Below, one piece after another: positions 1-55,999 of a DNA stretch of 55,999 bases; positions within the stretch are counted from its first letter, which is position 1, and each line of letters starts with the position of its first letter. The position numbers were made by a program, and so were the translations under genes. Source of the DNA: an uncultured Gemmatimonadaceae bacterium (GTDB lineage: Bacteria > Gemmatimonadota > Gemmatimonadetes > Gemmatimonadales > Gemmatimonadaceae); NCBI GenBank assembly GCA_963822945.1, contig CAWGJO010000031.1, positions 1-55,999 of the forward strand, given 5' to 3'. The notes under the pieces are model-generated. The model was given only the letters and a program-made list of their open reading frames with translations. It ran no database searches and was not told the origin of the DNA.

Positions 1-249
1 TGGCCAGGGCGTGTCCGCGCTCGTCGGCCTCCAGCCGCACCCGGTCGCCCACGGCGAGTTTGAGGACGGTCGCGGGCCGCGGCCACCGTGTCGCGGCGGA
101 TGGTGCCGCCGCGCGCCGGCCCACGTCCGGCCTTCTTCAGGCGGCCGCGCAACGAGACTCATGCACGGTGCCGTCGGCGGTGACCACGTGCCACACGCCC
201 CCCGTGCCCTGGGTGACCACCGTGCCGATCACCCCGCGTCGTCGCTCAC
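1..249 (-). CDS. rsgA: N-terminal part of ribosome small-subunit-dependent GTPase A (runs off the window edge; frameshifted)
   Basis: Manual minus-strand translation across indels gives GTVVTQGTGGVWHV..SLRGRLKK..LKLAVGDRVRLE, the RsgA OB-fold N-terminus. Confidence 0.65.
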
Positions 250-648
250 GGCGTCTCCGGGGTCGTCGGCCCGCATGGCGTCCCACCAACGCCGGGCCGG
301 CGCTCCCCGTCGCGCGCGGCGATCAGCGCGTCCAGCGCGCGCTTCACCTCGGCCAGCGGCATCCCGCCCGCCGCCGCCCGCGCCGCGGCTCCGACGGCGC
401 GTGGGCGAGATAGTCCGATTCCAGGTGCCCCTGCGGGCGGCCGCGCCCACGCGGGCCCACTGGATGAACAGCAGATAGGCCCCGAACGCCGCGCCGCCAT
501 CCGGCGTCTCGTCGGCCACGATCTCGACGCTGTACGAGAAGCCGTCCGATCCCTCGAACGCGGCCGGGCGGTCGTGCACCGCCATGTATCCCCCGAGCGT
601 GTTGGCGTCGCCCTTGGAATGGTCGGCGGGAAGAAACTGCCCGGACAC
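246..648 (-). CDS. hypothetical protein (frameshifted)
   Basis: Pieces in ORFs 229..1302, 344..1480 and 246..500: YMAVHDRPAAFEGSDGFSYSVEI..GHLESDYLAH..LAEVKRALDALI. Confidence 0.55.
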
Positions 649-650
649 GA

Positions 651-1583
651 TCAGTGGCGGTTGCCCACCATCTCGCGCAGCACGTTGCCGGTGATGAAGG
701 CGACGTTCGCCGGACGCTCGGCCAGCCGCCGCATGAGATACGGGTACCACTGCGTGCCGAACGGCACGTACACGCGCATGCGATAGCCGTCGGCCACGAG
801 TTGCTCCTGCAGATCCCGGCGCACGCCGTAGAGCATCTGGAACTCGAACCGGTCGGGCGGGATGCCGCGCTCGGTCGCGAACCGCTTGGCCTCTTCCACC
901 AGCGCCGGATCGTGGGTCGCGATGGCGGATAGTTGGCGTGCTCAGCAGCGTGTGCATGCACTTCACGTAGTTGGCGTCCACGTCCTTCTTGTCGGGATAG
1001 GCCACCGCGGCCGGCTCCTTGTACGCGCCCTTGCAGATCCGCACCCGGCACTTGAGCTGCACCGCGCGCTCGGCGTCGGCGAACGTGCGGTACAGATAGC
1101 TCTGGAGCACGATGCCCACGTGCTGCTTGAAGCCGGGATAGAGCCGGTCCTCGAACAGCCGCAGCGTACGCTCGGTGTATGCGCTCGACTCCATGTCGAC
1201 CCGCACGAAGGTGCCGTAGCGCTGGGCCCGCTCGAGAATGTCGCGCATGATCGAGACGCACAACTCCTCGGAGATGTCGAGCCCCATGGCGGTGAGCTTC
1301 ACCGAGACGTTGCAGTCGAGCCCTTCGGCGTTGATCCGATCGAGGATGTGAGGTACTCGTCGCGGGCGGCTCGCGCCTCCTGCTCGTTGTGCACGCTCTC
1401 GCCCAGCAGGTCGAGCGACGCCGAGATGCCCTTGGCGTTGAGTCCGCGCACGGCCGCCACGGCCTCGTCGAGGCGCTCACCGGCCACGAACCGCCGGGCG
1501 AAGGACTTGGCGAGCCGGTTCTTGCGCACGAAACGGAACACCCGCGGCTGATTTGACAGGTACAACAGTGTCGAGCGAAACAT
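651..1583 (-). CDS. proline dehydrogenase, monofunctional (split by frameshifts)
   Basis: RFVAGE, SLDLLGES, VRVDMES, RICKGAYKEP, FEFQMLYGVRRDLQ and YLMRRLAERPAN across ORFs 1299..1583, 229..1302 and 651..899. Confidence 0.9.
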
Positions 1584-1620
1584 GCGACCTCAGGGGGTAT
1601 CGGGCGGAGGGACCACCCGA

Positions 1621-1652
1621 AAAATAGACGGCCCGCGCGGAAACGCGGGCCG
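1621..1652 (-). terminator. probable intrinsic terminator after the M14 peptidase gene
   Basis: Minus-strand hairpin CGGCCCGCG-TTTCCG-CGCGGGCCG followed by TCTATTTT. Confidence 0.5.
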
Positions 1653-1658
1653 AAATGG

Positions 1659-3434
1659 TCAGGGGTTGATGGAACGGAACGGCGCGTTCACGGCGAACGG
1701 CTCGACGATGCGCAGCACCGGGTAGTTCTTGCCGGGTCCGATCCAGTCGTCCATGACGTTCCAGGTCGTGAACCCGTCGTCGCTCTCCGGCTCCAGCAGG
1801 TACATGGCGAGGATCGCCAGGGGCTGCGCCTCGCGCACCATGTAGGTGCCCGCCGGCAGGGTCACGGCGGGGCGACCAGAGGCCCTCCAGCCGCTCCTCG
1901 ATGATGGCCCTGGTATTCCTGCGGGTCCGGATCAGCGAATCGATCGCGAACCGTTCGGCGGCGACGTTCAGCGAATCCACGAGCTGCTCCACGAACACGC
2001 CGTGCAGGCTGCAGCCGGGCCACCAACGGCTTCTGGTCGGGCCCGAAGGCATAGGCCACCGGCATCCGCCGATGCAGGGTGCGACTGGAAACGGTCGTAT
2101 ACCGGCATGCGTTCGGTGTGGAACTTGCCGATGCGCTTGTAGCCGCGCTTCACCCCGGGCAGCTTCTCGGTGCTGTCGGGGAGCTTGGCCGAGGTCCTCG
2201 AGGATGATGTCGGCAATTCCGGATGCTGGGTGTACTCCGAGCGCAACGACACGTACGGGCGCCTTGGAGGGGGTGGTGCCGGCCTCGATCGTCTTGCGGT
2301 CGGCCTCGTGCGTCACGCTCGACGATCTCGTCCTTGTTGGCCGCGATCAGCGACAGCAGCTCGCCCACGAACGGCATACGTCGACGCGATGCGGGTGCGG
2401 AAGGGTCATGCGAGTAGGCTTCGCTGAGCACGGAGATCCGGCCGCGAAGTCCGTAGTAGTTGGTGCCGTATCGCGGCCGCGCGTCGTAGGTGTACCATCC
2501 GCGCGGCATGCGCCGGGGGCGACTCGACGTTGCCGTAGTCGAAGGTCTGGATGCGCTCGCGGGCCAGCAGGTTGCGCCGCACGGCGGGCAGCAGCGTGTC
2601 CATGGTGAACGGCCCCGTGTACATCGCGGTGGGGCTGAGCGAGGCCGCGTAGGTGAGCGCGTAGCCGTGGTAGGTGCCGTCGGTGGTGTGCAGGTCCACG
2701 AAGACATCGGGGTCCCACGTATCGAACATGCGCAGCGACGCCTGGGTTTCCGGCGCGTCGGCCTTGACGTAGTCGCGGTTGAGGTCGAGCCCCTGCCCGT
2801 TGGCCCGCTGTCCGATCATCTCGGGTCCGTCCTGCGACGGCCGCAGCTGTTCCTGGTGGCCGAACTTCTCGTTGCCGTCGGCGTTGTAGATCGGCACCAC
2901 CACGAGCACCAGCGAATCGAGCACGTTGGGGGCCTTGTCGTCGGTCAGCTCGCGGAGCATGGAGAGCATGGCCTCCTTGCCCTCCACCTCGCCGGCGTGG
3001 ATGTCGGCCTGGATGTAGACGATGGGCCGGTTGAGCCGCTGGGCTTCGGCGGCCGTCCGGACGAGCGGGCGCGATGCCACGACGTAGGGGATCTCGCGCC
3101 CCTCGCTGGTCTTGCCGATATCGCCGGTGAAAATCTGGTCGCTCTCCATCGACTTCAGCGTGTCGATGAACGCCAGGACGTCCGCGTAGTGCGACGTCTC
3201 CTGGAAGTTGGTGCGTTCGGCCCGCGTGAGCGGGCGCCGATTGGAGAAGTCGGTGGGATAGACGGCGTGGATGTTCACCGCCGACACTGCGCCCTCGTCC
3301 CGGCGGGCGGGGCCCGGCCCCTGGCCCGGCGGCGGACCGCCGGCGGGGGCACCGCCCCCGCAGGAGACGGCGAAGGCAGCCGCAGCGAGCGGCGTCAGGA
3401 CGCGGACGAGCGAACGGGCCATGACTGATCTCAC
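1659..3434 (-). CDS. M14 zinc carboxypeptidase family lipoprotein (several frameshifts in the 3' half)
   Basis: IHAGEVEGKE, YNADGNE, DLNRD and DLHTT motifs; C-terminal AMYLLEPESDDG in ORF 1659..1865. Confidence 0.85.
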
Positions 3435-3501
3435 GGATGAATGAATGGCGCCGGGAACAGGGAATTGTACCCCGATGGCGCCTCGGCGGTCTAGGGACCG
3501 G

Positions 3502-4122
3502 TCAGGGCTGGGGTGGCAGCGGGACCCCGCCGTGGCGCAGCGCGGCCCCCCGGGCCCGGGTCGTGGTGGCGGCAGCGGGGTCGGCGCCGCGGTCGATGTC
3601 CTGACGCACGCTGCGCTGGTAGGCGGCGAAGTCCGCGTCCCGCAGGCCGGCCCGTTCGAGCGAGGCCACGGCCGACGAGGCGGTCGCCGCGGGCACCCCG
3701 CGCGCCACGAGGTCGGTGAGCACCATGATCGGCGTGGTGAGCTGCCGCCCCACCGCCACCCGGCGCAGCCGGGTGAGTTCGGCGCCCGTGACGCCGGCGT
3801 GGATGGCGTGCGCGCCGGCCGTGATCTCGGCGTCGCTCGAGGCCCGGCCCAGCGCGTCGCGGGAGCGCCGCAGTTCCCCGGCCAGCGAATGGACCGCGGC
3901 CACGATGCGGGGGCCGGCGGCTCGCTTTCCGGCGCCCTCGAGCGCCTTGTTCACGAGCACGTCCGAGGGCAGCCCCTCCACGCGCGCCGAGTCGATGATC
4001 GCCAGCACGGCGGTCCGCGTCGGGGCGTCGAGGGCGGTATTCAGACGGGAGATCGGCGCGCGCTGAGCCGAGGCGGCCGATGCGATGAAGAGCATCGCCG
4101 CCGCGCACCATGACGGCCGCAT
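3502..4122 (-). CDS. exported hypothetical protein
   Basis: 3' part of ORF 3502..4479 from MRPSWCAAAMLFIASAASAQ (signal-peptide-like); its start abuts the upstream stop. Confidence 0.6.
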   Translation of the reverse strand: MRPSWCAAAMLFIASAASAQRAPISRLNTALDAPTRTAVLAIIDSARVEGLPSDVLVNKALEGAGKRAAGPRIVAAVHSLAGELRRSRDALGRASSDAEITAGAHAIHAGVTGAELTRLRRVAVGRQLTTPIMVLTDLVARGVPAATASSAVASLERAGLRDADFAAYQRSVRQDIDRGADPAAATTTRARGAALRHGGVPLPPQP

Positions 4123-4637
4123 CAAGGCGTGTCTTCGACGACCAGAGCCGAGTTGGGCTTGCCGAAATCCTCGTCGGCCACGCGGGGCGCAGCGGGATCG
4201 GGAACCCACAGGGAGTCGTCTACCAGGAAAGCGTAGCGATGATGCCCTGGGGGAATGGGCGTGGTGAGCGACCAGACGCCGCCGCCGCGGTTCTCGGCGG
4301 CGTATGCATCGTGGGAGACGTCCCACCCGTTGAAGTCGCCGACCACCTGAACCGTCTTGGCGTCGGGCGCCACCAGCACGAACTGCACGGGTTGGCCGCG
4401 CGGCGCCCGCATGGCCGGCACCACGGCCACCCCGAACATCCCGGCGGCCACGGCGGCGAACGCCGACCACACCCGCCACCGGGGCATGGGCATGAGCGGC
4501 GAGATGAGGCGCAGCGGGCGCACGGCGGCGGCCCGGATGGCCCGCATCACGCGCCGGTCGAACGACGCGTCCAGCGGCGCCGGCCGGCGCAGTTCGGACA
4601 CCACTCTCTCGAGTCGCGTTCTGTCGATGTCAGGCAC
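4122..4637 (-). CDS. membrane-anchored glycogen-binding (CBM48/AMPK-like) domain protein, possible anti-sigma factor
   Basis: TM helix then VQVVGDFNGW..PPGHHRYAFLVDDSLWVPDP; follows the ECF sigma gene. Confidence 0.75.
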   Translation of the reverse strand: MPDIDRTRLERVVSELRRPAPLDASFDRRVMRAIRAAAVRPLRLISPLMPMPRWRVWSAFAAVAAGMFGVAVVPAMRAPRGQPVQFVLVAPDAKTVQVVGDFNGWDVSHDAYAAENRGGGVWSLTTPIPPGHHRYAFLVDDSLWVPDPAAPRVADEDFGKPNSALVVEDTP

Positions 4638-5175
4638 TGCGCACCTCCTCCAACAGCACGCGCAGGCGGTCGCACGCGCGCATCACTCGCATCTTCAACG
4701 CCGAAACGCCGACCCCGGTCAACTCCGCCATCTCGTCGTACCCCAACCCCTCCACGTACTTCAGGAGGAACGCCTCGCGTTGTTCGGGGCGCAGTTCGGA
4801 AAGCGCCCGGTCGATCTCCTCCCGCCACGCCCACTGGTCGGCCGGATGCTCCTCCGATGCGCTGAGCAGCGCGCCCTCGTCCGCCAGGAAGGTCCGCGCG
4901 CGGCGCGCGCGGCGTGCCCCGGTGGTTCGACACCGGTTCACGAGAATGCGGAACAGCCACGCGCCGAACCGTTCCGGATCCTCACACCGTCCCAACGAGC
5001 GATACGCGCGCACGAACGCGTCCTGCAGCACCTCATCCGCGTCCTCGCGGTTGCCGAGCATGTGCATGGCGTACCGGGCGCACGAGTCGCGATATCGCGC
5101 CACGAGCGTCGCGAACGCATCCACGTCGCCCGCCAGCACCTGCGCGACGATCACCGCGTCACTGCGTCCATCCAT
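4630..5175 (-). CDS. ECF-type RNA polymerase sigma-70 factor
   Basis: DEVLQDAFVRAY, FGAWLFRILVNRC and region 4 LGYDEMAELTG. Confidence 0.9.
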   Translation of the reverse strand: MDGRSDAVIVAQVLAGDVDAFATLVARYRDSCARYAMHMLGNREDADEVLQDAFVRAYRSLGRCEDPERFGAWLFRILVNRCRTTGARRARRARTFLADEGALLSASEEHPADQWAWREEIDRALSELRPEQREAFLLKYVEGLGYDEMAELTGVGVSALKMRVMRACDRLRVLLEEVRSA

Positions 5176-5241
5176 AACGATCTGACCTTTCCAGAAGGAG
5201 TGGAGTCACAGCACCAGACTCGACCGGCGCCCGTCGTGCCG

Positions 5242-7413
5242 TCAGACGGGTCGTCCCTCGGCGGGATAGAACCGCTGGCGGTCGCGGGCCATGTCGAGCA
5301 GGAGTTCCGCCGGTTCGAACCGCGGCGAGAACCGGGCGTGCAGTTCCTCGAGACGGCGAACGACCTCCCCGACGCCCAGACTATCAATGTACCGAAACGG
5401 GCCCCCGCGGAAGGGCGGGAACCCGATCCCGAACACCGCCCCGATATCACCGTCCCTCGGCGACCGGAGGATACCGTCCTGCAGGCAGTGCACGGCTTCA
5501 TTTACCATCGCCAGCGTGCAGCGTTCCACGATCTCCCCGCCCGGCATGGGCATCCGCTGCCGCCCCTCGCCGATGAGGTCGTAGATCGTGGGGTCCACCC
5601 CGCTCTTCTTGCCGTGTTTGTCGTACCGGTAGAACCCCGAACCTCCCTTGCGCCCGGTCCGCCCCGACTCGACCACCCGGCGCAGGGCATGCGAGGGCGC
5701 CATGCGGTGGCCGAACGCCTCCGACAGCACGAGCCCCACCTTGCCAGCCACGTCGATGCCCACCTCGTCGAGCAGCGTGATCGGACCCACCGGGAATCCG
5801 AACTCCACCAGCGCGCCGTCGATCTGGTCGACGGCCACGTTCTCGTCGAGGAGCAGTCCGGCCTCGTTCATGTAGGCCGAGAGCGTCCGCGTGGTGTAGA
5901 ACCCGGGCCCATCGCGGACGACGATCACCGTCTTCCCGAGCTTGCGCCCGTAGTCCACCGCGGTGACCACGGCCTCCCGGGCGGTGCGCTCGGTGACGAT
6001 GACCTCGAGCAGCGGCATGCGGTGCACGGGCGAGAAGAAGTGCATGCCGAGCACGCGTTCCGGACGCCGCGCGGCGGCCGCGATCTCGGTGATCGGAATC
6101 GTGCTCGTGTTCGACGCGTATACGGCGTCGGGCCCGAGCGCCGGCTCGACCTCCTGGAGCACCTGGTGCTTGAGCCCCAGGTCCTCGAACACGGCCTCGA
6201 TCACGAGGTCGGCGTTCCCGAAGCCGGTGTAGTCGGTGGTGCCGCTGACCAGGATCAACTGGTCGGCGAACTGCTGCCGGGTGATGCGGCGGCGGGTCAG
6301 CCTCTCGCCGAGCACCGCGCGCACGGCGGCCAGTCCCCGGCCCACGCGGCCGGCGTCGGTGTCCTTGAGCCGCACCGGCGTGCCGTGCTGCGCGGCGATG
6401 CCGGCGATGCCGGCGCCCATGAATCCCGCGCCGAGCACGCCCAGCTTGTGCACCGGCATGGGCGGCGGCACCGGCGGATCCACGCCCATGTCCTTTTTGA
6501 GCGCGTTCGTGGCGAAGAAGAGAAAGATCAACTCGCGCGACACCGGGGTCATGGCCAGTTCGCCGAACCGGCGCGACTCCTCGCGCAGTCCCGCGGCCAT
6601 CCCCCGCTCGAGGCCGGTGCGCACCACATCCAGCGCCGCGAGCGGCGCCGGGAAGTGGCCGTGCGTCTTGGCGAGCACGTTCTCCCGGGCCTTGCGGAAC
6701 ACCACGCTGCGGCCCGCGAAGTTGGTGTCGAGCAGCAGCCCCGTGGCGCCGGCCCCGTGGCCGCGCCGCGACGGCTTCCGGCTGCCGTCGGCCAGCTCGC
6801 GGGCGCGCGCCAGCGCGATCTCGCCGAGGATGGCCGGGTGCACCATTTCGTCCACCAGTCCCAGTTGCAGCGCCTTCTTGGCCCGGATGTTCTTGCCGGT
6901 GAGGATCATGTCGAGCGCTGCCTGCAGCCCAACCAGCCGCGGCAGCCGCTGCGTGCCCCCCATGCCGGGGATGAGGCCCAGCTGCACCTCGGGCACGGCG
7001 AGCACCGTCTTGGCGTGGTCGGTGCAGATCCGGTAGCGGCAGGCCAGCGCCAGTTCGAGCCCGCCGCCCATGCATGCGCCGTGAATGGCCGCCACCACGG
7101 GCACGCGCAGCGCCGCCAACGCGTTGAGCGCATCCTGCCCGAGCTGGCTGGCCCCCGCGGCGTCGATCTCGCGCCGGAAGTCGAGGAACTGCTCGATGTC
7201 GGCGCCGACGATGAACGAGTCGCCCTTGCCGCTCACGATCACGCATGCGCGCACGCTCGCGTCGGCATCCACGTCGGCGATGGCCCGGGTGAGCTCCTCG
7301 CCGAGCGCGCGCGTGAGCTTGTTCACCGGCTCGCCCGGCACGTCGAGCGTGAGCACCAGCACGTCGTCCTGTCGATCGAGGCGAATGGCGGGCATCGGCG
7401 GCTCCTCGTTCAT
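5242..7413 (-). CDS. fadJ: fatty acid oxidation complex subunit alpha (enoyl-CoA hydratase / 3-hydroxyacyl-CoA dehydrogenase)
   Basis: GGGLELALAC, PEVQLGLIPG, VLGAGFMGAGIA, ASNTS and GMHFFSPV. Confidence 0.92.
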   Translation of the reverse strand: MNEEPPMPAIRLDRQDDVLVLTLDVPGEPVNKLTRALGEELTRAIADVDADASVRACVIVSGKGDSFIVGADIEQFLDFRREIDAAGASQLGQDALNALAALRVPVVAAIHGACMGGGLELALACRYRICTDHAKTVLAVPEVQLGLIPGMGGTQRLPRLVGLQAALDMILTGKNIRAKKALQLGLVDEMVHPAILGEIALARARELADGSRKPSRRGHGAGATGLLLDTNFAGRSVVFRKARENVLAKTHGHFPAPLAALDVVRTGLERGMAAGLREESRRFGELAMTPVSRELIFLFFATNALKKDMGVDPPVPPPMPVHKLGVLGAGFMGAGIAGIAAQHGTPVRLKDTDAGRVGRGLAAVRAVLGERLTRRRITRQQFADQLILVSGTTDYTGFGNADLVIEAVFEDLGLKHQVLQEVEPALGPDAVYASNTSTIPITEIAAAARRPERVLGMHFFSPVHRMPLLEVIVTERTAREAVVTAVDYGRKLGKTVIVVRDGPGFYTTRTLSAYMNEAGLLLDENVAVDQIDGALVEFGFPVGPITLLDEVGIDVAGKVGLVLSEAFGHRMAPSHALRRVVESGRTGRKGGSGFYRYDKHGKKSGVDPTIYDLIGEGRQRMPMPGGEIVERCTLAMVNEAVHCLQDGILRSPRDGDIGAVFGIGFPPFRGGPFRYIDSLGVGEVVRRLEELHARFSPRFEPAELLLDMARDRQRFYPAEGRPV

Positions 7414-8705
7414 ACGCGCTCGATGACCATGGCGTGGCCCAGCCCGCCGGCCGCGCACACGGTCATCAGTCCGAACTGTCCGTCCCGCCGCGCCAGCTCG
7501 TTGGCCAGCGTGGTGAGAATGCGCCCGCCGGTGGCGCCGAAGGGATGCCCGATGGCGATCGACCCGCCCATCACGTTCAACCGCGAGCGATCCACCTCGC
7601 CCACCGGCTGGCTGAACCCGGCGCGCTCGGCCCACGCCCGCGATTCGAACCCCTGCAGGTTGCACAGCACCTGCGACGCGAACGCCTCGTGCATCTCCAC
7701 GAGGTCCATGTCGGCCAGGGTGAGCCCGGCGCGCTGCAGGGCGAGCGGGGCCGCGAGCACCGGTCCCATGAGCAGCTGTTCCGCGGGGTCGAGCGCGGCG
7801 TAGGCGTACGAGCGAATGAAGGCGAGCGGCACGTACCCGAGCGTGCGGGCGCGCTCCTCGCTCATCAGCAGCACGGCGCTCGCGCCGTCGGTGAGCGGCG
7901 ACGCATTGCCGGCCGTCACGGTGCCGTAGCGCCGATCGAACACGGGCTTGAGCTTGCGCATCTGTTCGATGCTGGTGTCGGTGCGAATGCCGTTGTCGCT
8001 CGACACCGCGACGTCGTATCTGGGCGGCACCCACACCGTGGCGATCTCCGCCGTCAGCCGCCCGTCCTGCGTGCCCACCGCGGCCAGCCGGTGCGACCGC
8101 AGGGCGAACTGATCCTGATCCTCACGCGGGATATGGTTGATCTTGGCCATCTTCTCCGCGCTCTGCCCCATCGTCTCCCCGGTGGTGGGCTCGGCGATGG
8201 CCGGCGTGATCGGCACGAAGTCCTTGAGCGTGATGCGCGACAGCGCCGCGATGCGTCCGCCGAGCGATTTGGCGCGCGATGCGGCCACCAGCGCGTCGGA
8301 CATCCCGCGCGAATGGAGGATCGGCACGTTGGAGAGCGACTCGGCCCCGCCGGCGATCATCACGTCGCGGTGCCCGAGCGCGATCTGATCGGCGGCGTCG
8401 GTGATCGCCTGGTTGGCCGACGCGCAGGCCCGGCTCACGGTGTACGCGTCCACGCCCTTGGGCAGCACCGGCATCAGCGATACCTCGCGCGCGATGTTGG
8501 GCGCGATCACCGAGTGCACCACGGTGCCGTACACCAGCCCTTCCACCAACTCGCCTTCGAGTTCCGTGCGCTGCAGCAGCTCCGAGACGCAGAGACGCCC
8601 GAGGTCGATGGCGCTCAACGAACGGAGCACGGTGCCCGCGCGCGTGAACGGCGTGCGCACGCCCGCGACGATAGCCACCCGGCGCCCGTTCCCGAAACTC
8701 GGCAT
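7410..8705 (-). CDS. fadI: acetyl-CoA C-acyltransferase (thiolase)
   Basis: VSRACAS, HEAFA, GHPFGATG and CAAGGLG. Confidence 0.93.
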   Translation of the reverse strand: MPSFGNGRRVAIVAGVRTPFTRAGTVLRSLSAIDLGRLCVSELLQRTELEGELVEGLVYGTVVHSVIAPNIAREVSLMPVLPKGVDAYTVSRACASANQAITDAADQIALGHRDVMIAGGAESLSNVPILHSRGMSDALVAASRAKSLGGRIAALSRITLKDFVPITPAIAEPTTGETMGQSAEKMAKINHIPREDQDQFALRSHRLAAVGTQDGRLTAEIATVWVPPRYDVAVSSDNGIRTDTSIEQMRKLKPVFDRRYGTVTAGNASPLTDGASAVLLMSEERARTLGYVPLAFIRSYAYAALDPAEQLLMGPVLAAPLALQRAGLTLADMDLVEMHEAFASQVLCNLQGFESRAWAERAGFSQPVGEVDRSRLNVMGGSIAIGHPFGATGGRILTTLANELARRDGQFGLMTVCAAGGLGHAMVIERV

Positions 8706-8795
8706 GCCTGCAACTTAGAGGCTCGGTCGCGGCAGGCAACACGGATCGCGCCCCGCTTGTTCCCGGGACGGCCGCATGTCAGCTTTTGACGCTCC

Positions 8796-10322
8796 ATGCC
8801 CGACTCGTTCCCTCGACTTCCCGCCCCCGGATCCACCTTCGACCTGCTCGTCGTGGGCGGCGGGGTCACGGGCGCCGGCATCGCACGCGACGCCGCGCTC
8901 CGCGGACTCCGCGTGCTGCTGGTCGAGAAGGACGATTTCGCCGGCGGGACGTCCAGCCGCAGCTCCCGGTTGATCCACGGCGGATTGCGCTACCTGGAGC
9001 ACGGCCAGCTCAAGCTGGTGTTCGAGGCGAGCGCGGAGCGCCGGCGGCTGTTGGCGCTCGCGCCGCACCTGGTGCATCCGCTGCGCTTCGTCTGGCCGGT
9101 GTACCGGGGCGCCCGCGTGCCGCTGTGGAAGGTGGCGGCGGGGGTCACGCTGTACGATGCGCTCGCCGCCTTCCGCAACGTCCAGCGCCACCGCCGCCTG
9201 TCGGCGCGCGGCGTGCTCGCCGAAGAACCGGCGCTGTCGCCCGAGGGCCTGCGCGGCGGCGTCTCCTACTTCGACGCGGCCACGGACGACGCCCGGCTCA
9301 CGCTGGCCAACGTGCTCGACGCCGAACGGGCAGGCGCGGTGGTGGTGAACCACGCCGCGGTACGGAGCTTCGTCATCGAGGCGGGGCGCGTGGTGGGCGC
9401 GCGCCTGGTGGACGGGCTCTCCGGCGACGCCGTCGACGTCCACGCGCGCGCGACCGTGAACGCGACGGGGCCGTGGAGCGACGAGGTGCGGCGTCTCGAG
9501 GGCGCCGGCGACCGGCCGCACGTGCGCGGCAGCAAGGGAGCGCACATCCTCGTGCCGCATGCGCGGGTGGGCAACCACGCCGCCCTCACCCTGCTCTCAC
9601 CGATGGACGGCCGGGTGATGTTCGCGCTTCCGGCGGGCGATTTCACCATCTTCGGCACCACCGACACGTTCACCGCCGCCAGCCCCGACCAGGTGCGGGC
9701 CTCGGAGGACGACGTGGCGTATCTGCTGCGCGCGGCGAACACGTTCTTCCCGTCGTCGCGCCTCGGGCGGGCCGACGTCGTGAGCGCGTGGGCCGGCATC
9801 CGGCCGCTCGTAGCCACGTCGGCCGATTCGCCGAACGCCGCGTCGCGGGAACACGCCATCGCGGTCACACCGGCCGGCGTGGTGACGATCACGGGCGGCA
9901 AGCTCACCACGTACCGCATCATGGCCGCGCAGGTGGTCAACGTGGTATGCCGGCGCATCGGCGCGGGAGGCGCGTCCACCACCGCGCACGCCCCGCTGCC
10001 CGACGACGGGCCGGCGCGCGACGCCGCCTGCGCGCGCGATGCGCGCGCGGGCACGCCGATCGTGGAAGGGCGCCCGTGGCGCTGGGGCGAGCTGCGCTGG
10101 GCCGTGGAGTCGGCGCACGCGCGCACGCTGGCCGACCTGCTCATCCGGCGCACGAAGCTGGCGTTCGAGACGCCGGATCACGCCATGCGCGTGGCGCCGG
10201 CGGTGGCGGAGTACGTAGCGCCGCAGCTGGGGTGGGAGGGAGCCGCGCGGCAGGCCGCGGTGGACGAGTACGCCGCGGAGGTCGACCGGATCTTCGGCGT
10301 CGACGCGGGCGCCGGGGTGTAG
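8796..10322 (+). CDS. glpD: FAD-dependent glycerol-3-phosphate dehydrogenase
   Basis: GGGVTGAGIARDAALRG, GTSSRSSRLIHGGLRYL and GGKLTTYR. Confidence 0.9.
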   Translation: MPDSFPRLPAPGSTFDLLVVGGGVTGAGIARDAALRGLRVLLVEKDDFAGGTSSRSSRLIHGGLRYLEHGQLKLVFEASAERRRLLALAPHLVHPLRFVWPVYRGARVPLWKVAAGVTLYDALAAFRNVQRHRRLSARGVLAEEPALSPEGLRGGVSYFDAATDDARLTLANVLDAERAGAVVVNHAAVRSFVIEAGRVVGARLVDGLSGDAVDVHARATVNATGPWSDEVRRLEGAGDRPHVRGSKGAHILVPHARVGNHAALTLLSPMDGRVMFALPAGDFTIFGTTDTFTAASPDQVRASEDDVAYLLRAANTFFPSSRLGRADVVSAWAGIRPLVATSADSPNAASREHAIAVTPAGVVTITGGKLTTYRIMAAQVVNVVCRRIGAGGASTTAHAPLPDDGPARDAACARDARAGTPIVEGRPWRWGELRWAVESAHARTLADLLIRRTKLAFETPDHAMRVAPAVAEYVAPQLGWEGAARQAAVDEYAAEVDRIFGVDAGAGV

Positions 10323-10331
10323 GAGCGGCGG

Positions 10332-10817
10332 CTACTTCCCCTTGCTCGCCACCTCGTCGTGGATCGTGTACAACTCGATCACCAGGAGCTGCCGCGTCAG
10401 CGCCGGCAGGCGCAGCACCACCTCGTCGCCCACCGCCTTGTTCAGCAGGGCGCGCCCGATGGGAGACGCCATGGTGACGTGCCCGTCCTCGAACTCCACC
10501 GCATCGCCGAACACCAGGTAGTACGTCTCGCGCTCCTTGGACTTCCGGTCCTCGACGATCACGCGCGAGCCCAACCCCACCTTGTCGGTCGGGATCTGCG
10601 CCGGGTCGATAGACGACAGCTTGCTCAGCCGCTGGCGCAACTGCCCCAGCCGGGCCTGCACGAACTGCTGCCGTTCGAGGGCGGCCTTGTATTCGCTGTT
10701 CTCGCGCAGGTCGCCGAGTTCCACGGCTTTCCGGATCTCATTGGGAAGCGTGACGTTCAGCTCGTACTGCAGCCGCTCGACTTCCGCGCCCAGTTTCTGT
10801 TTCAGCGCTTCGATCAT
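10332..10817 (-). CDS. greA: GreA/GreB transcription elongation factor
   Basis: GDLRENSEYKAA and SPIGRALL. Confidence 0.9.
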   Translation of the reverse strand: MIEALKQKLGAEVERLQYELNVTLPNEIRKAVELGDLRENSEYKAALERQQFVQARLGQLRQRLSKLSSIDPAQIPTDKVGLGSRVIVEDRKSKERETYYLVFGDAVEFEDGHVTMASPIGRALLNKAVGDEVVLRLPALTRQLLVIELYTIHDEVASKGK

Positions 10818-10837
10818 GGGACGTACCGACAGGGTAC

Positions 10838-10871
10838 AAAAAAAGGAGACGCCCGGCTGAGTGGCCGGGCG
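10838..10871 (-). terminator. intrinsic terminator-like hairpin in the greA leader
   Basis: Minus strand CGCCCGGC-CACTCA-GCCGGGCG-TCTCC-TTTTTTT, ending about 20 nt before the greA ATG. Confidence 0.65.
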
Positions 10872-11036
10872 CCGTTACCGCGACGAACCCCGCACACCCG
10901 CTATTGCCGCTCGCGGCTGGAGGTGAAGAGCGGAACCTTCGTTCGGGCGTCGTGACTCATACTCTGATAGTATCGAGGCCCGGCACCTTCGTCCAGCGGC
11001 AGTGCGGCTCTAAACGTTTCGGCTAGACTTCGGTTC

Positions 11037-11870
11037 ATGATCCGGCTCGAGCCCCACGGCGACGTAACCCGCCTGCGCATGAGCACCTGGCGCAGCCGGG
11101 CCATCGACTACGAGGTGAGCGCCTACTTCGCTCACGGGACGCTCATCGATTGCGGGTTCCCCGACGCGGCCCGCGAGCTCGAACCGGTGCTCCGGCAGTT
11201 GCGGCCGGCCGGCGCCGTCATCACCCACGCGCACGAAGACCACGCCGGCAACGTCGCGCTGCTCGCCCGCCTCGACATTCCCCTCTGGATGTCCGCCGAT
11301 ACCCTGGCCGAACTGCGGGCCGGCCACCACATCCGCGCCTACCGGCGCTTCACCTGGGGACGCCCGCGCGCGTTCACCGGCGCGGTGGAACCCTTCGACC
11401 CGCGGCCGCTGCGGATCATCTCCACGCCGGGCCACTGCCCCGACCATCACATCGTCTGGGACGCCGAGCGCGGCACGCTCTACTCCGCGGACCTCTGGCT
11501 CGGCGTGCACGTCAAGGTGATGCACGTGGAGGAGGATCCCCGGCAATTGCTGCGCGATCTCCACGCAGCCGCCGCGCTCCAGCCGGAGCGGATGTTCGAC
11601 GCCCACCGCGGGCCGGTGCGCGATCCGGTGCGCGCGCTCGAAGCCAAGGCAGAATGGCTGGCCGGAATCATCGACGTCATCGAACGCCGCGTGCGCGAGG
11701 GCTGGGACGACCGCCTGATCGTACGGGCCGTGCTCGGTGGCGAGGAACGAACCGGGTTCGCCTCGCGCGGCGAGTACGCGCGCGCTAACCTGGTGCGGAA
11801 CGTCCGCGCGACGATGACCGGCGCGGCGGCCTCCACCGCCGCGCCGCTGCCCACGCCCCATTCCCCATGA
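11037..11870 (+). CDS. metallo-beta-lactamase fold hydrolase
   Basis: THAHEDHAG and TPGHCPDH. Confidence 0.85.
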   Translation: MIRLEPHGDVTRLRMSTWRSRAIDYEVSAYFAHGTLIDCGFPDAARELEPVLRQLRPAGAVITHAHEDHAGNVALLARLDIPLWMSADTLAELRAGHHIRAYRRFTWGRPRAFTGAVEPFDPRPLRIISTPGHCPDHHIVWDAERGTLYSADLWLGVHVKVMHVEEDPRQLLRDLHAAAALQPERMFDAHRGPVRDPVRALEAKAEWLAGIIDVIERRVREGWDDRLIVRAVLGGEERTGFASRGEYARANLVRNVRATMTGAAASTAAPLPTPHSP

Positions 11871-12901
11871 ACCCCCTGCTCGTTGCCATCGTCGTGCTGC
11901 TCACCGCCGCCCTGGGGCTGCTGGTGGCGCTCCTGGTGCGCACGCGACCCGCCAACGGCGCGGCGGTGGAACAGCGCATCGCCGAACTGCAACGCGGACT
12001 CGACCGCGCCGACCAGGTGGTGCGCGAGGAGATGGGCCGCAACCGCGAGGAGACCGCCGCCTCGCTGGCCCGCGTGACGCAGGCGCTCGATCAGAGGCTG
12101 GCGCAGGTGCAGCGCGGACTGGGCGAGATGCAGACACTCGCCGAGGGAGTAGGCGACCTCAAGCGCGTGCTCACCAACGTGAAGACGCGCGGCGTGCTCG
12201 GCGAATGGCAGCTCCAGGCGCTGCTCGAGCAGCTGCTCACCCCCGACCAGTTCGCGCGCAACGTCAAGCCGAACCCGCTGCGTGACGCGATCGTCGAGTT
12301 CGCCATCCGCATCCCCGCGCAGGGCGCCAACGGCCACGGCATGTGGCTGCCGGTGGACAGCAAGTATCCGGCGGAGGACTACGCCCGGTTGTTCGAAGCC
12401 CAGGAGCGCGCCGACGCGCCCGCCGTCGCCGCCGCGCAGAAAGCGCTCGGCAACGCGGTGCGGCGCTCGGCCGATGACATCCGCGCCAAGTACATCGACC
12501 CGCCCAACACCACCGACTACGCGATTCTCTTCCTGCCGTCGGAGGGACTGTTCGCCGAGGTCGTCCGGCTGCCGGGGCTCGTGGAGGCGCTGAGCGCCGA
12601 GTGCCGGGTGATGATCGCCGGCCCCACCACCTTCGCCACGCTGCTCAACTGCCTGCAGATGGGGTTCCGGTCCATGGCGCTCGCCGAGCGCTCGGAAGAG
12701 GTGTGGCGCCTGCTCGGCGCCGTGCGCGCCGAGTTCGGGAAGTTCGGTGAGAGCGTGTCGTCGGCGCAGAAGAAGCTCGGCCTGGCCGCGGACGCCGTGG
12801 AGCAGATCGCCGTGCGCGCCCGCGCCATGGACCGGAAGCTGCGCGACGTGGAACAGCTTCCCGCCGGCGAGGAATCGGAGCCGCCGCTGCTCGCGCCCTG
12901 A
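11867..12901 (+). CDS. rmuC: DNA recombination protein RmuC
   Basis: N-terminal TM helix, coiled coil, KTRGVLGE, PVDSKYP, TTDYAILFLPSEGLF and GPTTF. Confidence 0.9.
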   Translation: MNPLLVAIVVLLTAALGLLVALLVRTRPANGAAVEQRIAELQRGLDRADQVVREEMGRNREETAASLARVTQALDQRLAQVQRGLGEMQTLAEGVGDLKRVLTNVKTRGVLGEWQLQALLEQLLTPDQFARNVKPNPLRDAIVEFAIRIPAQGANGHGMWLPVDSKYPAEDYARLFEAQERADAPAVAAAQKALGNAVRRSADDIRAKYIDPPNTTDYAILFLPSEGLFAEVVRLPGLVEALSAECRVMIAGPTTFATLLNCLQMGFRSMALAERSEEVWRLLGAVRAEFGKFGESVSSAQKKLGLAADAVEQIAVRARAMDRKLRDVEQLPAGEESEPPLLAP

Positions 12902-12935
12902 CCCGAGAGCCCGGCGCGAGCGCGACGGTCGCCGG

Positions 12936-14192
12936 TCAGCCCCCGCTCTTCTCGAACTCGCGGATCAACCGCTTCATCATCGCGCCGCGCTTGTCGTACA
13001 GCCGCTTCAGCGGACGCTTCTCGTGCTTGGCGTGCGCGTACGACGTGAGCACCGGCAGCGCCACCGTCGAGTCCAGATAGCACACCACCGCGTCGGGCAG
13101 CCGGTCGGGATCGATCTTCCCCCAACTCACCGCCTCGGCCGGCGTGGCGCCCGACAGGCCGCCCGTATCGGGGCGCGCGTCGGTGATCTGCAGGAAGTAG
13201 TCGTGCCCCTTCTCGTCGATGCCCAGCACTTCCTGGATCTGCGGCTCCGTCTGCAGCATGAAGTTCTTGGGACTGCCGCCGCCGCAGATGAACACGCCCG
13301 ACTTGCCGCCGCTGCGCTTGGCGTTCAGCACGATGGACGCCGTCTCGTTCACGTCGAGGTTGGGATCGATCACGCACTTGTTCCCCTCGAGCGCCAGCGC
13401 CGCCACGTTCATGCCGATGGACGAGTCGCCGGGCGACGAGGTGTAGATGGGCACGCCCGCGGCGTACGCCGCCGAGAGCAGCGACTTCTGCCCGATGCCC
13501 AGCGCCTTCTCGCGCTCGCGCACGTACTTGCCGCACAGATAGTGGAACTCGGCGCTCGACATCGCGTGCTGGAATTCCTTCCCCTGAATGATCTTGCGGA
13601 AGAAGGCGTCGGTACTGAGCAGGACGTCGTAGTCGAAGAAGATGTCGTAGATGCGCACCACGCCCTCTTCGCGCAGCACCACGTCGCTCTCCTGCGCGTT
13701 GCCCCGGTGCATCATGAGGCCGAGGCCGAAGTGCGTGTCGTGGTACAGATTGGCGCCCGTGGAGATGATCCAGTCCACGAATCCCGACTCGATGAGCGGG
13801 ATGATGGCCGACATGCCGATGCCCGCCGGCGTGAGGGCGCCGGTGAGCGTGAGCCCAACGGTGACGTCCTTGTCGAGCATCTTGGTGGTGAACAACTGGC
13901 ACGCCTCGCGCAGCCGGGCGGCGTTGTAGGCCAGGAAGGTGCCCTCGACGAGATCGACGACGGTCTCGCGGCCGTCGATGCGGCGTGGATCGATCCGGCC
14001 GCCGCGCAGGAAGCGGCTCTTCTCGGCGCTGGTGTGGCGGGCGCCCGCCGCCTCGCGCTGCTCGGCGGCCTTCTTCTGCGCCGCCTTGGGGCCCGCCGCC
14101 GATGCGCGCTCGCCCGTACCGTGGCGCGACGCCTTGAACCCGCCGCGCTCGCGCCCCGTCGTCTTCGTTGTCGTCCCCTTCTTCTTGGCCAT
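12936..14192 (-). CDS. deoxyhypusine synthase-like protein (probable homospermidine synthase)
   Basis: [18 protein letters not shown] and [16 protein letters not shown]. Confidence 0.85.
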
Positions 14193-14196
14193 GCCG

Positions 14197-15138
14197 TCAG
14201 CTCCGCCCTTCTTCTTTGAGTTTCTGGTGGTTCAGGCTCTGCTGGGCCTGGATGACCACGCTCGCCGCTTCCGCGGGATCGTCGGTCACGATCATCAGAT
14301 CCATGTCGCCCGGCGAGATCTTGCCCTCGGTGAGCACGCGCGTCTGCAGCCAGCGGATGAAGCCCGCCCAGTAGTGGCGTCCGAAAAAGACGACCGGAAA
14401 CTGGTAGATCTTGCCGGTCTGGATGAGCGTCAGCGCTTCGAACGCTTCGTCGAGCGTGCCGAAGCCGCCCGGGAAGATAATGAACGCGTCGGAGTATTTG
14501 ATGAACATCGTCTTCCGGACGAAGAAGTACCGGAAGTTGATGAGCGTATCGATGTACGGGTTGGCGCCCTGCTCGAACGGCAGCTCGATGTTGCAGCCGA
14601 TGGAGAGGCCGCCGCCGAGCTTGGCACCGTGGTTGGCGGCTTCCATGATGCCCGGGCCGCCGCCGGTGATGATGGCGAAGCCCGCTTCGGCCAGCAGCCG
14701 CGCCGTTTCCTTGGCGGCCTCGTACTGCGGCTCGTTGGGGTGCGTGCGGGCCGAGCCGAAGATCGTCACGCCCTTGGCCACGTGGGCCAGCGAGTCGAAG
14801 CCCTCGATGAACTCGCCCATGATGCGCATCACGCGCCAGGGATCGGTGCGGGTGAAGTCCGCTGGATCGGTGTGCCGTTGGAGGAGCTTCTGGTCCTCGG
14901 TCATGATGACGTCGCGAATCGCGTCGTCCACCGGCCGCGTCTTGACGCGCGAGGGCGGCTTGCGGCCGGCCGCAATGTGACCGGCTTCGGTGCGCTCGCG
15001 GTACCCCTCGCGCGCATCGCGCGCCGCGCTCTGCATCAACTCCAGGTCGGCCCGCTTGCCCGACGCGGTCTTCGGCGGCCGCGGCGGCCGAGGGCCCCGC
15101 TTGCGAGCGGGAGGGCCGCTTCGCTTGAATGCTGACAT
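14197..15138 (-). CDS. LOG family (TIGR00730) nucleotide phosphoribohydrolase
   Basis: [25 protein letters not shown] and PGGFGTLDE. Confidence 0.9.
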
Positions 15139-15328
15139 ACCACGGATCTCGGCGTAAAAGGAAACGCGCGCTCGCGGCGCGCGCGTAGGGAGTTTACGCC
15201 AAGGCCCGCGTGCCGCGCCAGCGAGCGGGTTGCCCCGGGCGCGCTCCCGCGCTTGCTTTGCTTCCCATGCCCCCTCAGGTCACGCACGCCGTCCCCCCCG
15301 GCTCGACGCCGGGGCACCCGTCGCATTG

Positions 15329-16736
15329 ATGTCAGTCGTCGTCCTGCTCGCCGACGGCGTGCGTCCCGACACGCTCGCCGCCGCCATCGATTCCGGAGCT
15401 CTGCCCGCCCTCGCGCGCCTGCGCGCGGAGGGAGCCATGCATGCGGTGAGCACCGTATTTCCGTCGGTCACCGGCCCGGCCTATGCGCCCTTTCTCATGG
15501 GGCGCTTTCCGGGACCCGTCGGGCTGCCGGGGCTCCGCTGGTTCGACCGCGATCGCAGCGCCTGTTCCTTTCCCGACTATACCCGCAGCTACGTCGGGTA
15601 TCAGATGCGGGCCGTGGACCGCGACATCGCCGCCGACGCGCCCACCATCTTCGAGTTGGCGCCGTCGAGCCTGGCCGCGCTGAGCGTCATCACACGCGGC
15701 CTGCCGCCGCGACAAGCGCATCGGCAGCATCACGTTCAAGTCCGCCGTCCGCGCCGCGCGCACACACTTTGCCGGCAACGTGGCCGGGTGGCTCGACATC
15801 GACCGCGAGGTGGCCGACGAGGTCGTGCGCCGCGTGGCCGGCGAGCGGCCGGCGTACACCTACGCGGCGTTCACCGGTGTGGACAAGGTGTCGCACGCGC
15901 GCGGCCACACGCACCCGATGGTCACCGACGCGCTGCGGATCGTGGACGACGCGGCGGCCCGCATCCGGGCCGACGCCGAGCGCGACGGCCGGTGGCAGGA
16001 CATGCATCTGTGGATCGTGAGCGACCACGGGCACTCGCCGGTGAAGCAGCACGAGGATCTGGCCGGGCTGCTCACGGTGCACGGCCACCGCGTGGTGGCG
16101 CATCCGTGGGTGTTCGTGCCGGCGCCGCAGACGGCGGTGATGGTGAGCGGAAACGCCATGGCGCACCTGTTCCTGGAGGTGCGCCGCCAGGGGCGACCCT
16201 GGTGGCCGGCGCTCGGCCCGCGTTGGGAGGGACTCGTCACGCTGCTCCTGTCCCGTCCATCGGTGGACCTCGTGCTGCTGCCGCTGGACAACGAGCGGTG
16301 CGAGGTGCGGACGCGGCGCGGCGAGGTGGGCATCGTCTCGCGCGTGGGGGGCTTCTACTCGTACTTCCCCGCCGTTGGCGATCCGCTCGGCGTGGGGCAG
16401 GCACTGCAGGGGGTGTGCGCCGACGAGGCGCACGATGCCACCGCCGCCACGGACTACCCCGACTCGATCGTCCAGATCGCCCACCTGGCGGCGTCGCCGA
16501 GGGCGGGAGACATCATTCTCTCGGCGTCGCGCGACTGGGACCTCCGGGCGCGGTACGAGCCCATTCCGCACGTGAGTTCGCACGGGGCGCTGCACCGGGA
16601 GCACATGATGGTGCCCCTGCTGGTGAACCGTCCGCCGGCGCGCGTGCCGCGGCGCACCACCGACGTGATGCCGAGCAGCCTGGCGGCATTGGGGCTTCCG
16701 ATTCCGGCATCGCTGGACGGCGCCTCGTTCCTGTAG
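15329..16736 (+). CDS. alkaline phosphatase superfamily / nucleotide pyrophosphatase (frameshift near 15715)
   Basis: ADGVRPD and FPSVTGPA in one frame; DKVSH, SDHG and SHGAL in ORF 15780..16736. Confidence 0.8.
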
Positions 16737-16745
16737 ATTGCCGCC

Positions 16746-16994
16746 ATGGGTTGGACCCGGCTCTCCCTCCAGTTGGCGCTGCGGTCGGTGGCGAACCCCG
16801 CCACCGGCGTCGCGTTGCTCCGTGTCGCGTGGCGCTTTCGCCGGCGCGGGTGGTATCGGCGCATCCCCTTCCTGCCGCTCCCGGCGCGCGAGTACGTGCG
16901 CTGGCGGATGTACACCGCGTACGGCAGCTACGACTTCGTGCCGCCGGCGGCCGACGTGGTGCGCTACGCGCGGTGGGCCGTGCGCGAGTCGTGA
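16746..16994 (+). CDS. small hypothetical protein
   Basis: 82-aa ORF filling the gap; its stop overlaps the queG start (GTGA). Confidence 0.6.
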   Translation: MGWTRLSLQLALRSVANPATGVALLRVAWRFRRRGWYRRIPFLPLPAREYVRWRMYTAYGSYDFVPPAADVVRYARWAVRES

Positions 16995-17947
16995 GGCCCG
17001 CGATCGAGGAGCGCATCAAGGCGCACGCCTACGCCCTCGGGTTCGACCTGGCGGGCATCGCGACGCTGGGGCCGGCCGAGACGTTCGATGCGTTCCAGCG
17101 TTGGCTCGACGCCGGGTACGACGGCGAGATGGCGTATCTGAAGCGCGGCGCCGGGAAGCGGAGTGATACGCGGCTGCCGGTGAGCGGCGCGCGGTCGGCA
17201 GTCGTGGTTGCGCTCGATTACGGTGGAAAGGCGCCCGACGGGCCGGTGGCGCGGTACGCCCGCGGCGACGACTACCACGACGTGATGATCGAGCGGCTGA
17301 ACGAACTGCACCGGCTGGTGGAGCGCGAGACGGGGCACGACGTGCCGGGCAAGGCGTACGTGGACACCGGTCCGATACTCGAACGCGACCTGGCGCGGAA
17401 GGCGGGGCTCGGCTGGTTCGGGAAGAACACGAACTTGATCAATCCCAAGCTCGGGTCGTACTTCTTTCTCGGGGAGCTGCTCCTGGATCTGGAGCTGGCG
17501 CCCGATGCGCCATTCGACACCGAGCATTGCGGGAGTTGCCGGGCGTGCCTGGATGCCTGTCCCACGCAGGCGTTCGTGGAGCCGGGGGTGCTCGATGCGA
17601 CCAGGTGCATCTCGTATCTGACCATCGAGTTGAAGGGCGAGATCCCGGCCGAGTTCCACGAGGCCATCGCAAGCGGCGGGCATCTATATGGATGCGATGT
17701 GTGTGAGGAGGTGTGCCCCTGGAACGTGAAGTTCGCGCGGGCGGTGCGGGAGCCGAGGTTCGAGGCGCGGAAAGCAATTGGCAGCAAAGCCGCGCCCAGA
17801 CTCGCCGCGGAGATTCTGGCGATGGATGACGAGGCGTTCCGCGCCGGCTTCAGAGGCTCGGCGATGAAGCGGGCCAAGCGGGCAGGTCTGGAACGGAACG
17901 CGCGGGCCGTGTTGCAGAACGTGCCGCCGTCGGCGCAAACGAAGTAG
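16991..17947 (+). CDS. queG: tRNA epoxyqueuosine(34) reductase
   Basis: ARYARGDDYH, YVDTGPILER, GWFGKN, CGSCRACLDACPT, CISYLTIE and GCDVCEEVCPWN. Confidence 0.95.
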   Translation: MRPAIEERIKAHAYALGFDLAGIATLGPAETFDAFQRWLDAGYDGEMAYLKRGAGKRSDTRLPVSGARSAVVVALDYGGKAPDGPVARYARGDDYHDVMIERLNELHRLVERETGHDVPGKAYVDTGPILERDLARKAGLGWFGKNTNLINPKLGSYFFLGELLLDLELAPDAPFDTEHCGSCRACLDACPTQAFVEPGVLDATRCISYLTIELKGEIPAEFHEAIASGGHLYGCDVCEEVCPWNVKFARAVREPRFEARKAIGSKAAPRLAAEILAMDDEAFRAGFRGSAMKRAKRAGLERNARAVLQNVPPSAQTK

Positions 17948-17998
17948 CGCTCGAGCACCGTACTTCCGCCGGATCGGCCGCCACACGATCATTGGCGC

Positions 17999-18694
17999 AT
18001 GCCCAAACGCACCATGCTGGTGATCGACGACGAGCCGCAGATCCGGCGGGTGGTGCGCAACGCGCTCGCCTCCGACGAATCGCGCGTCATCGACGCGGCC
18101 ACCGGCGCCCAGGGACTCGACCTGGCGGCCGCGGAGCAGCCGGACCTCATCGTGCTGGACCTCGGACTCCCCGACCTGTCCGGCGCCGACGTGTGCCGCT
18201 CCCTCCGGACCTGGACCAACGTGCCCATTCTGGTTCTCTCGGCGCGGCATTCCGACACCGAGAAGGCGATGCTCCTCGACGCCGGCGCCGACGACTACGT
18301 CACCAAGCCGTTCAGCACCGTCGAACTGCAGGCCCGCGTGCGCGCCCTCATTCGCCGACACGTGAGGAGCGAGTCGCCGGAGCGGGAGACCACGTTCTCG
18401 GCGGGCGACATCACCATCGACTACGTCGCGAGAACCGTGACCCTTCGCGGCCGCGAGGTGCACCTCACGCCAATCGAATGGGAACTGTTGCGCGTCCTCA
18501 CGAGCCATGCGAACCGGACGCTGACCCACCAACAACTCTTCGACGAGGTCTGGCACGGCCGGTCGTACGGCGATGCGCAGGCGTACCTGCGCGTGCACGT
18601 GGCGCACCTGCGGCGCAAGCTGGAGGCGGACGCCGTGCGACCCCGCCACATCCGGACCGAAGCGGGCGTGGGCTACCGGTTCGTGACGGACTGA
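17999..18694 (+). CDS. KdpE-like OmpR-family response regulator
   Basis: VIDDEPQIRR, LDLGLPD, GADDYVTKPF, LTPIE and GVGYRF. Confidence 0.9.
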   Translation: MPKRTMLVIDDEPQIRRVVRNALASDESRVIDAATGAQGLDLAAAEQPDLIVLDLGLPDLSGADVCRSLRTWTNVPILVLSARHSDTEKAMLLDAGADDYVTKPFSTVELQARVRALIRRHVRSESPERETTFSAGDITIDYVARTVTLRGREVHLTPIEWELLRVLTSHANRTLTHQQLFDEVWHGRSYGDAQAYLRVHVAHLRRKLEADAVRPRHIRTEAGVGYRFVTD

Positions 18695-18696
18695 CC

Positions 18697-19794
18697 GTGA
18701 CCCGCGTACCGTCGCGCCTCCTCCCACTCGCCGGTTGGACCGTCGCCCTTGCCGCGTGCGCGGCCGCCATGGTCGCGATCCGGCCGCGGCTCGGCAGCGC
18801 CCACGTGGCGCTGCTGCTCCTGGTGATCGTGCTCTTCGGGTCGGCCGCGCACGGCCGCACGGTCGGCCTCTGGCTGGCGACCCTCTCCTTTCTCGTCTTC
18901 GACGTCCTGTTCATTCCCCCGTACGGCACACTCGCCGTGCGCGATCCGTTCGATTGGATCGTACTCGTGGTGTTCCTGGCCACGAGCGTGGTCGCCGCTC
19001 AACTCCTGGCCCGGGCGCAGGCCCAGGCCCTGGCCGCGGAATCCCGCGCCGCGGAAGTCGACCGGCTGAGCGCGGAGCGCGTGCGGCTGATCGCCGAAGC
19101 CCAACATGCCGAAGCGCTCCGCGAAGCCGACCGCCTCAAGGACGCCCTGCTGGCCTCCGTCTCGCACGACCTCCGCACCCCGCTCACCACGATCAAGGCC
19201 CTTGCTCACGATCTCGGCCAGCTGGGAGACGAGCGGGCCGAGATCATCGAGCACGAGGCCGACCGGCTGAACCGCGTCGTCACCGACCTGCTGGAGCTGT
19301 CGCGGCTCAATGCCGGCGCGCTGGCGCTCCGCGTGGAGGTGAACGCGGTGGACGATCTGTTCGGCTCTCTGCTGCAACAGGTGGAGCCCGCCCTGCCGGA
19401 TCGTCATTTCGACGTGCGACTCCCAATCGACGATCCCGTGCTCGTGGGACGCTTCGATCTCGCGCACACGCTGCGGATCCTGGTGAATCTGGTGGAGAAC
19501 GCCGCGAAGTATTCGCCGCCGGACTCACCCATCGAGATTGCCGCGTCCCGCGATGGCGCGGCGCTGCGCCTCGACGTGTCCGATCGCGGCCCGGGCATCC
19601 CGGCCGCGGAGGCCGACCGGGTGTTCGAGCCGTTCTATCGCCCCACCGGATCGCCGCCGGACATCGGCGGCGCGGGGCTGGGCCTCTCCATCGCGCGGCG
19701 CCTTGCCGAAGCCCAACAGGGACGGCTCACGTACCGCCCGCGTCCCGGGGGCGGCAGCGTCTTCACTCTGTCACTGCCCGCCGCCCAACTGTAG
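18697..19794 (+). CDS. KdpD-like sensor histidine kinase (4-TM DUF4118 + HisKA + HATPase)
   Basis: Four TM helices with FIPPYGTL; SVSHDLRTPLT, NLVENAAKYS and GLGLSI. Confidence 0.85.
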   Translation: MTRVPSRLLPLAGWTVALAACAAAMVAIRPRLGSAHVALLLLVIVLFGSAAHGRTVGLWLATLSFLVFDVLFIPPYGTLAVRDPFDWIVLVVFLATSVVAAQLLARAQAQALAAESRAAEVDRLSAERVRLIAEAQHAEALREADRLKDALLASVSHDLRTPLTTIKALAHDLGQLGDERAEIIEHEADRLNRVVTDLLELSRLNAGALALRVEVNAVDDLFGSLLQQVEPALPDRHFDVRLPIDDPVLVGRFDLAHTLRILVNLVENAAKYSPPDSPIEIAASRDGAALRLDVSDRGPGIPAAEADRVFEPFYRPTGSPPDIGGAGLGLSIARRLAEAQQGRLTYRPRPGGGSVFTLSLPAAQL

Positions 19795-19868
19795 CGCGCG
19801 GCCCCGGCCAGCGCCTTGAGCCGTTGTGATTTCTTACCGCGGCCGGCACCGGCGTTCACGCGGTCTTC

Positions 19869-20324
19869 ATGCCCGCGGGCGTACCTTGCGCCCACGAGAC
19901 GCCCATGTCGACCACCACCGGTATCGCCCACGTTGATGCGTATCTCTGCGCACTCGAGCGTCTCTCGCCCGCCGACTGGCTGGTGATCGGGCGGGTGGAA
20001 GGGGCACTGAGCGGCACGGCGCCGGCGCTGGCAACGGCCGAGCTCCTCGCCGGCGCCATCGTCGTGGATCGGCGGCTGGAGGTCGTCCGGTGGCAGGCGG
20101 TGGACGCGGTGGACACCTGCGCGGCGCTCGCCGCTCCCGCGCGCGCGCCGAAACCCGGCCCGCTCCTTCCGCTCGCCAGGCACGCCGCGCGCCGCGCCGC
20201 CGTGGCGATGCTCGTGCGGGACTTCCTGCCGGACCGCGATTTCCGCCGGTTGTGCGCGTCCGTGTTCAGTGTGCTGGGGCCGTGTCCTCCAGCGCCACCG
20301 CGGCACCCCGCTCCTCGGGGCTGA
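19869..20324 (+). CDS. hypothetical protein
   Basis: Compact 151-aa ORF with plausible composition; start may be 19905. Confidence 0.5.
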   Translation: MPAGVPCAHETPMSTTTGIAHVDAYLCALERLSPADWLVIGRVEGALSGTAPALATAELLAGAIVVDRRLEVVRWQAVDAVDTCAALAAPARAPKPGPLLPLARHAARRAAVAMLVRDFLPDRDFRRLCASVFSVLGPCPPAPPRHPAPRG

Positions 20325-22221
20325 GGTCGTACTCCATCAGGTCGCGCAGGCGGTACGCATGGCCCAACAGATACGGCACTGCCACCACCACCACGTTGGG
20401 TTTGAACATGAAGGCGGTACGGATGTACAGCGCCGTCTTGTTGTGCAGAAAGTGCTCCCACCAGCGCTTGGGCACGATTTCCGGCACCACCACGGTCACC
20501 AGTTCTCCGGGCGAGAGCATGCGGAGCGCATCCACGTAGTCGACGATGGGCCGGATCACTGACCGATACGGCGAGGGCAGGACCACGAGTGGGACATCGA
20601 TGTCCCACTCCTTCCACCGCTGCTCGAGCCGCGCGGCGTGCTCGGGGTCGGTGCCGGCGCACACCGCCACCACCTCGTCGGAGATCGTCGTCGCGTATAC
20701 GAGCGCGCCGGCCACCGCCTTGGTGATGCCGTTCACGGGGACGACCACCGTATGATGCAGCGGCAGGATGGGACTCTGTCCCTCGAACCGGATGTCCCGG
20801 GCGAACTCGCCGTAATGCCGGTGAATCTTGACCAGCGTCAGGATGATCATGGGAATGATGACCACGATGATCCATCCGCCCTCCGTGAATTTCGTCACCA
20901 CCTGGACGATGGCCACCAGAGCGGTGGCCACCGCGCCCAGCCCATTGAGCGCCGCGCGGCGGCGCCACCCCGCGGTGCGCACCTGGCGCCAGTGCCGCAC
21001 CATCCCGCCCTGCGACAGCGTGAAGCACACGAAGACACCCATCGCATACAGGGGAATCAACCGGGAGGTGTCGCCGCGGAAGGCGATGACGAGCGCAATC
21101 GCCACACCGCCGAGCGCGAGGATCCCGTTGGAGAAGGCCAGCCGATCGCCGCGGGCCGCGAACTGCCGCGGCATGTAGCCGTCGCGGGCGAGGATGCTGG
21201 ACAGACGCGGGAAATCGGCGAAGGCGGTGTTGGCTGCCAGCACGAGCAGCGCGAACGTCGAATACTGCAGCAGGTAGTAGGCGATCGATGTCCCGAACAT
21301 GCGGTGGCCGAGCTGCGAGAGCACCGTCTGCGCCGCGGTGGGCATCACGCCGAAGTGATGCGCCAGGTACGACGTCCCGATGAAGAACGTCGCGAGGATG
21401 GTGACCATCCACATGAGCGTTGCCGCGGCATTGCGCGGCGCCGGCTGGCGGAACGCCTGCACCCCGTTGGAGATCGCCTCCGTTCCCGTGGCGGCGACGC
21501 ACCCTTCGGCGAAGCCCCGCAGCAGCAGGTAGGCAAAGGCGAACCCGGTGACGGGTTGCATGGCGTGCTGGCGGACGGACACCGGATCGACTTTGAGCGG
21601 GGCGGAAACGGGAGCGCCGACGTGTCCGAGCAGCGCGTGGACGAGGCCGGTGCCGAGCAACGCCAGCATCATGACGATGAACACATAGGTCGGGACGCTG
21701 AACGCGGCGCCCGACTCCCGCACTCCGCGGAGGTTCACGAGCGTGAGCACCACGACGGAGAGCACGCAGATGGCGACCGTATGCGGTTGCAGATCCGGGT
21801 ATGCGGAGGTGATCGCCGCCACGCCGCCGGAGATCGACACGGCGACCGTGAGGATGTAGTCGGTGAGCAGCGCGGCCGCCGCGACCAGGCCGGCCCCGAT
21901 GCCCAGATTCTCCCTGGCCACGGTGTACGACCCGCCGCCATTGGGGTACGCGAAGATCGTCTGGCGATACGAGAGGCCGATGAGCGCGATCAGGCCGACG
22001 ATGACGGCCGAGATCGGGACGACGTAGTTCAGCGCGGCGGCGCCCAGCGCGCCCCCGACTACGAACAGGAACTGGTCGGTAGCGTAGGCGACCGACGAGA
22101 TGGCGTCGGACGACAGGACGGCCAGCGCGGTCTTCTTGGTGAGCCGCTCATGCTCCAGGCGTTCGCTCGGGAGCGGGCGGCCGAACAGCAGCGTCTTGAA
22201 ACGGCGGTACGGCGTCGGCAT
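20266..22221 (-). CDS. APC-superfamily permease, KimA-like potassium transporter
   Basis: SSDAISSVAYA, YPNGGGSYTV, TGTEAISNGV, NTAFADFPRL and LHNKTA. Confidence 0.85.
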   Translation of the reverse strand: MPTPYRRFKTLLFGRPLPSERLEHERLTKKTALAVLSSDAISSVAYATDQFLFVVGGALGAAALNYVVPISAVIVGLIALIGLSYRQTIFAYPNGGGSYTVARENLGIGAGLVAAAALLTDYILTVAVSISGGVAAITSAYPDLQPHTVAICVLSVVVLTLVNLRGVRESGAAFSVPTYVFIVMMLALLGTGLVHALLGHVGAPVSAPLKVDPVSVRQHAMQPVTGFAFAYLLLRGFAEGCVAATGTEAISNGVQAFRQPAPRNAAATLMWMVTILATFFIGTSYLAHHFGVMPTAAQTVLSQLGHRMFGTSIAYYLLQYSTFALLVLAANTAFADFPRLSSILARDGYMPRQFAARGDRLAFSNGILALGGVAIALVIAFRGDTSRLIPLYAMGVFVCFTLSQGGMVRHWRQVRTAGWRRRAALNGLGAVATALVAIVQVVTKFTEGGWIIVVIIPMIILTLVKIHRHYGEFARDIRFEGQSPILPLHHTVVVPVNGITKAVAGALVYATTISDEVVAVCAGTDPEHAARLEQRWKEWDIDVPLVVLPSPYRSVIRPIVDYVDALRMLSPGELVTVVVPEIVPKRWWEHFLHNKTALYIRTAFMFKPNVVVVAVPYLLGHAYRLRDLMEYDLSPEERGAAVALEDTAPAH

Positions 22222-22352
22222 TCGGGAGGAGCATTCCGGCTCCCACGGGCAGAGGTCCGGCCCGCGTCATCGCGGGCACAACCTCTGGAAGCTGAGACGC
22301 ACCCGAAGCTGCCGCACAAACAACGTATGAAGATTTCGGGCCCCGCCCCTGG

Positions 22353-22586
22353 CTACTTCAGCCAGCCCTCCACCTTCGTCCGGCTCGGAACGCCGCCGGC
22401 GTGCACCACCTCGCCGTCGATCACCACGCCGGGCGTGGACATGACTCCGTATCCCATGATGTCCCGGATCTCCTCCACCTTCTCCAGCTCGATCTCGGCG
22501 CCGGTTTCCCTGGCGACGGTCTCGAGCAGACGGATCGTGTTCCGGCAATTCGGGCAGCCCGTCCCGAGCACTTTCACGTTCTTCAT
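22353..22586 (-). CDS. small redox-active disulfide (thioredoxin-like) protein
   Basis: KVLGTGCPNC..YGVMSTPGVVIDG. Confidence 0.88.
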   Translation of the reverse strand: MKNVKVLGTGCPNCRNTIRLLETVARETGAEIELEKVEEIRDIMGYGVMSTPGVVIDGEVVHAGGVPSRTKVEGWLK

Positions 22587-22606
22587 GACGATCTCCTCGG
22601 CGCCGC

Positions 22607-23662
22607 TCACAACACGGCGTTGAATACGTAGCCCACCAGCAGGATGCCGGCGGCGACCACCGCGACGAACGTCGCGATCAGTCGCACCTTCAGCACCTTG
22701 CGCAGGATCACCATCTCGGGAAACGACAGCGCGATCACGCTCATCATGAAGGCGAGCACGGTGCCCAGCGCGGCCCCCTTGCCGAGCAGTGCCTGCACGA
22801 TGGGAATCACACCCGCGGCGTTCGTGTACATCGGAACGCCGGCGAGCACTGCGGCCGGCACGGCCCACCACGTGTTCCGCCCCATGATCGACGCCATGAA
22901 CGTCTCGGGCACGTAGCCATGGATGGCGGCGCCGATGGCGATGCCGGCCAGGATGTACGGCCACACGCGTCCGACGATCTCGCGCACGGCGGCGAATCCC
23001 GCCTCGATGCGCGCCGCCGCATCCAGGCGGTCGTGTCCGGCGGCCGCCTGCACGCGCGGCATGTCGCGCACCCAGTCCTCGAGCGACGACTCCATATGGA
23101 GCCGTCCGATCACCCATCCCGCCACGATGGCGATGGACAGGCCGAGCCCGAGATAGAGCAGCGCGATCTTCCATCCGAACAGGGCGAACAGGAGCGCGAG
23201 CGCCACCTCGTTGACCATCGGCGCGGAGATCAGGAAGGAGAAGGTGACGCCGAGCGGCACGCCAGCCTGCACGAAGCCGATGAAGAGCGGTACTGCGGAG
23301 CACGAACAGAACGGCGTCACGATGCCGAGTCCAGCCGCCATGACGTTGGCGACACCTTCGGCGCGCCCCGCGAGCAGGGCGCGCGTGCGTTCCGGGGTGA
23401 AGTACGAGTTCACCATCCCCATCGCGAAGACGACACCGGTGAGGAGAAGCAGGACCTTCGGTGTGTCGAAGAAGAAGAACTGGAGCGCGCCGCCCAGGTG
23501 GCTCGTGGGGTCCACCGGCAGGGCGGCCACCAGGGCCCCCGAGGTCGGCTCCAGCGCCAGGTAGAGCGCCAGCCAGGCGAACGCCGCGGCGCTGAGGAAG
23601 ACCCGAGGATGTGCACCGGGCCAATCGGCGCGCCGGAGCGTTACATCGTCGGGGTGCAGCAT
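22607..23662 (-). CDS. ArsP/DUF318 family permease
   Basis: TPFCSCSAVP, FLISAPMVNE and GVPMY. Confidence 0.88.
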   Translation of the reverse strand: MLHPDDVTLRRADWPGAHPRVFLSAAAFAWLALYLALEPTSGALVAALPVDPTSHLGGALQFFFFDTPKVLLLLTGVVFAMGMVNSYFTPERTRALLAGRAEGVANVMAAGLGIVTPFCSCSAVPLFIGFVQAGVPLGVTFSFLISAPMVNEVALALLFALFGWKIALLYLGLGLSIAIVAGWVIGRLHMESSLEDWVRDMPRVQAAAGHDRLDAAARIEAGFAAVREIVGRVWPYILAGIAIGAAIHGYVPETFMASIMGRNTWWAVPAAVLAGVPMYTNAAGVIPIVQALLGKGAALGTVLAFMMSVIALSFPEMVILRKVLKVRLIATFVAVVAAGILLVGYVFNAVL

Positions 23663-23991
23663 GCCTTCTCCGCCATCCACCGGGTGTAGCGCGCCTCGAC
23701 GTCGGCGACGATCAGGTCGTTGAGCAGCGTGCGGGCGGTGTCGAGCACCAGTTGCTGCTCGGGCCCGGGGCGATGGGTGATCCGGTATCGCATCCACAAG
23801 CCGTCGCGGCGCCCTTCGACGAGTCCGGTGGCCTGGAGGTAGCGCAGGTGTCGGGAGGCCTTGGACTGCGTCACGGCGAGAATCGCTTCCACGTCACAGA
23901 CGCAGAGTTCGTCGTGCCGGAAGAGCAGGGCGAGAATCTCGAGACGCGTGTCTTCGGAGAGCGCTTTGAAAGTCTGGCTGAGCAGTCGCAT
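23641..23991 (-). CDS. arsR: ArsR/SmtB metalloregulator
   Basis: FKALSEDTRLEIL, ELCVCD box, SRHLRYL and a C-terminal CC. Confidence 0.88.
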   Translation of the reverse strand: MRLLSQTFKALSEDTRLEILALLFRHDELCVCDVEAILAVTQSKASRHLRYLQATGLVEGRRDGLWMRYRITHRPGPEQQLVLDTARTLLNDLIVADVEARYTRWMAEKACCTPTM

Positions 23992-24016
23992 GGTCGGGTT
24001 CCTCTGTTGGGAGGAG

Positions 24017-24038
24017 TAAACCCGTTTACGCGGGTATA
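24017..24038. promoter_or_regulatory. probable ArsR operator
   Basis: Imperfect inverted repeat TAAACCCG-TTTACG-CGGGTATA just upstream of arsR. Confidence 0.55.
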
Positions 24039-24097
24039 CGGGATCGGCAGGTTCCCGACGTGTTGTCGGCGGTTGCCCGACGGCAACGGGTGGTTTG

Positions 24098-24235
24098 CGG
24101 ATGTGCTGGCCGGTAGCGAGGGGGATGGGAATGAGGTTCGGTTGGCAGACGTCCCAAGCTTGCTGCCCGTGGAACGTGAAGTTCGCGCGGGAAGTGCGGA
24201 AGCAGCGATTCGAGACGAGGCCTGTGATCGACCGT
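24098..24235 (+). repeat. att-like site 1 (core CA 24155) with a short queG 3' copy
   Basis: GGCAGACGTCC-CA-AGCTTGCTGCC, then QACCPWNVKFAREVRKQRFETRPVI; the left arm is diverged but colinear with the other copies. Confidence 0.85.
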
Positions 24236-24352
24236 CGGCCGCCGGACCGACATGTGGCGAAACAGTGCCGCGCCACCGCGCGCGTGGATCCAGCCTGAGG
24301 AACGCTCGGAAGGCCCCGGGCCGCGTGGACCGGGCCCGCGGCTACCCTCCGA

Positions 24353-25297
24353 TCATGTCCCGCCGTGCTCCCGATACCAGTCCCGCCAGATGACGCGGTA
24401 CACCTTGAGCGCACGCGGCAACCGGTTCAACCCCGGGATCAGGGGCAGGAACAGGAGGAGAACGAAGAACAGCCCCATGAGGGCGCCGGCCAGGGCGTCG
24501 GCGTTCGGTGAGTTTCCGATCACCGGCACCTGATAGAGAAACGTGTATGGCCAGAGCCACCAGGCACCGGGGTAGTTTCCCGTCTCGTGACTGATCCCCC
24601 ACTGCCCGCCCTGCATGTCCAGCGCGCCGGCGACCTGCGATTCGACATCTCCCTGCAGGAACAGCAGCGCCTTGGTGTTGTCCAGCGCATACGGCTGCCT
24701 CGAGCCCGCGTCCAGCGCGCCCTCCATGAAACCGGCACGGGCCACGTCGAGCATCCCGTTCATCAGCACGGGCACGGGTCCGTAGTCGCCGGCCGGAAGC
24801 TGGACCGATTGGTCAACGACGTGGTCGCTGTCCAGCGCTGCGCTGTAGCTCTTGATCCACGAGGCGCGCACGCTGTCGGCGGCGGTTTGAAACTGGCCCA
24901 GCGCGTTCTTCACCGTCGGGCGTATCACCGCGAGCTCGGCCAGCGGCTTCAGCACGAAATCCTGTCGCGCATCGATCGGAATGGCCACGCCGAGAACGTT
25001 CGCCGGCGCGATGCCGAACAGGCGCTGGGCGTTCTCGGGGTTCTTCGTGTACGGCGGTCCGTACGTCTGGAGATCGCTGGTCCCCGCGAGATACTCCGTG
25101 ACCAGCTTCAGGTACGCGACGGGTTGATTCCGTGCCGCGTTCTGCGCGGTGAGCGGCGGGTAGTCCGGCGAACCGCAAACGGCGGCCAGCAGCACGATCA
25201 CCACGGCCACCACCGCGAGCACGACGAGCCCTTCGCGCAACAGGTCGTAGGGCTTCGTCGGAACGCCGCTGAGGTTCGCCTCCGATCTGGCGCTCAT
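24353..25297 (-). CDS. membrane protein partner of the cytochrome b gene
   Basis: From MSARSEAN..PYDLLREG; terminal TM helices and ETGNYPGAWWLWPY; coupled to the upstream cytochrome b gene. Confidence 0.7.
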   Translation of the reverse strand: MSARSEANLSGVPTKPYDLLREGLVVLAVVAVVIVLLAAVCGSPDYPPLTAQNAARNQPVAYLKLVTEYLAGTSDLQTYGPPYTKNPENAQRLFGIAPANVLGVAIPIDARQDFVLKPLAELAVIRPTVKNALGQFQTAADSVRASWIKSYSAALDSDHVVDQSVQLPAGDYGPVPVLMNGMLDVARAGFMEGALDAGSRQPYALDNTKALLFLQGDVESQVAGALDMQGGQWGISHETGNYPGAWWLWPYTFLYQVPVIGNSPNADALAGALMGLFFVLLLFLPLIPGLNRLPRALKVYRVIWRDWYREHGGT

Positions 25298-25896
25298 GAG
25301 TCCCGTTCCTCCGACCCGATCGGACGGACCGGGCCTTCGTGCCGGACGATCAGCAGATGGATGACGACGAGGCAGACCACGAACAGCGGCAACACGGCGA
25401 CGTGCAGCGTGAGCATCTGTCCCGTGTTCATCGTATTCACGATCGGGCCGACGCCCAGCGCGTTCATCGCGTCCTTCGCCTGGCCCGAGATCCACTGCGA
25501 ATCCCAGTTGGCCTGCAGGATGAACCCGGTCAGTCCTGAGAACACGGCGAGGCCCAGCGTGATCATACCGACCGCCCACGTCGGCCATCGCCCCCCGCGC
25601 CACGCGGCCATGAAGAACTTGCCGACCATGTGGAGCAGAATGCCGAGGAAGAATGTCTGCGCACTCCAGAAATGGAGCGAGTTGACGAAGTGGCCGACGC
25701 GTGACACGTGCCACCACTCCGGCCCGAAGATGGCGATGATCACCCCGGTGGTAATGAGCATGCCAAGCGCCGCCAGCGTCAGCGCCCCAAAGAGATAGAC
25801 CACCGAGTTCACGTACGTCGGCATCCGCGTCGGCAGCGCGTCTTCCATGCTCAGGGATCGCCCGATCCATTCCTGAGCGCGTCGGGTCACGTTCAT
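25294..25896 (-). CDS. cytochrome b/b6 N-terminal domain protein
   Basis: NSLHFWSAQ..LLHM, W..G, TGFILQ and LTLHVAVLP..IH heme ligands. Confidence 0.85.
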   Translation of the reverse strand: MNVTRRAQEWIGRSLSMEDALPTRMPTYVNSVVYLFGALTLAALGMLITTGVIIAIFGPEWWHVSRVGHFVNSLHFWSAQTFFLGILLHMVGKFFMAAWRGGRWPTWAVGMITLGLAVFSGLTGFILQANWDSQWISGQAKDAMNALGVGPIVNTMNTGQMLTLHVAVLPLFVVCLVVIHLLIVRHEGPVRPIGSEERDS

Positions 25897-26078
25897 GGCG
25901 TGTCCTCTTCGCGGTCGCTGCCGCCGTGCGGGCCGAACGAGGGCAGACGAAGCCATGCCGACACCACGAATGCCACAACGAGCACGGTCCAGGCGATGAT
26001 GTTCGGGATGGCCAGATTGAAGATCCCGAATACGACATGCGGAACGGCCGGCAAGCTCTGCGTAGTCAGAGGTTCCAT
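25893..26078 (-). CDS. small membrane protein
   Basis: 61 aa with one TM helix; overlaps the cytochrome b start (ATGA). Confidence 0.6.
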   Translation of the reverse strand: MEPLTTQSLPAVPHVVFGIFNLAIPNIIAWTVLVVAFVVSAWLRLPSFGPHGGSDREEDTP

Positions 26079-26229
26079 GAAGAGGCTCCTTACCCCATCG
26101 CCCGACGCGAGCGATACACATGGCGTACCGGAAACGTAGCCGAAAGGTCCGAACGGCAAGGACCGATGTCGCAGCCGACACGAATCTCCGAGCGGGTCCG
26201 CAGCCCGCTGCCGCTGGCTCCATTCACTC

Positions 26230-26300
26230 GAGAGTGCTCGCCCTGTTTCTTAATGGAATCTCAATATCGGTTTGTCGGCACACCTCCCAAGCTTGCTGTC
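26230..26300 (+). repeat. att-like site 2 (core CA 26288)
   Basis: AATGGAATCTCAATATCGGTTTGTCGGCACACCTCC-CA-AGCTTGCTGTCC. Confidence 0.9.
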
Positions 26301-26515
26301 CCTGGAACGTGAAGTTTGCGCGGGAGGTGAAGGAGCCGAGGTTCGAGGCGCGGGCGGTGATCGGGGAGAAGGACGCGAGCACGCTGGCGACCGATATCCT
26401 CGCCATGAGCGAAGATGAATTCCGCGCTGCGTTCAAAGGCTCGGCGATGAAGCGGGCGAAGCTGGCGGGCCTCAGTCGGAATGCGGCGGCTTTGCTCTGT
26501 ATTCGCGAACCATAA
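26288..26515 (+). pseudogene. queG: displaced full-length queG 3' end
   Basis: QACCPWNVKFAREVKEPRFEARAVIG..ILAMSEDEFRAAFKGSAMKRAKLAGLSRNA aligns to queG 17705-17947. Confidence 0.92.
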
Positions 26516-26701
26516 TTGCGTGGCCGCGTGGCCGCCACTAACGGCCGCACCTCTCGCACGTACCACAACATGCACCTCACGAAGAGCCGGGCACGCCGAA
26601 CAGTGTCCGGCTAGCCAGTCAACGAGGATTTGCTATATACTCATCGCGGTCCCTTGATTCGCCCTGCATGCCTCCCATACCCCGTGGGTCTCCCTCCGCC
26701 G

Positions 26702-28357
26702 ATGAAGAGTCGAAAACCGACCACGGCCCCCGCGCTCCTGCATGCGATCAGTCCTGCCGAGCGCTTGAAGACCATTCTGGCATTCAAGAACTCGTCACGG
26801 TTCGTGAAGGAACTGGGCCGCCTGACGATGCCGGGGAAGGTGCCCCTTCCCGAACAGCCGCCGCTGATCCGTGGGATCAACGCCCTGATCAACCTCCAGA
26901 TCAACGTTCGCATTCACGGCATCGAGCGCTTCTTGTTCGAGGACACGGGCGAAGTCGCACAGGAAATGACGGGGTTTCTCCGAGAGATTGGAGCGAGCAG
27001 TTCGGCCGAGTACCTCCAATCCGCGATCGCTCTCTTCCCGAGGGGACGCGTGCCGAAAGAGAAGCGGCTCCGGTGGACGCAGATGGCTGCGATAGAAGAT
27101 CGGCGAGATGGCCCATCCGATTTCACCCTCCTCGACCGCCGGTACCGACGCACCCTCACGCGTGAGCTGTACCCCGCCCTGCATCGGCATCTCAGGAAGC
27201 ACCGAAACGAGTTGGAGCGGGAGTTGGACGCCAAAGCGGGCGTTGTTCGGCAGCGCCTCGATGTCAGCTCGGTATTGGAAGAAACAGACTCCATCGCGTT
27301 CTTCGACCGCGTCGCCCGGTCGGTGGAGCCGGACCACTCGAATGCGTTCGAGAAGCAATCGCGAGTAGGCCAGATGCTGACAGCCATGGGCGGATTCTAC
27401 GTCTACGCCGGCGCCAACGGGATGTCGGGATTCCTCGCCGGTGGACTGGGGAGCGTGGCGGTGCCCGCGCTCACCATCTGGACGAAGGCGCTCGGCGCGA
27501 AGTCGGCATACGGGTATCTCGCCGGCGTGCAGGCGATGGTGCCGGGCGGGAAGATCCCCAAGGGCCGGGCGCTCGACCGATGGATTGGCAGGCTGGAGGA
27601 GGAGGCACGGGAGAGAGGGCCGTCGCGCACACGCCATCAGCGGTCCGACAGGCTGACGCAACTCGATCGCAAGTACTCGCGCGCAACCGACGAGTTCGTG
27701 GACCGACTCCGCACCTTCGTGCGGAAGAACGCCGACGATCTGCCCGCGGCCCTCGAGCGCCTCGCCGAGTCTGCGAAGCCGATCCCGTTCAGTCGCGTCC
27801 AACGATCCCCACGTCGGAACGCCGCAAAGCAGACACCGTCGCCTCTTGACCGCGGACGGAAGATCGAGCGCCTGGCGGCGGAGCGCGGGCATCGACCTCT
27901 CGACAGCACCGTGGATCCCCGCATGGCCAACTTCATGAAGGAGATCCTCGCGCTGTCCACGAGCGACTGGGTCGCCATCGCCGGTCGATACCACGCGGCC
28001 ACCCCGCCGATTCGCCGAGCGTACGAGATCCTTGCGAGGCTCGAAATGGAGATGATGACGGGACGCGTGATTCCCCGCGGTAAGGTCGGCCTGATCGACC
28101 GTACCGCAGCGCGCCTTCGTGACCGAACGTGGAAGCGGTTGCAGTCGAAGATCCCCCCGGATCCATTTCCCGGCGGCGGCGTGCAGAATCTCTGCGACCT
28201 GTCGATCGACGCCGCGACCGGAGCGTGGCGGGCGCTGCGGTACTACGACTGGCTGATCGTGGAACCGCGGGGCCTGAGTGCTGCGCGAGCGTTCTTCGCC
28301 CCCTTTGCCGGGTTCATCGACTTTCCGCCGGAGCTTGCCAAGGAGAGGCGCAGGTGA
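26702..28357 (+). CDS. hypothetical protein with two DUF4375/DMP19-like repeats
   Basis: HGIERFLFEDTGE..LREIGA and NGMSGFLAGGLG..KALGA, each followed by FP/VPGGxxP and LDRxY; recognised by eye only. Confidence 0.55.
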   Translation: MKSRKPTTAPALLHAISPAERLKTILAFKNSSRFVKELGRLTMPGKVPLPEQPPLIRGINALINLQINVRIHGIERFLFEDTGEVAQEMTGFLREIGASSSAEYLQSAIALFPRGRVPKEKRLRWTQMAAIEDRRDGPSDFTLLDRRYRRTLTRELYPALHRHLRKHRNELERELDAKAGVVRQRLDVSSVLEETDSIAFFDRVARSVEPDHSNAFEKQSRVGQMLTAMGGFYVYAGANGMSGFLAGGLGSVAVPALTIWTKALGAKSAYGYLAGVQAMVPGGKIPKGRALDRWIGRLEEEARERGPSRTRHQRSDRLTQLDRKYSRATDEFVDRLRTFVRKNADDLPAALERLAESAKPIPFSRVQRSPRRNAAKQTPSPLDRGRKIERLAAERGHRPLDSTVDPRMANFMKEILALSTSDWVAIAGRYHAATPPIRRAYEILARLEMEMMTGRVIPRGKVGLIDRTAARLRDRTWKRLQSKIPPDPFPGGGVQNLCDLSIDAATGAWRALRYYDWLIVEPRGLSAARAFFAPFAGFIDFPPELAKERRR

Positions 28358-29151
28358 CGCCCGTCGGTCCGTCTCGCCCCTCCGCCGCCGACGCCGCGAG
28401 CCGTGCGGCCGTCCTCGTACGCGTCGCCGTCCATGCCCTCGTGCAGCCGCCACGCGCGGCGTTGGCCCAATTGCTGGCCGGAAAGTCGGACGCCGAACTC
28501 GCCAGATTCACCAACATGGCCGACGCGAAGCGGGAGGAGTTCTGGTCGGGGCTCGGGCCGCTCCGCGACTTGTTGTCTCCGTGGGAGGTTGAGTTTTCGA
28601 AAGCATCGCTCGTGACCATGACCGCCGACCAGCAGTTGACGGGCATGTGGCGGGCCGAGGCGTTCCAGGCGCTGGCGTGGGCACTCGGCACCATCGACGC
28701 GTTGCCGCCGTATGGCGAGCAGGCGGGGCGCGACATACTGCAGGGATTCGCACCAGAGGGGCTTCGGACATACATCGAAGGCGCCGCGCTGCGCGCCGCC
28801 GCGGAGATCGATCGCGCTCGAACGATCGCCGAGATGTGGCACTGGCGGTCGCGCACCCGCGAGTTGCTCGAGATGAACCGTCCGTTCCCCGATGCGCCAC
28901 AGATGCGCAAGGCCGGTCTTGCTTCGTGGGACGATGTCGTCAGGTTCTCGGCGCGCCGCTCTGCCGAAGAAGGGCTGATCCCGACAGCCATCGATGACGA
29001 CTTTCCCGTCTTCGGAAAGGCGTATCGCGATCTGACCGCGGAGGAGTGGTCGCCCGTTCGATCGATGACAGTCGAACGACATTTCGCGCTCAATTGGCTG
29101 TGCGGTTACGCCCCCGGCAATCGCTGGGACGAAACGCCCACGGAAACGTAG
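28354..29151 (+). CDS. DUF4272 domain protein
   Basis: WRAEAFQALAWALG, WHWR and ERHFALNWL..WDE. Confidence 0.75.
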   Translation: MTPVGPSRPSAADAASRAAVLVRVAVHALVQPPRAALAQLLAGKSDAELARFTNMADAKREEFWSGLGPLRDLLSPWEVEFSKASLVTMTADQQLTGMWRAEAFQALAWALGTIDALPPYGEQAGRDILQGFAPEGLRTYIEGAALRAAAEIDRARTIAEMWHWRSRTRELLEMNRPFPDAPQMRKAGLASWDDVVRFSARRSAEEGLIPTAIDDDFPVFGKAYRDLTAEEWSPVRSMTVERHFALNWLCGYAPGNRWDETPTET

Positions 29152-29437
29152 CGATGCCAAAGAGGGCCAGCCCATGACATCGAGCCGCGAAGGGCGGGTC
29201 TTCCTCCGCGCCTGGAAGCGCACGCCGGACGGTTTCGACGTTTGGATATAGCGGCGTCCCTCTATCCGCGCGTCGGCCGCAACGTTCGAGAGGGCGGATG
29301 AACTGCTCACGAGCGCCATCACCCTGGCCACCGGGGATCGTTAGAACGAGCGTGAGTACGATCCTCCGCGTCCCGATGCGGCTGCGGACAATTGCCCTCG
29401 AGGTTGCGTCCGGTCACCACACGCCGAACTCGTCAGT

Positions 29438-29930
29438 CTACTTCTCCGACGCGACCATCCGGAACGGCCGATCTACATACAGCGTGAACCCGCGCCCCCG
29501 CCGCGTCACTCCGGCGGAGTCCAAGGCGTAATCGCCCACTGCCGTTACGACCCGATCTGCTGGCCGATATACCGCCTTCGACGTGGATACGCGGATGTTG
29601 TGGTTCACAAGGACGACGTTGCCGGAAAGATCGACCTCACGACCAGGCATGCTCACCAGGACGCTGTCCGCGGTGAACAACACAGCCGTCGCCTGACCGG
29701 TATCCACCGCGATGGTGACGCCGAAGTACTTGAGCACCGTCTGATCCGCAAACGTACTCGCCGAGTCGCTCGTAAGCGTTGCCCGGCGGATACCCGTACC
29801 GCCGGTCAGAATCGAGGTGGTCCTGTAGAGCACCTGTTCGGCGGACCGGTGATCATTCCCCATCCGGGCGCTCGTTGGGTCGGTCACGGCGCATGAGGCA
29901 AGAGGGACAACGACAATGGCCACTCGTACC
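29438..29930 (-). CDS. LptC-like beta-jellyroll lipoprotein (start uncertain)
   Basis: LASC lipobox, AEQVLY, RATLTSDSA, GNVVLV and GRGF. Confidence 0.5.
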
Positions 29931-30170
29931 CAGCGTCGCACGCTGCACGCTGCGCGGGACAATTTCACCAGGAAGTGTTCGCGAACCGTCGACAGGATCG
30001 CGACGACACGGCATTCGGGCATCAGGAAGCGTCCTCACTCTGACGTATGCGCATACTGCACGAATCGGCGGCGCTTTGGCATCTGCCGTTGCCGTACACC
30101 CGAGCGTTGCACACGTGCCCGGGGCACCGGCTGACGGGGGCGGTGGCTCCAGGCGCCCAAACGCTGGCTC

Positions 30171-30225
30171 TTGACGATATGGTAGTTCATCGACCATAGT
30201 GTGGTAGACCATCTACCACACTATG
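30171..30225 (+). promoter_or_regulatory. padR promoter with a perfect 14-bp inverted repeat
   Basis: TTGACG at 30171; CATAGTGTGGTAGA-CCA-TCTACCACACTATG at 30195-30225. Confidence 0.7.
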
Positions 30226-30575
30226 CCACCTCGCCCTCCACCCGCCCCGACCTCCTGCCCGGCACGCTCGACATGCTCGTCCTGAAGACGTTGCTCTTCG
30301 GACCGCGCCACGGGCACGGCATCGCCAAGTCAATCCAGCAGACGACCGAGGGAATCCTCACCGTCGAGCACGGGTCGCTGTACCCCGCCCTGCACCGCCT
30401 CGAGCGCGACGGCCTGATCAGCGCGAAATGGGAGGTACCGGCCGGTAAGAACCGCGAGTACAAGTGCTATCGTCTCACGGCCGCCGGGCGGAAGCACCTC
30501 GTTCACCAGGAAAGCAAGTGGGCAGAAGTCGTCCGGGCGATCGGTCGCGTGTTGAAACCGGCCGCCGAGGGGTAA
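30201..30575 (+). CDS. PadR family regulator (acidobacterial type); true start probably ATG 30223 with a 1-nt indel
   Basis: LLPGTLDMLVLK, HGHGI, GSLYPALHRLE and YRLTAAGR. Confidence 0.9.
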   Translation: MVDHLPHYATSPSTRPDLLPGTLDMLVLKTLLFGPRHGHGIAKSIQQTTEGILTVEHGSLYPALHRLERDGLISAKWEVPAGKNREYKCYRLTAAGRKHLVHQESKWAEVVRAIGRVLKPAAEG

Positions 30576-30578
30576 GGA

Positions 30579-33191
30579 GTGCTGGAGCGGTGGTTCCGAC
30601 GCGGCCGTAGCCCGACGGACGAGGAGATCGCGCGCGAGCTGCGTGACCATCTCGAACTCGAGGCCGATTCTCTACGCGATGCCGGCGACGACGCGGCGGC
30701 CGCCGCCCGCCGCCGCTTCGGGAATCTGACCAGCACCGGGGAGGACGTGCGCTCAGTCTGGAGGTGGGCGTGGTGGGACCAGCTCGTCGCCGACCTACGG
30801 TTCGCCCTCCGCACGCTCCGCCGGAGCAAGGCGTTCGCGACGTTCAGTGTGCTCGCCCTGGCGCTGGCGATCACCGCCAACACGACGATGTCGAGCCTCA
30901 TCGACGCCATCCTACGCCCGGAGATCCCGCTTCCGAACCCGGGGCAGCTGGTAGTGGCCACGTTCAAGGGCGGCCCCCGCCCGCCGGGGGATGTCGCCAC
31001 CCCGCCACGTTCCGTTGGCGTCCGCGCCGTCCTGGGCAACTCGGGACGCACGTACGACGGCGTCACCGACGCGCCCAACATGCTGGCGGGGGACTTGCGG
31101 CCGATTCAGGCCGGCGATCACTACGTGCAGGCACAGTTTGCCTACGTGAGCGGGAATTTCTTTCAGGTCATTCGGGCGCGACCGCTGCACGGCACGCTGT
31201 TTCGCGACTCGGCGGCTGCGGCGCGCCACGAGATCGTGATCAGCGACCACCTGTGGCAGGAAATATCTGGCGGTACGAAGGGATTCGCGCCATTCGAGAT
31301 CTCGGTCGAATACGCGGTCGCGAGTGCGACCTTCACTGTGGTTGGCGTGTTGCCCCAGAATGGCGCGCCGCCGCTGGGCGCCGACATCTTCCTGCCGCGG
31401 GCCGGCGCCCGAGTGGACGCGGCGCTGATCCGGTTGCGTCCCGGCGTGACACAGCGGCAGGCGCTGGATGAGTTGAACGTGCGCGCGGTGGCGATCGACC
31501 CCTTCCACTCGCCGAGGGCGCACGTCGAACTTGCGCCGGCGATCGTGTCCCCCGCGCAGCACCTCGACCTGGTCGCGGCCCTGGCGGCGTGCACGCTGGC
31601 GGTGCTGCTCATCGCGTGCGCGAACATCGCCAATCTGCTCCTCGCCCGCGGGCTGGCACGGCGGCAGGAGTTGGCCACGCGGTTGGCCTTCGGCGCGAGC
31701 CGGCTGCGCGTCGCGCGGTTGCTCTTTGCCGAGAGTGGACTCGTCGCGCTCGCGGGGGGCCTCCTGGGCGGCGTCTTCTCGTTGTGGACGATTCACGCCG
31801 TCCGGGCGACGCTCCCCGCGAACCTGCAGTACCTAGGACTCGTGCAACCCCAACTCTCCTGGCGCGTGGTGGCCGCAGGGATCGGACTCACGGTGGTGGC
31901 CGCCGTGGTGTTCGGGGTGGCGCCGGCGGCGCTGCTGTTGCGCGGGGACATCAATGCGCTCATGAAGAGCGGCGACCGCCGGACCACCGTGGGCGGCTCC
32001 CGCTTCCGCCTCCTGGTCGTCGCCGAGGTGGCCGGCGCCCTGACGCTCGTCGTGGCGGGCTCGCTGCTCGGCGCCGTCGTGGGGCGCGTGAAGCTCGTCG
32101 ACTACGGCTACGACGCGAGCCATCTGGTTCGTGCCACGGTGCAGGAGGCGACGCCGCACCAGGCGATCGATTACAACCGAGGCCCTTCGCCCGCGCAACT
32201 TGCCAAGCGCTACTCCGAGTTGCTGAGTCTGCGCGCGATGCCTGGAGTCGCCGGAGCCACCGAACAGTGGCCCTGGTTCATGGGAGGCAGCCTCCGGATT
32301 GACGATCCCGGGGGCGGCGACCCGCGGTCGCTGGTCGCGGCGTCGCGCATCGTCACGGTCGAGCCATCGTATCTGCGGGTACTCGGTATGAAGGTTCTGC
32401 GCGGCCGCGATTTTCACGCAAGCGAGGACGACCCGCTCCCGTCGGTGATCATCGATCAGAACGCGGCGCACTGGCTCTGGCCCGGCGCGGATCCGATCGG
32501 GCGCCTCATCCAGTTCTCGCCGCGCCTGCCGTGGATGCGCGTGGTCGGCATCGTCGGCACGCCGATCTTCGGTGTGGGCTGCATGGAGGGCCCCTGCTCC
32601 GAGCCGGTGTTTCTCATCGCGACCGGGACCACGTACCCCGGGCGCGCCTTCCAGACGCAGTTCGTGATCCGAACCACAGGAGATCCCCAGGCCTTCATCG
32701 GGCGGCTACAGCGGAAGCTCTCCGCAGATTACCCGGGCTCGGCGCCCTTCATCGAAACCTGGGACCAGGTGACCGGGTTCGCCCCGCTCACGAAGATGTA
32801 CGACTTCGTGGGAACGCTGGTCGGGTCGTTCGCGGCCATCGGGCTGCTTCTGGCGTTGATCGGGGTCTACGGCATGGCGGCCTATGCCGTGGAGCAGCGG
32901 AAACGGGAGTTCGGCGTGCGCATCGCGCTCGGCGCGCAGTCGCGCGACATCATCCGGATCGTCCTGCGTGACGGGAATGCGACGGCGCTGTTGGGGCTCG
33001 CCGTGGGCCTCCTCTTCGCCAATTGGGCGGAGGGACTCCTGGCGCACTACCTGTTCGGCTACGACGGCATGGCGCCCTACTTCATGGCCGGCGCGATGGT
33101 GGTGTTGTTCGCGGCCACCGTGCTGGCCGGCATTCCTCCGGCGCTGCGCGCGGCGCGAACGAACCCAGTGGACACGCTGCGGGCGGAGTAG
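30579..33191 (+). CDS. ADOP-type duplicated ABC permease (MacB_PCD/FtsX x2)
   Basis: EIARELRDHLE..RRRFG, LLIACANIANLLLARG, QRKREFGVRIALGA and NPVDTLRAE. Confidence 0.9.
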   Translation: MLERWFRRGRSPTDEEIARELRDHLELEADSLRDAGDDAAAAARRRFGNLTSTGEDVRSVWRWAWWDQLVADLRFALRTLRRSKAFATFSVLALALAITANTTMSSLIDAILRPEIPLPNPGQLVVATFKGGPRPPGDVATPPRSVGVRAVLGNSGRTYDGVTDAPNMLAGDLRPIQAGDHYVQAQFAYVSGNFFQVIRARPLHGTLFRDSAAAARHEIVISDHLWQEISGGTKGFAPFEISVEYAVASATFTVVGVLPQNGAPPLGADIFLPRAGARVDAALIRLRPGVTQRQALDELNVRAVAIDPFHSPRAHVELAPAIVSPAQHLDLVAALAACTLAVLLIACANIANLLLARGLARRQELATRLAFGASRLRVARLLFAESGLVALAGGLLGGVFSLWTIHAVRATLPANLQYLGLVQPQLSWRVVAAGIGLTVVAAVVFGVAPAALLLRGDINALMKSGDRRTTVGGSRFRLLVVAEVAGALTLVVAGSLLGAVVGRVKLVDYGYDASHLVRATVQEATPHQAIDYNRGPSPAQLAKRYSELLSLRAMPGVAGATEQWPWFMGGSLRIDDPGGGDPRSLVAASRIVTVEPSYLRVLGMKVLRGRDFHASEDDPLPSVIIDQNAAHWLWPGADPIGRLIQFSPRLPWMRVVGIVGTPIFGVGCMEGPCSEPVFLIATGTTYPGRAFQTQFVIRTTGDPQAFIGRLQRKLSADYPGSAPFIETWDQVTGFAPLTKMYDFVGTLVGSFAAIGLLLALIGVYGMAAYAVEQRKREFGVRIALGAQSRDIIRIVLRDGNATALLGLAVGLLFANWAEGLLAHYLFGYDGMAPYFMAGAMVVLFAATVLAGIPPALRAARTNPVDTLRAE

Positions 33192-33231
33192 CTGATGGCT
33201 CGCGGGTACTCGGCCCAAGTCACAGCGGTTC

Positions 33232-33320
33232 CTTACGCATTGTCCGGATTAGAGTTCGACAGCCGCACGAAAGCGGTAACTCAATACAGTCTTGTCGGCA
33301 CACCTCCCAGGGGGTGCGCC
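33232..33320 (+). repeat. att-like site 3 (core CA 33308)
   Basis: AGCGGTAACTCAATACAGTCTTGTCGGCACACCTCC-CA-GGGGGTGCGCC. Confidence 0.9.
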
Positions 33321-33550
33321 CGTTCAACCGCAAGTTCACGCGAAAGCTCCGAGAGCCGAGATTCCAGCCACGCGCAGGAGTCGCCGCGAAGAGTGCGAAT
33401 ACGCTAGCAAGAGAGATCCTCGGGATGGCGGATGACGACTTCCGATCGGCGTTTCGCGACTCGCCAATGAAGCGGGCGAAGGTGGACGGGCTGAGGCGGA
33501 ACGCCGCCGCGGTACTGGGCATCAGTGGCGATAAGCCGAAACCGACCTGA
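33308..33550 (+). pseudogene. queG: displaced full-length queG 3' end (a different allele)
   Basis: QGVRPFNRKFTRKLREPRF..LAREILGMADDDFRSAFRDSPMKRAKVDGLRRNAAAVLG. Confidence 0.9.
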
Positions 33551-33592
33551 TCGCCCGTTGCTACCTTCTTACCGACCCCACTAGGAGCCGGT

Positions 33593-33995
33593 GTGACGAA
33601 ATCATGGCTGGCCGGAACGACTGCCGCGCTGCTGCTGGCGATCCCGGCCCGTGCCCCGGCCCAGAGCGCATTCCGGGTGACGGGTACGCCGCACGTGGTG
33701 CGACACGTCGTCGACACGATCGCCCTAACCTACATACACGGTCCGTGTATTGCCGGGCACGACCGATTCGCACGTGGCGTTCATCGTCGATGCGCCGGGA
33801 GTCCTCAGCGTCGATCTCCCCGGCTCACGGGACGACTGGCTCGCGCTCGACTGGACTCGGTGGTCAACGAACGGATCTCCGACACGTCTGCGGTCTACGA
33901 CACCCTGATCGTGGTCGAGGGCGCGCACGGCTCCACGATCGGCGTCGTGGCGCTCCCGCCGGACACGTCGAACGCGGGGCTCGGCGCCCGGCTAG
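33593..33995 (+). pseudogene. exported hypothetical protein interrupted by the IS110 element
   Basis: Signal-peptide-like N-terminus (..ARAPAQ); the ORF runs into the IS left end. Confidence 0.45.
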
Positions 33996-34103
33996 TCAGA
34001 ATGAGGCGACCGACTCGCGGTCGTAGTAACGTGGATTAGCCGACCGGACGGGCCGGTCGGTCAGAGCCATGATACGACGGAGTCGGTCGCTATGCAGAAA
34101 TAG

Positions 34104-35234
34104 ATGCGCGACCTCGCCTTGGATGTCCATGCGGACACGATGCACGCGGCCGTCGCGGAAGCGGACGGCGACGTCCGGGATCTCGGTGTTCGCCCGCACC
34201 GGCCGGAGGCCGTGCGCAAGCTCGTGGCCAAGCTCGGCCCGCGGGATCGGCTGCGGGTCTGCTACGAGGCGGGGCCCACCGGGTACCCGCTGTACTGGCA
34301 GCTCACCGCGCTCGGCATTCATTGTGATGTCATCGCGCCGACGCTGATCCCGACCAAGGCGGGCGACCGGGTGAAGACCGATCGGCGCGACGCCTTGCGC
34401 TTGGCGCGGGCGTATCGCGCGGGCGATCTCACGGCGGTGTGGGTGCCGGACGCGGCGACCGAAGCGCTGCGGGATCTGGTGCGCGCGCGGGAGGTGACGA
34501 AGCAGGATCAACTCCGGGCGCGCCATCGCGTGAACAAATTCCTCCTGCGCCACGGCCGGCATCGGCCCGACGGCCTCCGCGCCTGGACGGGACGTCACGC
34601 GCGCTGGCTCGCGACGCAGCGCTTCGAGTCGGCGGTCTTGCAAACCGTCTTCGACGAATACTGCGGCACGCTCGCCCTGCTGGCCGATCGGCTGACGCGG
34701 CTTGAGGCGGCGATCACCGAGGCCCTCACCACGCTCGCGCCCGCGCAACAAGCGCTGGTCGGCGCCCTCAGTGCCTTGCGTGGCATCCGCCAGGTGAGGG
34801 CCGCCACCCTCGTGAGCGAGGTCGGCACGCTCCGCCGCTTCGCGACGGCGCGGCAACTGATGGGCTACGCGGGCCTCGTGCCTCGGGAACACTCGAGCGG
34901 CGCCGGCACCTGGCGCGGGGCGATCACGAAGACCGGGAACGCCCATCTGCGGCGGGTGCTCGTCGAAGCCGCGTGGGCCTACCGCCACCGCGTCGACCCG
35001 ACCAGTACCGTCGTCCGGGCCCGGCAGCGCGGGCAGCCGCCCGCGGTCATCGCCGTGGCGACGGCCGCGCAACGCCGGCTGGCGGGACGCTATCGGCGCC
35101 TGGCCGCGCGCGGCAAACCGCCCCTCGCCGTGAGCACGACCATCGCGCGCGAACTCCTGGGCTTCATCTGGGCGCTGGGCCAGCTCGTCGAACCCGGTCC
35201 GGCGGCCGTCGGAGGAGCGCGCATGGCGAGCTAA
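34104..35234 (+). CDS. IS110 family DEDD recombinase/transposase
   Basis: ALDVH, CYEAG, KTDRRDA, YAGLVPREHSSG and ITKTGN. Confidence 0.95.
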   Translation: MRDLALDVHADTMHAAVAEADGDVRDLGVRPHRPEAVRKLVAKLGPRDRLRVCYEAGPTGYPLYWQLTALGIHCDVIAPTLIPTKAGDRVKTDRRDALRLARAYRAGDLTAVWVPDAATEALRDLVRAREVTKQDQLRARHRVNKFLLRHGRHRPDGLRAWTGRHARWLATQRFESAVLQTVFDEYCGTLALLADRLTRLEAAITEALTTLAPAQQALVGALSALRGIRQVRAATLVSEVGTLRRFATARQLMGYAGLVPREHSSGAGTWRGAITKTGNAHLRRVLVEAAWAYRHRVDPTSTVVRARQRGQPPAVIAVATAAQRRLAGRYRRLAARGKPPLAVSTTIARELLGFIWALGQLVEPGPAAVGGARMAS

Positions 35235-35239
35235 CCCAT

Positions 35240-35490
35240 CGCAGCCATCGCCTGGAGCGCGACGGGCCGGGCACGAAACGGCGCATCCGCGAATTCCCTA
35301 TGCGATCCGACGCCCTCACGGGCTTCCAACTCGCGCTCCTAGTCTGCGGTCGCGCCCGACGCATCACGATCATGCGGTACGTCTCCGGACCAACCCGCGC
35401 ATATCAGACTGATCTCTCGTCGCGTCCCGCGCCCCGCCGCGCTCCAGGCTCCCGCTGCGACAACCACTTACATCCGATCCACTACCGCGG
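35240..35490 (+). ncRNA. probable bridge/seek RNA of the IS1111-type element
   Basis: Contains CTAGTC (matches the left target flank), TTCCCT (complement of the right flank) and CATATCAGA (matches the circle junction); the ends are approximate. Confidence 0.65.
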
Positions 35491-35960
35491 CCTTGACAGG
35501 TCGCTTCATATCAGGGAACCTCGTGGGGCAGGGGTGCGCACTGGGCTGGATAGACAACCAGGGCATTTGCACCAGCTTGGGGCTGCAACCACCGGCGGCT
35601 TACGCGGGCGCCGGCCACTACCTACCTCGCATCAGAACTCTCAGAAACTGACGCTCTGGAGCGGATCAGTGTTGGGGACCCAGGCCAGTGCGTCGCCCCT
35701 AGTGTTCGAATCGAAGTCAACGCCCCGGCGGCTTCGTGGTCGCCGCCCGCACGGGTCACGCGGTGGCGCTCTGGCCGACGGAGCGGCACTCCGGCGGCTT
35801 AGAGAACGGCTATCGGCATCTCCCCTTGCCGAAATAGGCGATCACCACCAAACTCGTATCACTGGCAGCAGTGGCGGCCCGACCCGCCTCCTCGTGACAC
35901 TGGCGTCATTTCAGCTACACTCGGGACAGACTTTCGTGACAATCCTATCGGAGGTGGCTA

Positions 35961-37205
35961 ATGACGAGGCCGAGTCAGTTTACCGTTGTCCTCGCGATCG
36001 CTGGTGCCGTCGCGACGTTCGGGTGCAGTGATCAGTTCACTCCGCCGACTTCTACCGCGCGAGTCGCACCAACACTCAGCCGCTCCGTCGTCGGCGGTCA
36101 ATCGTTACCGGATTCGGACTACGTTGCCACACCTGCCGGATGGTACCACCGAAGCTGCATTCACGAAGTTCCTAATGGGTCTCGCATCGATGCAAACGGC
36201 GTGGTTCACAAGCCGGACGGGACGACTTTTGCAATTCCGGCGTGTCATTTTCCGCACAGTCAGCGGCGAGGATTGAACGGCGTGCCACCCGGTGCATCCC
36301 CACCTTCGATTGATGGCTGGGTCAATTCCCGTGAAGTTAGCGCGTCGACGTATAGGAGCATCTCCGGGTATTGGCACGTCCCGGCCGCTCCCAGCGAAGG
36401 TTACTCTGGCGTGCAGGTCTATTACGCTTTCCCAGGACTCCAAGACGACTCCACCATTCTCCAGCCGGTGCTGGCTTACCACTATGACCATACCACCGAG
36501 CCGGGTTGGGCAATAGCGAGCTGGAGTTGCGGACCCAGTTGTGTTCACAGTCCCCTGGTTGGTGTATTAGCGGGGGACTCGCTCTACGGCGCAGTTTCAT
36601 CCAGCAACTGCAGCGGCGGCACGTGCGATTGGCTCATTTACACTACTGACGCGAATACTGGCTACTGGACGCGGGAAACTGTGGATGGAGGTCGTGATGA
36701 CTTCTCTGATGCCGTAGCAGGGGCGATTGAGGCGCATGGCCCGACCTCCTGCCTTCAGTTTCCGAGCGATCCGATACAGATGACAGGCATTACGCTGACC
36801 GACCAAAGTGGCACAGTCAGTAGCCCCGCGTGGGCCTCAGTGTACCACGGAACTCCGTCTCCAGACTGTGGATGGACAAACATCGGGACGAGTACGAGCG
36901 CCACGCTCGAAAACAATAGTCTCGCGGTCTTTATTAGCGGCGATAATCCGGTAAACACCGGGAACAACTGTGAATACAGTGCGAACGGGTATGGTGGATA
37001 TCTTGGGTACACGTTCTCCTGGTCAACCGACGGCACCATTGTATCGGGCCAGCATGCGGCAGACCTGACGGTGAGCTTTCAAAACGATGGATCGCATTTC
37101 GTATATGTGACGGTGACGGACGCGCAAAGTCAGCAGGCAACCCGAAACTTTGCCGTTACTTCGGAGTCAAGTGATCCGCCCGAGCTTACGTGCGCCGTGA
37201 TGTGA
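35961..37205 (+). CDS. secreted Cys/Ser/Thr-rich lipoprotein with a C-terminal PKD/Ig-like domain
   Basis: TFGC lipobox, TPAGWYHRSCIHEVP, FPGLQ..ILQPVL and YTFSWS..VTVTDA; visibly lower GC than the backbone. Confidence 0.65.
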   Translation: MTRPSQFTVVLAIAGAVATFGCSDQFTPPTSTARVAPTLSRSVVGGQSLPDSDYVATPAGWYHRSCIHEVPNGSRIDANGVVHKPDGTTFAIPACHFPHSQRRGLNGVPPGASPPSIDGWVNSREVSASTYRSISGYWHVPAAPSEGYSGVQVYYAFPGLQDDSTILQPVLAYHYDHTTEPGWAIASWSCGPSCVHSPLVGVLAGDSLYGAVSSSNCSGGTCDWLIYTTDANTGYWTRETVDGGRDDFSDAVAGAIEAHGPTSCLQFPSDPIQMTGITLTDQSGTVSSPAWASVYHGTPSPDCGWTNIGTSTSATLENNSLAVFISGDNPVNTGNNCEYSANGYGGYLGYTFSWSTDGTIVSGQHAADLTVSFQNDGSHFVYVTVTDAQSQQATRNFAVTSESSDPPELTCAVM

Positions 37206-37393
37206 TTAGCAGGGTCTTGCCCCCTCCGCTCGGACGCCGTTACGTTCACAAAGCGTCGGTAAATACCGACTTGATGCAGCGTGGTGTCATGACGACGGAG
37301 GGCGATATGGCAATTCTTCCCACTGCGTCGCGAGCGGCTTGGGGCCATTGGTCTCGTGTAGGGGAGCGTGTGCCCCAACCAAAGGTCGGGGCG

Positions 37394-37765
37394 ATGTTGA
37401 GTAGGCTGTCGCTGCTCGTCGTATGCGCAGTCAGCTGCACTACTGCACCGAATTCAGATGGGTCCGCAAGCATTGTCGGTCAGGTTCTTGACGCTGCCGG
37501 TGGTCCATGGGCTGGGGCGACGGTCGAAGTAGTCTGTTCGGCCAGTGCTGATACGACGCGGGCTAGCACAGACACCGCAGGTGACTTCGGCTTCTCTCTC
37601 GACTTTCCGAATTCCATTCGCGGCGATCAGACAACGACGACGAGTTGCCGGTTTGCGGTACCTAACCTTACCGCACCGCGGGCCGCGGTCACTCAGTCGA
37701 TCACACTATACCGTAGCCTACAGCCCACTCAGAGGGTGGCGCTCCGCGAAGGCTCGATATCGTAG
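37394..37765 (+). CDS. small lipoprotein with a carboxypeptidase-regulatory-like domain
   Basis: AVSC lipobox; GQVLDAAGGPWAGATV..TDTAGDF. Confidence 0.6.
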   Translation: MLSRLSLLVVCAVSCTTAPNSDGSASIVGQVLDAAGGPWAGATVEVVCSASADTTRASTDTAGDFGFSLDFPNSIRGDQTTTTSCRFAVPNLTAPRAAVTQSITLYRSLQPTQRVALREGSIS

Positions 37766-38035
37766 CCCTGGCGAATCGCGTCCACGGACTTGGACTCTCA
37801 ACACACATCTACAACTCGATACTACCTTCTGCCGTAGCTTCTCATCCTGAGGCTACGGCATGTTTGTTTCTGGAAGGTGGCACGTTGGACGTGCGGGCAT
37901 CAAGGCGGGCCCTGCGCTCGCTGCACGGGGCAGAGGATCGGATGTTCGAGGCCGAGGCGCGGGCCGCGTCCGGGCGCTCCGGCGCCGGGCTGGGCGCGAT
38001 CTCCCGCGCCTGGACCGTCCTCCCGGGAGAGACTC

Positions 38036-38340
38036 ATGCTGACCTCGACTCCTCGCCCTGCCGTACGGGGCGCCGTGACCGCCCAAGCCCGCCGTGAACA
38101 GAATCGCGCCTATGCCGAGGGCTTCGACGTCCTGATCGGCGTGGACTGCGGCCGCACCTTTCACCAGCTCGTCGCGCGCGGGCGAGACGGCCGCCGCAAG
38201 AAGGCCATCCGCGTGGACGTGAGCCGCGCCGGCTTCGACGCCGCAAATGCGCATCTCCAACAGACGTTCCCCGGGCTCCGGCCGAGCGAGATGCTCGTCG
38301 GCATGGAGTTCGCCGGCCACCACGGGTTCACGTTCGCCCA
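38036..38340 (+). pseudogene. 5' fragment of a second IS110 transposase
   Basis: LIGVDCGRTFH..VGMEFAGH (first D and E of DEDD); similarity appears to stop at CA 38339. Confidence 0.7.
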
Positions 38341-38530
38341 TGGGGTGTGCCGGGTGACTGTGGAACTCGTGCGGCCGCCGTGGAAGTTCCTCGCAATGGG
38401 CGCGGCTGGATTCCCGGCGTCGTTCAACAATTCGCGGATCAACCGGGCACGGCGCCCAGCCCCTTGGGCGCTTTCTATTCTTGCTCGCTAATCCGAGTCG
38501 CAGCTCGCCTCGGCGATCCGGAACCCACCT
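38339..38530 (+). repeat. att-like site 4 (right arm only) with a decayed queG 3' end
   Basis: CA-TGGGGTGTGCCGG, then FLAMGAAGFPASFNNSRINRAR; colinear with 51671-51860. Confidence 0.75.
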
Positions 38531-38553
38531 TAGCCCTGAGCGACGGATATACC

Positions 38554-38588
38554 TTGACCATCGACAACAATCGGCATATTGTTGTCGA
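38554..38588 (+). promoter_or_regulatory. padR promoter with an overlapping inverted repeat
   Basis: TTGACC-N17-TATTGT; TCGACAACAAT-CGGCAT-ATTGTTGTCGA. Confidence 0.7.
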
Positions 38589-38634
38589 AGCTCAAGGGCT
38601 CCACCGACAGTCCCGCCTCCCCCGGATCCCACCG

Positions 38635-38964
38635 ATGTCCGATCGCGCAGACCTTCTGCAGGGCACGCTCGACCTCCTGATCCTCAAGAGTCTCCGTGCA
38701 GGCCCGCTCCACGGCTGGGGACTGTCGAAACGCATCCGCCTCCTCTCCGATGACGTCCTGCAGGTCAACCAGGGGTCGCTCTACCCCGCCCTCTATCGCC
38801 TGGAAGAACGGGGCCATGTGACCGCCGAGTGGGGCGTGTCGGACGAAGGCCGACGCGCCAAGTTCTACAAGCTCAGCGCAGCGGGCCGTCGGCGGTGCGA
38901 CGCCGAGCAAGCCGACTGGCGCCGCTTCGCCAACGCCATCGAACAGGTGCTGCAAGGTGCGTGA
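38635..38964 (+). CDS. PadR family regulator
   Basis: LLQGTLDLLILK, GSLYPALYRLE and RRAKFYKL. Confidence 0.92.
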   Translation: MSDRADLLQGTLDLLILKSLRAGPLHGWGLSKRIRLLSDDVLQVNQGSLYPALYRLEERGHVTAEWGVSDEGRRAKFYKLSAAGRRRCDAEQADWRRFANAIEQVLQGA

Positions 38965-41603
38965 CGCCATCGGCGACCTGTTCGCGTGGCCAGGCCGCAT
39001 CGCCCGGCGCCTGCGCTCGCTGCTCAGACATTCCGCATTTGAGCGTGACATGCGCGACGAGATGCGCCTGCACATCGAGATGGAAGCGGCCGATTTGCAG
39101 CGTTCGGGGCTTGCGCCCGACGAGGCGATGCGTCGCGCGCGTTTGAGCTTCGGCGCGATCGAGGAGCACAAGGAGTCGGGCCGCGACGCGTCGGGCGTCC
39201 GTGCACTCGAGTCGCTCGCTGACGACCTCCACCACGCCTGGCGGCAGCTCGGCGCCCGCCCGGGGTTCACGGCCGCCGTGATCATCACGCTCGCGCTCGG
39301 GATCGGCGCCACGACGGTCATGTACGCGCTCACGCGCGCGTCCGCCATGCAGCCTCTACCCTTCCCTCACTCCGACCAGCTGATCGACGTCGCGCAGGTG
39401 CCCCGGGGATGCGGAAACTGCGTCTACATATCTTCCGGCGCCTTCAACGCCGTGCACGATCGGGCGACAACACTTGCTAGCGCGGCGCTCGGCTCCGGAT
39501 GGACGGCCATTCTCCGGGGGCCTGACCGCGCCGAGGCGTTGAACGGAGAACGGGTTACCGCCGACTTCTTCCGCACGCTGGGCGCCCGACCGCTACTCGG
39601 ACGGACTCTCGGCCCGGCCGACACGGTCACCGGCCACCGCGACGTCATTGTGGTGAGCGAGAGGCTCTGGCGCGCGCGGCTTGGCGCCGACAGCGGAATT
39701 GTGGGACGCTCGCTCGTGATCAATGGCACGCCGTTCACGGTGGTCGGCGTACTCGCCGGAGACCCCGTGTATCCCCTCCACACCGAGGTCTGGGCACCGC
39801 TGATTGTAACCCCCGGCATGGCCGCCGATCACCATTGGACCGACTACGACATGATCGCCCGCGTCGGCGACGGAATCACGATGTCGCGCGTGCGCGCCGA
39901 GCTGCGTACGATCGCGCATGCCGAGGCGCAAGCGTACCCCGGCGATATGCAGGGCACGACGTTCGCCCTCCGCCCGCTGGCGCTCTGGAACGAGAGCAAT
40001 ACGAACCTGCTGTGGGTGTTCTCGGCGGCGGTGGGGCTCGTCTTGCTCGTCGCGTGCATCAATCTGGCCGGACTTCTGCTGGCGCAGCTCGCGTCGCGCC
40101 ACCGAGAGCTGGCCGTCCGGGCCGCGATGGGGGCCGGCCCGCGGCGCATCGCGCGGCAACTACTCTCCGAGACGATGCTCGTCGCCTCGTTGGGAGGCGC
40201 GCTTGGCGCCGTCGCCGCCTGGGGTGGAATTGCCGCCATTCGCGCGATCATACCCGCCGACATCGCCGGCTTCGATGCCGGGGTGGGCGCTGTTCACGCT
40301 CGACGTTCCCGCACTCGCCGTCGCCCTTGGCATCGGCATCTGCACCGGTCTGCTGATCGGCCTCTGGCCGGCCGTGCGCTTTGCGAGGCCGGACCTGGCG
40401 AAGGAACTCCACGCGACGTCGCGGACGATCACCGATCGCGCCGTCGGACGACGTCTGCTCGTCGGCACACAGGTCGCCTTCGGGGTCGTCCTGCTGGCGG
40501 CGGCGGGGCTGTTGGCCCGCAGCGTCCAGCATGTCTACTCCACGCCGACCGGCATTGCGCCCGATCACGTGCTCGCGTTCCGAATTCAGGGCCCGCCGTA
40601 CCGGCCTGGAACTGTCGAGGATTCAACGAGTGAGGACCGACTCGCGAAGGCGCTCGAGGCTGTACCGGGCGTGCAGAGCGCCGGCGTCACGTTCGCGCTG
40701 CCCTTCAGCGACGCCATGAGCACCAACAATTTTGACATCGCGGGGCGGCCGGTGCCGGCGCCGCACCACCACCCTTACAGCCGGATGCAGCCGGCGACGC
40801 CCAATTACTTCGCCACGCTGGGCATCCCGATCGTTCGCGGCCGGCCGTTCCTCCCAACCGATGCCGCCGGCGCTCCGCGCGTCGCGATCGTGAATCAGGC
40901 GCTGGCCCGGCGATACTTCCCGAACGGGGACCCGCTCGGCGAGACGCTGCTCATTGGCGGCGCACGGTGGCGCATCGTGGGCGTATCCGGCAACGTGATG
41001 TACGGGCAGATCGGGCAGTTCGTGACGCCAGAGATCTACCGGCCGATGCAGCAATGGCCGTGGAGCGACGCGAGTGTCGTCGTGCGAACTGTGGGCGATC
41101 CGACCGCAGCGGAACCGGCCATCCTCGCTGCCGTGCGACGGTTCGATCCCGACCTCGCCGTTTCGCGCGTAGCGCCGCTGGCGGTGGGGTTCCGACAAGT
41201 CCTGGCCCCGTACTGGATCATGCTGGGACTGATGGGTGGGTTCGCCATGATCGCGATGCTGATCTCGGCGATCGGACTCTACGCAGTGATCAGCTACAGC
41301 GTGGCGCAGCGCACACGGGAGTTCGGTGTCCGAATGGCGCTCGGCGCCGAGCCGCGGGGACTGCTGCGACTCGTGATCGCTCAGGGGCTGCGACTCACGG
41401 CCGTCGGCGGGGCCGCCGGATTCGTTGCAGCGCTTGCCGTGACCCCACTGCTCCGCGCGGTGCTCTACGGGGTGTCGCCCAGCGATCCGCTTACGTATGC
41501 GCTGGTCGCGGCCGGCGCATCCGTGCTTGGGGTCGTCGCGTCATACGGCCCGGCCCGTCGAGCCGCCACGACCGATCCGATGACATCACTCCAGGCGAAC
41601 TGA
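38957..41603 (+). CDS. ADOP-type duplicated ABC permease (frameshift near 40270)
   Basis: MRDEMRLHIE, LALGIGATT and LLVACINLA in ORF 38957..40633; QRTREFGVRMALGA in ORF 39918..41603. Confidence 0.88.
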
Positions 41604-41607
41604 CAAC

Positions 41608-41705
41608 TCAAGTCACCTAGTCTGAAGAGGTTCGCCCGCCCGTCTCCAGCGGAATCGCAATACAGTTTTGTCGGCACACCTCCCAGGCGCGCTCTCGTTG
41701 GAACG
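41608..41705 (+). repeat. att-like site 5 (core CA 41684)
   Basis: GTTCGCCCGCCCGTCTCCAGCGGAATCGCAATACAGTTTTGTCGGCACACCTCC-CA; the right side reads QARSRWN, a decayed QxxCPWN. Confidence 0.9.
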
Positions 41706-41721
41706 GTAGGTCGGCCCCCGC

Positions 41722-44439
41722 TTAGTCGCTCCGCAGCACCGTCATCGGATCTGCCCGCGCCGCCCGCGTCGCGGGGAGGTAGCTGGCCAGGCCTGCGACG
41801 ACGAGGAGCACGATGGCGGCCTCGGCCAGCGACGCCGGATCGCGTGGCGATACCTGGTAGAGCAGCGAGGCGATGAAACGTCCCGCGCCGACGGCGCCGG
41901 CCACGCCGAGCGCCGCGCCGACGGCCGCGGTCTCGATTCCGCTCGCCACGACCATGCGCACGAGCGCCCCACGCTGCGCGCCGAGCGCGGCGCGGATCCC
42001 GAGTTCCCGGGTCCGCTGCACCACCGCGTACGTGAGTACCCCGTAGAGGCCTACCGCCGCGAGCACGAGCGCCAGCGTCCCGAACGCGCTGAACATATCG
42101 GCCCCCAGCGTCCACGAGTGGTACTGGGGATCGAGCTCGTCCGTGAGGGGCGTGACGGATGGATAGGGGATGTTCGGCCCGGCCGCCAGCATCGCGCGCC
42201 GAACGCGCTCCACCATCGCCGCCGGATCGCCCACCGTGCGCACTTCCATGGCCGAGATGCCGGGGAGGTACGGATTCGTGGCCTGCGTCTCGATGGGGAC
42301 GTACAGCTCCTGGATCGGCGTGGCCGTGATCTGCCACTGCGGCGAATCGGCCACGACGCCCACGATCGTCTCGCACGGCTCGGGCGTGCGATCGCTCTGC
42401 GGCCCCCGATCGGTGCGGATGCAGGCGCCCACCGGACTCGCGTCGCCCCAGTAGTATTTCGCCGCCTGCTCGCTGATGATCGCCACGTGCGCCGATGCGC
42501 GGTGCTCCGCGGCCGTAAACGAGCGCCCGGCGATGAACCGTCGGCCCGTCGCGGCGAAAAAGCCATCCGACACGGCCCGTCCCATCGGCGCGGCCAACGG
42601 CTGCTTCACCGCCGCGGCCGCGCCGCTCGTCGGAACAATCGAGGTTCCCCACCCACTGCGGAATGGCTCGCCGATCGAGATGCTCGCCGTCGCCACGCCG
42701 GGCACCGCGCGAACGCGCGCAAGCATCGCCTGGTACGCGGCCACTGCGTCCGCGTTGGACAGCCCCGCGCTCCGGAAATCGACCCTCGCGTACAGCAGAT
42801 GCCGCACGTCCATGCCCAGATCCTTGTCGCGCACGTTCCGGAGGCTTCGCACAAAGAGCCCTGAGCCCGCGAGCAACAGCACCGTGAACGCGACCTGCAC
42901 GGCCACCAGCGTGCGCTGAACGCGGAACCGGCCGGCCGGCACGTGGCCCCGCCCCATGAGCGTGGCATTGAGATCGGACCGCACGCCCACGGTCACCGGC
43001 GCCAACCCGCACAGCAGGCCCGTCGCCACCGCAACCGCCCCGGCGAATCCGAGCACGGGCCACGACATCGCCCTCGCGACGGCGACATCGGGCATGATCA
43101 CGTGCCGCACCACCGATGACGTCCACGCGGTCAACACCAGCGCCACGGCGCCGCCGCAGGCGGCGAGCATCAGACTCTCGGTGAGGAGCTGGCGCGCGAT
43201 CCGCCATCGGCCCGCGCCCAGCGACAGGCGCACCGCGATCTCGTGCGATCGGGACGCCGCGCGCGCCAGGAGGAGATTGGCGACGTTGGCGCAGGCGACG
43301 AGCAGCACCAGCACCGACACCGCGCCGAGCCAGAGCGCCACCTTCGTGTCGGCGGACATCGTGGGCGCACGCCCCACTGGAAGCGGCGCGAGGACGACGC
43401 GGGCGCCCTTCATGTATGGCTCCTTGGCGTGCTCGAACGCGAACGCCGCCGTGGCCTCGGCGGCCGCAACCTCCTTCGAGACCCCGGGGCGGAGTCGGGC
43501 GAACGTTGACAGCCAGTAGCTGTTCGCATGAGTGAGCGCGCTCGGCGCGAACATCGTGGTCGCGGCGGCGATCGGCAGCCACGCGTCCACCTGCTCCAGG
43601 TTGATCCCGGTGAACCCCTCGGGCGCCACGCCGATCACCGTGTAGGGCCGCCCCCCGATATCCACCGTCCGCCCCAGAACCGCGCGGTCGCCGTTGAACC
43701 GGTCCTTCCACAAGCCGTAGCCGAGCACCACCGTCTTCGTCCCCTCGGCGCGTTCCTCGTCGGGGCGGAACAAGCGGCCCAGCGCGGGGCGGGTGCCCAG
43801 GGCGCGGAAGAAGCTCGCCGTGACCAGCACCGCCTTGAGCGAGCGCGCATTGTCGCCGCGGCCGATCGAGGTCTCGTTGGCGAAGTAGGCCGCCACCGAC
43901 TCGAATGCGTGCGCGTTGTCGCGCAGGGCTTCATAGGTGCCGAATCCGGTGATCTGGTTCGCGGCGTATCCGCCGCCGTTGGGCTTGGGGTAGGCGTAGT
44001 ACAAGCGCACGATGCCGTCGGAGTTGGCGATCCCCGGCGGGGGTCGGAACATGAGTGTGTTCACAACGCCGAACATCGTCGCATTCACGCCAATCCCCAG
44101 CGCGAAGGTGAGCACCACGAACCCCGAGGCGACCCGATGATGCCAGAGGCTCCGGAGCCCGAATCGCACGTCCTGACGCAGGTCGTCGAGCCATTCGCGA
44201 AGTCGCATGCGGTTCTCGCGACGCTCGGCCGTAGCCTGGAGCGACCGACGCGCGGCCGGGGTGTCCCCGAACCGACGCCGTGCCTCGCGCAGCGCCTCCT
44301 TCGGCGTCAGCCCCTGGGCCTCGAGCTGCTTGGCGCGCAGCTCCAGATGCAGCGCGATCTCCTCGTCCACGTGCTCGCGCGCGACGTCGGGGCGCCGGAG
44401 CGCCAGCCGGAAGAGCCGCTTCACGCCCGGACGGATCAT
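41722..44439 (-). CDS. ADOP-type duplicated ABC permease
   Basis: VDEEIALHLE, ALGIGVNATMF, LLVACANVANLLLARA and ADPMTVLRSD. Confidence 0.92.
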   Translation of the reverse strand: MIRPGVKRLFRLALRRPDVAREHVDEEIALHLELRAKQLEAQGLTPKEALREARRRFGDTPAARRSLQATAERRENRMRLREWLDDLRQDVRFGLRSLWHHRVASGFVVLTFALGIGVNATMFGVVNTLMFRPPPGIANSDGIVRLYYAYPKPNGGGYAANQITGFGTYEALRDNAHAFESVAAYFANETSIGRGDNARSLKAVLVTASFFRALGTRPALGRLFRPDEERAEGTKTVVLGYGLWKDRFNGDRAVLGRTVDIGGRPYTVIGVAPEGFTGINLEQVDAWLPIAAATTMFAPSALTHANSYWLSTFARLRPGVSKEVAAAEATAAFAFEHAKEPYMKGARVVLAPLPVGRAPTMSADTKVALWLGAVSVLVLLVACANVANLLLARAASRSHEIAVRLSLGAGRWRIARQLLTESLMLAACGGAVALVLTAWTSSVVRHVIMPDVAVARAMSWPVLGFAGAVAVATGLLCGLAPVTVGVRSDLNATLMGRGHVPAGRFRVQRTLVAVQVAFTVLLLAGSGLFVRSLRNVRDKDLGMDVRHLLYARVDFRSAGLSNADAVAAYQAMLARVRAVPGVATASISIGEPFRSGWGTSIVPTSGAAAAVKQPLAAPMGRAVSDGFFAATGRRFIAGRSFTAAEHRASAHVAIISEQAAKYYWGDASPVGACIRTDRGPQSDRTPEPCETIVGVVADSPQWQITATPIQELYVPIETQATNPYLPGISAMEVRTVGDPAAMVERVRRAMLAAGPNIPYPSVTPLTDELDPQYHSWTLGADMFSAFGTLALVLAAVGLYGVLTYAVVQRTRELGIRAALGAQRGALVRMVVASGIETAAVGAALGVAGAVGAGRFIASLLYQVSPRDPASLAEAAIVLLVVAGLASYLPATRAARADPMTVLRSD

Positions 44440-44449
44440 CGTGGGCTCC

Positions 44450-44788
44450 CTACGATTGCGCGGTGAGGATATCGGTGACCAGATCGGCGTATCGTGTCCA
44501 GCGGGCGGTCTCGGCCTCGAGGAAGCGCCGCCCCTTGGCGATGACACGATAGTACCGCGCGCGGCGATTGTTGTCCGTCACGCCCCAGTCCGCGGTGACC
44601 AGCCCGCGCTCCTCCATACGGTAGAGCGCCTGGTAGAGCGCCGAATCGTCCACGCCGAGCCCGCCCGCGGATCGCGCTTCGAGCCAGCTGACGATCTCGA
44701 ACCCGTGCATCGGCGTCCAGCTCAGGGCCTTGAGCACGAGGACATCCAGCGTGCCCTTCACGACGGGGAGTGCGTCGGTGCCGGCCAT
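44450..44788 (-). CDS. PadR family regulator
   Basis: KGTLDVLVLKAL, ALYQALYRME and NNRRARYY. Confidence 0.92.
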   Translation of the reverse strand: MAGTDALPVVKGTLDVLVLKALSWTPMHGFEIVSWLEARSAGGLGVDDSALYQALYRMEERGLVTADWGVTDNNRRARYYRVIAKGRRFLEAETARWTRYADLVTDILTAQS

Positions 44789-44906
44789 CGTCGCTCCACT
44801 TAGAGTCTGGATAGAGCTACGCCGCCGGCGCCGGGGCGTCAAGGCCGGCGTTCCGCGAGGCTCCGCGCGTTGACCGGCCACCGGCATTGGCAGGCAAGGC
44901 GACTGC

Positions 44907-45000
44907 CTAATCCTTGCCCGCAAGAAGGGCTCGCCCACCTGTGGTCAATGGAATTTCAATACGATTATACCGGCACACCTCCCAGGAGGCGCGCCCGTAG
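44907..45000 (+). repeat. att-like site 6 (core CA 44983)
   Basis: AATGGAATTTCAATACGATTATACCGGCACACCTCC-CA-GGAGGCGCGCCCG. Confidence 0.9.
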
Positions 45001-45138
45001 GAGCGGTCGCCGGTGTACCGATCAGCGTGGACCGGGGCGTCAAGACCGATGGGCGCTCGTAAGACGGGCGTCGCCTGCCAGGGAGAGAGCCTTGCCCGGC
45101 TCTCACCAATTGATGCGCGGCTGCACCGGACATCGCCC

Positions 45139-47766
45139 CTAGCTGGACCGCAAGATCTCCACCGGATCGCTGCGCATCGCGCGCAATGCCGGCACGAGCG
45201 CGGCCGCCATCGCCACCGCCATCAGCGTCGCCTCGGCGATCAGGAGCGAGCCGGGGTCCGTATTCTTCACCCCGAACAGTCGCCAGGAAATACCGGCACT
45301 TGCCCAGAAGCTCAACAGGGCGCCGATCGCGGTGCCGCCGAGCGCCATCTCGAACGCGCTGGTGAGGACGACGCGCACAATGTTGCGCCGTGTGGCCCCG
45401 AGCGCCTGCCGCACGGCGAACTCGCGCATGCGCTGCCCCACACTGTAGGACAGCACGCTGAACAGTCCGGTCACCCCCAGAATCAGCGCCGCGAAGGTGA
45501 GCACCGAGAGGAACTGCTCGAAGATCCGGTTGGCGCGAATCTCCTGGTTCTGGGCAAGGGTCCACGGCAAAGCCGATACCACGGCCGTTCGAGGGAGCAC
45601 GCCGCTCAATGCTCGTTCGATGGCAGTCGGAAGCATGGCGCCGGCATGGGGCGCCATGCGGGCAACGATATTCGTCATCCCCACCGTCTGCGCCGACGCC
45701 ACGTAGATCATCGGATTATCCGAGGGATCGAACGAGTCGGTCGCATTCATCGCCACGTCCGGGGCGATGCCCACCACGCGCAGCCACGGCCGTGACGCCC
45801 GCGCCCAGCCGAGCTTGATCATGTGGCCGATGGCGTTCTCGTGCGGGAAGAGCGCGTTGGCGGCCGTTCGCGAAAGCACGACCGCACCTTCTCCGAGAAT
45901 GTCGGCGTCGGACAAGTCGCGCCCTGCTGCCAATCGAATGCCCATGGTCTCGAAAAACCGGGCCCCGACGGTCTCGTAGTACCTCACGCGCAGCGACGGA
46001 ACCGTCGGTCGGCGATCGGTGAGCACCTCGCCGGCATCGGGAATGCCGTAGCCCATCGTCGTCACCGCGACCACGCCGGGCACCTCGCGGACCGCCTGCA
46101 CCGCCCGCGCCAACAGCGCCCGCCGCGCCACGTCGGACGTGTCCGCCGCCCCGTCTGCCGGGGTGATGTACACGTGCACGAGCGAGTGTGCGGCGAAGGC
46201 GTATCGGTAATCCGCCAAGTTCCGCGTGGAGAGCGCCATCAGACTCGTGAGCATGAGCAGCACCATCGCGACCGCCAGCTCCGTGATCACGAGGAGGCGG
46301 AACTCGTTCCGGCTGCGGCCGGTGGTCGTGCCGGCGTTGTCCTTGAGCGGATCCGCCGGGTCCACCCGACTGGCTCGCCAGGCCGGGACGCCGCCCGCGA
46401 CGCCCATGCCGCCCAGCAGCGCCAAGCCCACCCCAGTGAAGACCCAGGGCGAGAATCCGAACACGTAGTCTCCCCAGGTTGCCAGGTCTTCCGGCACCAG
46501 GTGTGTGAGCACGCCAATCACCGCATTCGCGATCAGTAGCCCCAGGACCGCCCCACCAACGCCGATCACCAGGACCTCGGCGAGCACGTCGGCCGCGATC
46601 CCGGCGCGCGTGGCGCCGAGCGCAATGCGCAGCGCGTACTCGCGCCGCCGGGTCAAGCCGCGCGCCAACGCGAGCGCCGTCACGTTCGTGCAGCCGATGA
46701 GCAGCATCCCCAAGGCAAGCGCCAGCATCAGAATTCCCTGGACGTCTTGCCGCAGGTCCATTGCTTGCGGCGCCAGCGGAATCAGCAGGATGCCGTACGG
46801 CGTCGTGATCGTGAGCGGCGAGACATACTGCGCCTGGTAGCGTGCGGCGAGTGTGGCGACCTGCGCGTGCGCGGCCGCGGTGTCCACGTTCGCTCGGAGC
46901 TCCACGACGATGTCACCCTGCCGCAGCCGCTCCACCGCCCCCGGTGACGCATAGGGGATCACGACGGGAGCCGACAGTGGGCCCGCATGACCCGGCGGCA
47001 CCACGCCCACGATAGAGTACACGTGGCCGCCGACGCTCAGCGTCGCGCCGTCGATCGCGGAGCGGTCGGCGAACGACTCTGTCCACAGGGCGGACGACAC
47101 GAGTGCCGCGCGATCGGCGGCGATCTCCTGCGGGGTTGGATATCGGCCGAGCGTCAGCGGCACGCCGAGGGCGGGAAACAGGTTGGCGCTCACGTGTGCC
47201 ACCGTCCACTCCGCGGCGGCGCCCCCAATCGTCGTCAGTTCCTGGGCGTACGATTCCACGCCCACCGTCTGTACCGCCGGCAGTGTCGCGAGGCCCCGCA
47301 TCTGCTCGGCGATGCTCGGCCCGCTCGTCCGGTTGCCGAACCGGAGCTTCGCGACGTCCCACCGATCCGGATGTCGGAACAGGGCCTTCGGGTGAAGCGA
47401 GGAATCGATCAAGGCGAAGGTCGCCGTCGCGAGCCCGAGTGCCACGCCGAGCGAGAGTACCGACACCACGACGAAGCCGGGCGACCGTCGCAGCGTGCGC
47501 CACGCGCGCTTCACAGCCTGCGCGAACTGCTCAAACCACCGCACGCCGCGCGCGTCCCGAGACGCCTCCTTCATCTCCTCTACGCCGCCGAATGCCAGCC
47601 GTGCCTGGCGGCGGGCTTCGTCGGGTTCCGCCCCGTGAACGCCGAGCTTCTCCGCCTCACGATCGAGATGGAACTGGAGTTCCTCGGCGAGATCCCGCTC
47701 CAGATCCTCGCGGCGGAACAGTGCGCGGAGCCGGTAGCGCAGGTCGCTCAGTAGATCACGGAGCAT
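45139..47766 (-). CDS. ADOP-type duplicated ABC permease
   Basis: LAEELQFHLDRE, ARLAFGG, LIGCTNV, QRMREFAVRQALGA and DPVEILRSS. Confidence 0.9.
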   Translation of the reverse strand: MLRDLLSDLRYRLRALFRREDLERDLAEELQFHLDREAEKLGVHGAEPDEARRQARLAFGGVEEMKEASRDARGVRWFEQFAQAVKRAWRTLRRSPGFVVVSVLSLGVALGLATATFALIDSSLHPKALFRHPDRWDVAKLRFGNRTSGPSIAEQMRGLATLPAVQTVGVESYAQELTTIGGAAAEWTVAHVSANLFPALGVPLTLGRYPTPQEIAADRAALVSSALWTESFADRSAIDGATLSVGGHVYSIVGVVPPGHAGPLSAPVVIPYASPGAVERLRQGDIVVELRANVDTAAAHAQVATLAARYQAQYVSPLTITTPYGILLIPLAPQAMDLRQDVQGILMLALALGMLLIGCTNVTALALARGLTRRREYALRIALGATRAGIAADVLAEVLVIGVGGAVLGLLIANAVIGVLTHLVPEDLATWGDYVFGFSPWVFTGVGLALLGGMGVAGGVPAWRASRVDPADPLKDNAGTTTGRSRNEFRLLVITELAVAMVLLMLTSLMALSTRNLADYRYAFAAHSLVHVYITPADGAADTSDVARRALLARAVQAVREVPGVVAVTTMGYGIPDAGEVLTDRRPTVPSLRVRYYETVGARFFETMGIRLAAGRDLSDADILGEGAVVLSRTAANALFPHENAIGHMIKLGWARASRPWLRVVGIAPDVAMNATDSFDPSDNPMIYVASAQTVGMTNIVARMAPHAGAMLPTAIERALSGVLPRTAVVSALPWTLAQNQEIRANRIFEQFLSVLTFAALILGVTGLFSVLSYSVGQRMREFAVRQALGATRRNIVRVVLTSAFEMALGGTAIGALLSFWASAGISWRLFGVKNTDPGSLLIAEATLMAVAMAAALVPALRAMRSDPVEILRSS

Positions 47767-47779
47767 GGATCGGCCGGCT

Positions 47780-48112
47780 TCAGGTGGTCCGCAGGACGAG
47801 GGCGACTGCGGCCGCCAACCGTTCCCAGTCGCCGGTTTCGGCGGCCAACTGCGCGTGCCCTCGTCGGGTCAACTCATAGAACTTGGCCCGCCGGTTGTTG
47901 TCCGACGTGCCCCACGTCGCTTTCACCCAGCCACGGCGCTCGAGGCGGTGTAACGCAGGGTAGAGTGAGCCCTGCGGCACGTCGAGCACCTCGCGCGAGA
48001 TTTGGCGAATGCGCTCCGAGATCCCCCACCCGTGCTGGGGGGCGAGTGAGAGCGCCTTGAGGATCAGCAGGTCGAGCGTGCCCTGCGGGAGATCGAGACG
48101 GTCCGGCGGCAT
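47780..48112 (-). CDS. PadR family regulator
   Basis: LPQGTLDLLILKAL, GSLYPALHRLE and NNRRAKFY. Confidence 0.92.
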   Translation of the reverse strand: MPPDRLDLPQGTLDLLILKALSLAPQHGWGISERIRQISREVLDVPQGSLYPALHRLERRGWVKATWGTSDNNRRAKFYELTRRGHAQLAAETGDWERLAAAVALVLRTT

Positions 48113-48119
48113 GAGTTCC

Positions 48120-48168
48120 CCTGTGACTTCTACAGGACGATACGGCGCGTCCTGTAGAAGTGCAAGGG
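48120..48168. promoter_or_regulatory. padR operator with a perfect 14-bp inverted repeat
   Basis: ACTTCTACAGGACG-ATACGGCG-CGTCCTGTAGAAGT at 48126-48161. Confidence 0.7.
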
Positions 48169-48253
48169 AAATCGGGCGGTGCCATGCTGCCGGAGGCGAC
48201 AGAGACGGCAGCTTCCCGATTTCCGCCAAGCTGTCGTCCGTCGGGGACGACGC

Positions 48254-48354
48254 TTATCTCGTTGCCTTGGCACGAGTTCGCCCGCCCGTCTCCAATGGAA
48301 TCGCAATACAGTTTTGTCGGCACATCTCCCAGGAGGTGTGCCCTGAAGACTGCA
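48254..48354 (+). repeat. att-like site 7 (core CA 48330), an extended imperfect palindrome
   Basis: TACAGTTTTGTCGGCACATCTCC-CA-GGAGGTGTGCCCTGAAGACTGCA. Confidence 0.92.
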
Positions 48355-48483
48355 CTCTCCTGGGTCACGGAACTGAGCGGGGATGACGCGGAAGATTGGA
48401 GTCGGGGCTCGATCTCACTGCCTTCCGCGCATCCATCCGGTCCGACTTTCGGGGGGACCCGCCGGAGTGGGCTACCGTCAGCA

Positions 48484-48702
48484 CTACTGCTGGAGTTGCG
48501 CGGCAAACAGGTAGAACAACCGCACTCCTATAATCAGCACAGCGGCGCCGAGCACTCTCATGCCCCATGGAGGCAGTCGAGTCCATGGCGCCTGCGTGCG
48601 ACGCAGAGCCGCCCGCGGCCTGACCAGCATCAACACGCCGGAGGCCACCCACGCGAGACCGCAGATCAAGAAGAGCGCCGCTGTCGCCACGTTAGTCGCC
48701 AT
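48484..48702 (-). CDS. small 2-TM hypothetical protein
   Basis: 72 aa with two hydrophobic segments. Confidence 0.45.
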   Translation of the reverse strand: MATNVATAALFLICGLAWVASGVLMLVRPRAALRRTQAPWTRLPPWGMRVLGAAVLIIGVRLFYLFAAQLQQ

Positions 48703-48753
48703 GCGGATAGCCTGACGGCTGCTTCGCGCGATTACCGTCCCGACGCGCGGCCA

Positions 48754-49134
48754 TCAGAGTGGAGGCGGTTCCGCAGCCTGAAGTCGCGCCGCCCGCCGGC
48801 GATCTCGAAACACCGGGGTCAATGCGAGCCATACGAGTACGCCAAGGGATACGTGGCGTGCATTCGCCCCGATGTCCGCGTCCGCGAGGACCGCCTGGTG
48901 CATCGTCATCACTCCGCTCTCGTACTCCGTCGCCGCGCGGTCCCCGAATCGCACGACCCGGTCCGACGCTGGCGTCGACAGCGCAACCCGTACAGCTCCG
49001 TAGTACCCGGGTTGCGCAAAGAACAGCGTGACCAGCGACGCTCCTATTGCCAGGCCGCGCAGAATCTTCCGCCGGTAACGCCATTCGGCGACCAGCAACG
49101 CGACGAGGATCATGGCGATCAACGCTGTCGTCAT
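48754..49134 (-). CDS. hypothetical membrane protein
   Basis: 126 aa with three hydrophobic segments; AAGGAGG upstream. Confidence 0.5.
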   Translation of the reverse strand: MTTALIAMILVALLVAEWRYRRKILRGLAIGASLVTLFFAQPGYYGAVRVALSTPASDRVVRFGDRAATEYESGVMTMHQAVLADADIGANARHVSLGVLVWLALTPVFRDRRRAARLQAAEPPPL

Positions 49135-49410
49135 TCGACAAGCCTCCTTGGCGCTCGGATAGGATCAGAAGGAAGAGTCAGCGGAAACGTCACCGCGTGC
49201 GGGTCACGGGTATGGGCCCCCGCCGCTCTTTCCGCCCGCGCACGCGGTGACTGAGGCTGCGGAGGCCACGCGGACATTGCTCGCGAATCCGGCCACCGTC
49301 GTGCACCTGCCCGTCCGCTATGAAGCGGGGCTGACCGGCCGCACCGTCTGACGACATCTCAACGCGCTCGCCAGCTCGAAGATTGGGCGCAGCCTAACTT
49401 CGCTCCGCCG

Positions 49411-49641
49411 TCACCGCTTCTTCGGCACGACCAATGGAGGAGCCGACTGGTCTTTGGGCATGCAGACTTTGCGCCAATCTTCACCGGGCTTGAGCGGCTC
49501 GCAGAGCTCGGCGTGCAACGCGCTGTCGCTGAAGACAGACCGCGGCGCTTCCGCCAATGGCGCCGCCGCGGAAGCGGGGCGCTGGCTTTGACAGGCAAGG
49601 GCGCCAGCAAGGCAGACGGCCCCGATCAAGAGAGAGCGCAT
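49411..49641 (-). CDS. small hypothetical lipoprotein
   Basis: MRSLLIGAVCLAGALAC lipobox; two further Cys. Confidence 0.5.
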   Translation of the reverse strand: MRSLLIGAVCLAGALACQSQRPASAAAPLAEAPRSVFSDSALHAELCEPLKPGEDWRKVCMPKDQSAPPLVVPKKR

Positions 49642-49880
49642 GATTCAGAACGTACGTCCCTTCGCCCGCGTAGGTCAACAGGCGGTGGCGCAGGGCGGGC
49701 TGAGTGCAGCGGCACTCCCAACTCCGCCAGCAGCGCCTCTGTGGAGTCAACGCCCAGCGCACGCTTCGGCTGCCGATCGGTGGCTAAACGGGACTATGGC
49801 CAATCGCTATTCCCGGAAATCCAAGACACCCCCATTCCCAGACGCCGCCACCGTATACCAACTGGTGCCGGGCGGCGGCC

Positions 49881-49970
49881 CTAACTCTTTGCGGGATTGA
49901 GCGTTCGGCCGCCGGTTCCCAGCGGAATCTCGATACAGTTATACCGGCACACCTCCCAGGACGTGTGGCG
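49881..49970 (+). repeat. att-like site 8 (core CA 49957)
   Basis: AGCGGAATCTCGATACAGTTATACCGGCACACCTCC-CA-GGACGTGTGGC. Confidence 0.9.
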
Positions 49971-50274
49971 ACATATTCAGAGTCGTCCCGACAACCGGCC
50001 GACAGATCCCCTTACGTCGTCACCAACTTCCGATACGTCACCAGGCGCGGCTGATCAGCACCCGGCTCCTTTCGCGTCTTCAAATCTTACATATACGAAC
50101 TGTACTCCGCTCCAACACGGCTCTGGACCGTCCAGCAGCGGGCACGCCGGGTCGCATCCGGCCGGTGGCTACCATGCTCCCGCACACTCCTCCCGCAATG
50201 TCCGCATGGGATCCGTACTTGTGGCCCGGCGTGCCGGTGATACTCGGTCCACTTGACCGGGCCCTTGGGCTTGG

Positions 50275-50635
50275 GGTGAGTAGGCCGGGGCATTGCAGCC
50301 CCAGCCGCTCGCAGAACCGGACGTGAGCCTGTCGACTCATCCGGCTCCCATCATCGAGCTGCAGGGTGGAATCCCTTTTCTCAATGCGCGAACGCCGTCG
50401 GCATGCGATCCGCAACTCGGCCAAGCGCCCGCGCTCCGCGAATGATCCCGCGCGCCAGCCGCCTGCACTTTCGCTGCATCCAGCGCACACATAGTCGTTC
50501 ACGTGTCGCCACAACGGTTGTATCGCGGACGGGTAGAACCGACCGTCGTCGTTCGACTAGCCCCGCAGCACCGGGTCGAACATGCTCGAGAGACCGCTCG
50601 GTGCGATTCACCCGACGCAAACAGTCGTCATTTAA
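50275..50635 (-). mobile_element. 5'-truncated group II intron remnant (decayed maturase domain X + DV + DVI)
   Basis: Broken frame MFDPVLRG*SNDDGRFYPSAIQPLWRHVNDY / VRWMQRK..RVADRMPTAFAH; DV GAGCCGGATGAGTCGACAGGCTCACGTCCGGTTC; ends CCTACTCACC. Confidence 0.85.
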
Positions 50636-50651
50636 TGCGGGGCGCCTCAGC

Positions 50652-51131
50652 TCAAAGATACGGCAGAAAGGAGAGGATGCCGATCCCAATACATGCTAAC
50701 CCGAGTAGGAATACTACCATCGAGCTCCCGGCCGGGCCGGCCTCGAGGACGCTAACGCCTGGGTCTCTTGGAGAAATATGCACCACCACTTCCTGATCGA
50801 GCGGATAGCGCGACGTCTGACTCCAAGCCCACGATAGGCCTCCCAGGCCGGCGCCCCCCATCCGGAACCTTGATCCAGTATACTCTTTGCCGTTGACCGA
50901 ATACCGGTATTGCACAACCGGAATGAATTCTGTCTTCTTGGTCGGAAGGATCCCCATGCTTGATACTTGGATCGGCCTCCTGCGCGCGCCTACGATGCGG
51001 CCTCTAACCGTCGGCCATTGTGCGCACCGAATTCCGCGGACGACGTTCACAACGCCTAGTATCGCCAACGCGACTCCGCCGAGCACCATCGTTCCCCCAG
51101 AAATGACGTCCGTCGCAGCGTGTGAAGTCAT
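50652..51131 (-). CDS. DUF3592 family membrane protein
   Basis: TM helix, WPTVRGRI, PVVQYRYSVNGKEY, VVVHISPRDP, TM helix. Confidence 0.75.
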   Translation of the reverse strand: MTSHAATDVISGGTMVLGGVALAILGVVNVVRGIRCAQWPTVRGRIVGARRRPIQVSSMGILPTKKTEFIPVVQYRYSVNGKEYTGSRFRMGGAGLGGLSWAWSQTSRYPLDQEVVVHISPRDPGVSVLEAGPAGSSMVVFLLGLACIGIGILSFLPYL

Positions 51132-51594
51132 ACGGCGGCCTGCCTCCTCGGATGGCGACGCGGCGCCTGAAGGCGTTCCGTTTCACCAGGTCGCGTGGCG
51201 GCAATCGATTGCCTCTGCGGTCGCTTCACCGCAAGGCTGGCCTTGGTCGCGCGATGCGCCGCAGACTCCTGATGGGAGACACCAAATCCGGTCCCTCCGG
51301 CGGCGGTACTTCGTCCCGACCGCACAGTCACTCGCCAATCTCCATAGTCTATGCTTCGAGGATGAGGGCCGCCGGTGTTCGTTGGTCTAACGCTATAGTA
51401 TCGATCCCCGCGCAGATCTATCAAGTACCTGAACTCGTGCTGCTGTGAGCCCCGTTTCGTGAATCAGATGCGACTAAGCTGTTCTGGGCGTGGGTCCCCG
51501 CGGATCGGTCCAGCCGGGTGCACGCTTTGACGGGAACTGAGCTGACCCCGGCGTATCCCCACTGCGGAAGCAAGGCCCCCGAACTGCTCCGGCG

Positions 51595-51692
51595 CTAGCT
51601 CCCTCTCTTGACGAGGGTTCGTCCACCCGTCCCCAACGGAATCGCAGTACAGTTTTGTCGGCACACCTCCCAGGAGGTGTGCCGGTAGACTG
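51595..51692 (+). repeat. att-like site 9 (core CA 51671), perfect 12-bp arms
   Basis: CGGCACACCTCC-CA-GGAGGTGTGCCG. Confidence 0.92.
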
Positions 51693-51830
51693 TGAAGCCC
51701 GTACGGCGGCCGCCGGTGTCCCTCGCGAAGAGCGCAGTTGAATTCCCCGCGTTGTTCATTGGCTCGGGAATCAAGCGCGCGCGGCTGCCCGGGCTCTCGG
51801 GGGGCACTCAGGTCATACTCGGCAACCTCA
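51671..51830 (+). pseudogene. queG: decayed, internally deleted queG 3' end
   Basis: QEVCR*TVKPVR..LAKSAVEFPALFIGSGIKRARLPGLSGGTQVILGN. Confidence 0.75.
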
Positions 51831-51968
51831 GTCGCAGCCGGCCTCGAGGATCCCGACCCCGCCGGAGCGCTGAGCGACAGATATACCTTGACCATCGACA
51901 ACAACCGGCATATTGTTGTCGAAGCTCAAGGGCTCCACCGACCGTTCCGCCTCCCTCGGATCCCTCCG

Positions 51969-52230
51969 ATGTCCGATCGCGCAGACCTCCTGCAGGGCAC
52001 GCTCGACCTCCTGATCCTCAAGCAGTTCCGTGCAGGCCCGCTCCACGGCTGGGGACTGTCGAAACGCATCCGCCTCCTCTCCGATGACGTCCTCCAGGTC
52101 AACCAGGGGTCGCTCTACCCCGCCCTCTATCGCCTGGAAGAACGGGGCCATGTGACCGCCGAGTGGGGCGTGTCGGACGAAGGCCGACGCGCCAAGTTCT
52201 ACACGCTCAGCGCAGCGGGCCGTCGGCGGT
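51969..52230 (+). CDS. PadR regulator, near-identical to 38635..38964, cut by the fold-back
   Basis: MSDRADLLQGTLDLLILK..RRAKFYTLSAAGRRR; the same promoter/operator lies at 51888-51922. Confidence 0.85.
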
Positions 52231-55200
52231 CACATGGCCCCGTTCTTCCAGGCGATAAAGAGGGCGGGGTAGAGCGAACCCCTGGTTGACCTGAGAGGTG
52301 GGGATTCGAGGAGGCGGATGCGTTTTCGACAGTCCCCAGCCGTGGAGCGGGCCTGCACGGAGACTCTTGAGGATCAGGAGGTCGAGCGTGCCTGCAGAGG
52401 TGCTGCGCGATCGGACATCGGAGGAATACAAGGACGGTCGGAGCCCTTGAGCTTCGACAACAATATGCCGGTTGTTGTCGACGGTCAAGGTATATCTGTC
52501 GCTCAGCGCTCCGGCGGGGTCGGGATCCTCGAGGCCGCTCGACTGAGGTTGCCGAGTATGACCTGAGTGCCCCCCGAGAGCCCGGGCGGCCGCGCGCACT
52601 TGATTCCCAAGCCGACGCAGGGAATTCGAGCTGCCGCTCCGCGAGGACACCGGCGGCCGCCGTACCGGCTTCACAGTCTACTGGCACACCTCCTGGGAGG
52701 TGTGCCGACGAAAACTGTACTGCGATTCCGTTGGGGACGGGTGGACGAACCCTCGTCAAGAGAGGGAGCTAGCGCCGGAGCAGTTCGGGGGCCTTGCTTC
52801 CGCAGTGGGGATACGCCGAGTAGCTACAGTACCCATCAAAGCGTGCACCCGGCTGCAACGATCCGCGGGGGACCCACGCCCAGAACAGCTTAGTCGCATC
52901 TGATTCACGAAACGGGGCTCACAGCAGCACGAGTTCAGGTACTTGATAGATCTGCGCGGGGATCGATACTATAGCGTTAGACCAACGAACACCGGCGGCC
53001 TGGTCGTCGAAGCATAGACTATGGAGATTGGCGAGTGACTGTGGCGATCGGGACGAAGTACCGCCGCCGGAGGGACCGGATTTGGTGTCTCCCATCAGGA
53101 GTCTGCGGCGCATCGCGCAACCAAGGCCAGCCTTGCGGTGAAGCAACCGCAGAGGCAATCGATTGCCGCCACGCGACCTGGTGAAACGGAACGCCAGGCG
53201 CCGCGTCGCCATCCGAGGAGGCGGGCCGCCATACTTCACACGCTGCGACGGACGGCATTTCTTACGGGAACGATGGTGCTCGGCGGAGTCGCGTTGGCGA
53301 TACTAGTCGTTGTGAACGTCGTCCGCGGAATTCGGTGGGCACAATGGCCGACGGTTAGAGGCCGCATCGTAGGCGCGCGCAGGAGGCCGATCCAAGTATC
53401 GAGCATCGGGATCCTTCCCCGAGAAAGACAGAATTCATTCCGGTTGTGCAATACCGGTATTCGGTCAACGGCAGAAGAGTATACTGGATCAAGGTTCCCG
53501 GATGAGGGCGCCGGCCTGGGAGGCCTATCGTGGGCTTGGGAGCTGCGAACTTGGCGCTACTCCGCTCGATCAGGAAGTGGTGGTGCATATTTTTCCAAGA
53601 GACCCAGGCGTTAGCGTCCTCGAGGCCGGCCCGGCCGGCGAGATGGTATGGTAGTATTCCTACTCGGGTTAGCATGTATTCGGATCGGCATCCTCTGCCT
53701 TTTCTGCCGTATCTTTGAGCTGAGGCGCCCCGCATTAAATGACGACTGTTTTCGTCGGGTGAATCGCACCGAGTCGGCTCGAGAGCATGCTCAACCCGGT
53801 GCTGCGGGGTAGTCAACGACGACGGTCGGTTCTACCCGTCCGCGATACAACCGTTGTGGCGACACGTGAACGACTATGGTGCGCTGGATGAGTGAAAGTG
53901 CAGGCGGCCGGCGCGCGGGAACATCGCGGAGCGCGGGCGCTTAGCCGAGTTGCGGATCGCATGCCGACGGCGTTCGCGCATTGAGAAAAGGGATTACGCC
54001 TGCAGCTCGATGATGGGAGCCGGATCAGTCGACAGGCTCACGTCCGGTTCTGCGAGCGGCTGGGGCTGCAATGCCCCGGCCTACTCACCCCAAGCCCAAG
54101 GGCCCGGTCGAGTGGACCGAGTATCACCGGCACGCCGGGCCACAAGTACGGATCCCATGCGGACATTGCGGGAGGAGTGTGCGGGAGCATGGTAGCCACC
54201 GGCCGGCTGCGACCCAGGGTGCCTGCTGGACGGTCCAGAGCCGTGTTGGAGCGGAGTACAGTTCGTCTATGTGATTTTTTGAAGACGCGAAAGGAGCAGG
54301 GTGCTGATCAGCCGCGCCTGGTGACGTATCGGGAAGTTGGTGACGACGTAAGGGGATCTGTCGGCCGGTGTCGGGACGATCTGAATATGTCGCCCACGTC
54401 CTGGGAGGTGTGCCGGTATAACTGTATCGAGATTCCGCTGGGAACCGGCGGCCGAACGCTCAATCCCGCAAAGAGTTAGGGCCGCCGCCCGGCACCAGTT
54501 GGTATACGGTGGCGGCGTCTGGGAATGGGGATGGCTTGGATTTCCGGGAATAGCGATTGGCCATAGTCCCGTTTAGCCACCGATCGGCAGCCGAAGCGTG
54601 CGCTGGGCGTTGACTCCACAGAGGCGCTGCTGGCGGAGTTGGGAGTGCCGCTGCACTCAGCCCGGCCTGCGCCACCGCCTGTTGACCTACGCGGGCGAAG
54701 GAACGTACGTTCTGAATCATGCGCTCTCTCTTGATCGGGGCCGTCTGCCTTGCTGGCGCCCTTGCCTGTCAAAGCCAACGCCCCGCTCCCGCGGCGGCGC
54801 CATTGGCGGAAGTGCCGCGGTCTGTCTTCGGACGCGCGTTGCACGCCGAGTCTGCGAGCCGCTCAAGCCCGGTAAAGATTGGCGCAAAGTCTGCATGCCC
54901 AAAGACCAGTCGGCTCCTCCATTGGTCGTGCCGAAGAAGCGGTGACGGCGGAGCGAAGGTAGGCTGCGCCCCATCTTCGAGCTGGCGAGCGCGTTGAGAT
55001 GTCGTCAGACGGTGCGGCCGGTCAGCCCCGCTTCATAGCGGACGGGCAGGTGCACGACGGTGGCCGGATTCGCGAGCAATGTCCGCGTGGCCTCCGCAGC
55101 CTCAGTCACCGCGTGCGCGGGCGGAAAGAGCGGCGGGGGCCCACACCCGTGACCCGCACGCGGTGACGTTTCCGCTGACTCTTCCTTCTGATCCTATCCG

Positions 55201-55999
55201 AGCGCCAAGGAGGCTTGTCGAATGACGCAGCGTTGATCGCCATGATCCTCGTCGCGTTGCTGGTCGCCGAATGGCGTTACCGGCGGAAGATTCTGCGCGG
55301 CCTGGCAATAGGAGCGTCGCTGGTCACGCTGTTCTTTGCGCAACCCCGGTACTACGGAGCTGTACGGGTTGCGCTGTCGACGCCAGCGTCGGACCGGGTC
55401 GTGCGATTGCGGGTCCGCGCGGCGACGGAGTACGAGAGCGGAGTGATCACGATGCACCAGGCGCCCGCGGACGCGGACATCGGGGCAACCCGCCACGTAT
55501 CGGCGTACTCGTATGGCTCGCATTGACCCCGGTGTTTCGAGATCGCCGGCGGGCGGCGCGCTTCAGGCTGCGGAACCGCCTCCACTCTGATGGCCCGCGT
55601 CGGGACGGTAATCGCGCGAAGCAGCCGTCAGGCTATCCGCATGGCGAACGGGCGACAGCGGCGCTCTTCTTGATCTGCGGTCTCGCGTGGGTGGCCTCCG
55701 GCGTGTTGATGCTGAGGCCGCGGGCGGCTCTGCGTAGCACGCAGGCGCCTTGGACTCGACTGCCTCCATGGGGCATGAGGGCTCGGCGCCGCTGTGCTGA
55801 TTATAGGAGTGCGGTGTCTACCTGTTTGCCGCGCAACTCCAGCAGTAGTGCTGACGGTAGCCACTCCGGCGGGTCCCCCCGAAAGTCGGACCGGATGGAT
55901 GCGCGGAAGGCAGTGAGATCGAGCCCCACTCCAATCTCGCGTCATCCCCGCTCAGTTCCGTGACCCAGGAGAGTCCAGTCTTCAGGGCACACCTCCTGG
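52231..55999 (-). repeat. inverted (fold-back) copy of about 48329-52154, probably a sequencing or amplification artefact
   Basis: All features recur mirrored (cores at 52694, 54402, 55997) with many extra indels; there is 8-bp microhomology at the junction. Confidence 0.9.

What the first reader, a model, noticed from the sequence alone, without database searches (positions are those of the whole stretch)
17705..51830. queG-anchored tandem cassette array punctuated by a palindromic att-like repeat
Seen: a site of about 60-75 bp, consensus GTTCGCCCGCCCGTCYCCARYGGAATCKCAATACAGTTTTGTCGGCACACCTCC|CA|GGAGGTGTGCC, recurs in direct orientation with cores at 24155, 26288, 33308, 41684, 44983, 48330, 49957 and 51671, plus a right-arm-only copy at 38339. 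The right arm is the Q-E-V-C-P-W-N codons of the last Fe-S motif of queG (native position 17705). Intervals from the native site are 6450, 2133, 7020, 5031, 3345, 3299, 3347, 1627 and 1714 bp. The two-armed sites are intergenic and bracket whole gene modules in either orientation. Known: inverted arms around an asymmetric central dinucleotide are typical of serine-integrase att sites, and islands that enter a gene often carry a replacement 3' end. Inference: nine or more small integrase-less circles integrated serially at queG, each restoring the gene and pushing the old tail downstream. This gives an integron-like gene-capture array without attC sites. I do not know of a description of such a system at queG.
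Basis: partly seen in the sequence, partly recalled or inferred. Interest (0 to 1): 0.93.

Follow-up and report, generated by a model that had tools for sequence, protein, structure and literature searches.

The report
Serine-recombinase cassette stack at queG
Behind the tRNA-modification gene queG, this soil bacterium of the family Gemmatimonadaceae has piled up many small blocks of accessory genes, each ending in the docking site of a mobile-element enzyme that sits at this same spot in related genera; this is a known way for genomic islands to accumulate, seen here at a new gene and in a little-studied phylum.

Summary
The repeat is real and confined to one locus. It has a conserved left arm of about 54-75 nt, a CA core and the queG codons (Q)EVCP. 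It lies at 24155 (degenerate), 26288, 33308, 41684, 44983, 48330, 49957 and 51671, and otherwise only on contigs C19, C37, C7 and C8. Those contigs continue the same array, about 90-100 kb with at least 15 two-armed sites.

Each site is an attR-type junction: the outer arm of one element, the crossover, then a displaced queG 3' end. The missing enzyme turned up in other genera of the family. A large serine recombinase gene lies directly after queG, convergent, at all 10 loci inspected. The four elements whose far end I found are about 19, 23, 27 and 35 kb and are followed by recombinase-less cassettes.

The recombinase reading frame crosses the crossover point, and the "left arm" encodes its last ~25 residues, so attP lies inside the gene.

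This genome has no such recombinase (88% complete), and its queG core reads GA, not CA. Relatives carry different sets and orders of the same cassettes.

The closest known systems are Dehalococcoides ssrA islands, SCC composite islands and CIME accretion. This scan found the queG array before in other genomes, without an enzyme.

The parts
16991..17947 (+). queG (epoxyqueuosine reductase), the only full-length copy in the genome and the anchor of the array
   Evidence: Pfam QueG_DUF1730 and Fer4_16. tblastn finds one full copy plus tails only.
17694..17717 (+). Native site (attL-type) inside queG. The core position 17705-17706 reads GA instead of CA.
   Evidence: CAG is the usual codon in relatives. 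It is GAG in G000, G198 and G341, and GGG in G279 and G401.
17705..24155 (.). Cassette 1. It contains the queG tail in use (to 17947), a response regulator and histidine kinase, an amino-acid permease, and Trx, ArsP permease and ArsR.
   Evidence: Pfam. The same block lies in G279 at 96-98% identity and ends at the site. The Trx-ArsP-ArsR part is a separate site-bounded cassette in G255.
24107..24262 (+). Site 2: degenerate P arm, CA at 24155, displaced queG tail of the CPWNVKF type
24155..26288 (.). Cassette 2: a 314-aa protein without a Pfam match and a cytochrome b-like protein, both on the minus strand
26220..26497 (+). Site 3: P arm, CA at 26288, displaced queG tail (67% identical in protein to residues 239-308)
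26288..33308 (.). Cassette 3: DMP19-like, DUF4272, and PadR plus a MacB/FtsX-type permease (ADOP-like, name recalled)
   Evidence: The PadR-permease part is 84% identical to the G002 cassette. An 89% copy of 24145-33306 forms the whole of contig C8.
33230..33517 (+). Site 4: P arm, CA at 33308, queG tail of the CPFNRKF type. This is the tail type found next to the recombinase in other genera.
34104..35234 (+). IS110-family transposase inside the cassette that begins with the recombinase-type tail. It lies where a recombinase gene would be expected.
   Evidence: Pfam DEDD_Tnp_IS110 and Transposase_20. tblastn finds no recombinase remnant.
38337..41684 (.). Cassette with only the right arm left at its head (38339): PadR plus a permease split over two frames (38957-40633 and 40275-41603)
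   Evidence: 38337-38896 is 87% identical to 51669-52230. Pfam. The same cassette is the first one after queG in G198 and G341.
41609..41706 (+). Site: P arm, CA at 41684, about 35 nt of degenerate tail
41684..44983 (.). Cassette: permease (41722-44439) and PadR (44450-44788), both on the minus strand
44904..45003 (+). Site: P arm, CA at 44983
44983..48330 (.). Cassette: permease (45139-47766) and PadR (47780-48112), both on the minus strand
48253..48347 (+). Site: P arm, CA at 48330. In soil-metagenome contigs the P arm has other neighbours on both sides, and the homology breaks at 48274-48276 and at 48330.
   Evidence: table 7
48258..48344 (-). Example of the minus-strand coding stretch in a P arm: ..GHTSWEMCRQNCIAIPLETGGRTRAKATR*. 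It is in phase with the recombinase reading frame of relatives.
48330..49957 (.). Cassette of 1627 bp with no Pfam match
49879..49975 (+). Site: P arm, CA at 49957
49957..51671 (.). Cassette: a match to the Rfam group II intron model (50275-50349, minus strand; no reverse-transcriptase ORF found) and a DUF3592 protein (50652-51131, minus strand)
51593..51694 (+). Site: P arm, CA at 51671, tail variant GGAGGTGTGCCGGTAGA with an in-frame stop
51671..52164 (.). Start of a further PadR cassette, cut off by the fold-back
   Evidence: (D3)
52164..55999 (.). Reverse-complement copy of 48329-52164 (94.5% identical, with indels). It is probably an assembly fold-back and not part of the biology.
   Evidence: No contig of four runs was laid on 52346-55999, while the mirror half was covered.

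Best explanation
The region is a tandem array of mobile-element remains accreted at one attachment site inside the 3' part of queG. The responsible enzyme is a queG-specific family of large serine recombinases (LSR).

Steps of the mechanism:
1. An element circularises. Its attP is the P arm, then CA, then a spare queG tail (P').
2. It recombines with attB, the codons C-Q-E-V-C-P of queG, at the CA dinucleotide.
3. queG is rebuilt with the element's tail. The old tail, now behind the element's P arm, is pushed downstream.
4. Repetition stacks the units. The newest lies next to queG.

The LSR gene lies at the queG end of the element, convergent with queG. Its reading frame runs antisense through the spare tail and across the crossover. 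The P arm therefore supplies its last ~25 codons, and integration swaps the enzyme's C-terminus.

In this genome all units lack the recombinase, like cis-mobilizable elements or pseudo-SCC. No LSR gene is in the assembly, and the queG core has changed from CA to GA. The array is therefore probably static now, unless an enzyme arrives from outside.

Shown:
- the anatomy of the sites;
- their restriction to one locus;
- the position and frame of the LSR in relatives;
- the coding pattern of the arm;
- the differences in cassette content among relatives.

Inferred:
- that this LSR catalyses the events;
- that CA is the crossover;
- that the small units move as units;
- that the GA core blocks recombination.
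For: 1. Site anatomy and chance. The core matches 10 times against 0 expected, and the left arm 5 times against 0. queG tails follow the cores.

2. One locus only. A profile of the site hits only C31, C19, C37, C8 and C7. C19 1-6548 equals C37 75002-81532. The genus members G373 and G078 have queG followed by the flank that lies at C37 at or below 41-42.6 kb. Everything between is therefore inserted.

3. The enzyme.
- PF00239 is absent from G000.
- A relative of the G061 LSR is found in 15 of 401 family genomes and in 6 of 401 genomes of a phylum sample.
- At 10 of 10 inspected loci with a full queG it lies directly after queG on the opposite strand.
- It carries Resolvase and Recombinase domains and an invariant R-K-S...Q motif.
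- The four elements whose far end I found, about 19, 23, 27 and 35 kb, run from the queG core to a P arm-CA-tail site. Recombinase-less cassettes follow them, with six more sites in G132.

4. attP inside the gene.
- All 10 LSR reading frames and 43 of 45 database homologues run without a stop to the core.
- In the same phase the P arm reads ..WEVCRQNCIAIPLxTGxRT.. A stop falls at codon 29 in 13 of 23 sites.
- Variation is codon-periodic: Gly uses all four GGN codons, and Leu uses TTG, CTC, CTT and CTG.
- This frame has the highest share of synonymous differences, 0.29. The plus-strand queG-phase frame has 0.21 and the other four frames 0.08-0.12.
- In G350 an internal LSR 3' remnant reads through its tail and core into the neighbour's arm in one open frame.

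5. Core. CA is present at nearly all of 50 internal sites from 17 genomes.

6. Turnover. The same cassettes occur in a different order in relatives. Metagenome contigs break homology at the arm's outer edge and at the core.
Against: - No LSR gene or remnant is in G000, nor in the 15 other genomes of its genus that were searched. Activity here is therefore unproven. The assembly is only 88% complete.
- The link between LSR and site rests on position and anatomy, not on an assay.
- The plus-strand queG-phase frame of the arm also looks partly coding (synonymous share 0.21), because the third codon positions of the two frames coincide. The coding claim therefore rests on a margin, on the stop codon and on one read-through remnant.
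- Openness of the antisense frame through the tail is partly explained by the tail having few Tyr codons. Nine of the 11 Tyr sites counted there are, by my own reading, one conserved position.
- Most displaced tails behind cassettes are of the CPWNVKF type, not the CP[YF]N[HR]KF type that accompanies the LSR. A simple series of LSR-element insertions does not predict this.
- One insertion in G279 (3.2 kb) lies in the 3' part of the tail and not at the core.
- The order of C31, C7, C8 and C19 is not established.
Confidence: 0.8

Rival explanations
1. Decay only. Every small unit is the wreck of a once recombinase-bearing island of 19-35 kb that lost its interior by deletion. The small units were never mobile by themselves, and differences in order arise from homologous recombination between the repeated sites and tails.
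For: - LSR 3' remnants lie next to tails in G190, G164 and G350.
- Tails of the recombinase type occur at 33308 and at C37 66128 with no recombinase behind them.
- An IS110 transposase sits where the recombinase should be.
- The repeated units offer 100-300 bp of homology.
- One cassette appears twice in G255.
Against: - No cassette of G000 holds an LSR remnant.
- Many units are compact and complete, a regulator plus a permease, with the sites close against the genes.
- The same units keep both boundaries in several genomes while their position in the array changes.
- The arms keep an open, conserved coding frame.
Confidence: 0.3
2. Array growth without any site-specific enzyme. Segmental duplication and homologous recombination among copies of the queG 3' end, with uptake of foreign DNA by flanking homology, built the array.
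For: The tails are 61-81% identical over 90-194 nt. Contig C8 is an 89% copy of two cassettes. The G279 insertion is flanked by a roughly 29-nt duplication away from the core.
Against: - This does not explain a conserved non-queG arm ending exactly at CA at about 50 sites in 17 genomes.
- It does not explain the dyad symmetry around CA.
- It does not explain the recombinase that sits at this junction at 10 of 10 loci.
Confidence: 0.06
3. An integron or integron-like system. The repeats are attC-type sites served by a tyrosine integrase next to the array.
For: The layout resembles an integron: an ordered row of cassettes, each ending in a conserved site, with the anchor at one end. An IS110-family element and a group II intron match lie in the array. 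By recall, subgroups of both are known from integron attC sites.
Against: - Only two PF00589 matches exist in the genome, on C24 and C6, and none on the array contigs.
- The breakpoint is at CA, about 54 nt from the only GTT-like motif.
- As single strands the sites fold only into the short perfect hairpin, not into a whole-site imperfect hairpin.
- Cassettes are 1.6-8 kb and carry their own regulators.
Confidence: 0.02
4. A dispersed palindromic repeat (REP or MITE) that happens to be common in this region.
For: The core is a perfect 11-2-11 palindrome.
Against: There are no copies outside the five array contigs in 3.97 Mb. The repeat is always in one orientation relative to queG and is always followed by queG-derived sequence.
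Confidence: 0.01

Closest known systems
Dehalococcoides ssrA-specific genomic islands (McMurdie et al. 2011, PMC3146451; passages read)
   Same: - Multiple tandem islands lie within about 100 kb downstream of one single-copy gene.
- Each island is bounded by a direct repeat of the gene's 3' end.
- A serine recombinase of the CcrB kind lies on the reverse strand next to attL.
- A conserved motif lies just upstream of each repeat.
- 15 islands lack an integration module and are read as cis-mobilizable elements.
   Different: - The target there is the tmRNA gene, with a 20-bp repeat. Here it is an internal point of a protein gene, with a spare coding tail of 72-145 codons.
- That integration module has six genes, including a second small recombinase. 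Here I found no conserved neighbour of the LSR.
- Here the recombinase frame crosses attP.
- The phylum differs.
Staphylococcal cassette chromosome (SCC/SCCmec) composite islands and pseudo-SCC elements (recalled; mentioned in PMC3146451)
   Same: Large serine recombinases insert elements into the 3' end of a housekeeping gene and keep it intact. Recombinase-less elements bounded by the same repeats stack in tandem.
   Different: - The target there is rlmH (orfX), with short 15-18-bp repeats.
- The Ccr enzymes are a different LSR lineage, often working as a pair.
- No long replacement tail is carried.
- The recombinase gene is not reported to span the site.
CIME accretion at the fda gene by ICESt1/ICESt3 of Streptococcus thermophilus (definition read in PMC5704250; primary papers not seen)
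   Same: The three-step scheme is the same: integration, decay to an element that keeps attL and attR but has no recombinase, then integration of a new element beside it. The tandem can be mobilised in cis.
   Different: Those elements use tyrosine integrases and are conjugative. They form two or three units, not fifteen or more. No conjugation genes were looked for or seen here.
Integrons
   Same: An ordered row of gene cassettes is added at one anchor site, newest next to the anchor, and cassette content and order vary between strains.
   Different: There is no IntI, no attC and no common promoter. The cassettes are larger and self-regulated, and the enzyme is a serine recombinase carried by a mobile element, not a fixed chromosomal platform.
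Integrase genes that contain their own attP
   Same: Integration changes or splits the recombinase gene, because the crossover lies inside its coding sequence.
   Different: Those are tyrosine integrases. Here the enzyme is a serine recombinase, and the detached 3' coding piece persists on every cassette.

Membership tests
Large-serine-recombinase integrative element | Recombinase with an N-terminal resolvase catalytic domain (nucleophile Ser) plus a recombinase domain, encoded by the element | tested here: met
   Met in relatives. PF00239 and PF07508 are found on the G061 and G039 proteins and on P0025, and R27-K28-S29...Q36 is invariant in 14 sequences. Not met in G000 itself: no PF00239 match and no tblastn match.
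Large-serine-recombinase integrative element | att sites with partial dyad symmetry around a non-palindromic central dinucleotide | tested here: met
   The internal sites are an 11-2-11 palindrome around CA. CA is present at nearly all of 50 internal sites. In queG attB the left half matches the mirrored right half at 7 of 11 positions (read).
Large-serine-recombinase integrative element | The element is bounded by hybrid sites attL and attR, with the recombinase inside | tested here: met
   Four elements are delimited, in G220, G061, G039 and G132.
Large-serine-recombinase integrative element | The enzyme recombines attP with attB | not testable with these tools
   This needs an assay.
Cis-mobilizable elements / tandem accretion | Units keep both att sites but have no recombinase or transfer genes | tested here: met
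   No recombinase appears among the Pfam results for the array's ORFs other than IS transposases. The sites are intact.
Cis-mobilizable elements / tandem accretion | Units derive from autonomous elements by decay | tested here: inconclusive
   LSR 3' remnants occur in G190, G164 and G350, but none in G000. Two G000 tails of the recombinase type hint at decay.
Cis-mobilizable elements / tandem accretion | Units are mobilised together with a neighbouring autonomous element | not testable with these tools
   G132 has an LSR element in front of six further sites. This is an opportunity for mobilisation, not proof.
SCC / SCCmec | Integration at the 3' end of rlmH (orfX) by Ccr recombinases | tested here: not met
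   The target is queG. The enzyme shares only the general LSR domains.
Integron | An IntI tyrosine integrase gene beside the array | tested here: not met
   PF00589 matches lie only on C24 and C6.
Integron | attC sites: imperfect inverted repeats (RYYYAAC...GTTRRRY) that fold over their whole length, with the crossover in the GTT | tested here: not met
   The breakpoint is at CA. Folding gives only the short central hairpin. RNAalifold finds no structure in the outer arm.
REP / MITE | Many copies dispersed over the genome | tested here: not met
   copies lie on the five array contigs only.

The most novel reading that the evidence does not exclude
The queG recombinase is built so that its own attP splits its gene, and the full-length enzyme, ending in the conserved peptide ..EVCRQNCIAIPLxTGxRT.., exists only on a circle. 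After integration it ends at or just past the crossover. Of 45 database homologues, 18 end exactly at the core and 15 within 10 residues of it.

This state-dependent C-terminus could be a built-in directionality switch that replaces a separate excision factor.

Every recombinase-less cassette keeps a spare, still coding copy of that peptide. Any circle that joins the recombinase gene to any cassette arm therefore rebuilds a complete enzyme. The array would then work as a serine-recombinase counterpart of an integron, in which cassettes are selected to stay compatible with the enzyme at the coding level.

The CA-to-GA or CA-to-GG change at the queG core in the clade of this genome would be a host-side lock.
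Probability: 0.25. Interest if true: 0.75.

Novelty: new member of a known kind. Interest (0 to 1): 0.5.

Why it matters
This gives the recombinase-less queG cassette arrays of Gemmatimonadaceae a concrete enzyme and mechanism. This scan had reported those arrays several times without finding an enzyme.

It adds a protein-coding target, queG, and a soil phylum to the short list of serine-recombinase island hot spots. It also shows one of the longest such stacks, about 90-100 kb.

The cargo is adaptive: many PadR-plus-permease pairs, arsenic-related genes, transporters and kinases. The array may therefore be one route by which the large permease families of these soil bacteria spread.

A recombinase with a fixed, conserved target inside a gene, and with a possible self-contained directionality switch, would interest people who develop integrases as tools. 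The source of protein P0004 names a cultured species as its organism, so the prediction can be tested at the bench.

Tried and rejected
- Rfam at gathering thresholds gave only two group II intron matches and no family for the repeat. ARAGORN found no tRNA.
- I looked for a hairpin with covarying stems at the outer end of the arm. RNAalifold predicted no pairs in 18 sequences.
- Single-strand folding of whole sites gave only the central palindrome. Two of six folds were better than shuffles, for that reason alone.
One of its three search patterns lay in the part of the frame that is antisense to queG, so 73 of the 78 loci showed no LSR-body match and matched only the part of the query that is antisense to queG. 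Only 5 held LSR sequence and only 1 held a site, and no circular or internal full-length LSR was found.
- P0025 ends in a peptide that may be a diverged arm (6 of 16 residues), but I could not fetch its contig.
- I searched for a conserved neighbour gene of the LSR, such as an excision factor. Ten ORFs upstream of the G061 LSR were compared with the other LSR loci held at that point (G039, G107, G098, G073, G220, G132, G230, G164, G190 and the G350 piece L019). Nothing was conserved beyond the LSR leader.
- Sequencing runs: only Logan contigs of soil metagenomes held the stretch, with at most 0.21 of its words. Laid on 46000-55999, they gave short low-depth pieces. They neither bridge nor contradict the fold-back centre. 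The lack of cover on 52346-55999 is noted only as a weak hint.
- tblastn of the LSR against G000 at E up to 10 gave nothing credible. The 412-codon open frame at C37 64951-66189 is a shadow frame, not a recombinase.
- An XerC/D-type or IS110-based mechanism was considered. The core is unlike a dif site (recalled), and the single IS110 cannot account for sites in genomes that lack it. I did not pursue this.

Full report
**Observation**

The window is the whole of contig C31 of a 3.97-Mb, 45-contig assembly. The assembly is 88% complete and has 68% G+C.

The palindromic core GGCACACCTCC-CA-GGAGGTGTGCC matches 10 times at up to 3 mismatches, against 0 in 100 shuffles. The longer left arm matches 5 times, against 0.

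Long copies of the queG 3' end (90-194 nt, 61-81% identical) follow the cores at 24155, 26288 and 33308. The other cores keep only 11-35 nt of queG-like sequence.

There are three corrections:
- The native site reads C-E-E-V-C. Its dinucleotide is GA where the repeats have CA.
- The site at 24155 has a degenerate arm.
- The last 3.8 kb of the contig is a reverse-complement copy of 48329-52164 (94.5% identical with indels). The copies at 52683 and 54391 are mirror images, most likely from an assembly fold-back. Contigs from four soil runs were laid on the first half but never on 52346-55999, which is a weak hint in the same direction.

**One locus, larger than the window**

Exact and near-exact searches, and an nhmmer profile built from 20 sites, find the motif only on C31, C19, C37, C8 and C7.
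- C19 1-6548 equals C37 75002-81532 at 99.3%, so these two contigs are contiguous.
- The reverse complement of C19 begins with a queG tail followed by the PRiA4_ORF3 gene. This matches the first cassette after queG in the congener G002.
- C7 is a single PadR-plus-permease unit with a site at each end.
- C8 is an 89% copy of 24145-33306, running from site to site. It is either a second copy or a second strain.
- In the congeners G373 and G078, which have no sites in 20 kb downstream, queG is followed within 2-6 kb by DNA that in G000 lies on C37 at or below 41-42.6 kb. Everything between is therefore insertion.

The insertion adds up to 34.5 kb on C31, 27.6 kb on C19 and 28.1 kb on C37, plus C7. 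That is about 90-100 kb, with 15 strong two-armed sites and at least five partial ones. The order of the contigs is inferred, not shown.

There is only one full-length queG in the genome.

**Cargo**

The cargo comprises:
- a two-component system and an amino-acid permease;
- Trx, ArsP and ArsR;
- a cytochrome b-like protein;
- DMP19 and DUF4272 proteins;
- about ten PadR-plus-MacB/FtsX-permease modules ('ADOP' is a recalled name);
- Ser/Thr kinases, ABC transporters and NhaA;
- an ECF sigma factor and an amidohydrolase;
- IS110 and IS3 transposases.

No site-specific recombinase is present.

**Finding the enzyme**

G000 has no resolvase-domain match. It has only two tyrosine-recombinase matches, both on other contigs.

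A pattern scan found the site in 6 of 150 other genomes of the family, with one or two copies each. In every one of these loci the site is followed by a queG tail. None of the six 2.5-20 kb loci held a recombinase.

A genome-wide search in five of those genomes found resolvase-domain genes on the same contig as the sites in G061 and G039. After fetching the gaps, both turned out to lie immediately downstream of queG, on the opposite strand.

With the G061 protein as query:
- 15 of 401 family genomes have a relative at E <= 1e-20, in 11 of 77 genera, with none in 15 other genomes of G000's own genus;
- 6 of 401 genomes of a phylum-wide sample have one, in two families.

At all 10 loci with a full queG that I inspected, the gene is convergent with queG and abuts it. 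These loci are G061, G039, G107, G098, G073, G220, G132, G230, and the truncated copies in G164 and G190.

The protein has Resolvase and Recombinase domains and an invariant R-K-S...Q motif. Database relatives are named by their sources as Gemmatimonadetes or Gemmatimonadaceae, and one as Gemmatirosa kalamazoonensis.

Four elements could be delimited, from the queG core to the first P arm-CA-tail site. They are about 19 kb (G220), 23 kb (G061), 27 kb (G039) and 35 kb (G132). Each is the unit nearest queG and is followed by small recombinase-less cassettes, with six further sites in G132.

G350, a one-contig genome, has six sites over about 60 kb and three recombinase 3' remnants lying next to tails.

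**The left arm is coding**

The G061 recombinase frame does not stop before queG. It runs antisense through the replacement tail and across the core. The same holds for all 10 loci and for 43 of 45 database homologues. The other two are truncated records. Of the 45, 18 end exactly at the core and 15 within ten residues of it.

Read in the same phase, the arms of 20 sites from eight genomes give a conserved peptide..GHTSW-EVCRQNCIAIPLxTGxRT... A stop falls at codon 29 in 13 of 23 sites.

Several measures point to coding on this strand:
- Column entropy over 18 codons sums to 16.7, 14.7 and 23.0 for codon positions 1, 2 and 3. The conserved Gly uses all four GGN codons, and the Leu uses TTG, CTC, CTT and CTG.
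- Among the six frames, this one has the highest share of synonymous codon differences, 0.29. The plus-strand queG-phase frame, which shares third positions with it, has 0.21. It carries an internal stop in one copy and lacks the boundary stop in several. The other four frames have 0.08-0.12.
- In several array contexts a stop lies 2-8 codons upstream of the core and no start codon is available. The peptide is therefore not an independent gene there.
- In G350 an internal recombinase remnant reads in one open frame from the recombinase body through its tail and YGHTSW into the neighbouring arm (..EMCRQNRFRIDLSTGRITL..*).
- In recombinase-type tails the antisense frame has 0 stops in 1401 codons, against 58 in 2300 codons of the queG body.
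- Tyr codons there are never preceded by a C- or T-ending codon (0 of 11, against 50 of 93 in the body). By my reading, however, nine of those eleven are one conserved position, so this is weak support.

I conclude that attP lies inside the recombinase gene and that integration exchanges its last ~25 residues. This is inferred from sequence and is not shown at the protein level.

**Core and tails**

CA stands at the dyad centre of nearly all of 50 internal sites from 17 genomes. The real exceptions are two G000 sites, with CC and CG.

Most queG genes have CAG at this place. G000, G198 and G341 have GAG, and G279 and G401 have GGG. This is the sub-clade with queG most like G000's, apart from G401. 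For serine recombinases a mismatch in the central dinucleotide blocks the reaction (recalled). The queG end of the array is therefore probably locked in this clade.

The tails in use fall into two classes. All 10 next to a recombinase read CP[YF]N[HR]KF. All 13 without one read CPWNVKF.

Most displaced tails behind small cassettes are of the second class. A few are of the first: 33308, C37 66128, G279 10898 and G350 9587, the last of which is followed by a recombinase remnant. A third, recurrent variant (GGAGGTGTGCCGGTAGA..) has an in-frame stop. A simple series of recombinase-element insertions does not predict the predominance of CPWNVKF tails. I leave this unexplained.

**Turnover among relatives**

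In the genus, 8 of 11 genomes examined have sites downstream of queG. They carry between one and four or more cassettes in the stretch available.

Whole units recur at different positions:
- The PadR-permease cassette of 38.5-41.6 kb is first after queG in G198 and G341.
- The PRiA4-Fic cassette is first in G002, second (partial) and fourth in G255, and third in G228.
- Trx-ArsP-ArsR is a separate site-bounded cassette in G255 but part of cassette 1 here.

G279, the closest relative, shares cassette 1 up to the site at 24155. It then has entirely different cassettes. It also has a 3.2-kb insertion in the 3' part of the tail, flanked by a roughly 29-nt duplication, so this insertion is not at the core.

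Soil-metagenome contigs break homology with the window at 48274-48276, the outer edge of the arm, and at 48330, the core. At the core, one continuation reads as another queG tail.

**What is known**

Three full-text searches found no paper on queG as an integration target: queG + serine recombinase; epoxyqueuosine reductase + attB; and queG + genomic island + integrase.

The principle, however, is described.
- McMurdie et al. 2011 (PMC3146451; passages read) report tandem islands within 100 kb downstream of ssrA in Dehalococcoides. Each is bounded by a repeat of the gene's 3' end. A CcrB-like serine recombinase lies on the reverse strand next to attL. Fifteen islands lack an integration module and are read as cis-mobilizable elements.
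- A review (PMC5704250; passages read) defines CIMEs and the integration-decay-accretion scheme.
- SCC composite islands are the other close parallel (recalled, and mentioned).

I therefore file this as a new member of that kind, with a new target and a new phylum. The recombinase gene spanning its own attP is the unusual trait.

**Earlier notes of this scan**

Notes e1-5187348, e1-3884307 and e1-4962189 describe queG cassette arrays in other Gemmatimonadaceae genomes and state that no recombinase was found. One of them is marked 'part of it fell'. My work agrees on the anatomy. It adds the enzyme, the coding nature of the arm and the evidence of decay. Note e1-1321324 reports cut-off recombinase 3' ends on cassettes in another phylum. 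That resembles the arm peptide here, but I did not test it.

**Verdict**

The claim of independent integrase-less circles is unproven, the system is not without precedent, and this particular array is probably inactive.

Noticed in passing
window 48329-55999: The end of the contig is a self-inverted repeat (94.5% identity, with indels, centre about 52164). It is probably a fold-back assembly artefact. It duplicates two sites, a group II intron match and a PadR start in mirror image.
   Followed up: partly
window 50275-50349 (-) and its mirror 54015-54089 (+): The Rfam group II intron model (RF00029, 53.6 and 44.4 bits) matches inside a 1.7-kb cassette. No reverse-transcriptase ORF was found nearby. 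Metagenome contigs have loose ends at 50308 and at 50347-50355.
   Followed up: no
window 34104-35234: An IS110-family transposase follows the only recombinase-type queG tail in the window (33308). It lies where a recombinase gene would be expected. The boundaries of the IS were not determined.
   Followed up: no
window 38957-41603: The PadR-linked MacB/FtsX permease is split over two overlapping frames (38957-40633 and 40275-41603). This is a frameshifted gene or a sequencing error.
   Followed up: no
window 30201-33191, 38554-41603, 41722-44788, 45139-48112; C7; C19 12862-18740 and 23404-26365; C37 60003-62941: PadR regulator plus duplicated MacB/FtsX permease pairs are the commonest cargo, with about ten modules in the array. 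Cassette traffic at queG may help to spread this expanded permease family.
   Followed up: partly
window 51671-51694; C37 81269, 59831 and 53431; L043 17243 (G279); L046 about 5900 (G341): A recurrent tail variant, GGAGGTGTGCCGGTAGAA.., reads QEVCR-stop. A cassette carrying it would truncate queG if it were the first in the row. Its origin is unexplained.
   Followed up: partly
L043 1844-5065 (G279): The closest relative has a 3.2-kb insertion in the 3' part of the queG tail, flanked by a roughly 29-nt duplication (GGCCTGGAACGGAACGCGCG..). It is not at the CA core, so a second kind of insertion event occurs at this gene.
   Followed up: partly
contig C8 (L042) against window 24145-33306: A whole 9.4-kb contig is an 89% copy of two adjacent cassettes, running from site to site. 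It is either a diverged duplicate in the array or a second strain in the assembly.
   Followed up: no
window 17705-17706; L022-L034: The queG core codon is CAG in most genomes. It is GAG in G000, G198 and G341, and GGG in G279 and G401. This is a clade-specific change of the presumed crossover dinucleotide.
   Followed up: partly
L009, L008, L012-L018, L020 against L021-L032: queG next to the recombinase runs 138-145 codons from the core to its stop, against 72-103 codons elsewhere. The element's spare tail therefore lengthens QueG by about 40-70 residues, and these overlap the recombinase frame in antisense.
   Followed up: partly

What the first reader, a model, noticed from the sequence alone, without database searches (positions are those of the whole stretch)
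41608..51672. Left arm of the repeat encodes a conserved 25-aa C-terminus on the minus strand
Seen: reading leftward from the core gives WEVCRQNCTAIPLGTGGRTLVKRGS* (site 9), WEVCRYNCIEIPLGTGGRTLNPAKS* (8), WEMCRQNCIAIPLETGGRTRAKATR* (7), WEVCRYNRIEIPLTTGGRALLAGKD* (6), WEVCRQNCIAIPLETGGRTSSD*VT* (5), WEVCRQDCIELPLSCGCRTLIRTMRK (3), WEVCRQTDIEIPLRNRASTLE* (2) and WDVCQPNLIPIPLATG (1). Codon 26 is a stop in five of eight copies, using TAG (51595, 49881, 44907), TAA (48254) and TGA (41608), and is AAG in a sixth. Neighbouring bases are divergent and many differences fall on third positions. Inference: each site joins two gene tails back to back, queG rightward and an unknown gene leftward. The most plausible owner is the cognate integrase, with attP inside its 3' end, so integration would swap its C-terminus.
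Basis: partly seen in the sequence, partly recalled or inferred. Interest (0 to 1): 0.85.

Follow-up and report, generated by a model that had tools for sequence, protein, structure and literature searches.

The report
Swappable integrase tail in queG islands
The repeated 25-codon stretch is the detachable last piece of a DNA-inserting enzyme whose gene runs across its own insertion site, so the enzyme ends differently when its element is free and when it sits in the host's queG gene; here only stacked, enzyme-less remnants of those elements are left.

Summary
The eight arms are P arms of attachment junctions in a tandem array integrated in queG. The owner is a clade of large serine recombinases (LSR) in related Gemmatimonadota. 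Its gene lies next to queG on the opposite strand and runs about 140 codons antisense through the replacement queG tail to the CA crossover (43 of 44 loci open). When integrated it ends in a short host-derived tail. In three natural loci it reads straight into the arm, and six database proteins join LSR C-terminal sequence to the arm. Codon 26 is a stop in 41 of 80 arms chosen without the peptide. A half-site motif shows the 5-bp attP/attB shift typical of LSRs. Caveats: no such LSR was found in this genome or its genus; no full-length LSR ending in the arm was seen; the stop overlaps an IHF-like box; the tail's function is untested. Mx8 is the precedent for the principle. The serine enzyme, antisense overlap and coding constraint in integrase-less units are new.

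The parts
16991..17947 (+). Intact queG (epoxyqueuosine reductase), the target gene and first position of the array. The crossover dinucleotide reads GA (17705-17706) instead of CA.
   Evidence: Pfam PF08331 and PF13484; core sequence
17948..24078 (.). Cargo of unit 1: response regulator, adjacent ORF without Pfam hit, amino-acid/K+ permease, ArsP-type permease, ArsR
   Evidence: shared at 96-98% with G012 up to the junction
24079..24156 (-). P arm (site 1), degenerate, no stop at codon 26; CA at 24155-24156
24155..24298 (+). Displaced, truncated queG tail
26212..26289 (-). P arm (site 2), stop at codon 22
26288..26515 (+). Displaced queG tail, 75 codons, host (B') type
33232..33309 (-). P arm (site 3), codon 26 AAG
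33308..33550 (+). Displaced queG tail, 80 codons, with a P'-type heptamer at positions 17-23
38036..38340 (+). IS110 5' fragment cut at a CA (38339-38340) and joined to a paralogue of the right side of site 9: an arm-less pseudo-junction
41608..41685 (-). P arm (site 5); stops at codons 23 and 26 (TGA)
41686..44906 (-). Integrase-less unit: PadR regulator and MacB/FtsX permease
44907..44984 (-). P arm (site 6); TAG at codon 26
44985..48253 (-). Integrase-less unit: PadR regulator and MacB/FtsX permease
48254..48331 (-). P arm (site 7); TAA at codon 26
48332..49880 (.). Integrase-less 1.6-kb unit of small ORFs (two scanned, no Pfam hit); 98.7% identical in G006, where both neighbours differ
49881..49958 (-). 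P arm (site 8); TAG at codon 26
49959..51594 (.). Integrase-less 1.7-kb unit (DUF3592 protein and small ORFs)
51595..51672 (-). P arm (site 9); TAG at codon 26; the junction has an 11-bp dyad around CA (51671-51672)
52231..55999 (.). Inverted, indel-rich copy of 48329-52154; probable long-read fold-back artefact, not part of the system
   Evidence: 94.8% identity with 115 gap positions; almost no cover by contigs of four runs

Best explanation
The arm is the P arm of attP of a queG-targeting large serine integrase element, and also the last 25 codons of that integrase. Shown: the element integrates at the CA in queG's C-D-x-C-Q-E-V-C-P codons and supplies a new queG 3' tail; its LSR gene is transcribed towards queG, overlaps that tail antisense and crosses the crossover. 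Shown as sequence: at attL the protein ends at the core or in a host-derived run, and at P-type junctions it ends in the arm. Inferred: excision therefore gives the enzyme a conserved 25-residue end on a long flexible linker, and integration removes it. This most likely acts as a state-dependent control of stability or activity, alongside a candidate directionality factor encoded just upstream. Inferred: the window is an old accretion array. Elements entered next to queG, lost the integrase and were pushed outward by later arrivals, leaving attR-like junctions. Their arms stay under coding constraint, probably because an arm co-excised with a visiting LSR element becomes that enzyme's C-terminus.
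For: LSR next to queG on the arm strand in G305; 67 close homologues. No stop between the LSR body and the core in 43 of 44 loci with a contiguous hit, of 63 examined, some being the same record found twice. Antisense frame open through the whole tail in 29 of 30 LSR-flagged versus 32 of 66 other queG genes. LSR reads into the arm in L185, L235 (stop at codon 26) and L128; 6 of 121 arm-bearing database proteins reach back to LSR profile positions below 570. An arm, frameshifted in one case, precedes the next displaced tail in 7 of 7 LSR elements where that tail was in view; four more had no far end in the fetched DNA. Stop at codon 26 in 41 of 80 arms selected by queG tail alone. Outside the ~25-bp footprint, genus arms show 158 synonymous and 96 non-synonymous single changes, against 31% synonymous expected. 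Heptamer at positions 17-23 in P (62 of 97) and P' (24 of 35) but at 12-18 in B, the 5-bp shift described in PMC3783163. Breakpoints between genomes fall at CA.
Against: No full-length LSR with catalytic domain ending in the whole arm was found among 67 homologues, 39 further cluster members or two 'longer' searches; P0024 has only a 7-residue arm-like end. The three read-through loci are partial or decayed genes. No LSR body in 17 genus genomes, so the cognate enzyme of the window's arm subtype is unobserved. The stop overlaps a CAAnnnnTTR box in 44 of 97 arms. About half of ordinary queG tails are open in this frame anyway. AlphaFold models linker and arm as unstructured. dN/dS rises to 0.64 (uncorrected pN/pS) in the unbiased set, which includes dead and frameshifted arms. 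Counts are not phylogenetically independent.
Confidence: 0.82

Rival explanations
1. The arm is the LSR's attP-form end only incidentally. It is conserved as DNA (recombinase half-site plus an IHF/HU-type bending site over the stop), the read-through exploits a frame that is often open, and the peptide has no function; an RDF sets direction.
For: ZD-like heptamer in the arm; IHF-like box at the stop in 44 of 97 arms and at no other offset (consensus recalled, not from a call); an HU/IHF-family gene in the genome; frame open in 32 of 66 ordinary tails; a conserved ~53-residue ORF just upstream of the LSR in 18 of 32 loci; disordered models.
Against: Among arms with TTR at the box, 37 of 43 complete a stop codon, which the box does not require; 26 of 65 arms with a broken CAA still stop at codon 26. 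Synonymous excess lies outside the footprint. Intact LSR genes almost never stop before the core.
Confidence: 0.3
3. The array is an integron-like platform served by a tyrosine recombinase (IntI), with the arm end acting as an attC/attI core.
For: Short units with variable cargo; GTTAG-like sequence at the stop; IntI genes elsewhere in 3 of 5 genus genomes.
Against: No IntI above cut-off in G000 or G012, which have the largest arrays; no attC-like hairpin recurring at the arms; breakpoints are at a 2-bp CA, 75 nt from the stop.
Confidence: 0.03

Closest known systems
Myxococcus phages Mx8/Mx9 integrase (attP inside int)
   Same: attP lies in the integrase coding sequence; integration gives the gene a new 3' end and changes enzyme behaviour (PMC6070905, passages; primary papers not read).
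   Different: Mx8 Int is a tyrosine recombinase with tRNA targets (recalled). Here a serine integrase targets a protein gene and overlaps the replacement tail antisense for about 140 codons; the elements are defence/fitness islands, not phages.
Large serine integrases (A118/LI, phiC31, Bxb1, SPbeta SprA)
   Same: Catalytic, recombinase, zinc-ribbon and coiled-coil architecture; 2-bp crossover in a dyad; 5-bp shifted motif between attP and attB (PMC3783163 passages).
   Different: attP lies inside the gene; there is a ~145-residue disordered linker encoded by antisense queG; the target gene is rebuilt, whereas PMC5704250 (passages) describes site-specific serine IMEs as disrupting their targets.
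CIMEs and tandem accretion (ICESt1 family)
   Same: Decayed elements without integrase that keep att sites and stack at one target by repeated integration (PMC5704250 passages).
   Different: Serine rather than tyrosine chemistry; the leftover att arm is protein-coding and stays under coding constraint; about 18 junctions in this genome.
Integration-dependent immunity of mycobacteriophage BPs
   Same: attP inside a gene so that integration swaps a C-terminus that controls stability (PMC4557955, abstract).
   Different: There the split gene is the repressor and the tag is ssrA-like. The arm's last residues are variable and no degron was shown here.

Membership tests
Large serine recombinase element | Serine catalytic (resolvase) domain followed by recombinase domain | tested here: met
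   P0001: PF00239 at 31-186 and PF07508 at 239-323; catalytic R-K-S column invariant. Met in relatives; no such gene found in the window's genome.
Large serine recombinase element | Zinc ribbon and coiled coil | tested here: met
   C347, C350, H371, C391 invariant; long helices 416-518; best fold matches SPbeta, phiC31 and Bxb1 integrases.
Large serine recombinase element | 2-bp crossover within a dyad | tested here: met
   CA in 27 of 27 LSR loci; breakpoints at CA between genomes; dyad profile.
Large serine recombinase element | ZD motif 5 bp nearer the centre in attB than in attP | tested here: met
   Positions 17-23 in P and P', 12-18 in B; no matching motif in B'.
Large serine recombinase element | Catalyses attP x attB; RDF-dependent excision | not testable with these tools
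   Needs an assay. Candidate RDF-sized ORF upstream; no Pfam or meaningful PDB match.
Mx8-type split integrase | attP inside the integrase ORF, with different C-termini in the two states | tested here: met
   attL ends versus arm ends in L185, L235, L128; shown on partial genes only.
Mx8-type split integrase | Tyrosine recombinase | tested here: not met
   The owner is a serine recombinase; not filed as a member.
Mx8-type split integrase | The swap changes enzyme activity | not testable with these tools
   No functional data.
CIME / accretion array | Units lack integrase and transfer genes but keep att junctions | tested here: met
   Pfam of 40 window ORFs shows no recombinase apart from IS110; no LSR body on the array contigs.
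CIME / accretion array | Mobilised in cis by an adjacent active element | tested here: inconclusive
   Same unit with different neighbours in G000 and G006; LSR elements followed by LSR-less units in G305 and G167; movement not observed.
Integron | IntI beside the array and attC hairpins | tested here: not met

The most novel reading that the evidence does not exclude
The integrase senses its own recombination state through a 25-residue module on a ~145-residue tether encoded by the antisense strand of the host gene it repairs. Integrase-less cassettes keep a working copy of that module because, when co-excised, their arm becomes the visiting integrase's C-terminus. The array would then be a cassette library that donates part of the enzyme that moves it.
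Probability: 0.35. Interest if true: 0.82.

Novelty: new variant of a known kind. Interest (0 to 1): 0.64.

Why it matters
It identifies an LSR clade and a hotspot (queG) that I did not find described in the searches run. In it, one ~420-bp stretch encodes the host enzyme's tail, the integrase's linker on the other strand and the recombinase binding motif. If the tail swap regulates the enzyme, it is a natural directionality or stability switch in a class of enzymes used for genome engineering, and it can be tested directly with predicted attP/attB pairs. It also explains arrays of 100 kb or more of defence and transporter cassettes in soil Gemmatimonadota.

Tried and rejected
Six-frame search of the own genome found no long ORF owning the arm. 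Viral contigs gave nothing with the arm or the LSR alignment. The three resolvase-domain genes in two genus genomes are unrelated LSRs without queG overlap. Two 'longer' protein searches found no full-length LSR ending in the arm (weak by the tool's own note). My first idea that attL equals attB, so that no RDF is needed, was rejected because P' carries the attP-type heptamer in 24 of 35 loci and B' in 0 of 31. An early idea that the arm is a ferredoxin tail was dropped once the LSR read-through was found. The attC scan was negative. AlphaFold gave no structure for linker or arm; with four arm-bearing rows this says little. A complex prediction of arm with LSR never ran because the queue was full, so binding is untested. 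Contigs of four soil runs covered the region only in pieces and showed no circular joint. Papers PMC9504112, PMC13107129 and 10.64898/2026.06.07.730663 (passages) were not relevant. Rows dropped before counts: one search kept 97 of 122 arms (score at least 20, starting TGG, under 90% alike, fold-back copies removed); one search kept 80 of 81 displaced tails; one search flagged L235 as LSR-adjacent and L191 as not, both wrongly, which barely changes the result.
Full report
1. Observation. Each junction has the form arm - CA - right arm, with a dyad around CA. The window is contig C31 of G000. Its last 3.8 kb is an indel-rich inverted copy of 48329-52154 and is probably a read artefact.

2. Context. 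Intact queG lies at 16991-17947. Displaced queG tails follow the sites at 24156, 26289 and 33309; the five distal sites keep only the first 10-25 nt. Cargo between sites is PadR plus MacB/FtsX permeases, transporters, regulators and small unknown ORFs (40 ORFs scanned). More junctions lie on C19 and C37, and DNA that follows queG in array-free G014 is found on C37 just beyond them, so the array exceeds 100 kb. Arms occur in 12 of 16 other genus genomes and 17 of 400 phylum genomes, with the same layout wherever a displaced tail is recognisable.

3. The owner. A recombinase search put an LSR beside queG in G305 on the arm's strand. It has resolvase and recombinase domains and a serine-integrase fold. 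Its last 146 residues are predicted disordered and are the antisense reading of the queG tail. Sixty-seven homologues were returned. By a regular expression, 26 end at the core, 21 end six residues later, 10 run further into antisense queG, 9 were not parsed to the core and 1 has a 7-residue arm-like end; some 'ends at core' may be contig ends. Where a real stop is visible, the integrated ends are 0, 6, 27-28 or other lengths in 15, 8, 8 and 4 of 35 loci, so they are host-determined and not conserved. Of 63 loci examined, 44 gave a contiguous hit from the LSR body to the core and 43 of these have no stop. Three continue in frame into the arm: L185, with an attP-type right arm, L235, stopping at codon 26, and L128. 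In L235 a 1.2-kb integrase-less unit has entered between queG and an LSR remnant. In a word-free search, 121 of the best 150 hits carry the arm, 48 end exactly 25 residues after the W, and 6 reach back to LSR profile positions below 570. LSR-bearing elements carry restriction-modification, Mrr, OLD/UvrD-type and similar cargo, and no relaxase or phage structural family appeared among the 44 cargo ORFs scanned.

4. Site anatomy. A heptamer (consensus AACCGTA) is at positions 17-23 from the crossover in P arms (62 of 97 within one mismatch) and in P' arms at attL (24 of 35). It is at 12-18 in the B arm, and absent at 17-23 from queG without LSR (0 of 31). This is the 5-bp shift of the zinc-domain motif described in PMC3783163 (passages). 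Only 11 of 97 displaced right arms are P'-type, so most junctions are attR-like. Inference: a new element can integrate only after the resident first tail has become B'-like again, which also explains why intact LSR genes ending in the arm are rare. The unit 48330-49957 is 98.7% identical in G006 with different neighbours on both sides, and the change falls at CA. One contig of run X3 starts to match at 48302 after 170 unmatched bases.

5. Is the arm constrained as protein? Stop at codon 26 in 50 of 97 profile-selected arms and 41 of 80 arms selected by queG tail only, against 2.2% per codon nearby. dN/dS is 0.37 in this frame and 0.62 in the + frame sharing third positions; 26 of 97 to 62 of 97 arms have stops in the other frames, including 47 in that + frame. 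Beyond the recombinase footprint, the 57 genus arms show 158 synonymous and 96 non-synonymous single changes, with 31% synonymous expected. Against: the stop overlaps a CAAnnnnTTR box in 44 of 97 arms (resembles the IHF consensus as I recall it), and the unbiased set gives a weaker ratio, 0.64. The box alone does not require a stop, yet 37 of 43 TTR arms complete one. The antisense frame is open through the tail in 29 of 30 LSR-flagged and 32 of 66 other queG genes: the overlap used a pre-existing open frame but is now maintained. The control groups include loci of genomes marked unpublished (G022, G432, and also G125, G626); the contrasts do not depend on them. None of these counts corrects for relatedness.

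6. Mechanism. Shown: target, crossover, overlap, two alternative C-termini as sequence, tandem layout, shuffled units. Inferred: excision joins the LSR to the arm and integration removes it. The conserved end on a flexible tether most likely tunes stability or activity (about even odds that it has a function). A conserved ~53-residue ORF abutting the LSR start in 18 of 32 loci (strict pattern, duplicates included) is a candidate directionality factor by size and position only; SPbeta's is 58 residues (PMC11722253 passages). The window holds only integrase-less units: no LSR body or small ORF in 17 genus genomes (G000 is 88% complete). The queG crossover here reads GA, as GA or GG in 5 of 14 genus genomes examined, which would block further exchange at the first site.

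7. Known systems. attP inside int with a C-terminal swap is known from Mx8/Mx9 (PMC6070905 passages) and, for a repressor, from phage BPs (PMC4557955 abstract). Accretion of decayed elements is the CIME model (PMC5704250 passages). Searches for queG with serine recombinase and attachment site (0 papers), epoxyqueuosine reductase with integrase and integration site (1 irrelevant) and Gemmatimonad with recombinase and queG found no description. PMC10083194 has no queG mention in its main text; its supplements were not read and could list this target, and most subscription papers are not held. Earlier notes of this scan report LSRs with att sites in their own 3' ends in other phyla (unchecked), so that part may be common.

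8. Verdict. Real feature, interpretation largely right, new variant of a known kind. Interest 0.64.

Noticed in passing
window 52231-55999: Inverted copy of 48329-52154 at 94.8% with many indels at the contig end; probable fold-back artefact that duplicates sites 7-9.
   Followed up: yes
window 38036-38340: IS110 gene cut at a CA and fused to a junction right arm; intact relatives in G006 also have CA there. Suggests LSR action at a pseudo-attB.
   Followed up: partly
window 17705-17706: Crossover CA changed to GA (Q to E in queG); GA or GG in 5 of 14 genus genomes, all five carrying arrays. Possible host escape or shared ancestry.
   Followed up: partly
L114:1353-1511 and homologues: Conserved ~53-residue helical ORF ending at the LSR start; no Pfam or PDB match; candidate recombination directionality factor.
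   Followed up: partly
arm nt 68-77, e.g. window 49880-49889: CAAnnnnTTR box over the stop codon; a similar string also follows a tRNA gene on contig C44 of the own genome.
   Followed up: partly
G000 contigs C8, C19, C37: C8 is an 89% copy of window 24145-33306 with ends at junction cores; C19 1-6548 overlaps the end of C37 at 99%. Strain variants or unresolved assembly of the array.
   Followed up: no
window 38466-38820 and 51800-52154: Paralogous PadR units share a short inverted repeat upstream of PadR (around 38559-38590 and 51893-51924), a likely operator.
   Followed up: no
L027:13320-13530 (G012): A displaced queG tail is fused in frame to a sequence that looks like an IS91-type transposase C-terminus (motif recalled).
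   Followed up: no
L193:4312-6613 (G005): An unrelated LSR appears to run in frame into an IS91-like transposase sequence (motif recalled).
   Followed up: no
window 34104-35234: Intact IS110-family transposase inside unit 4.
   Followed up: no
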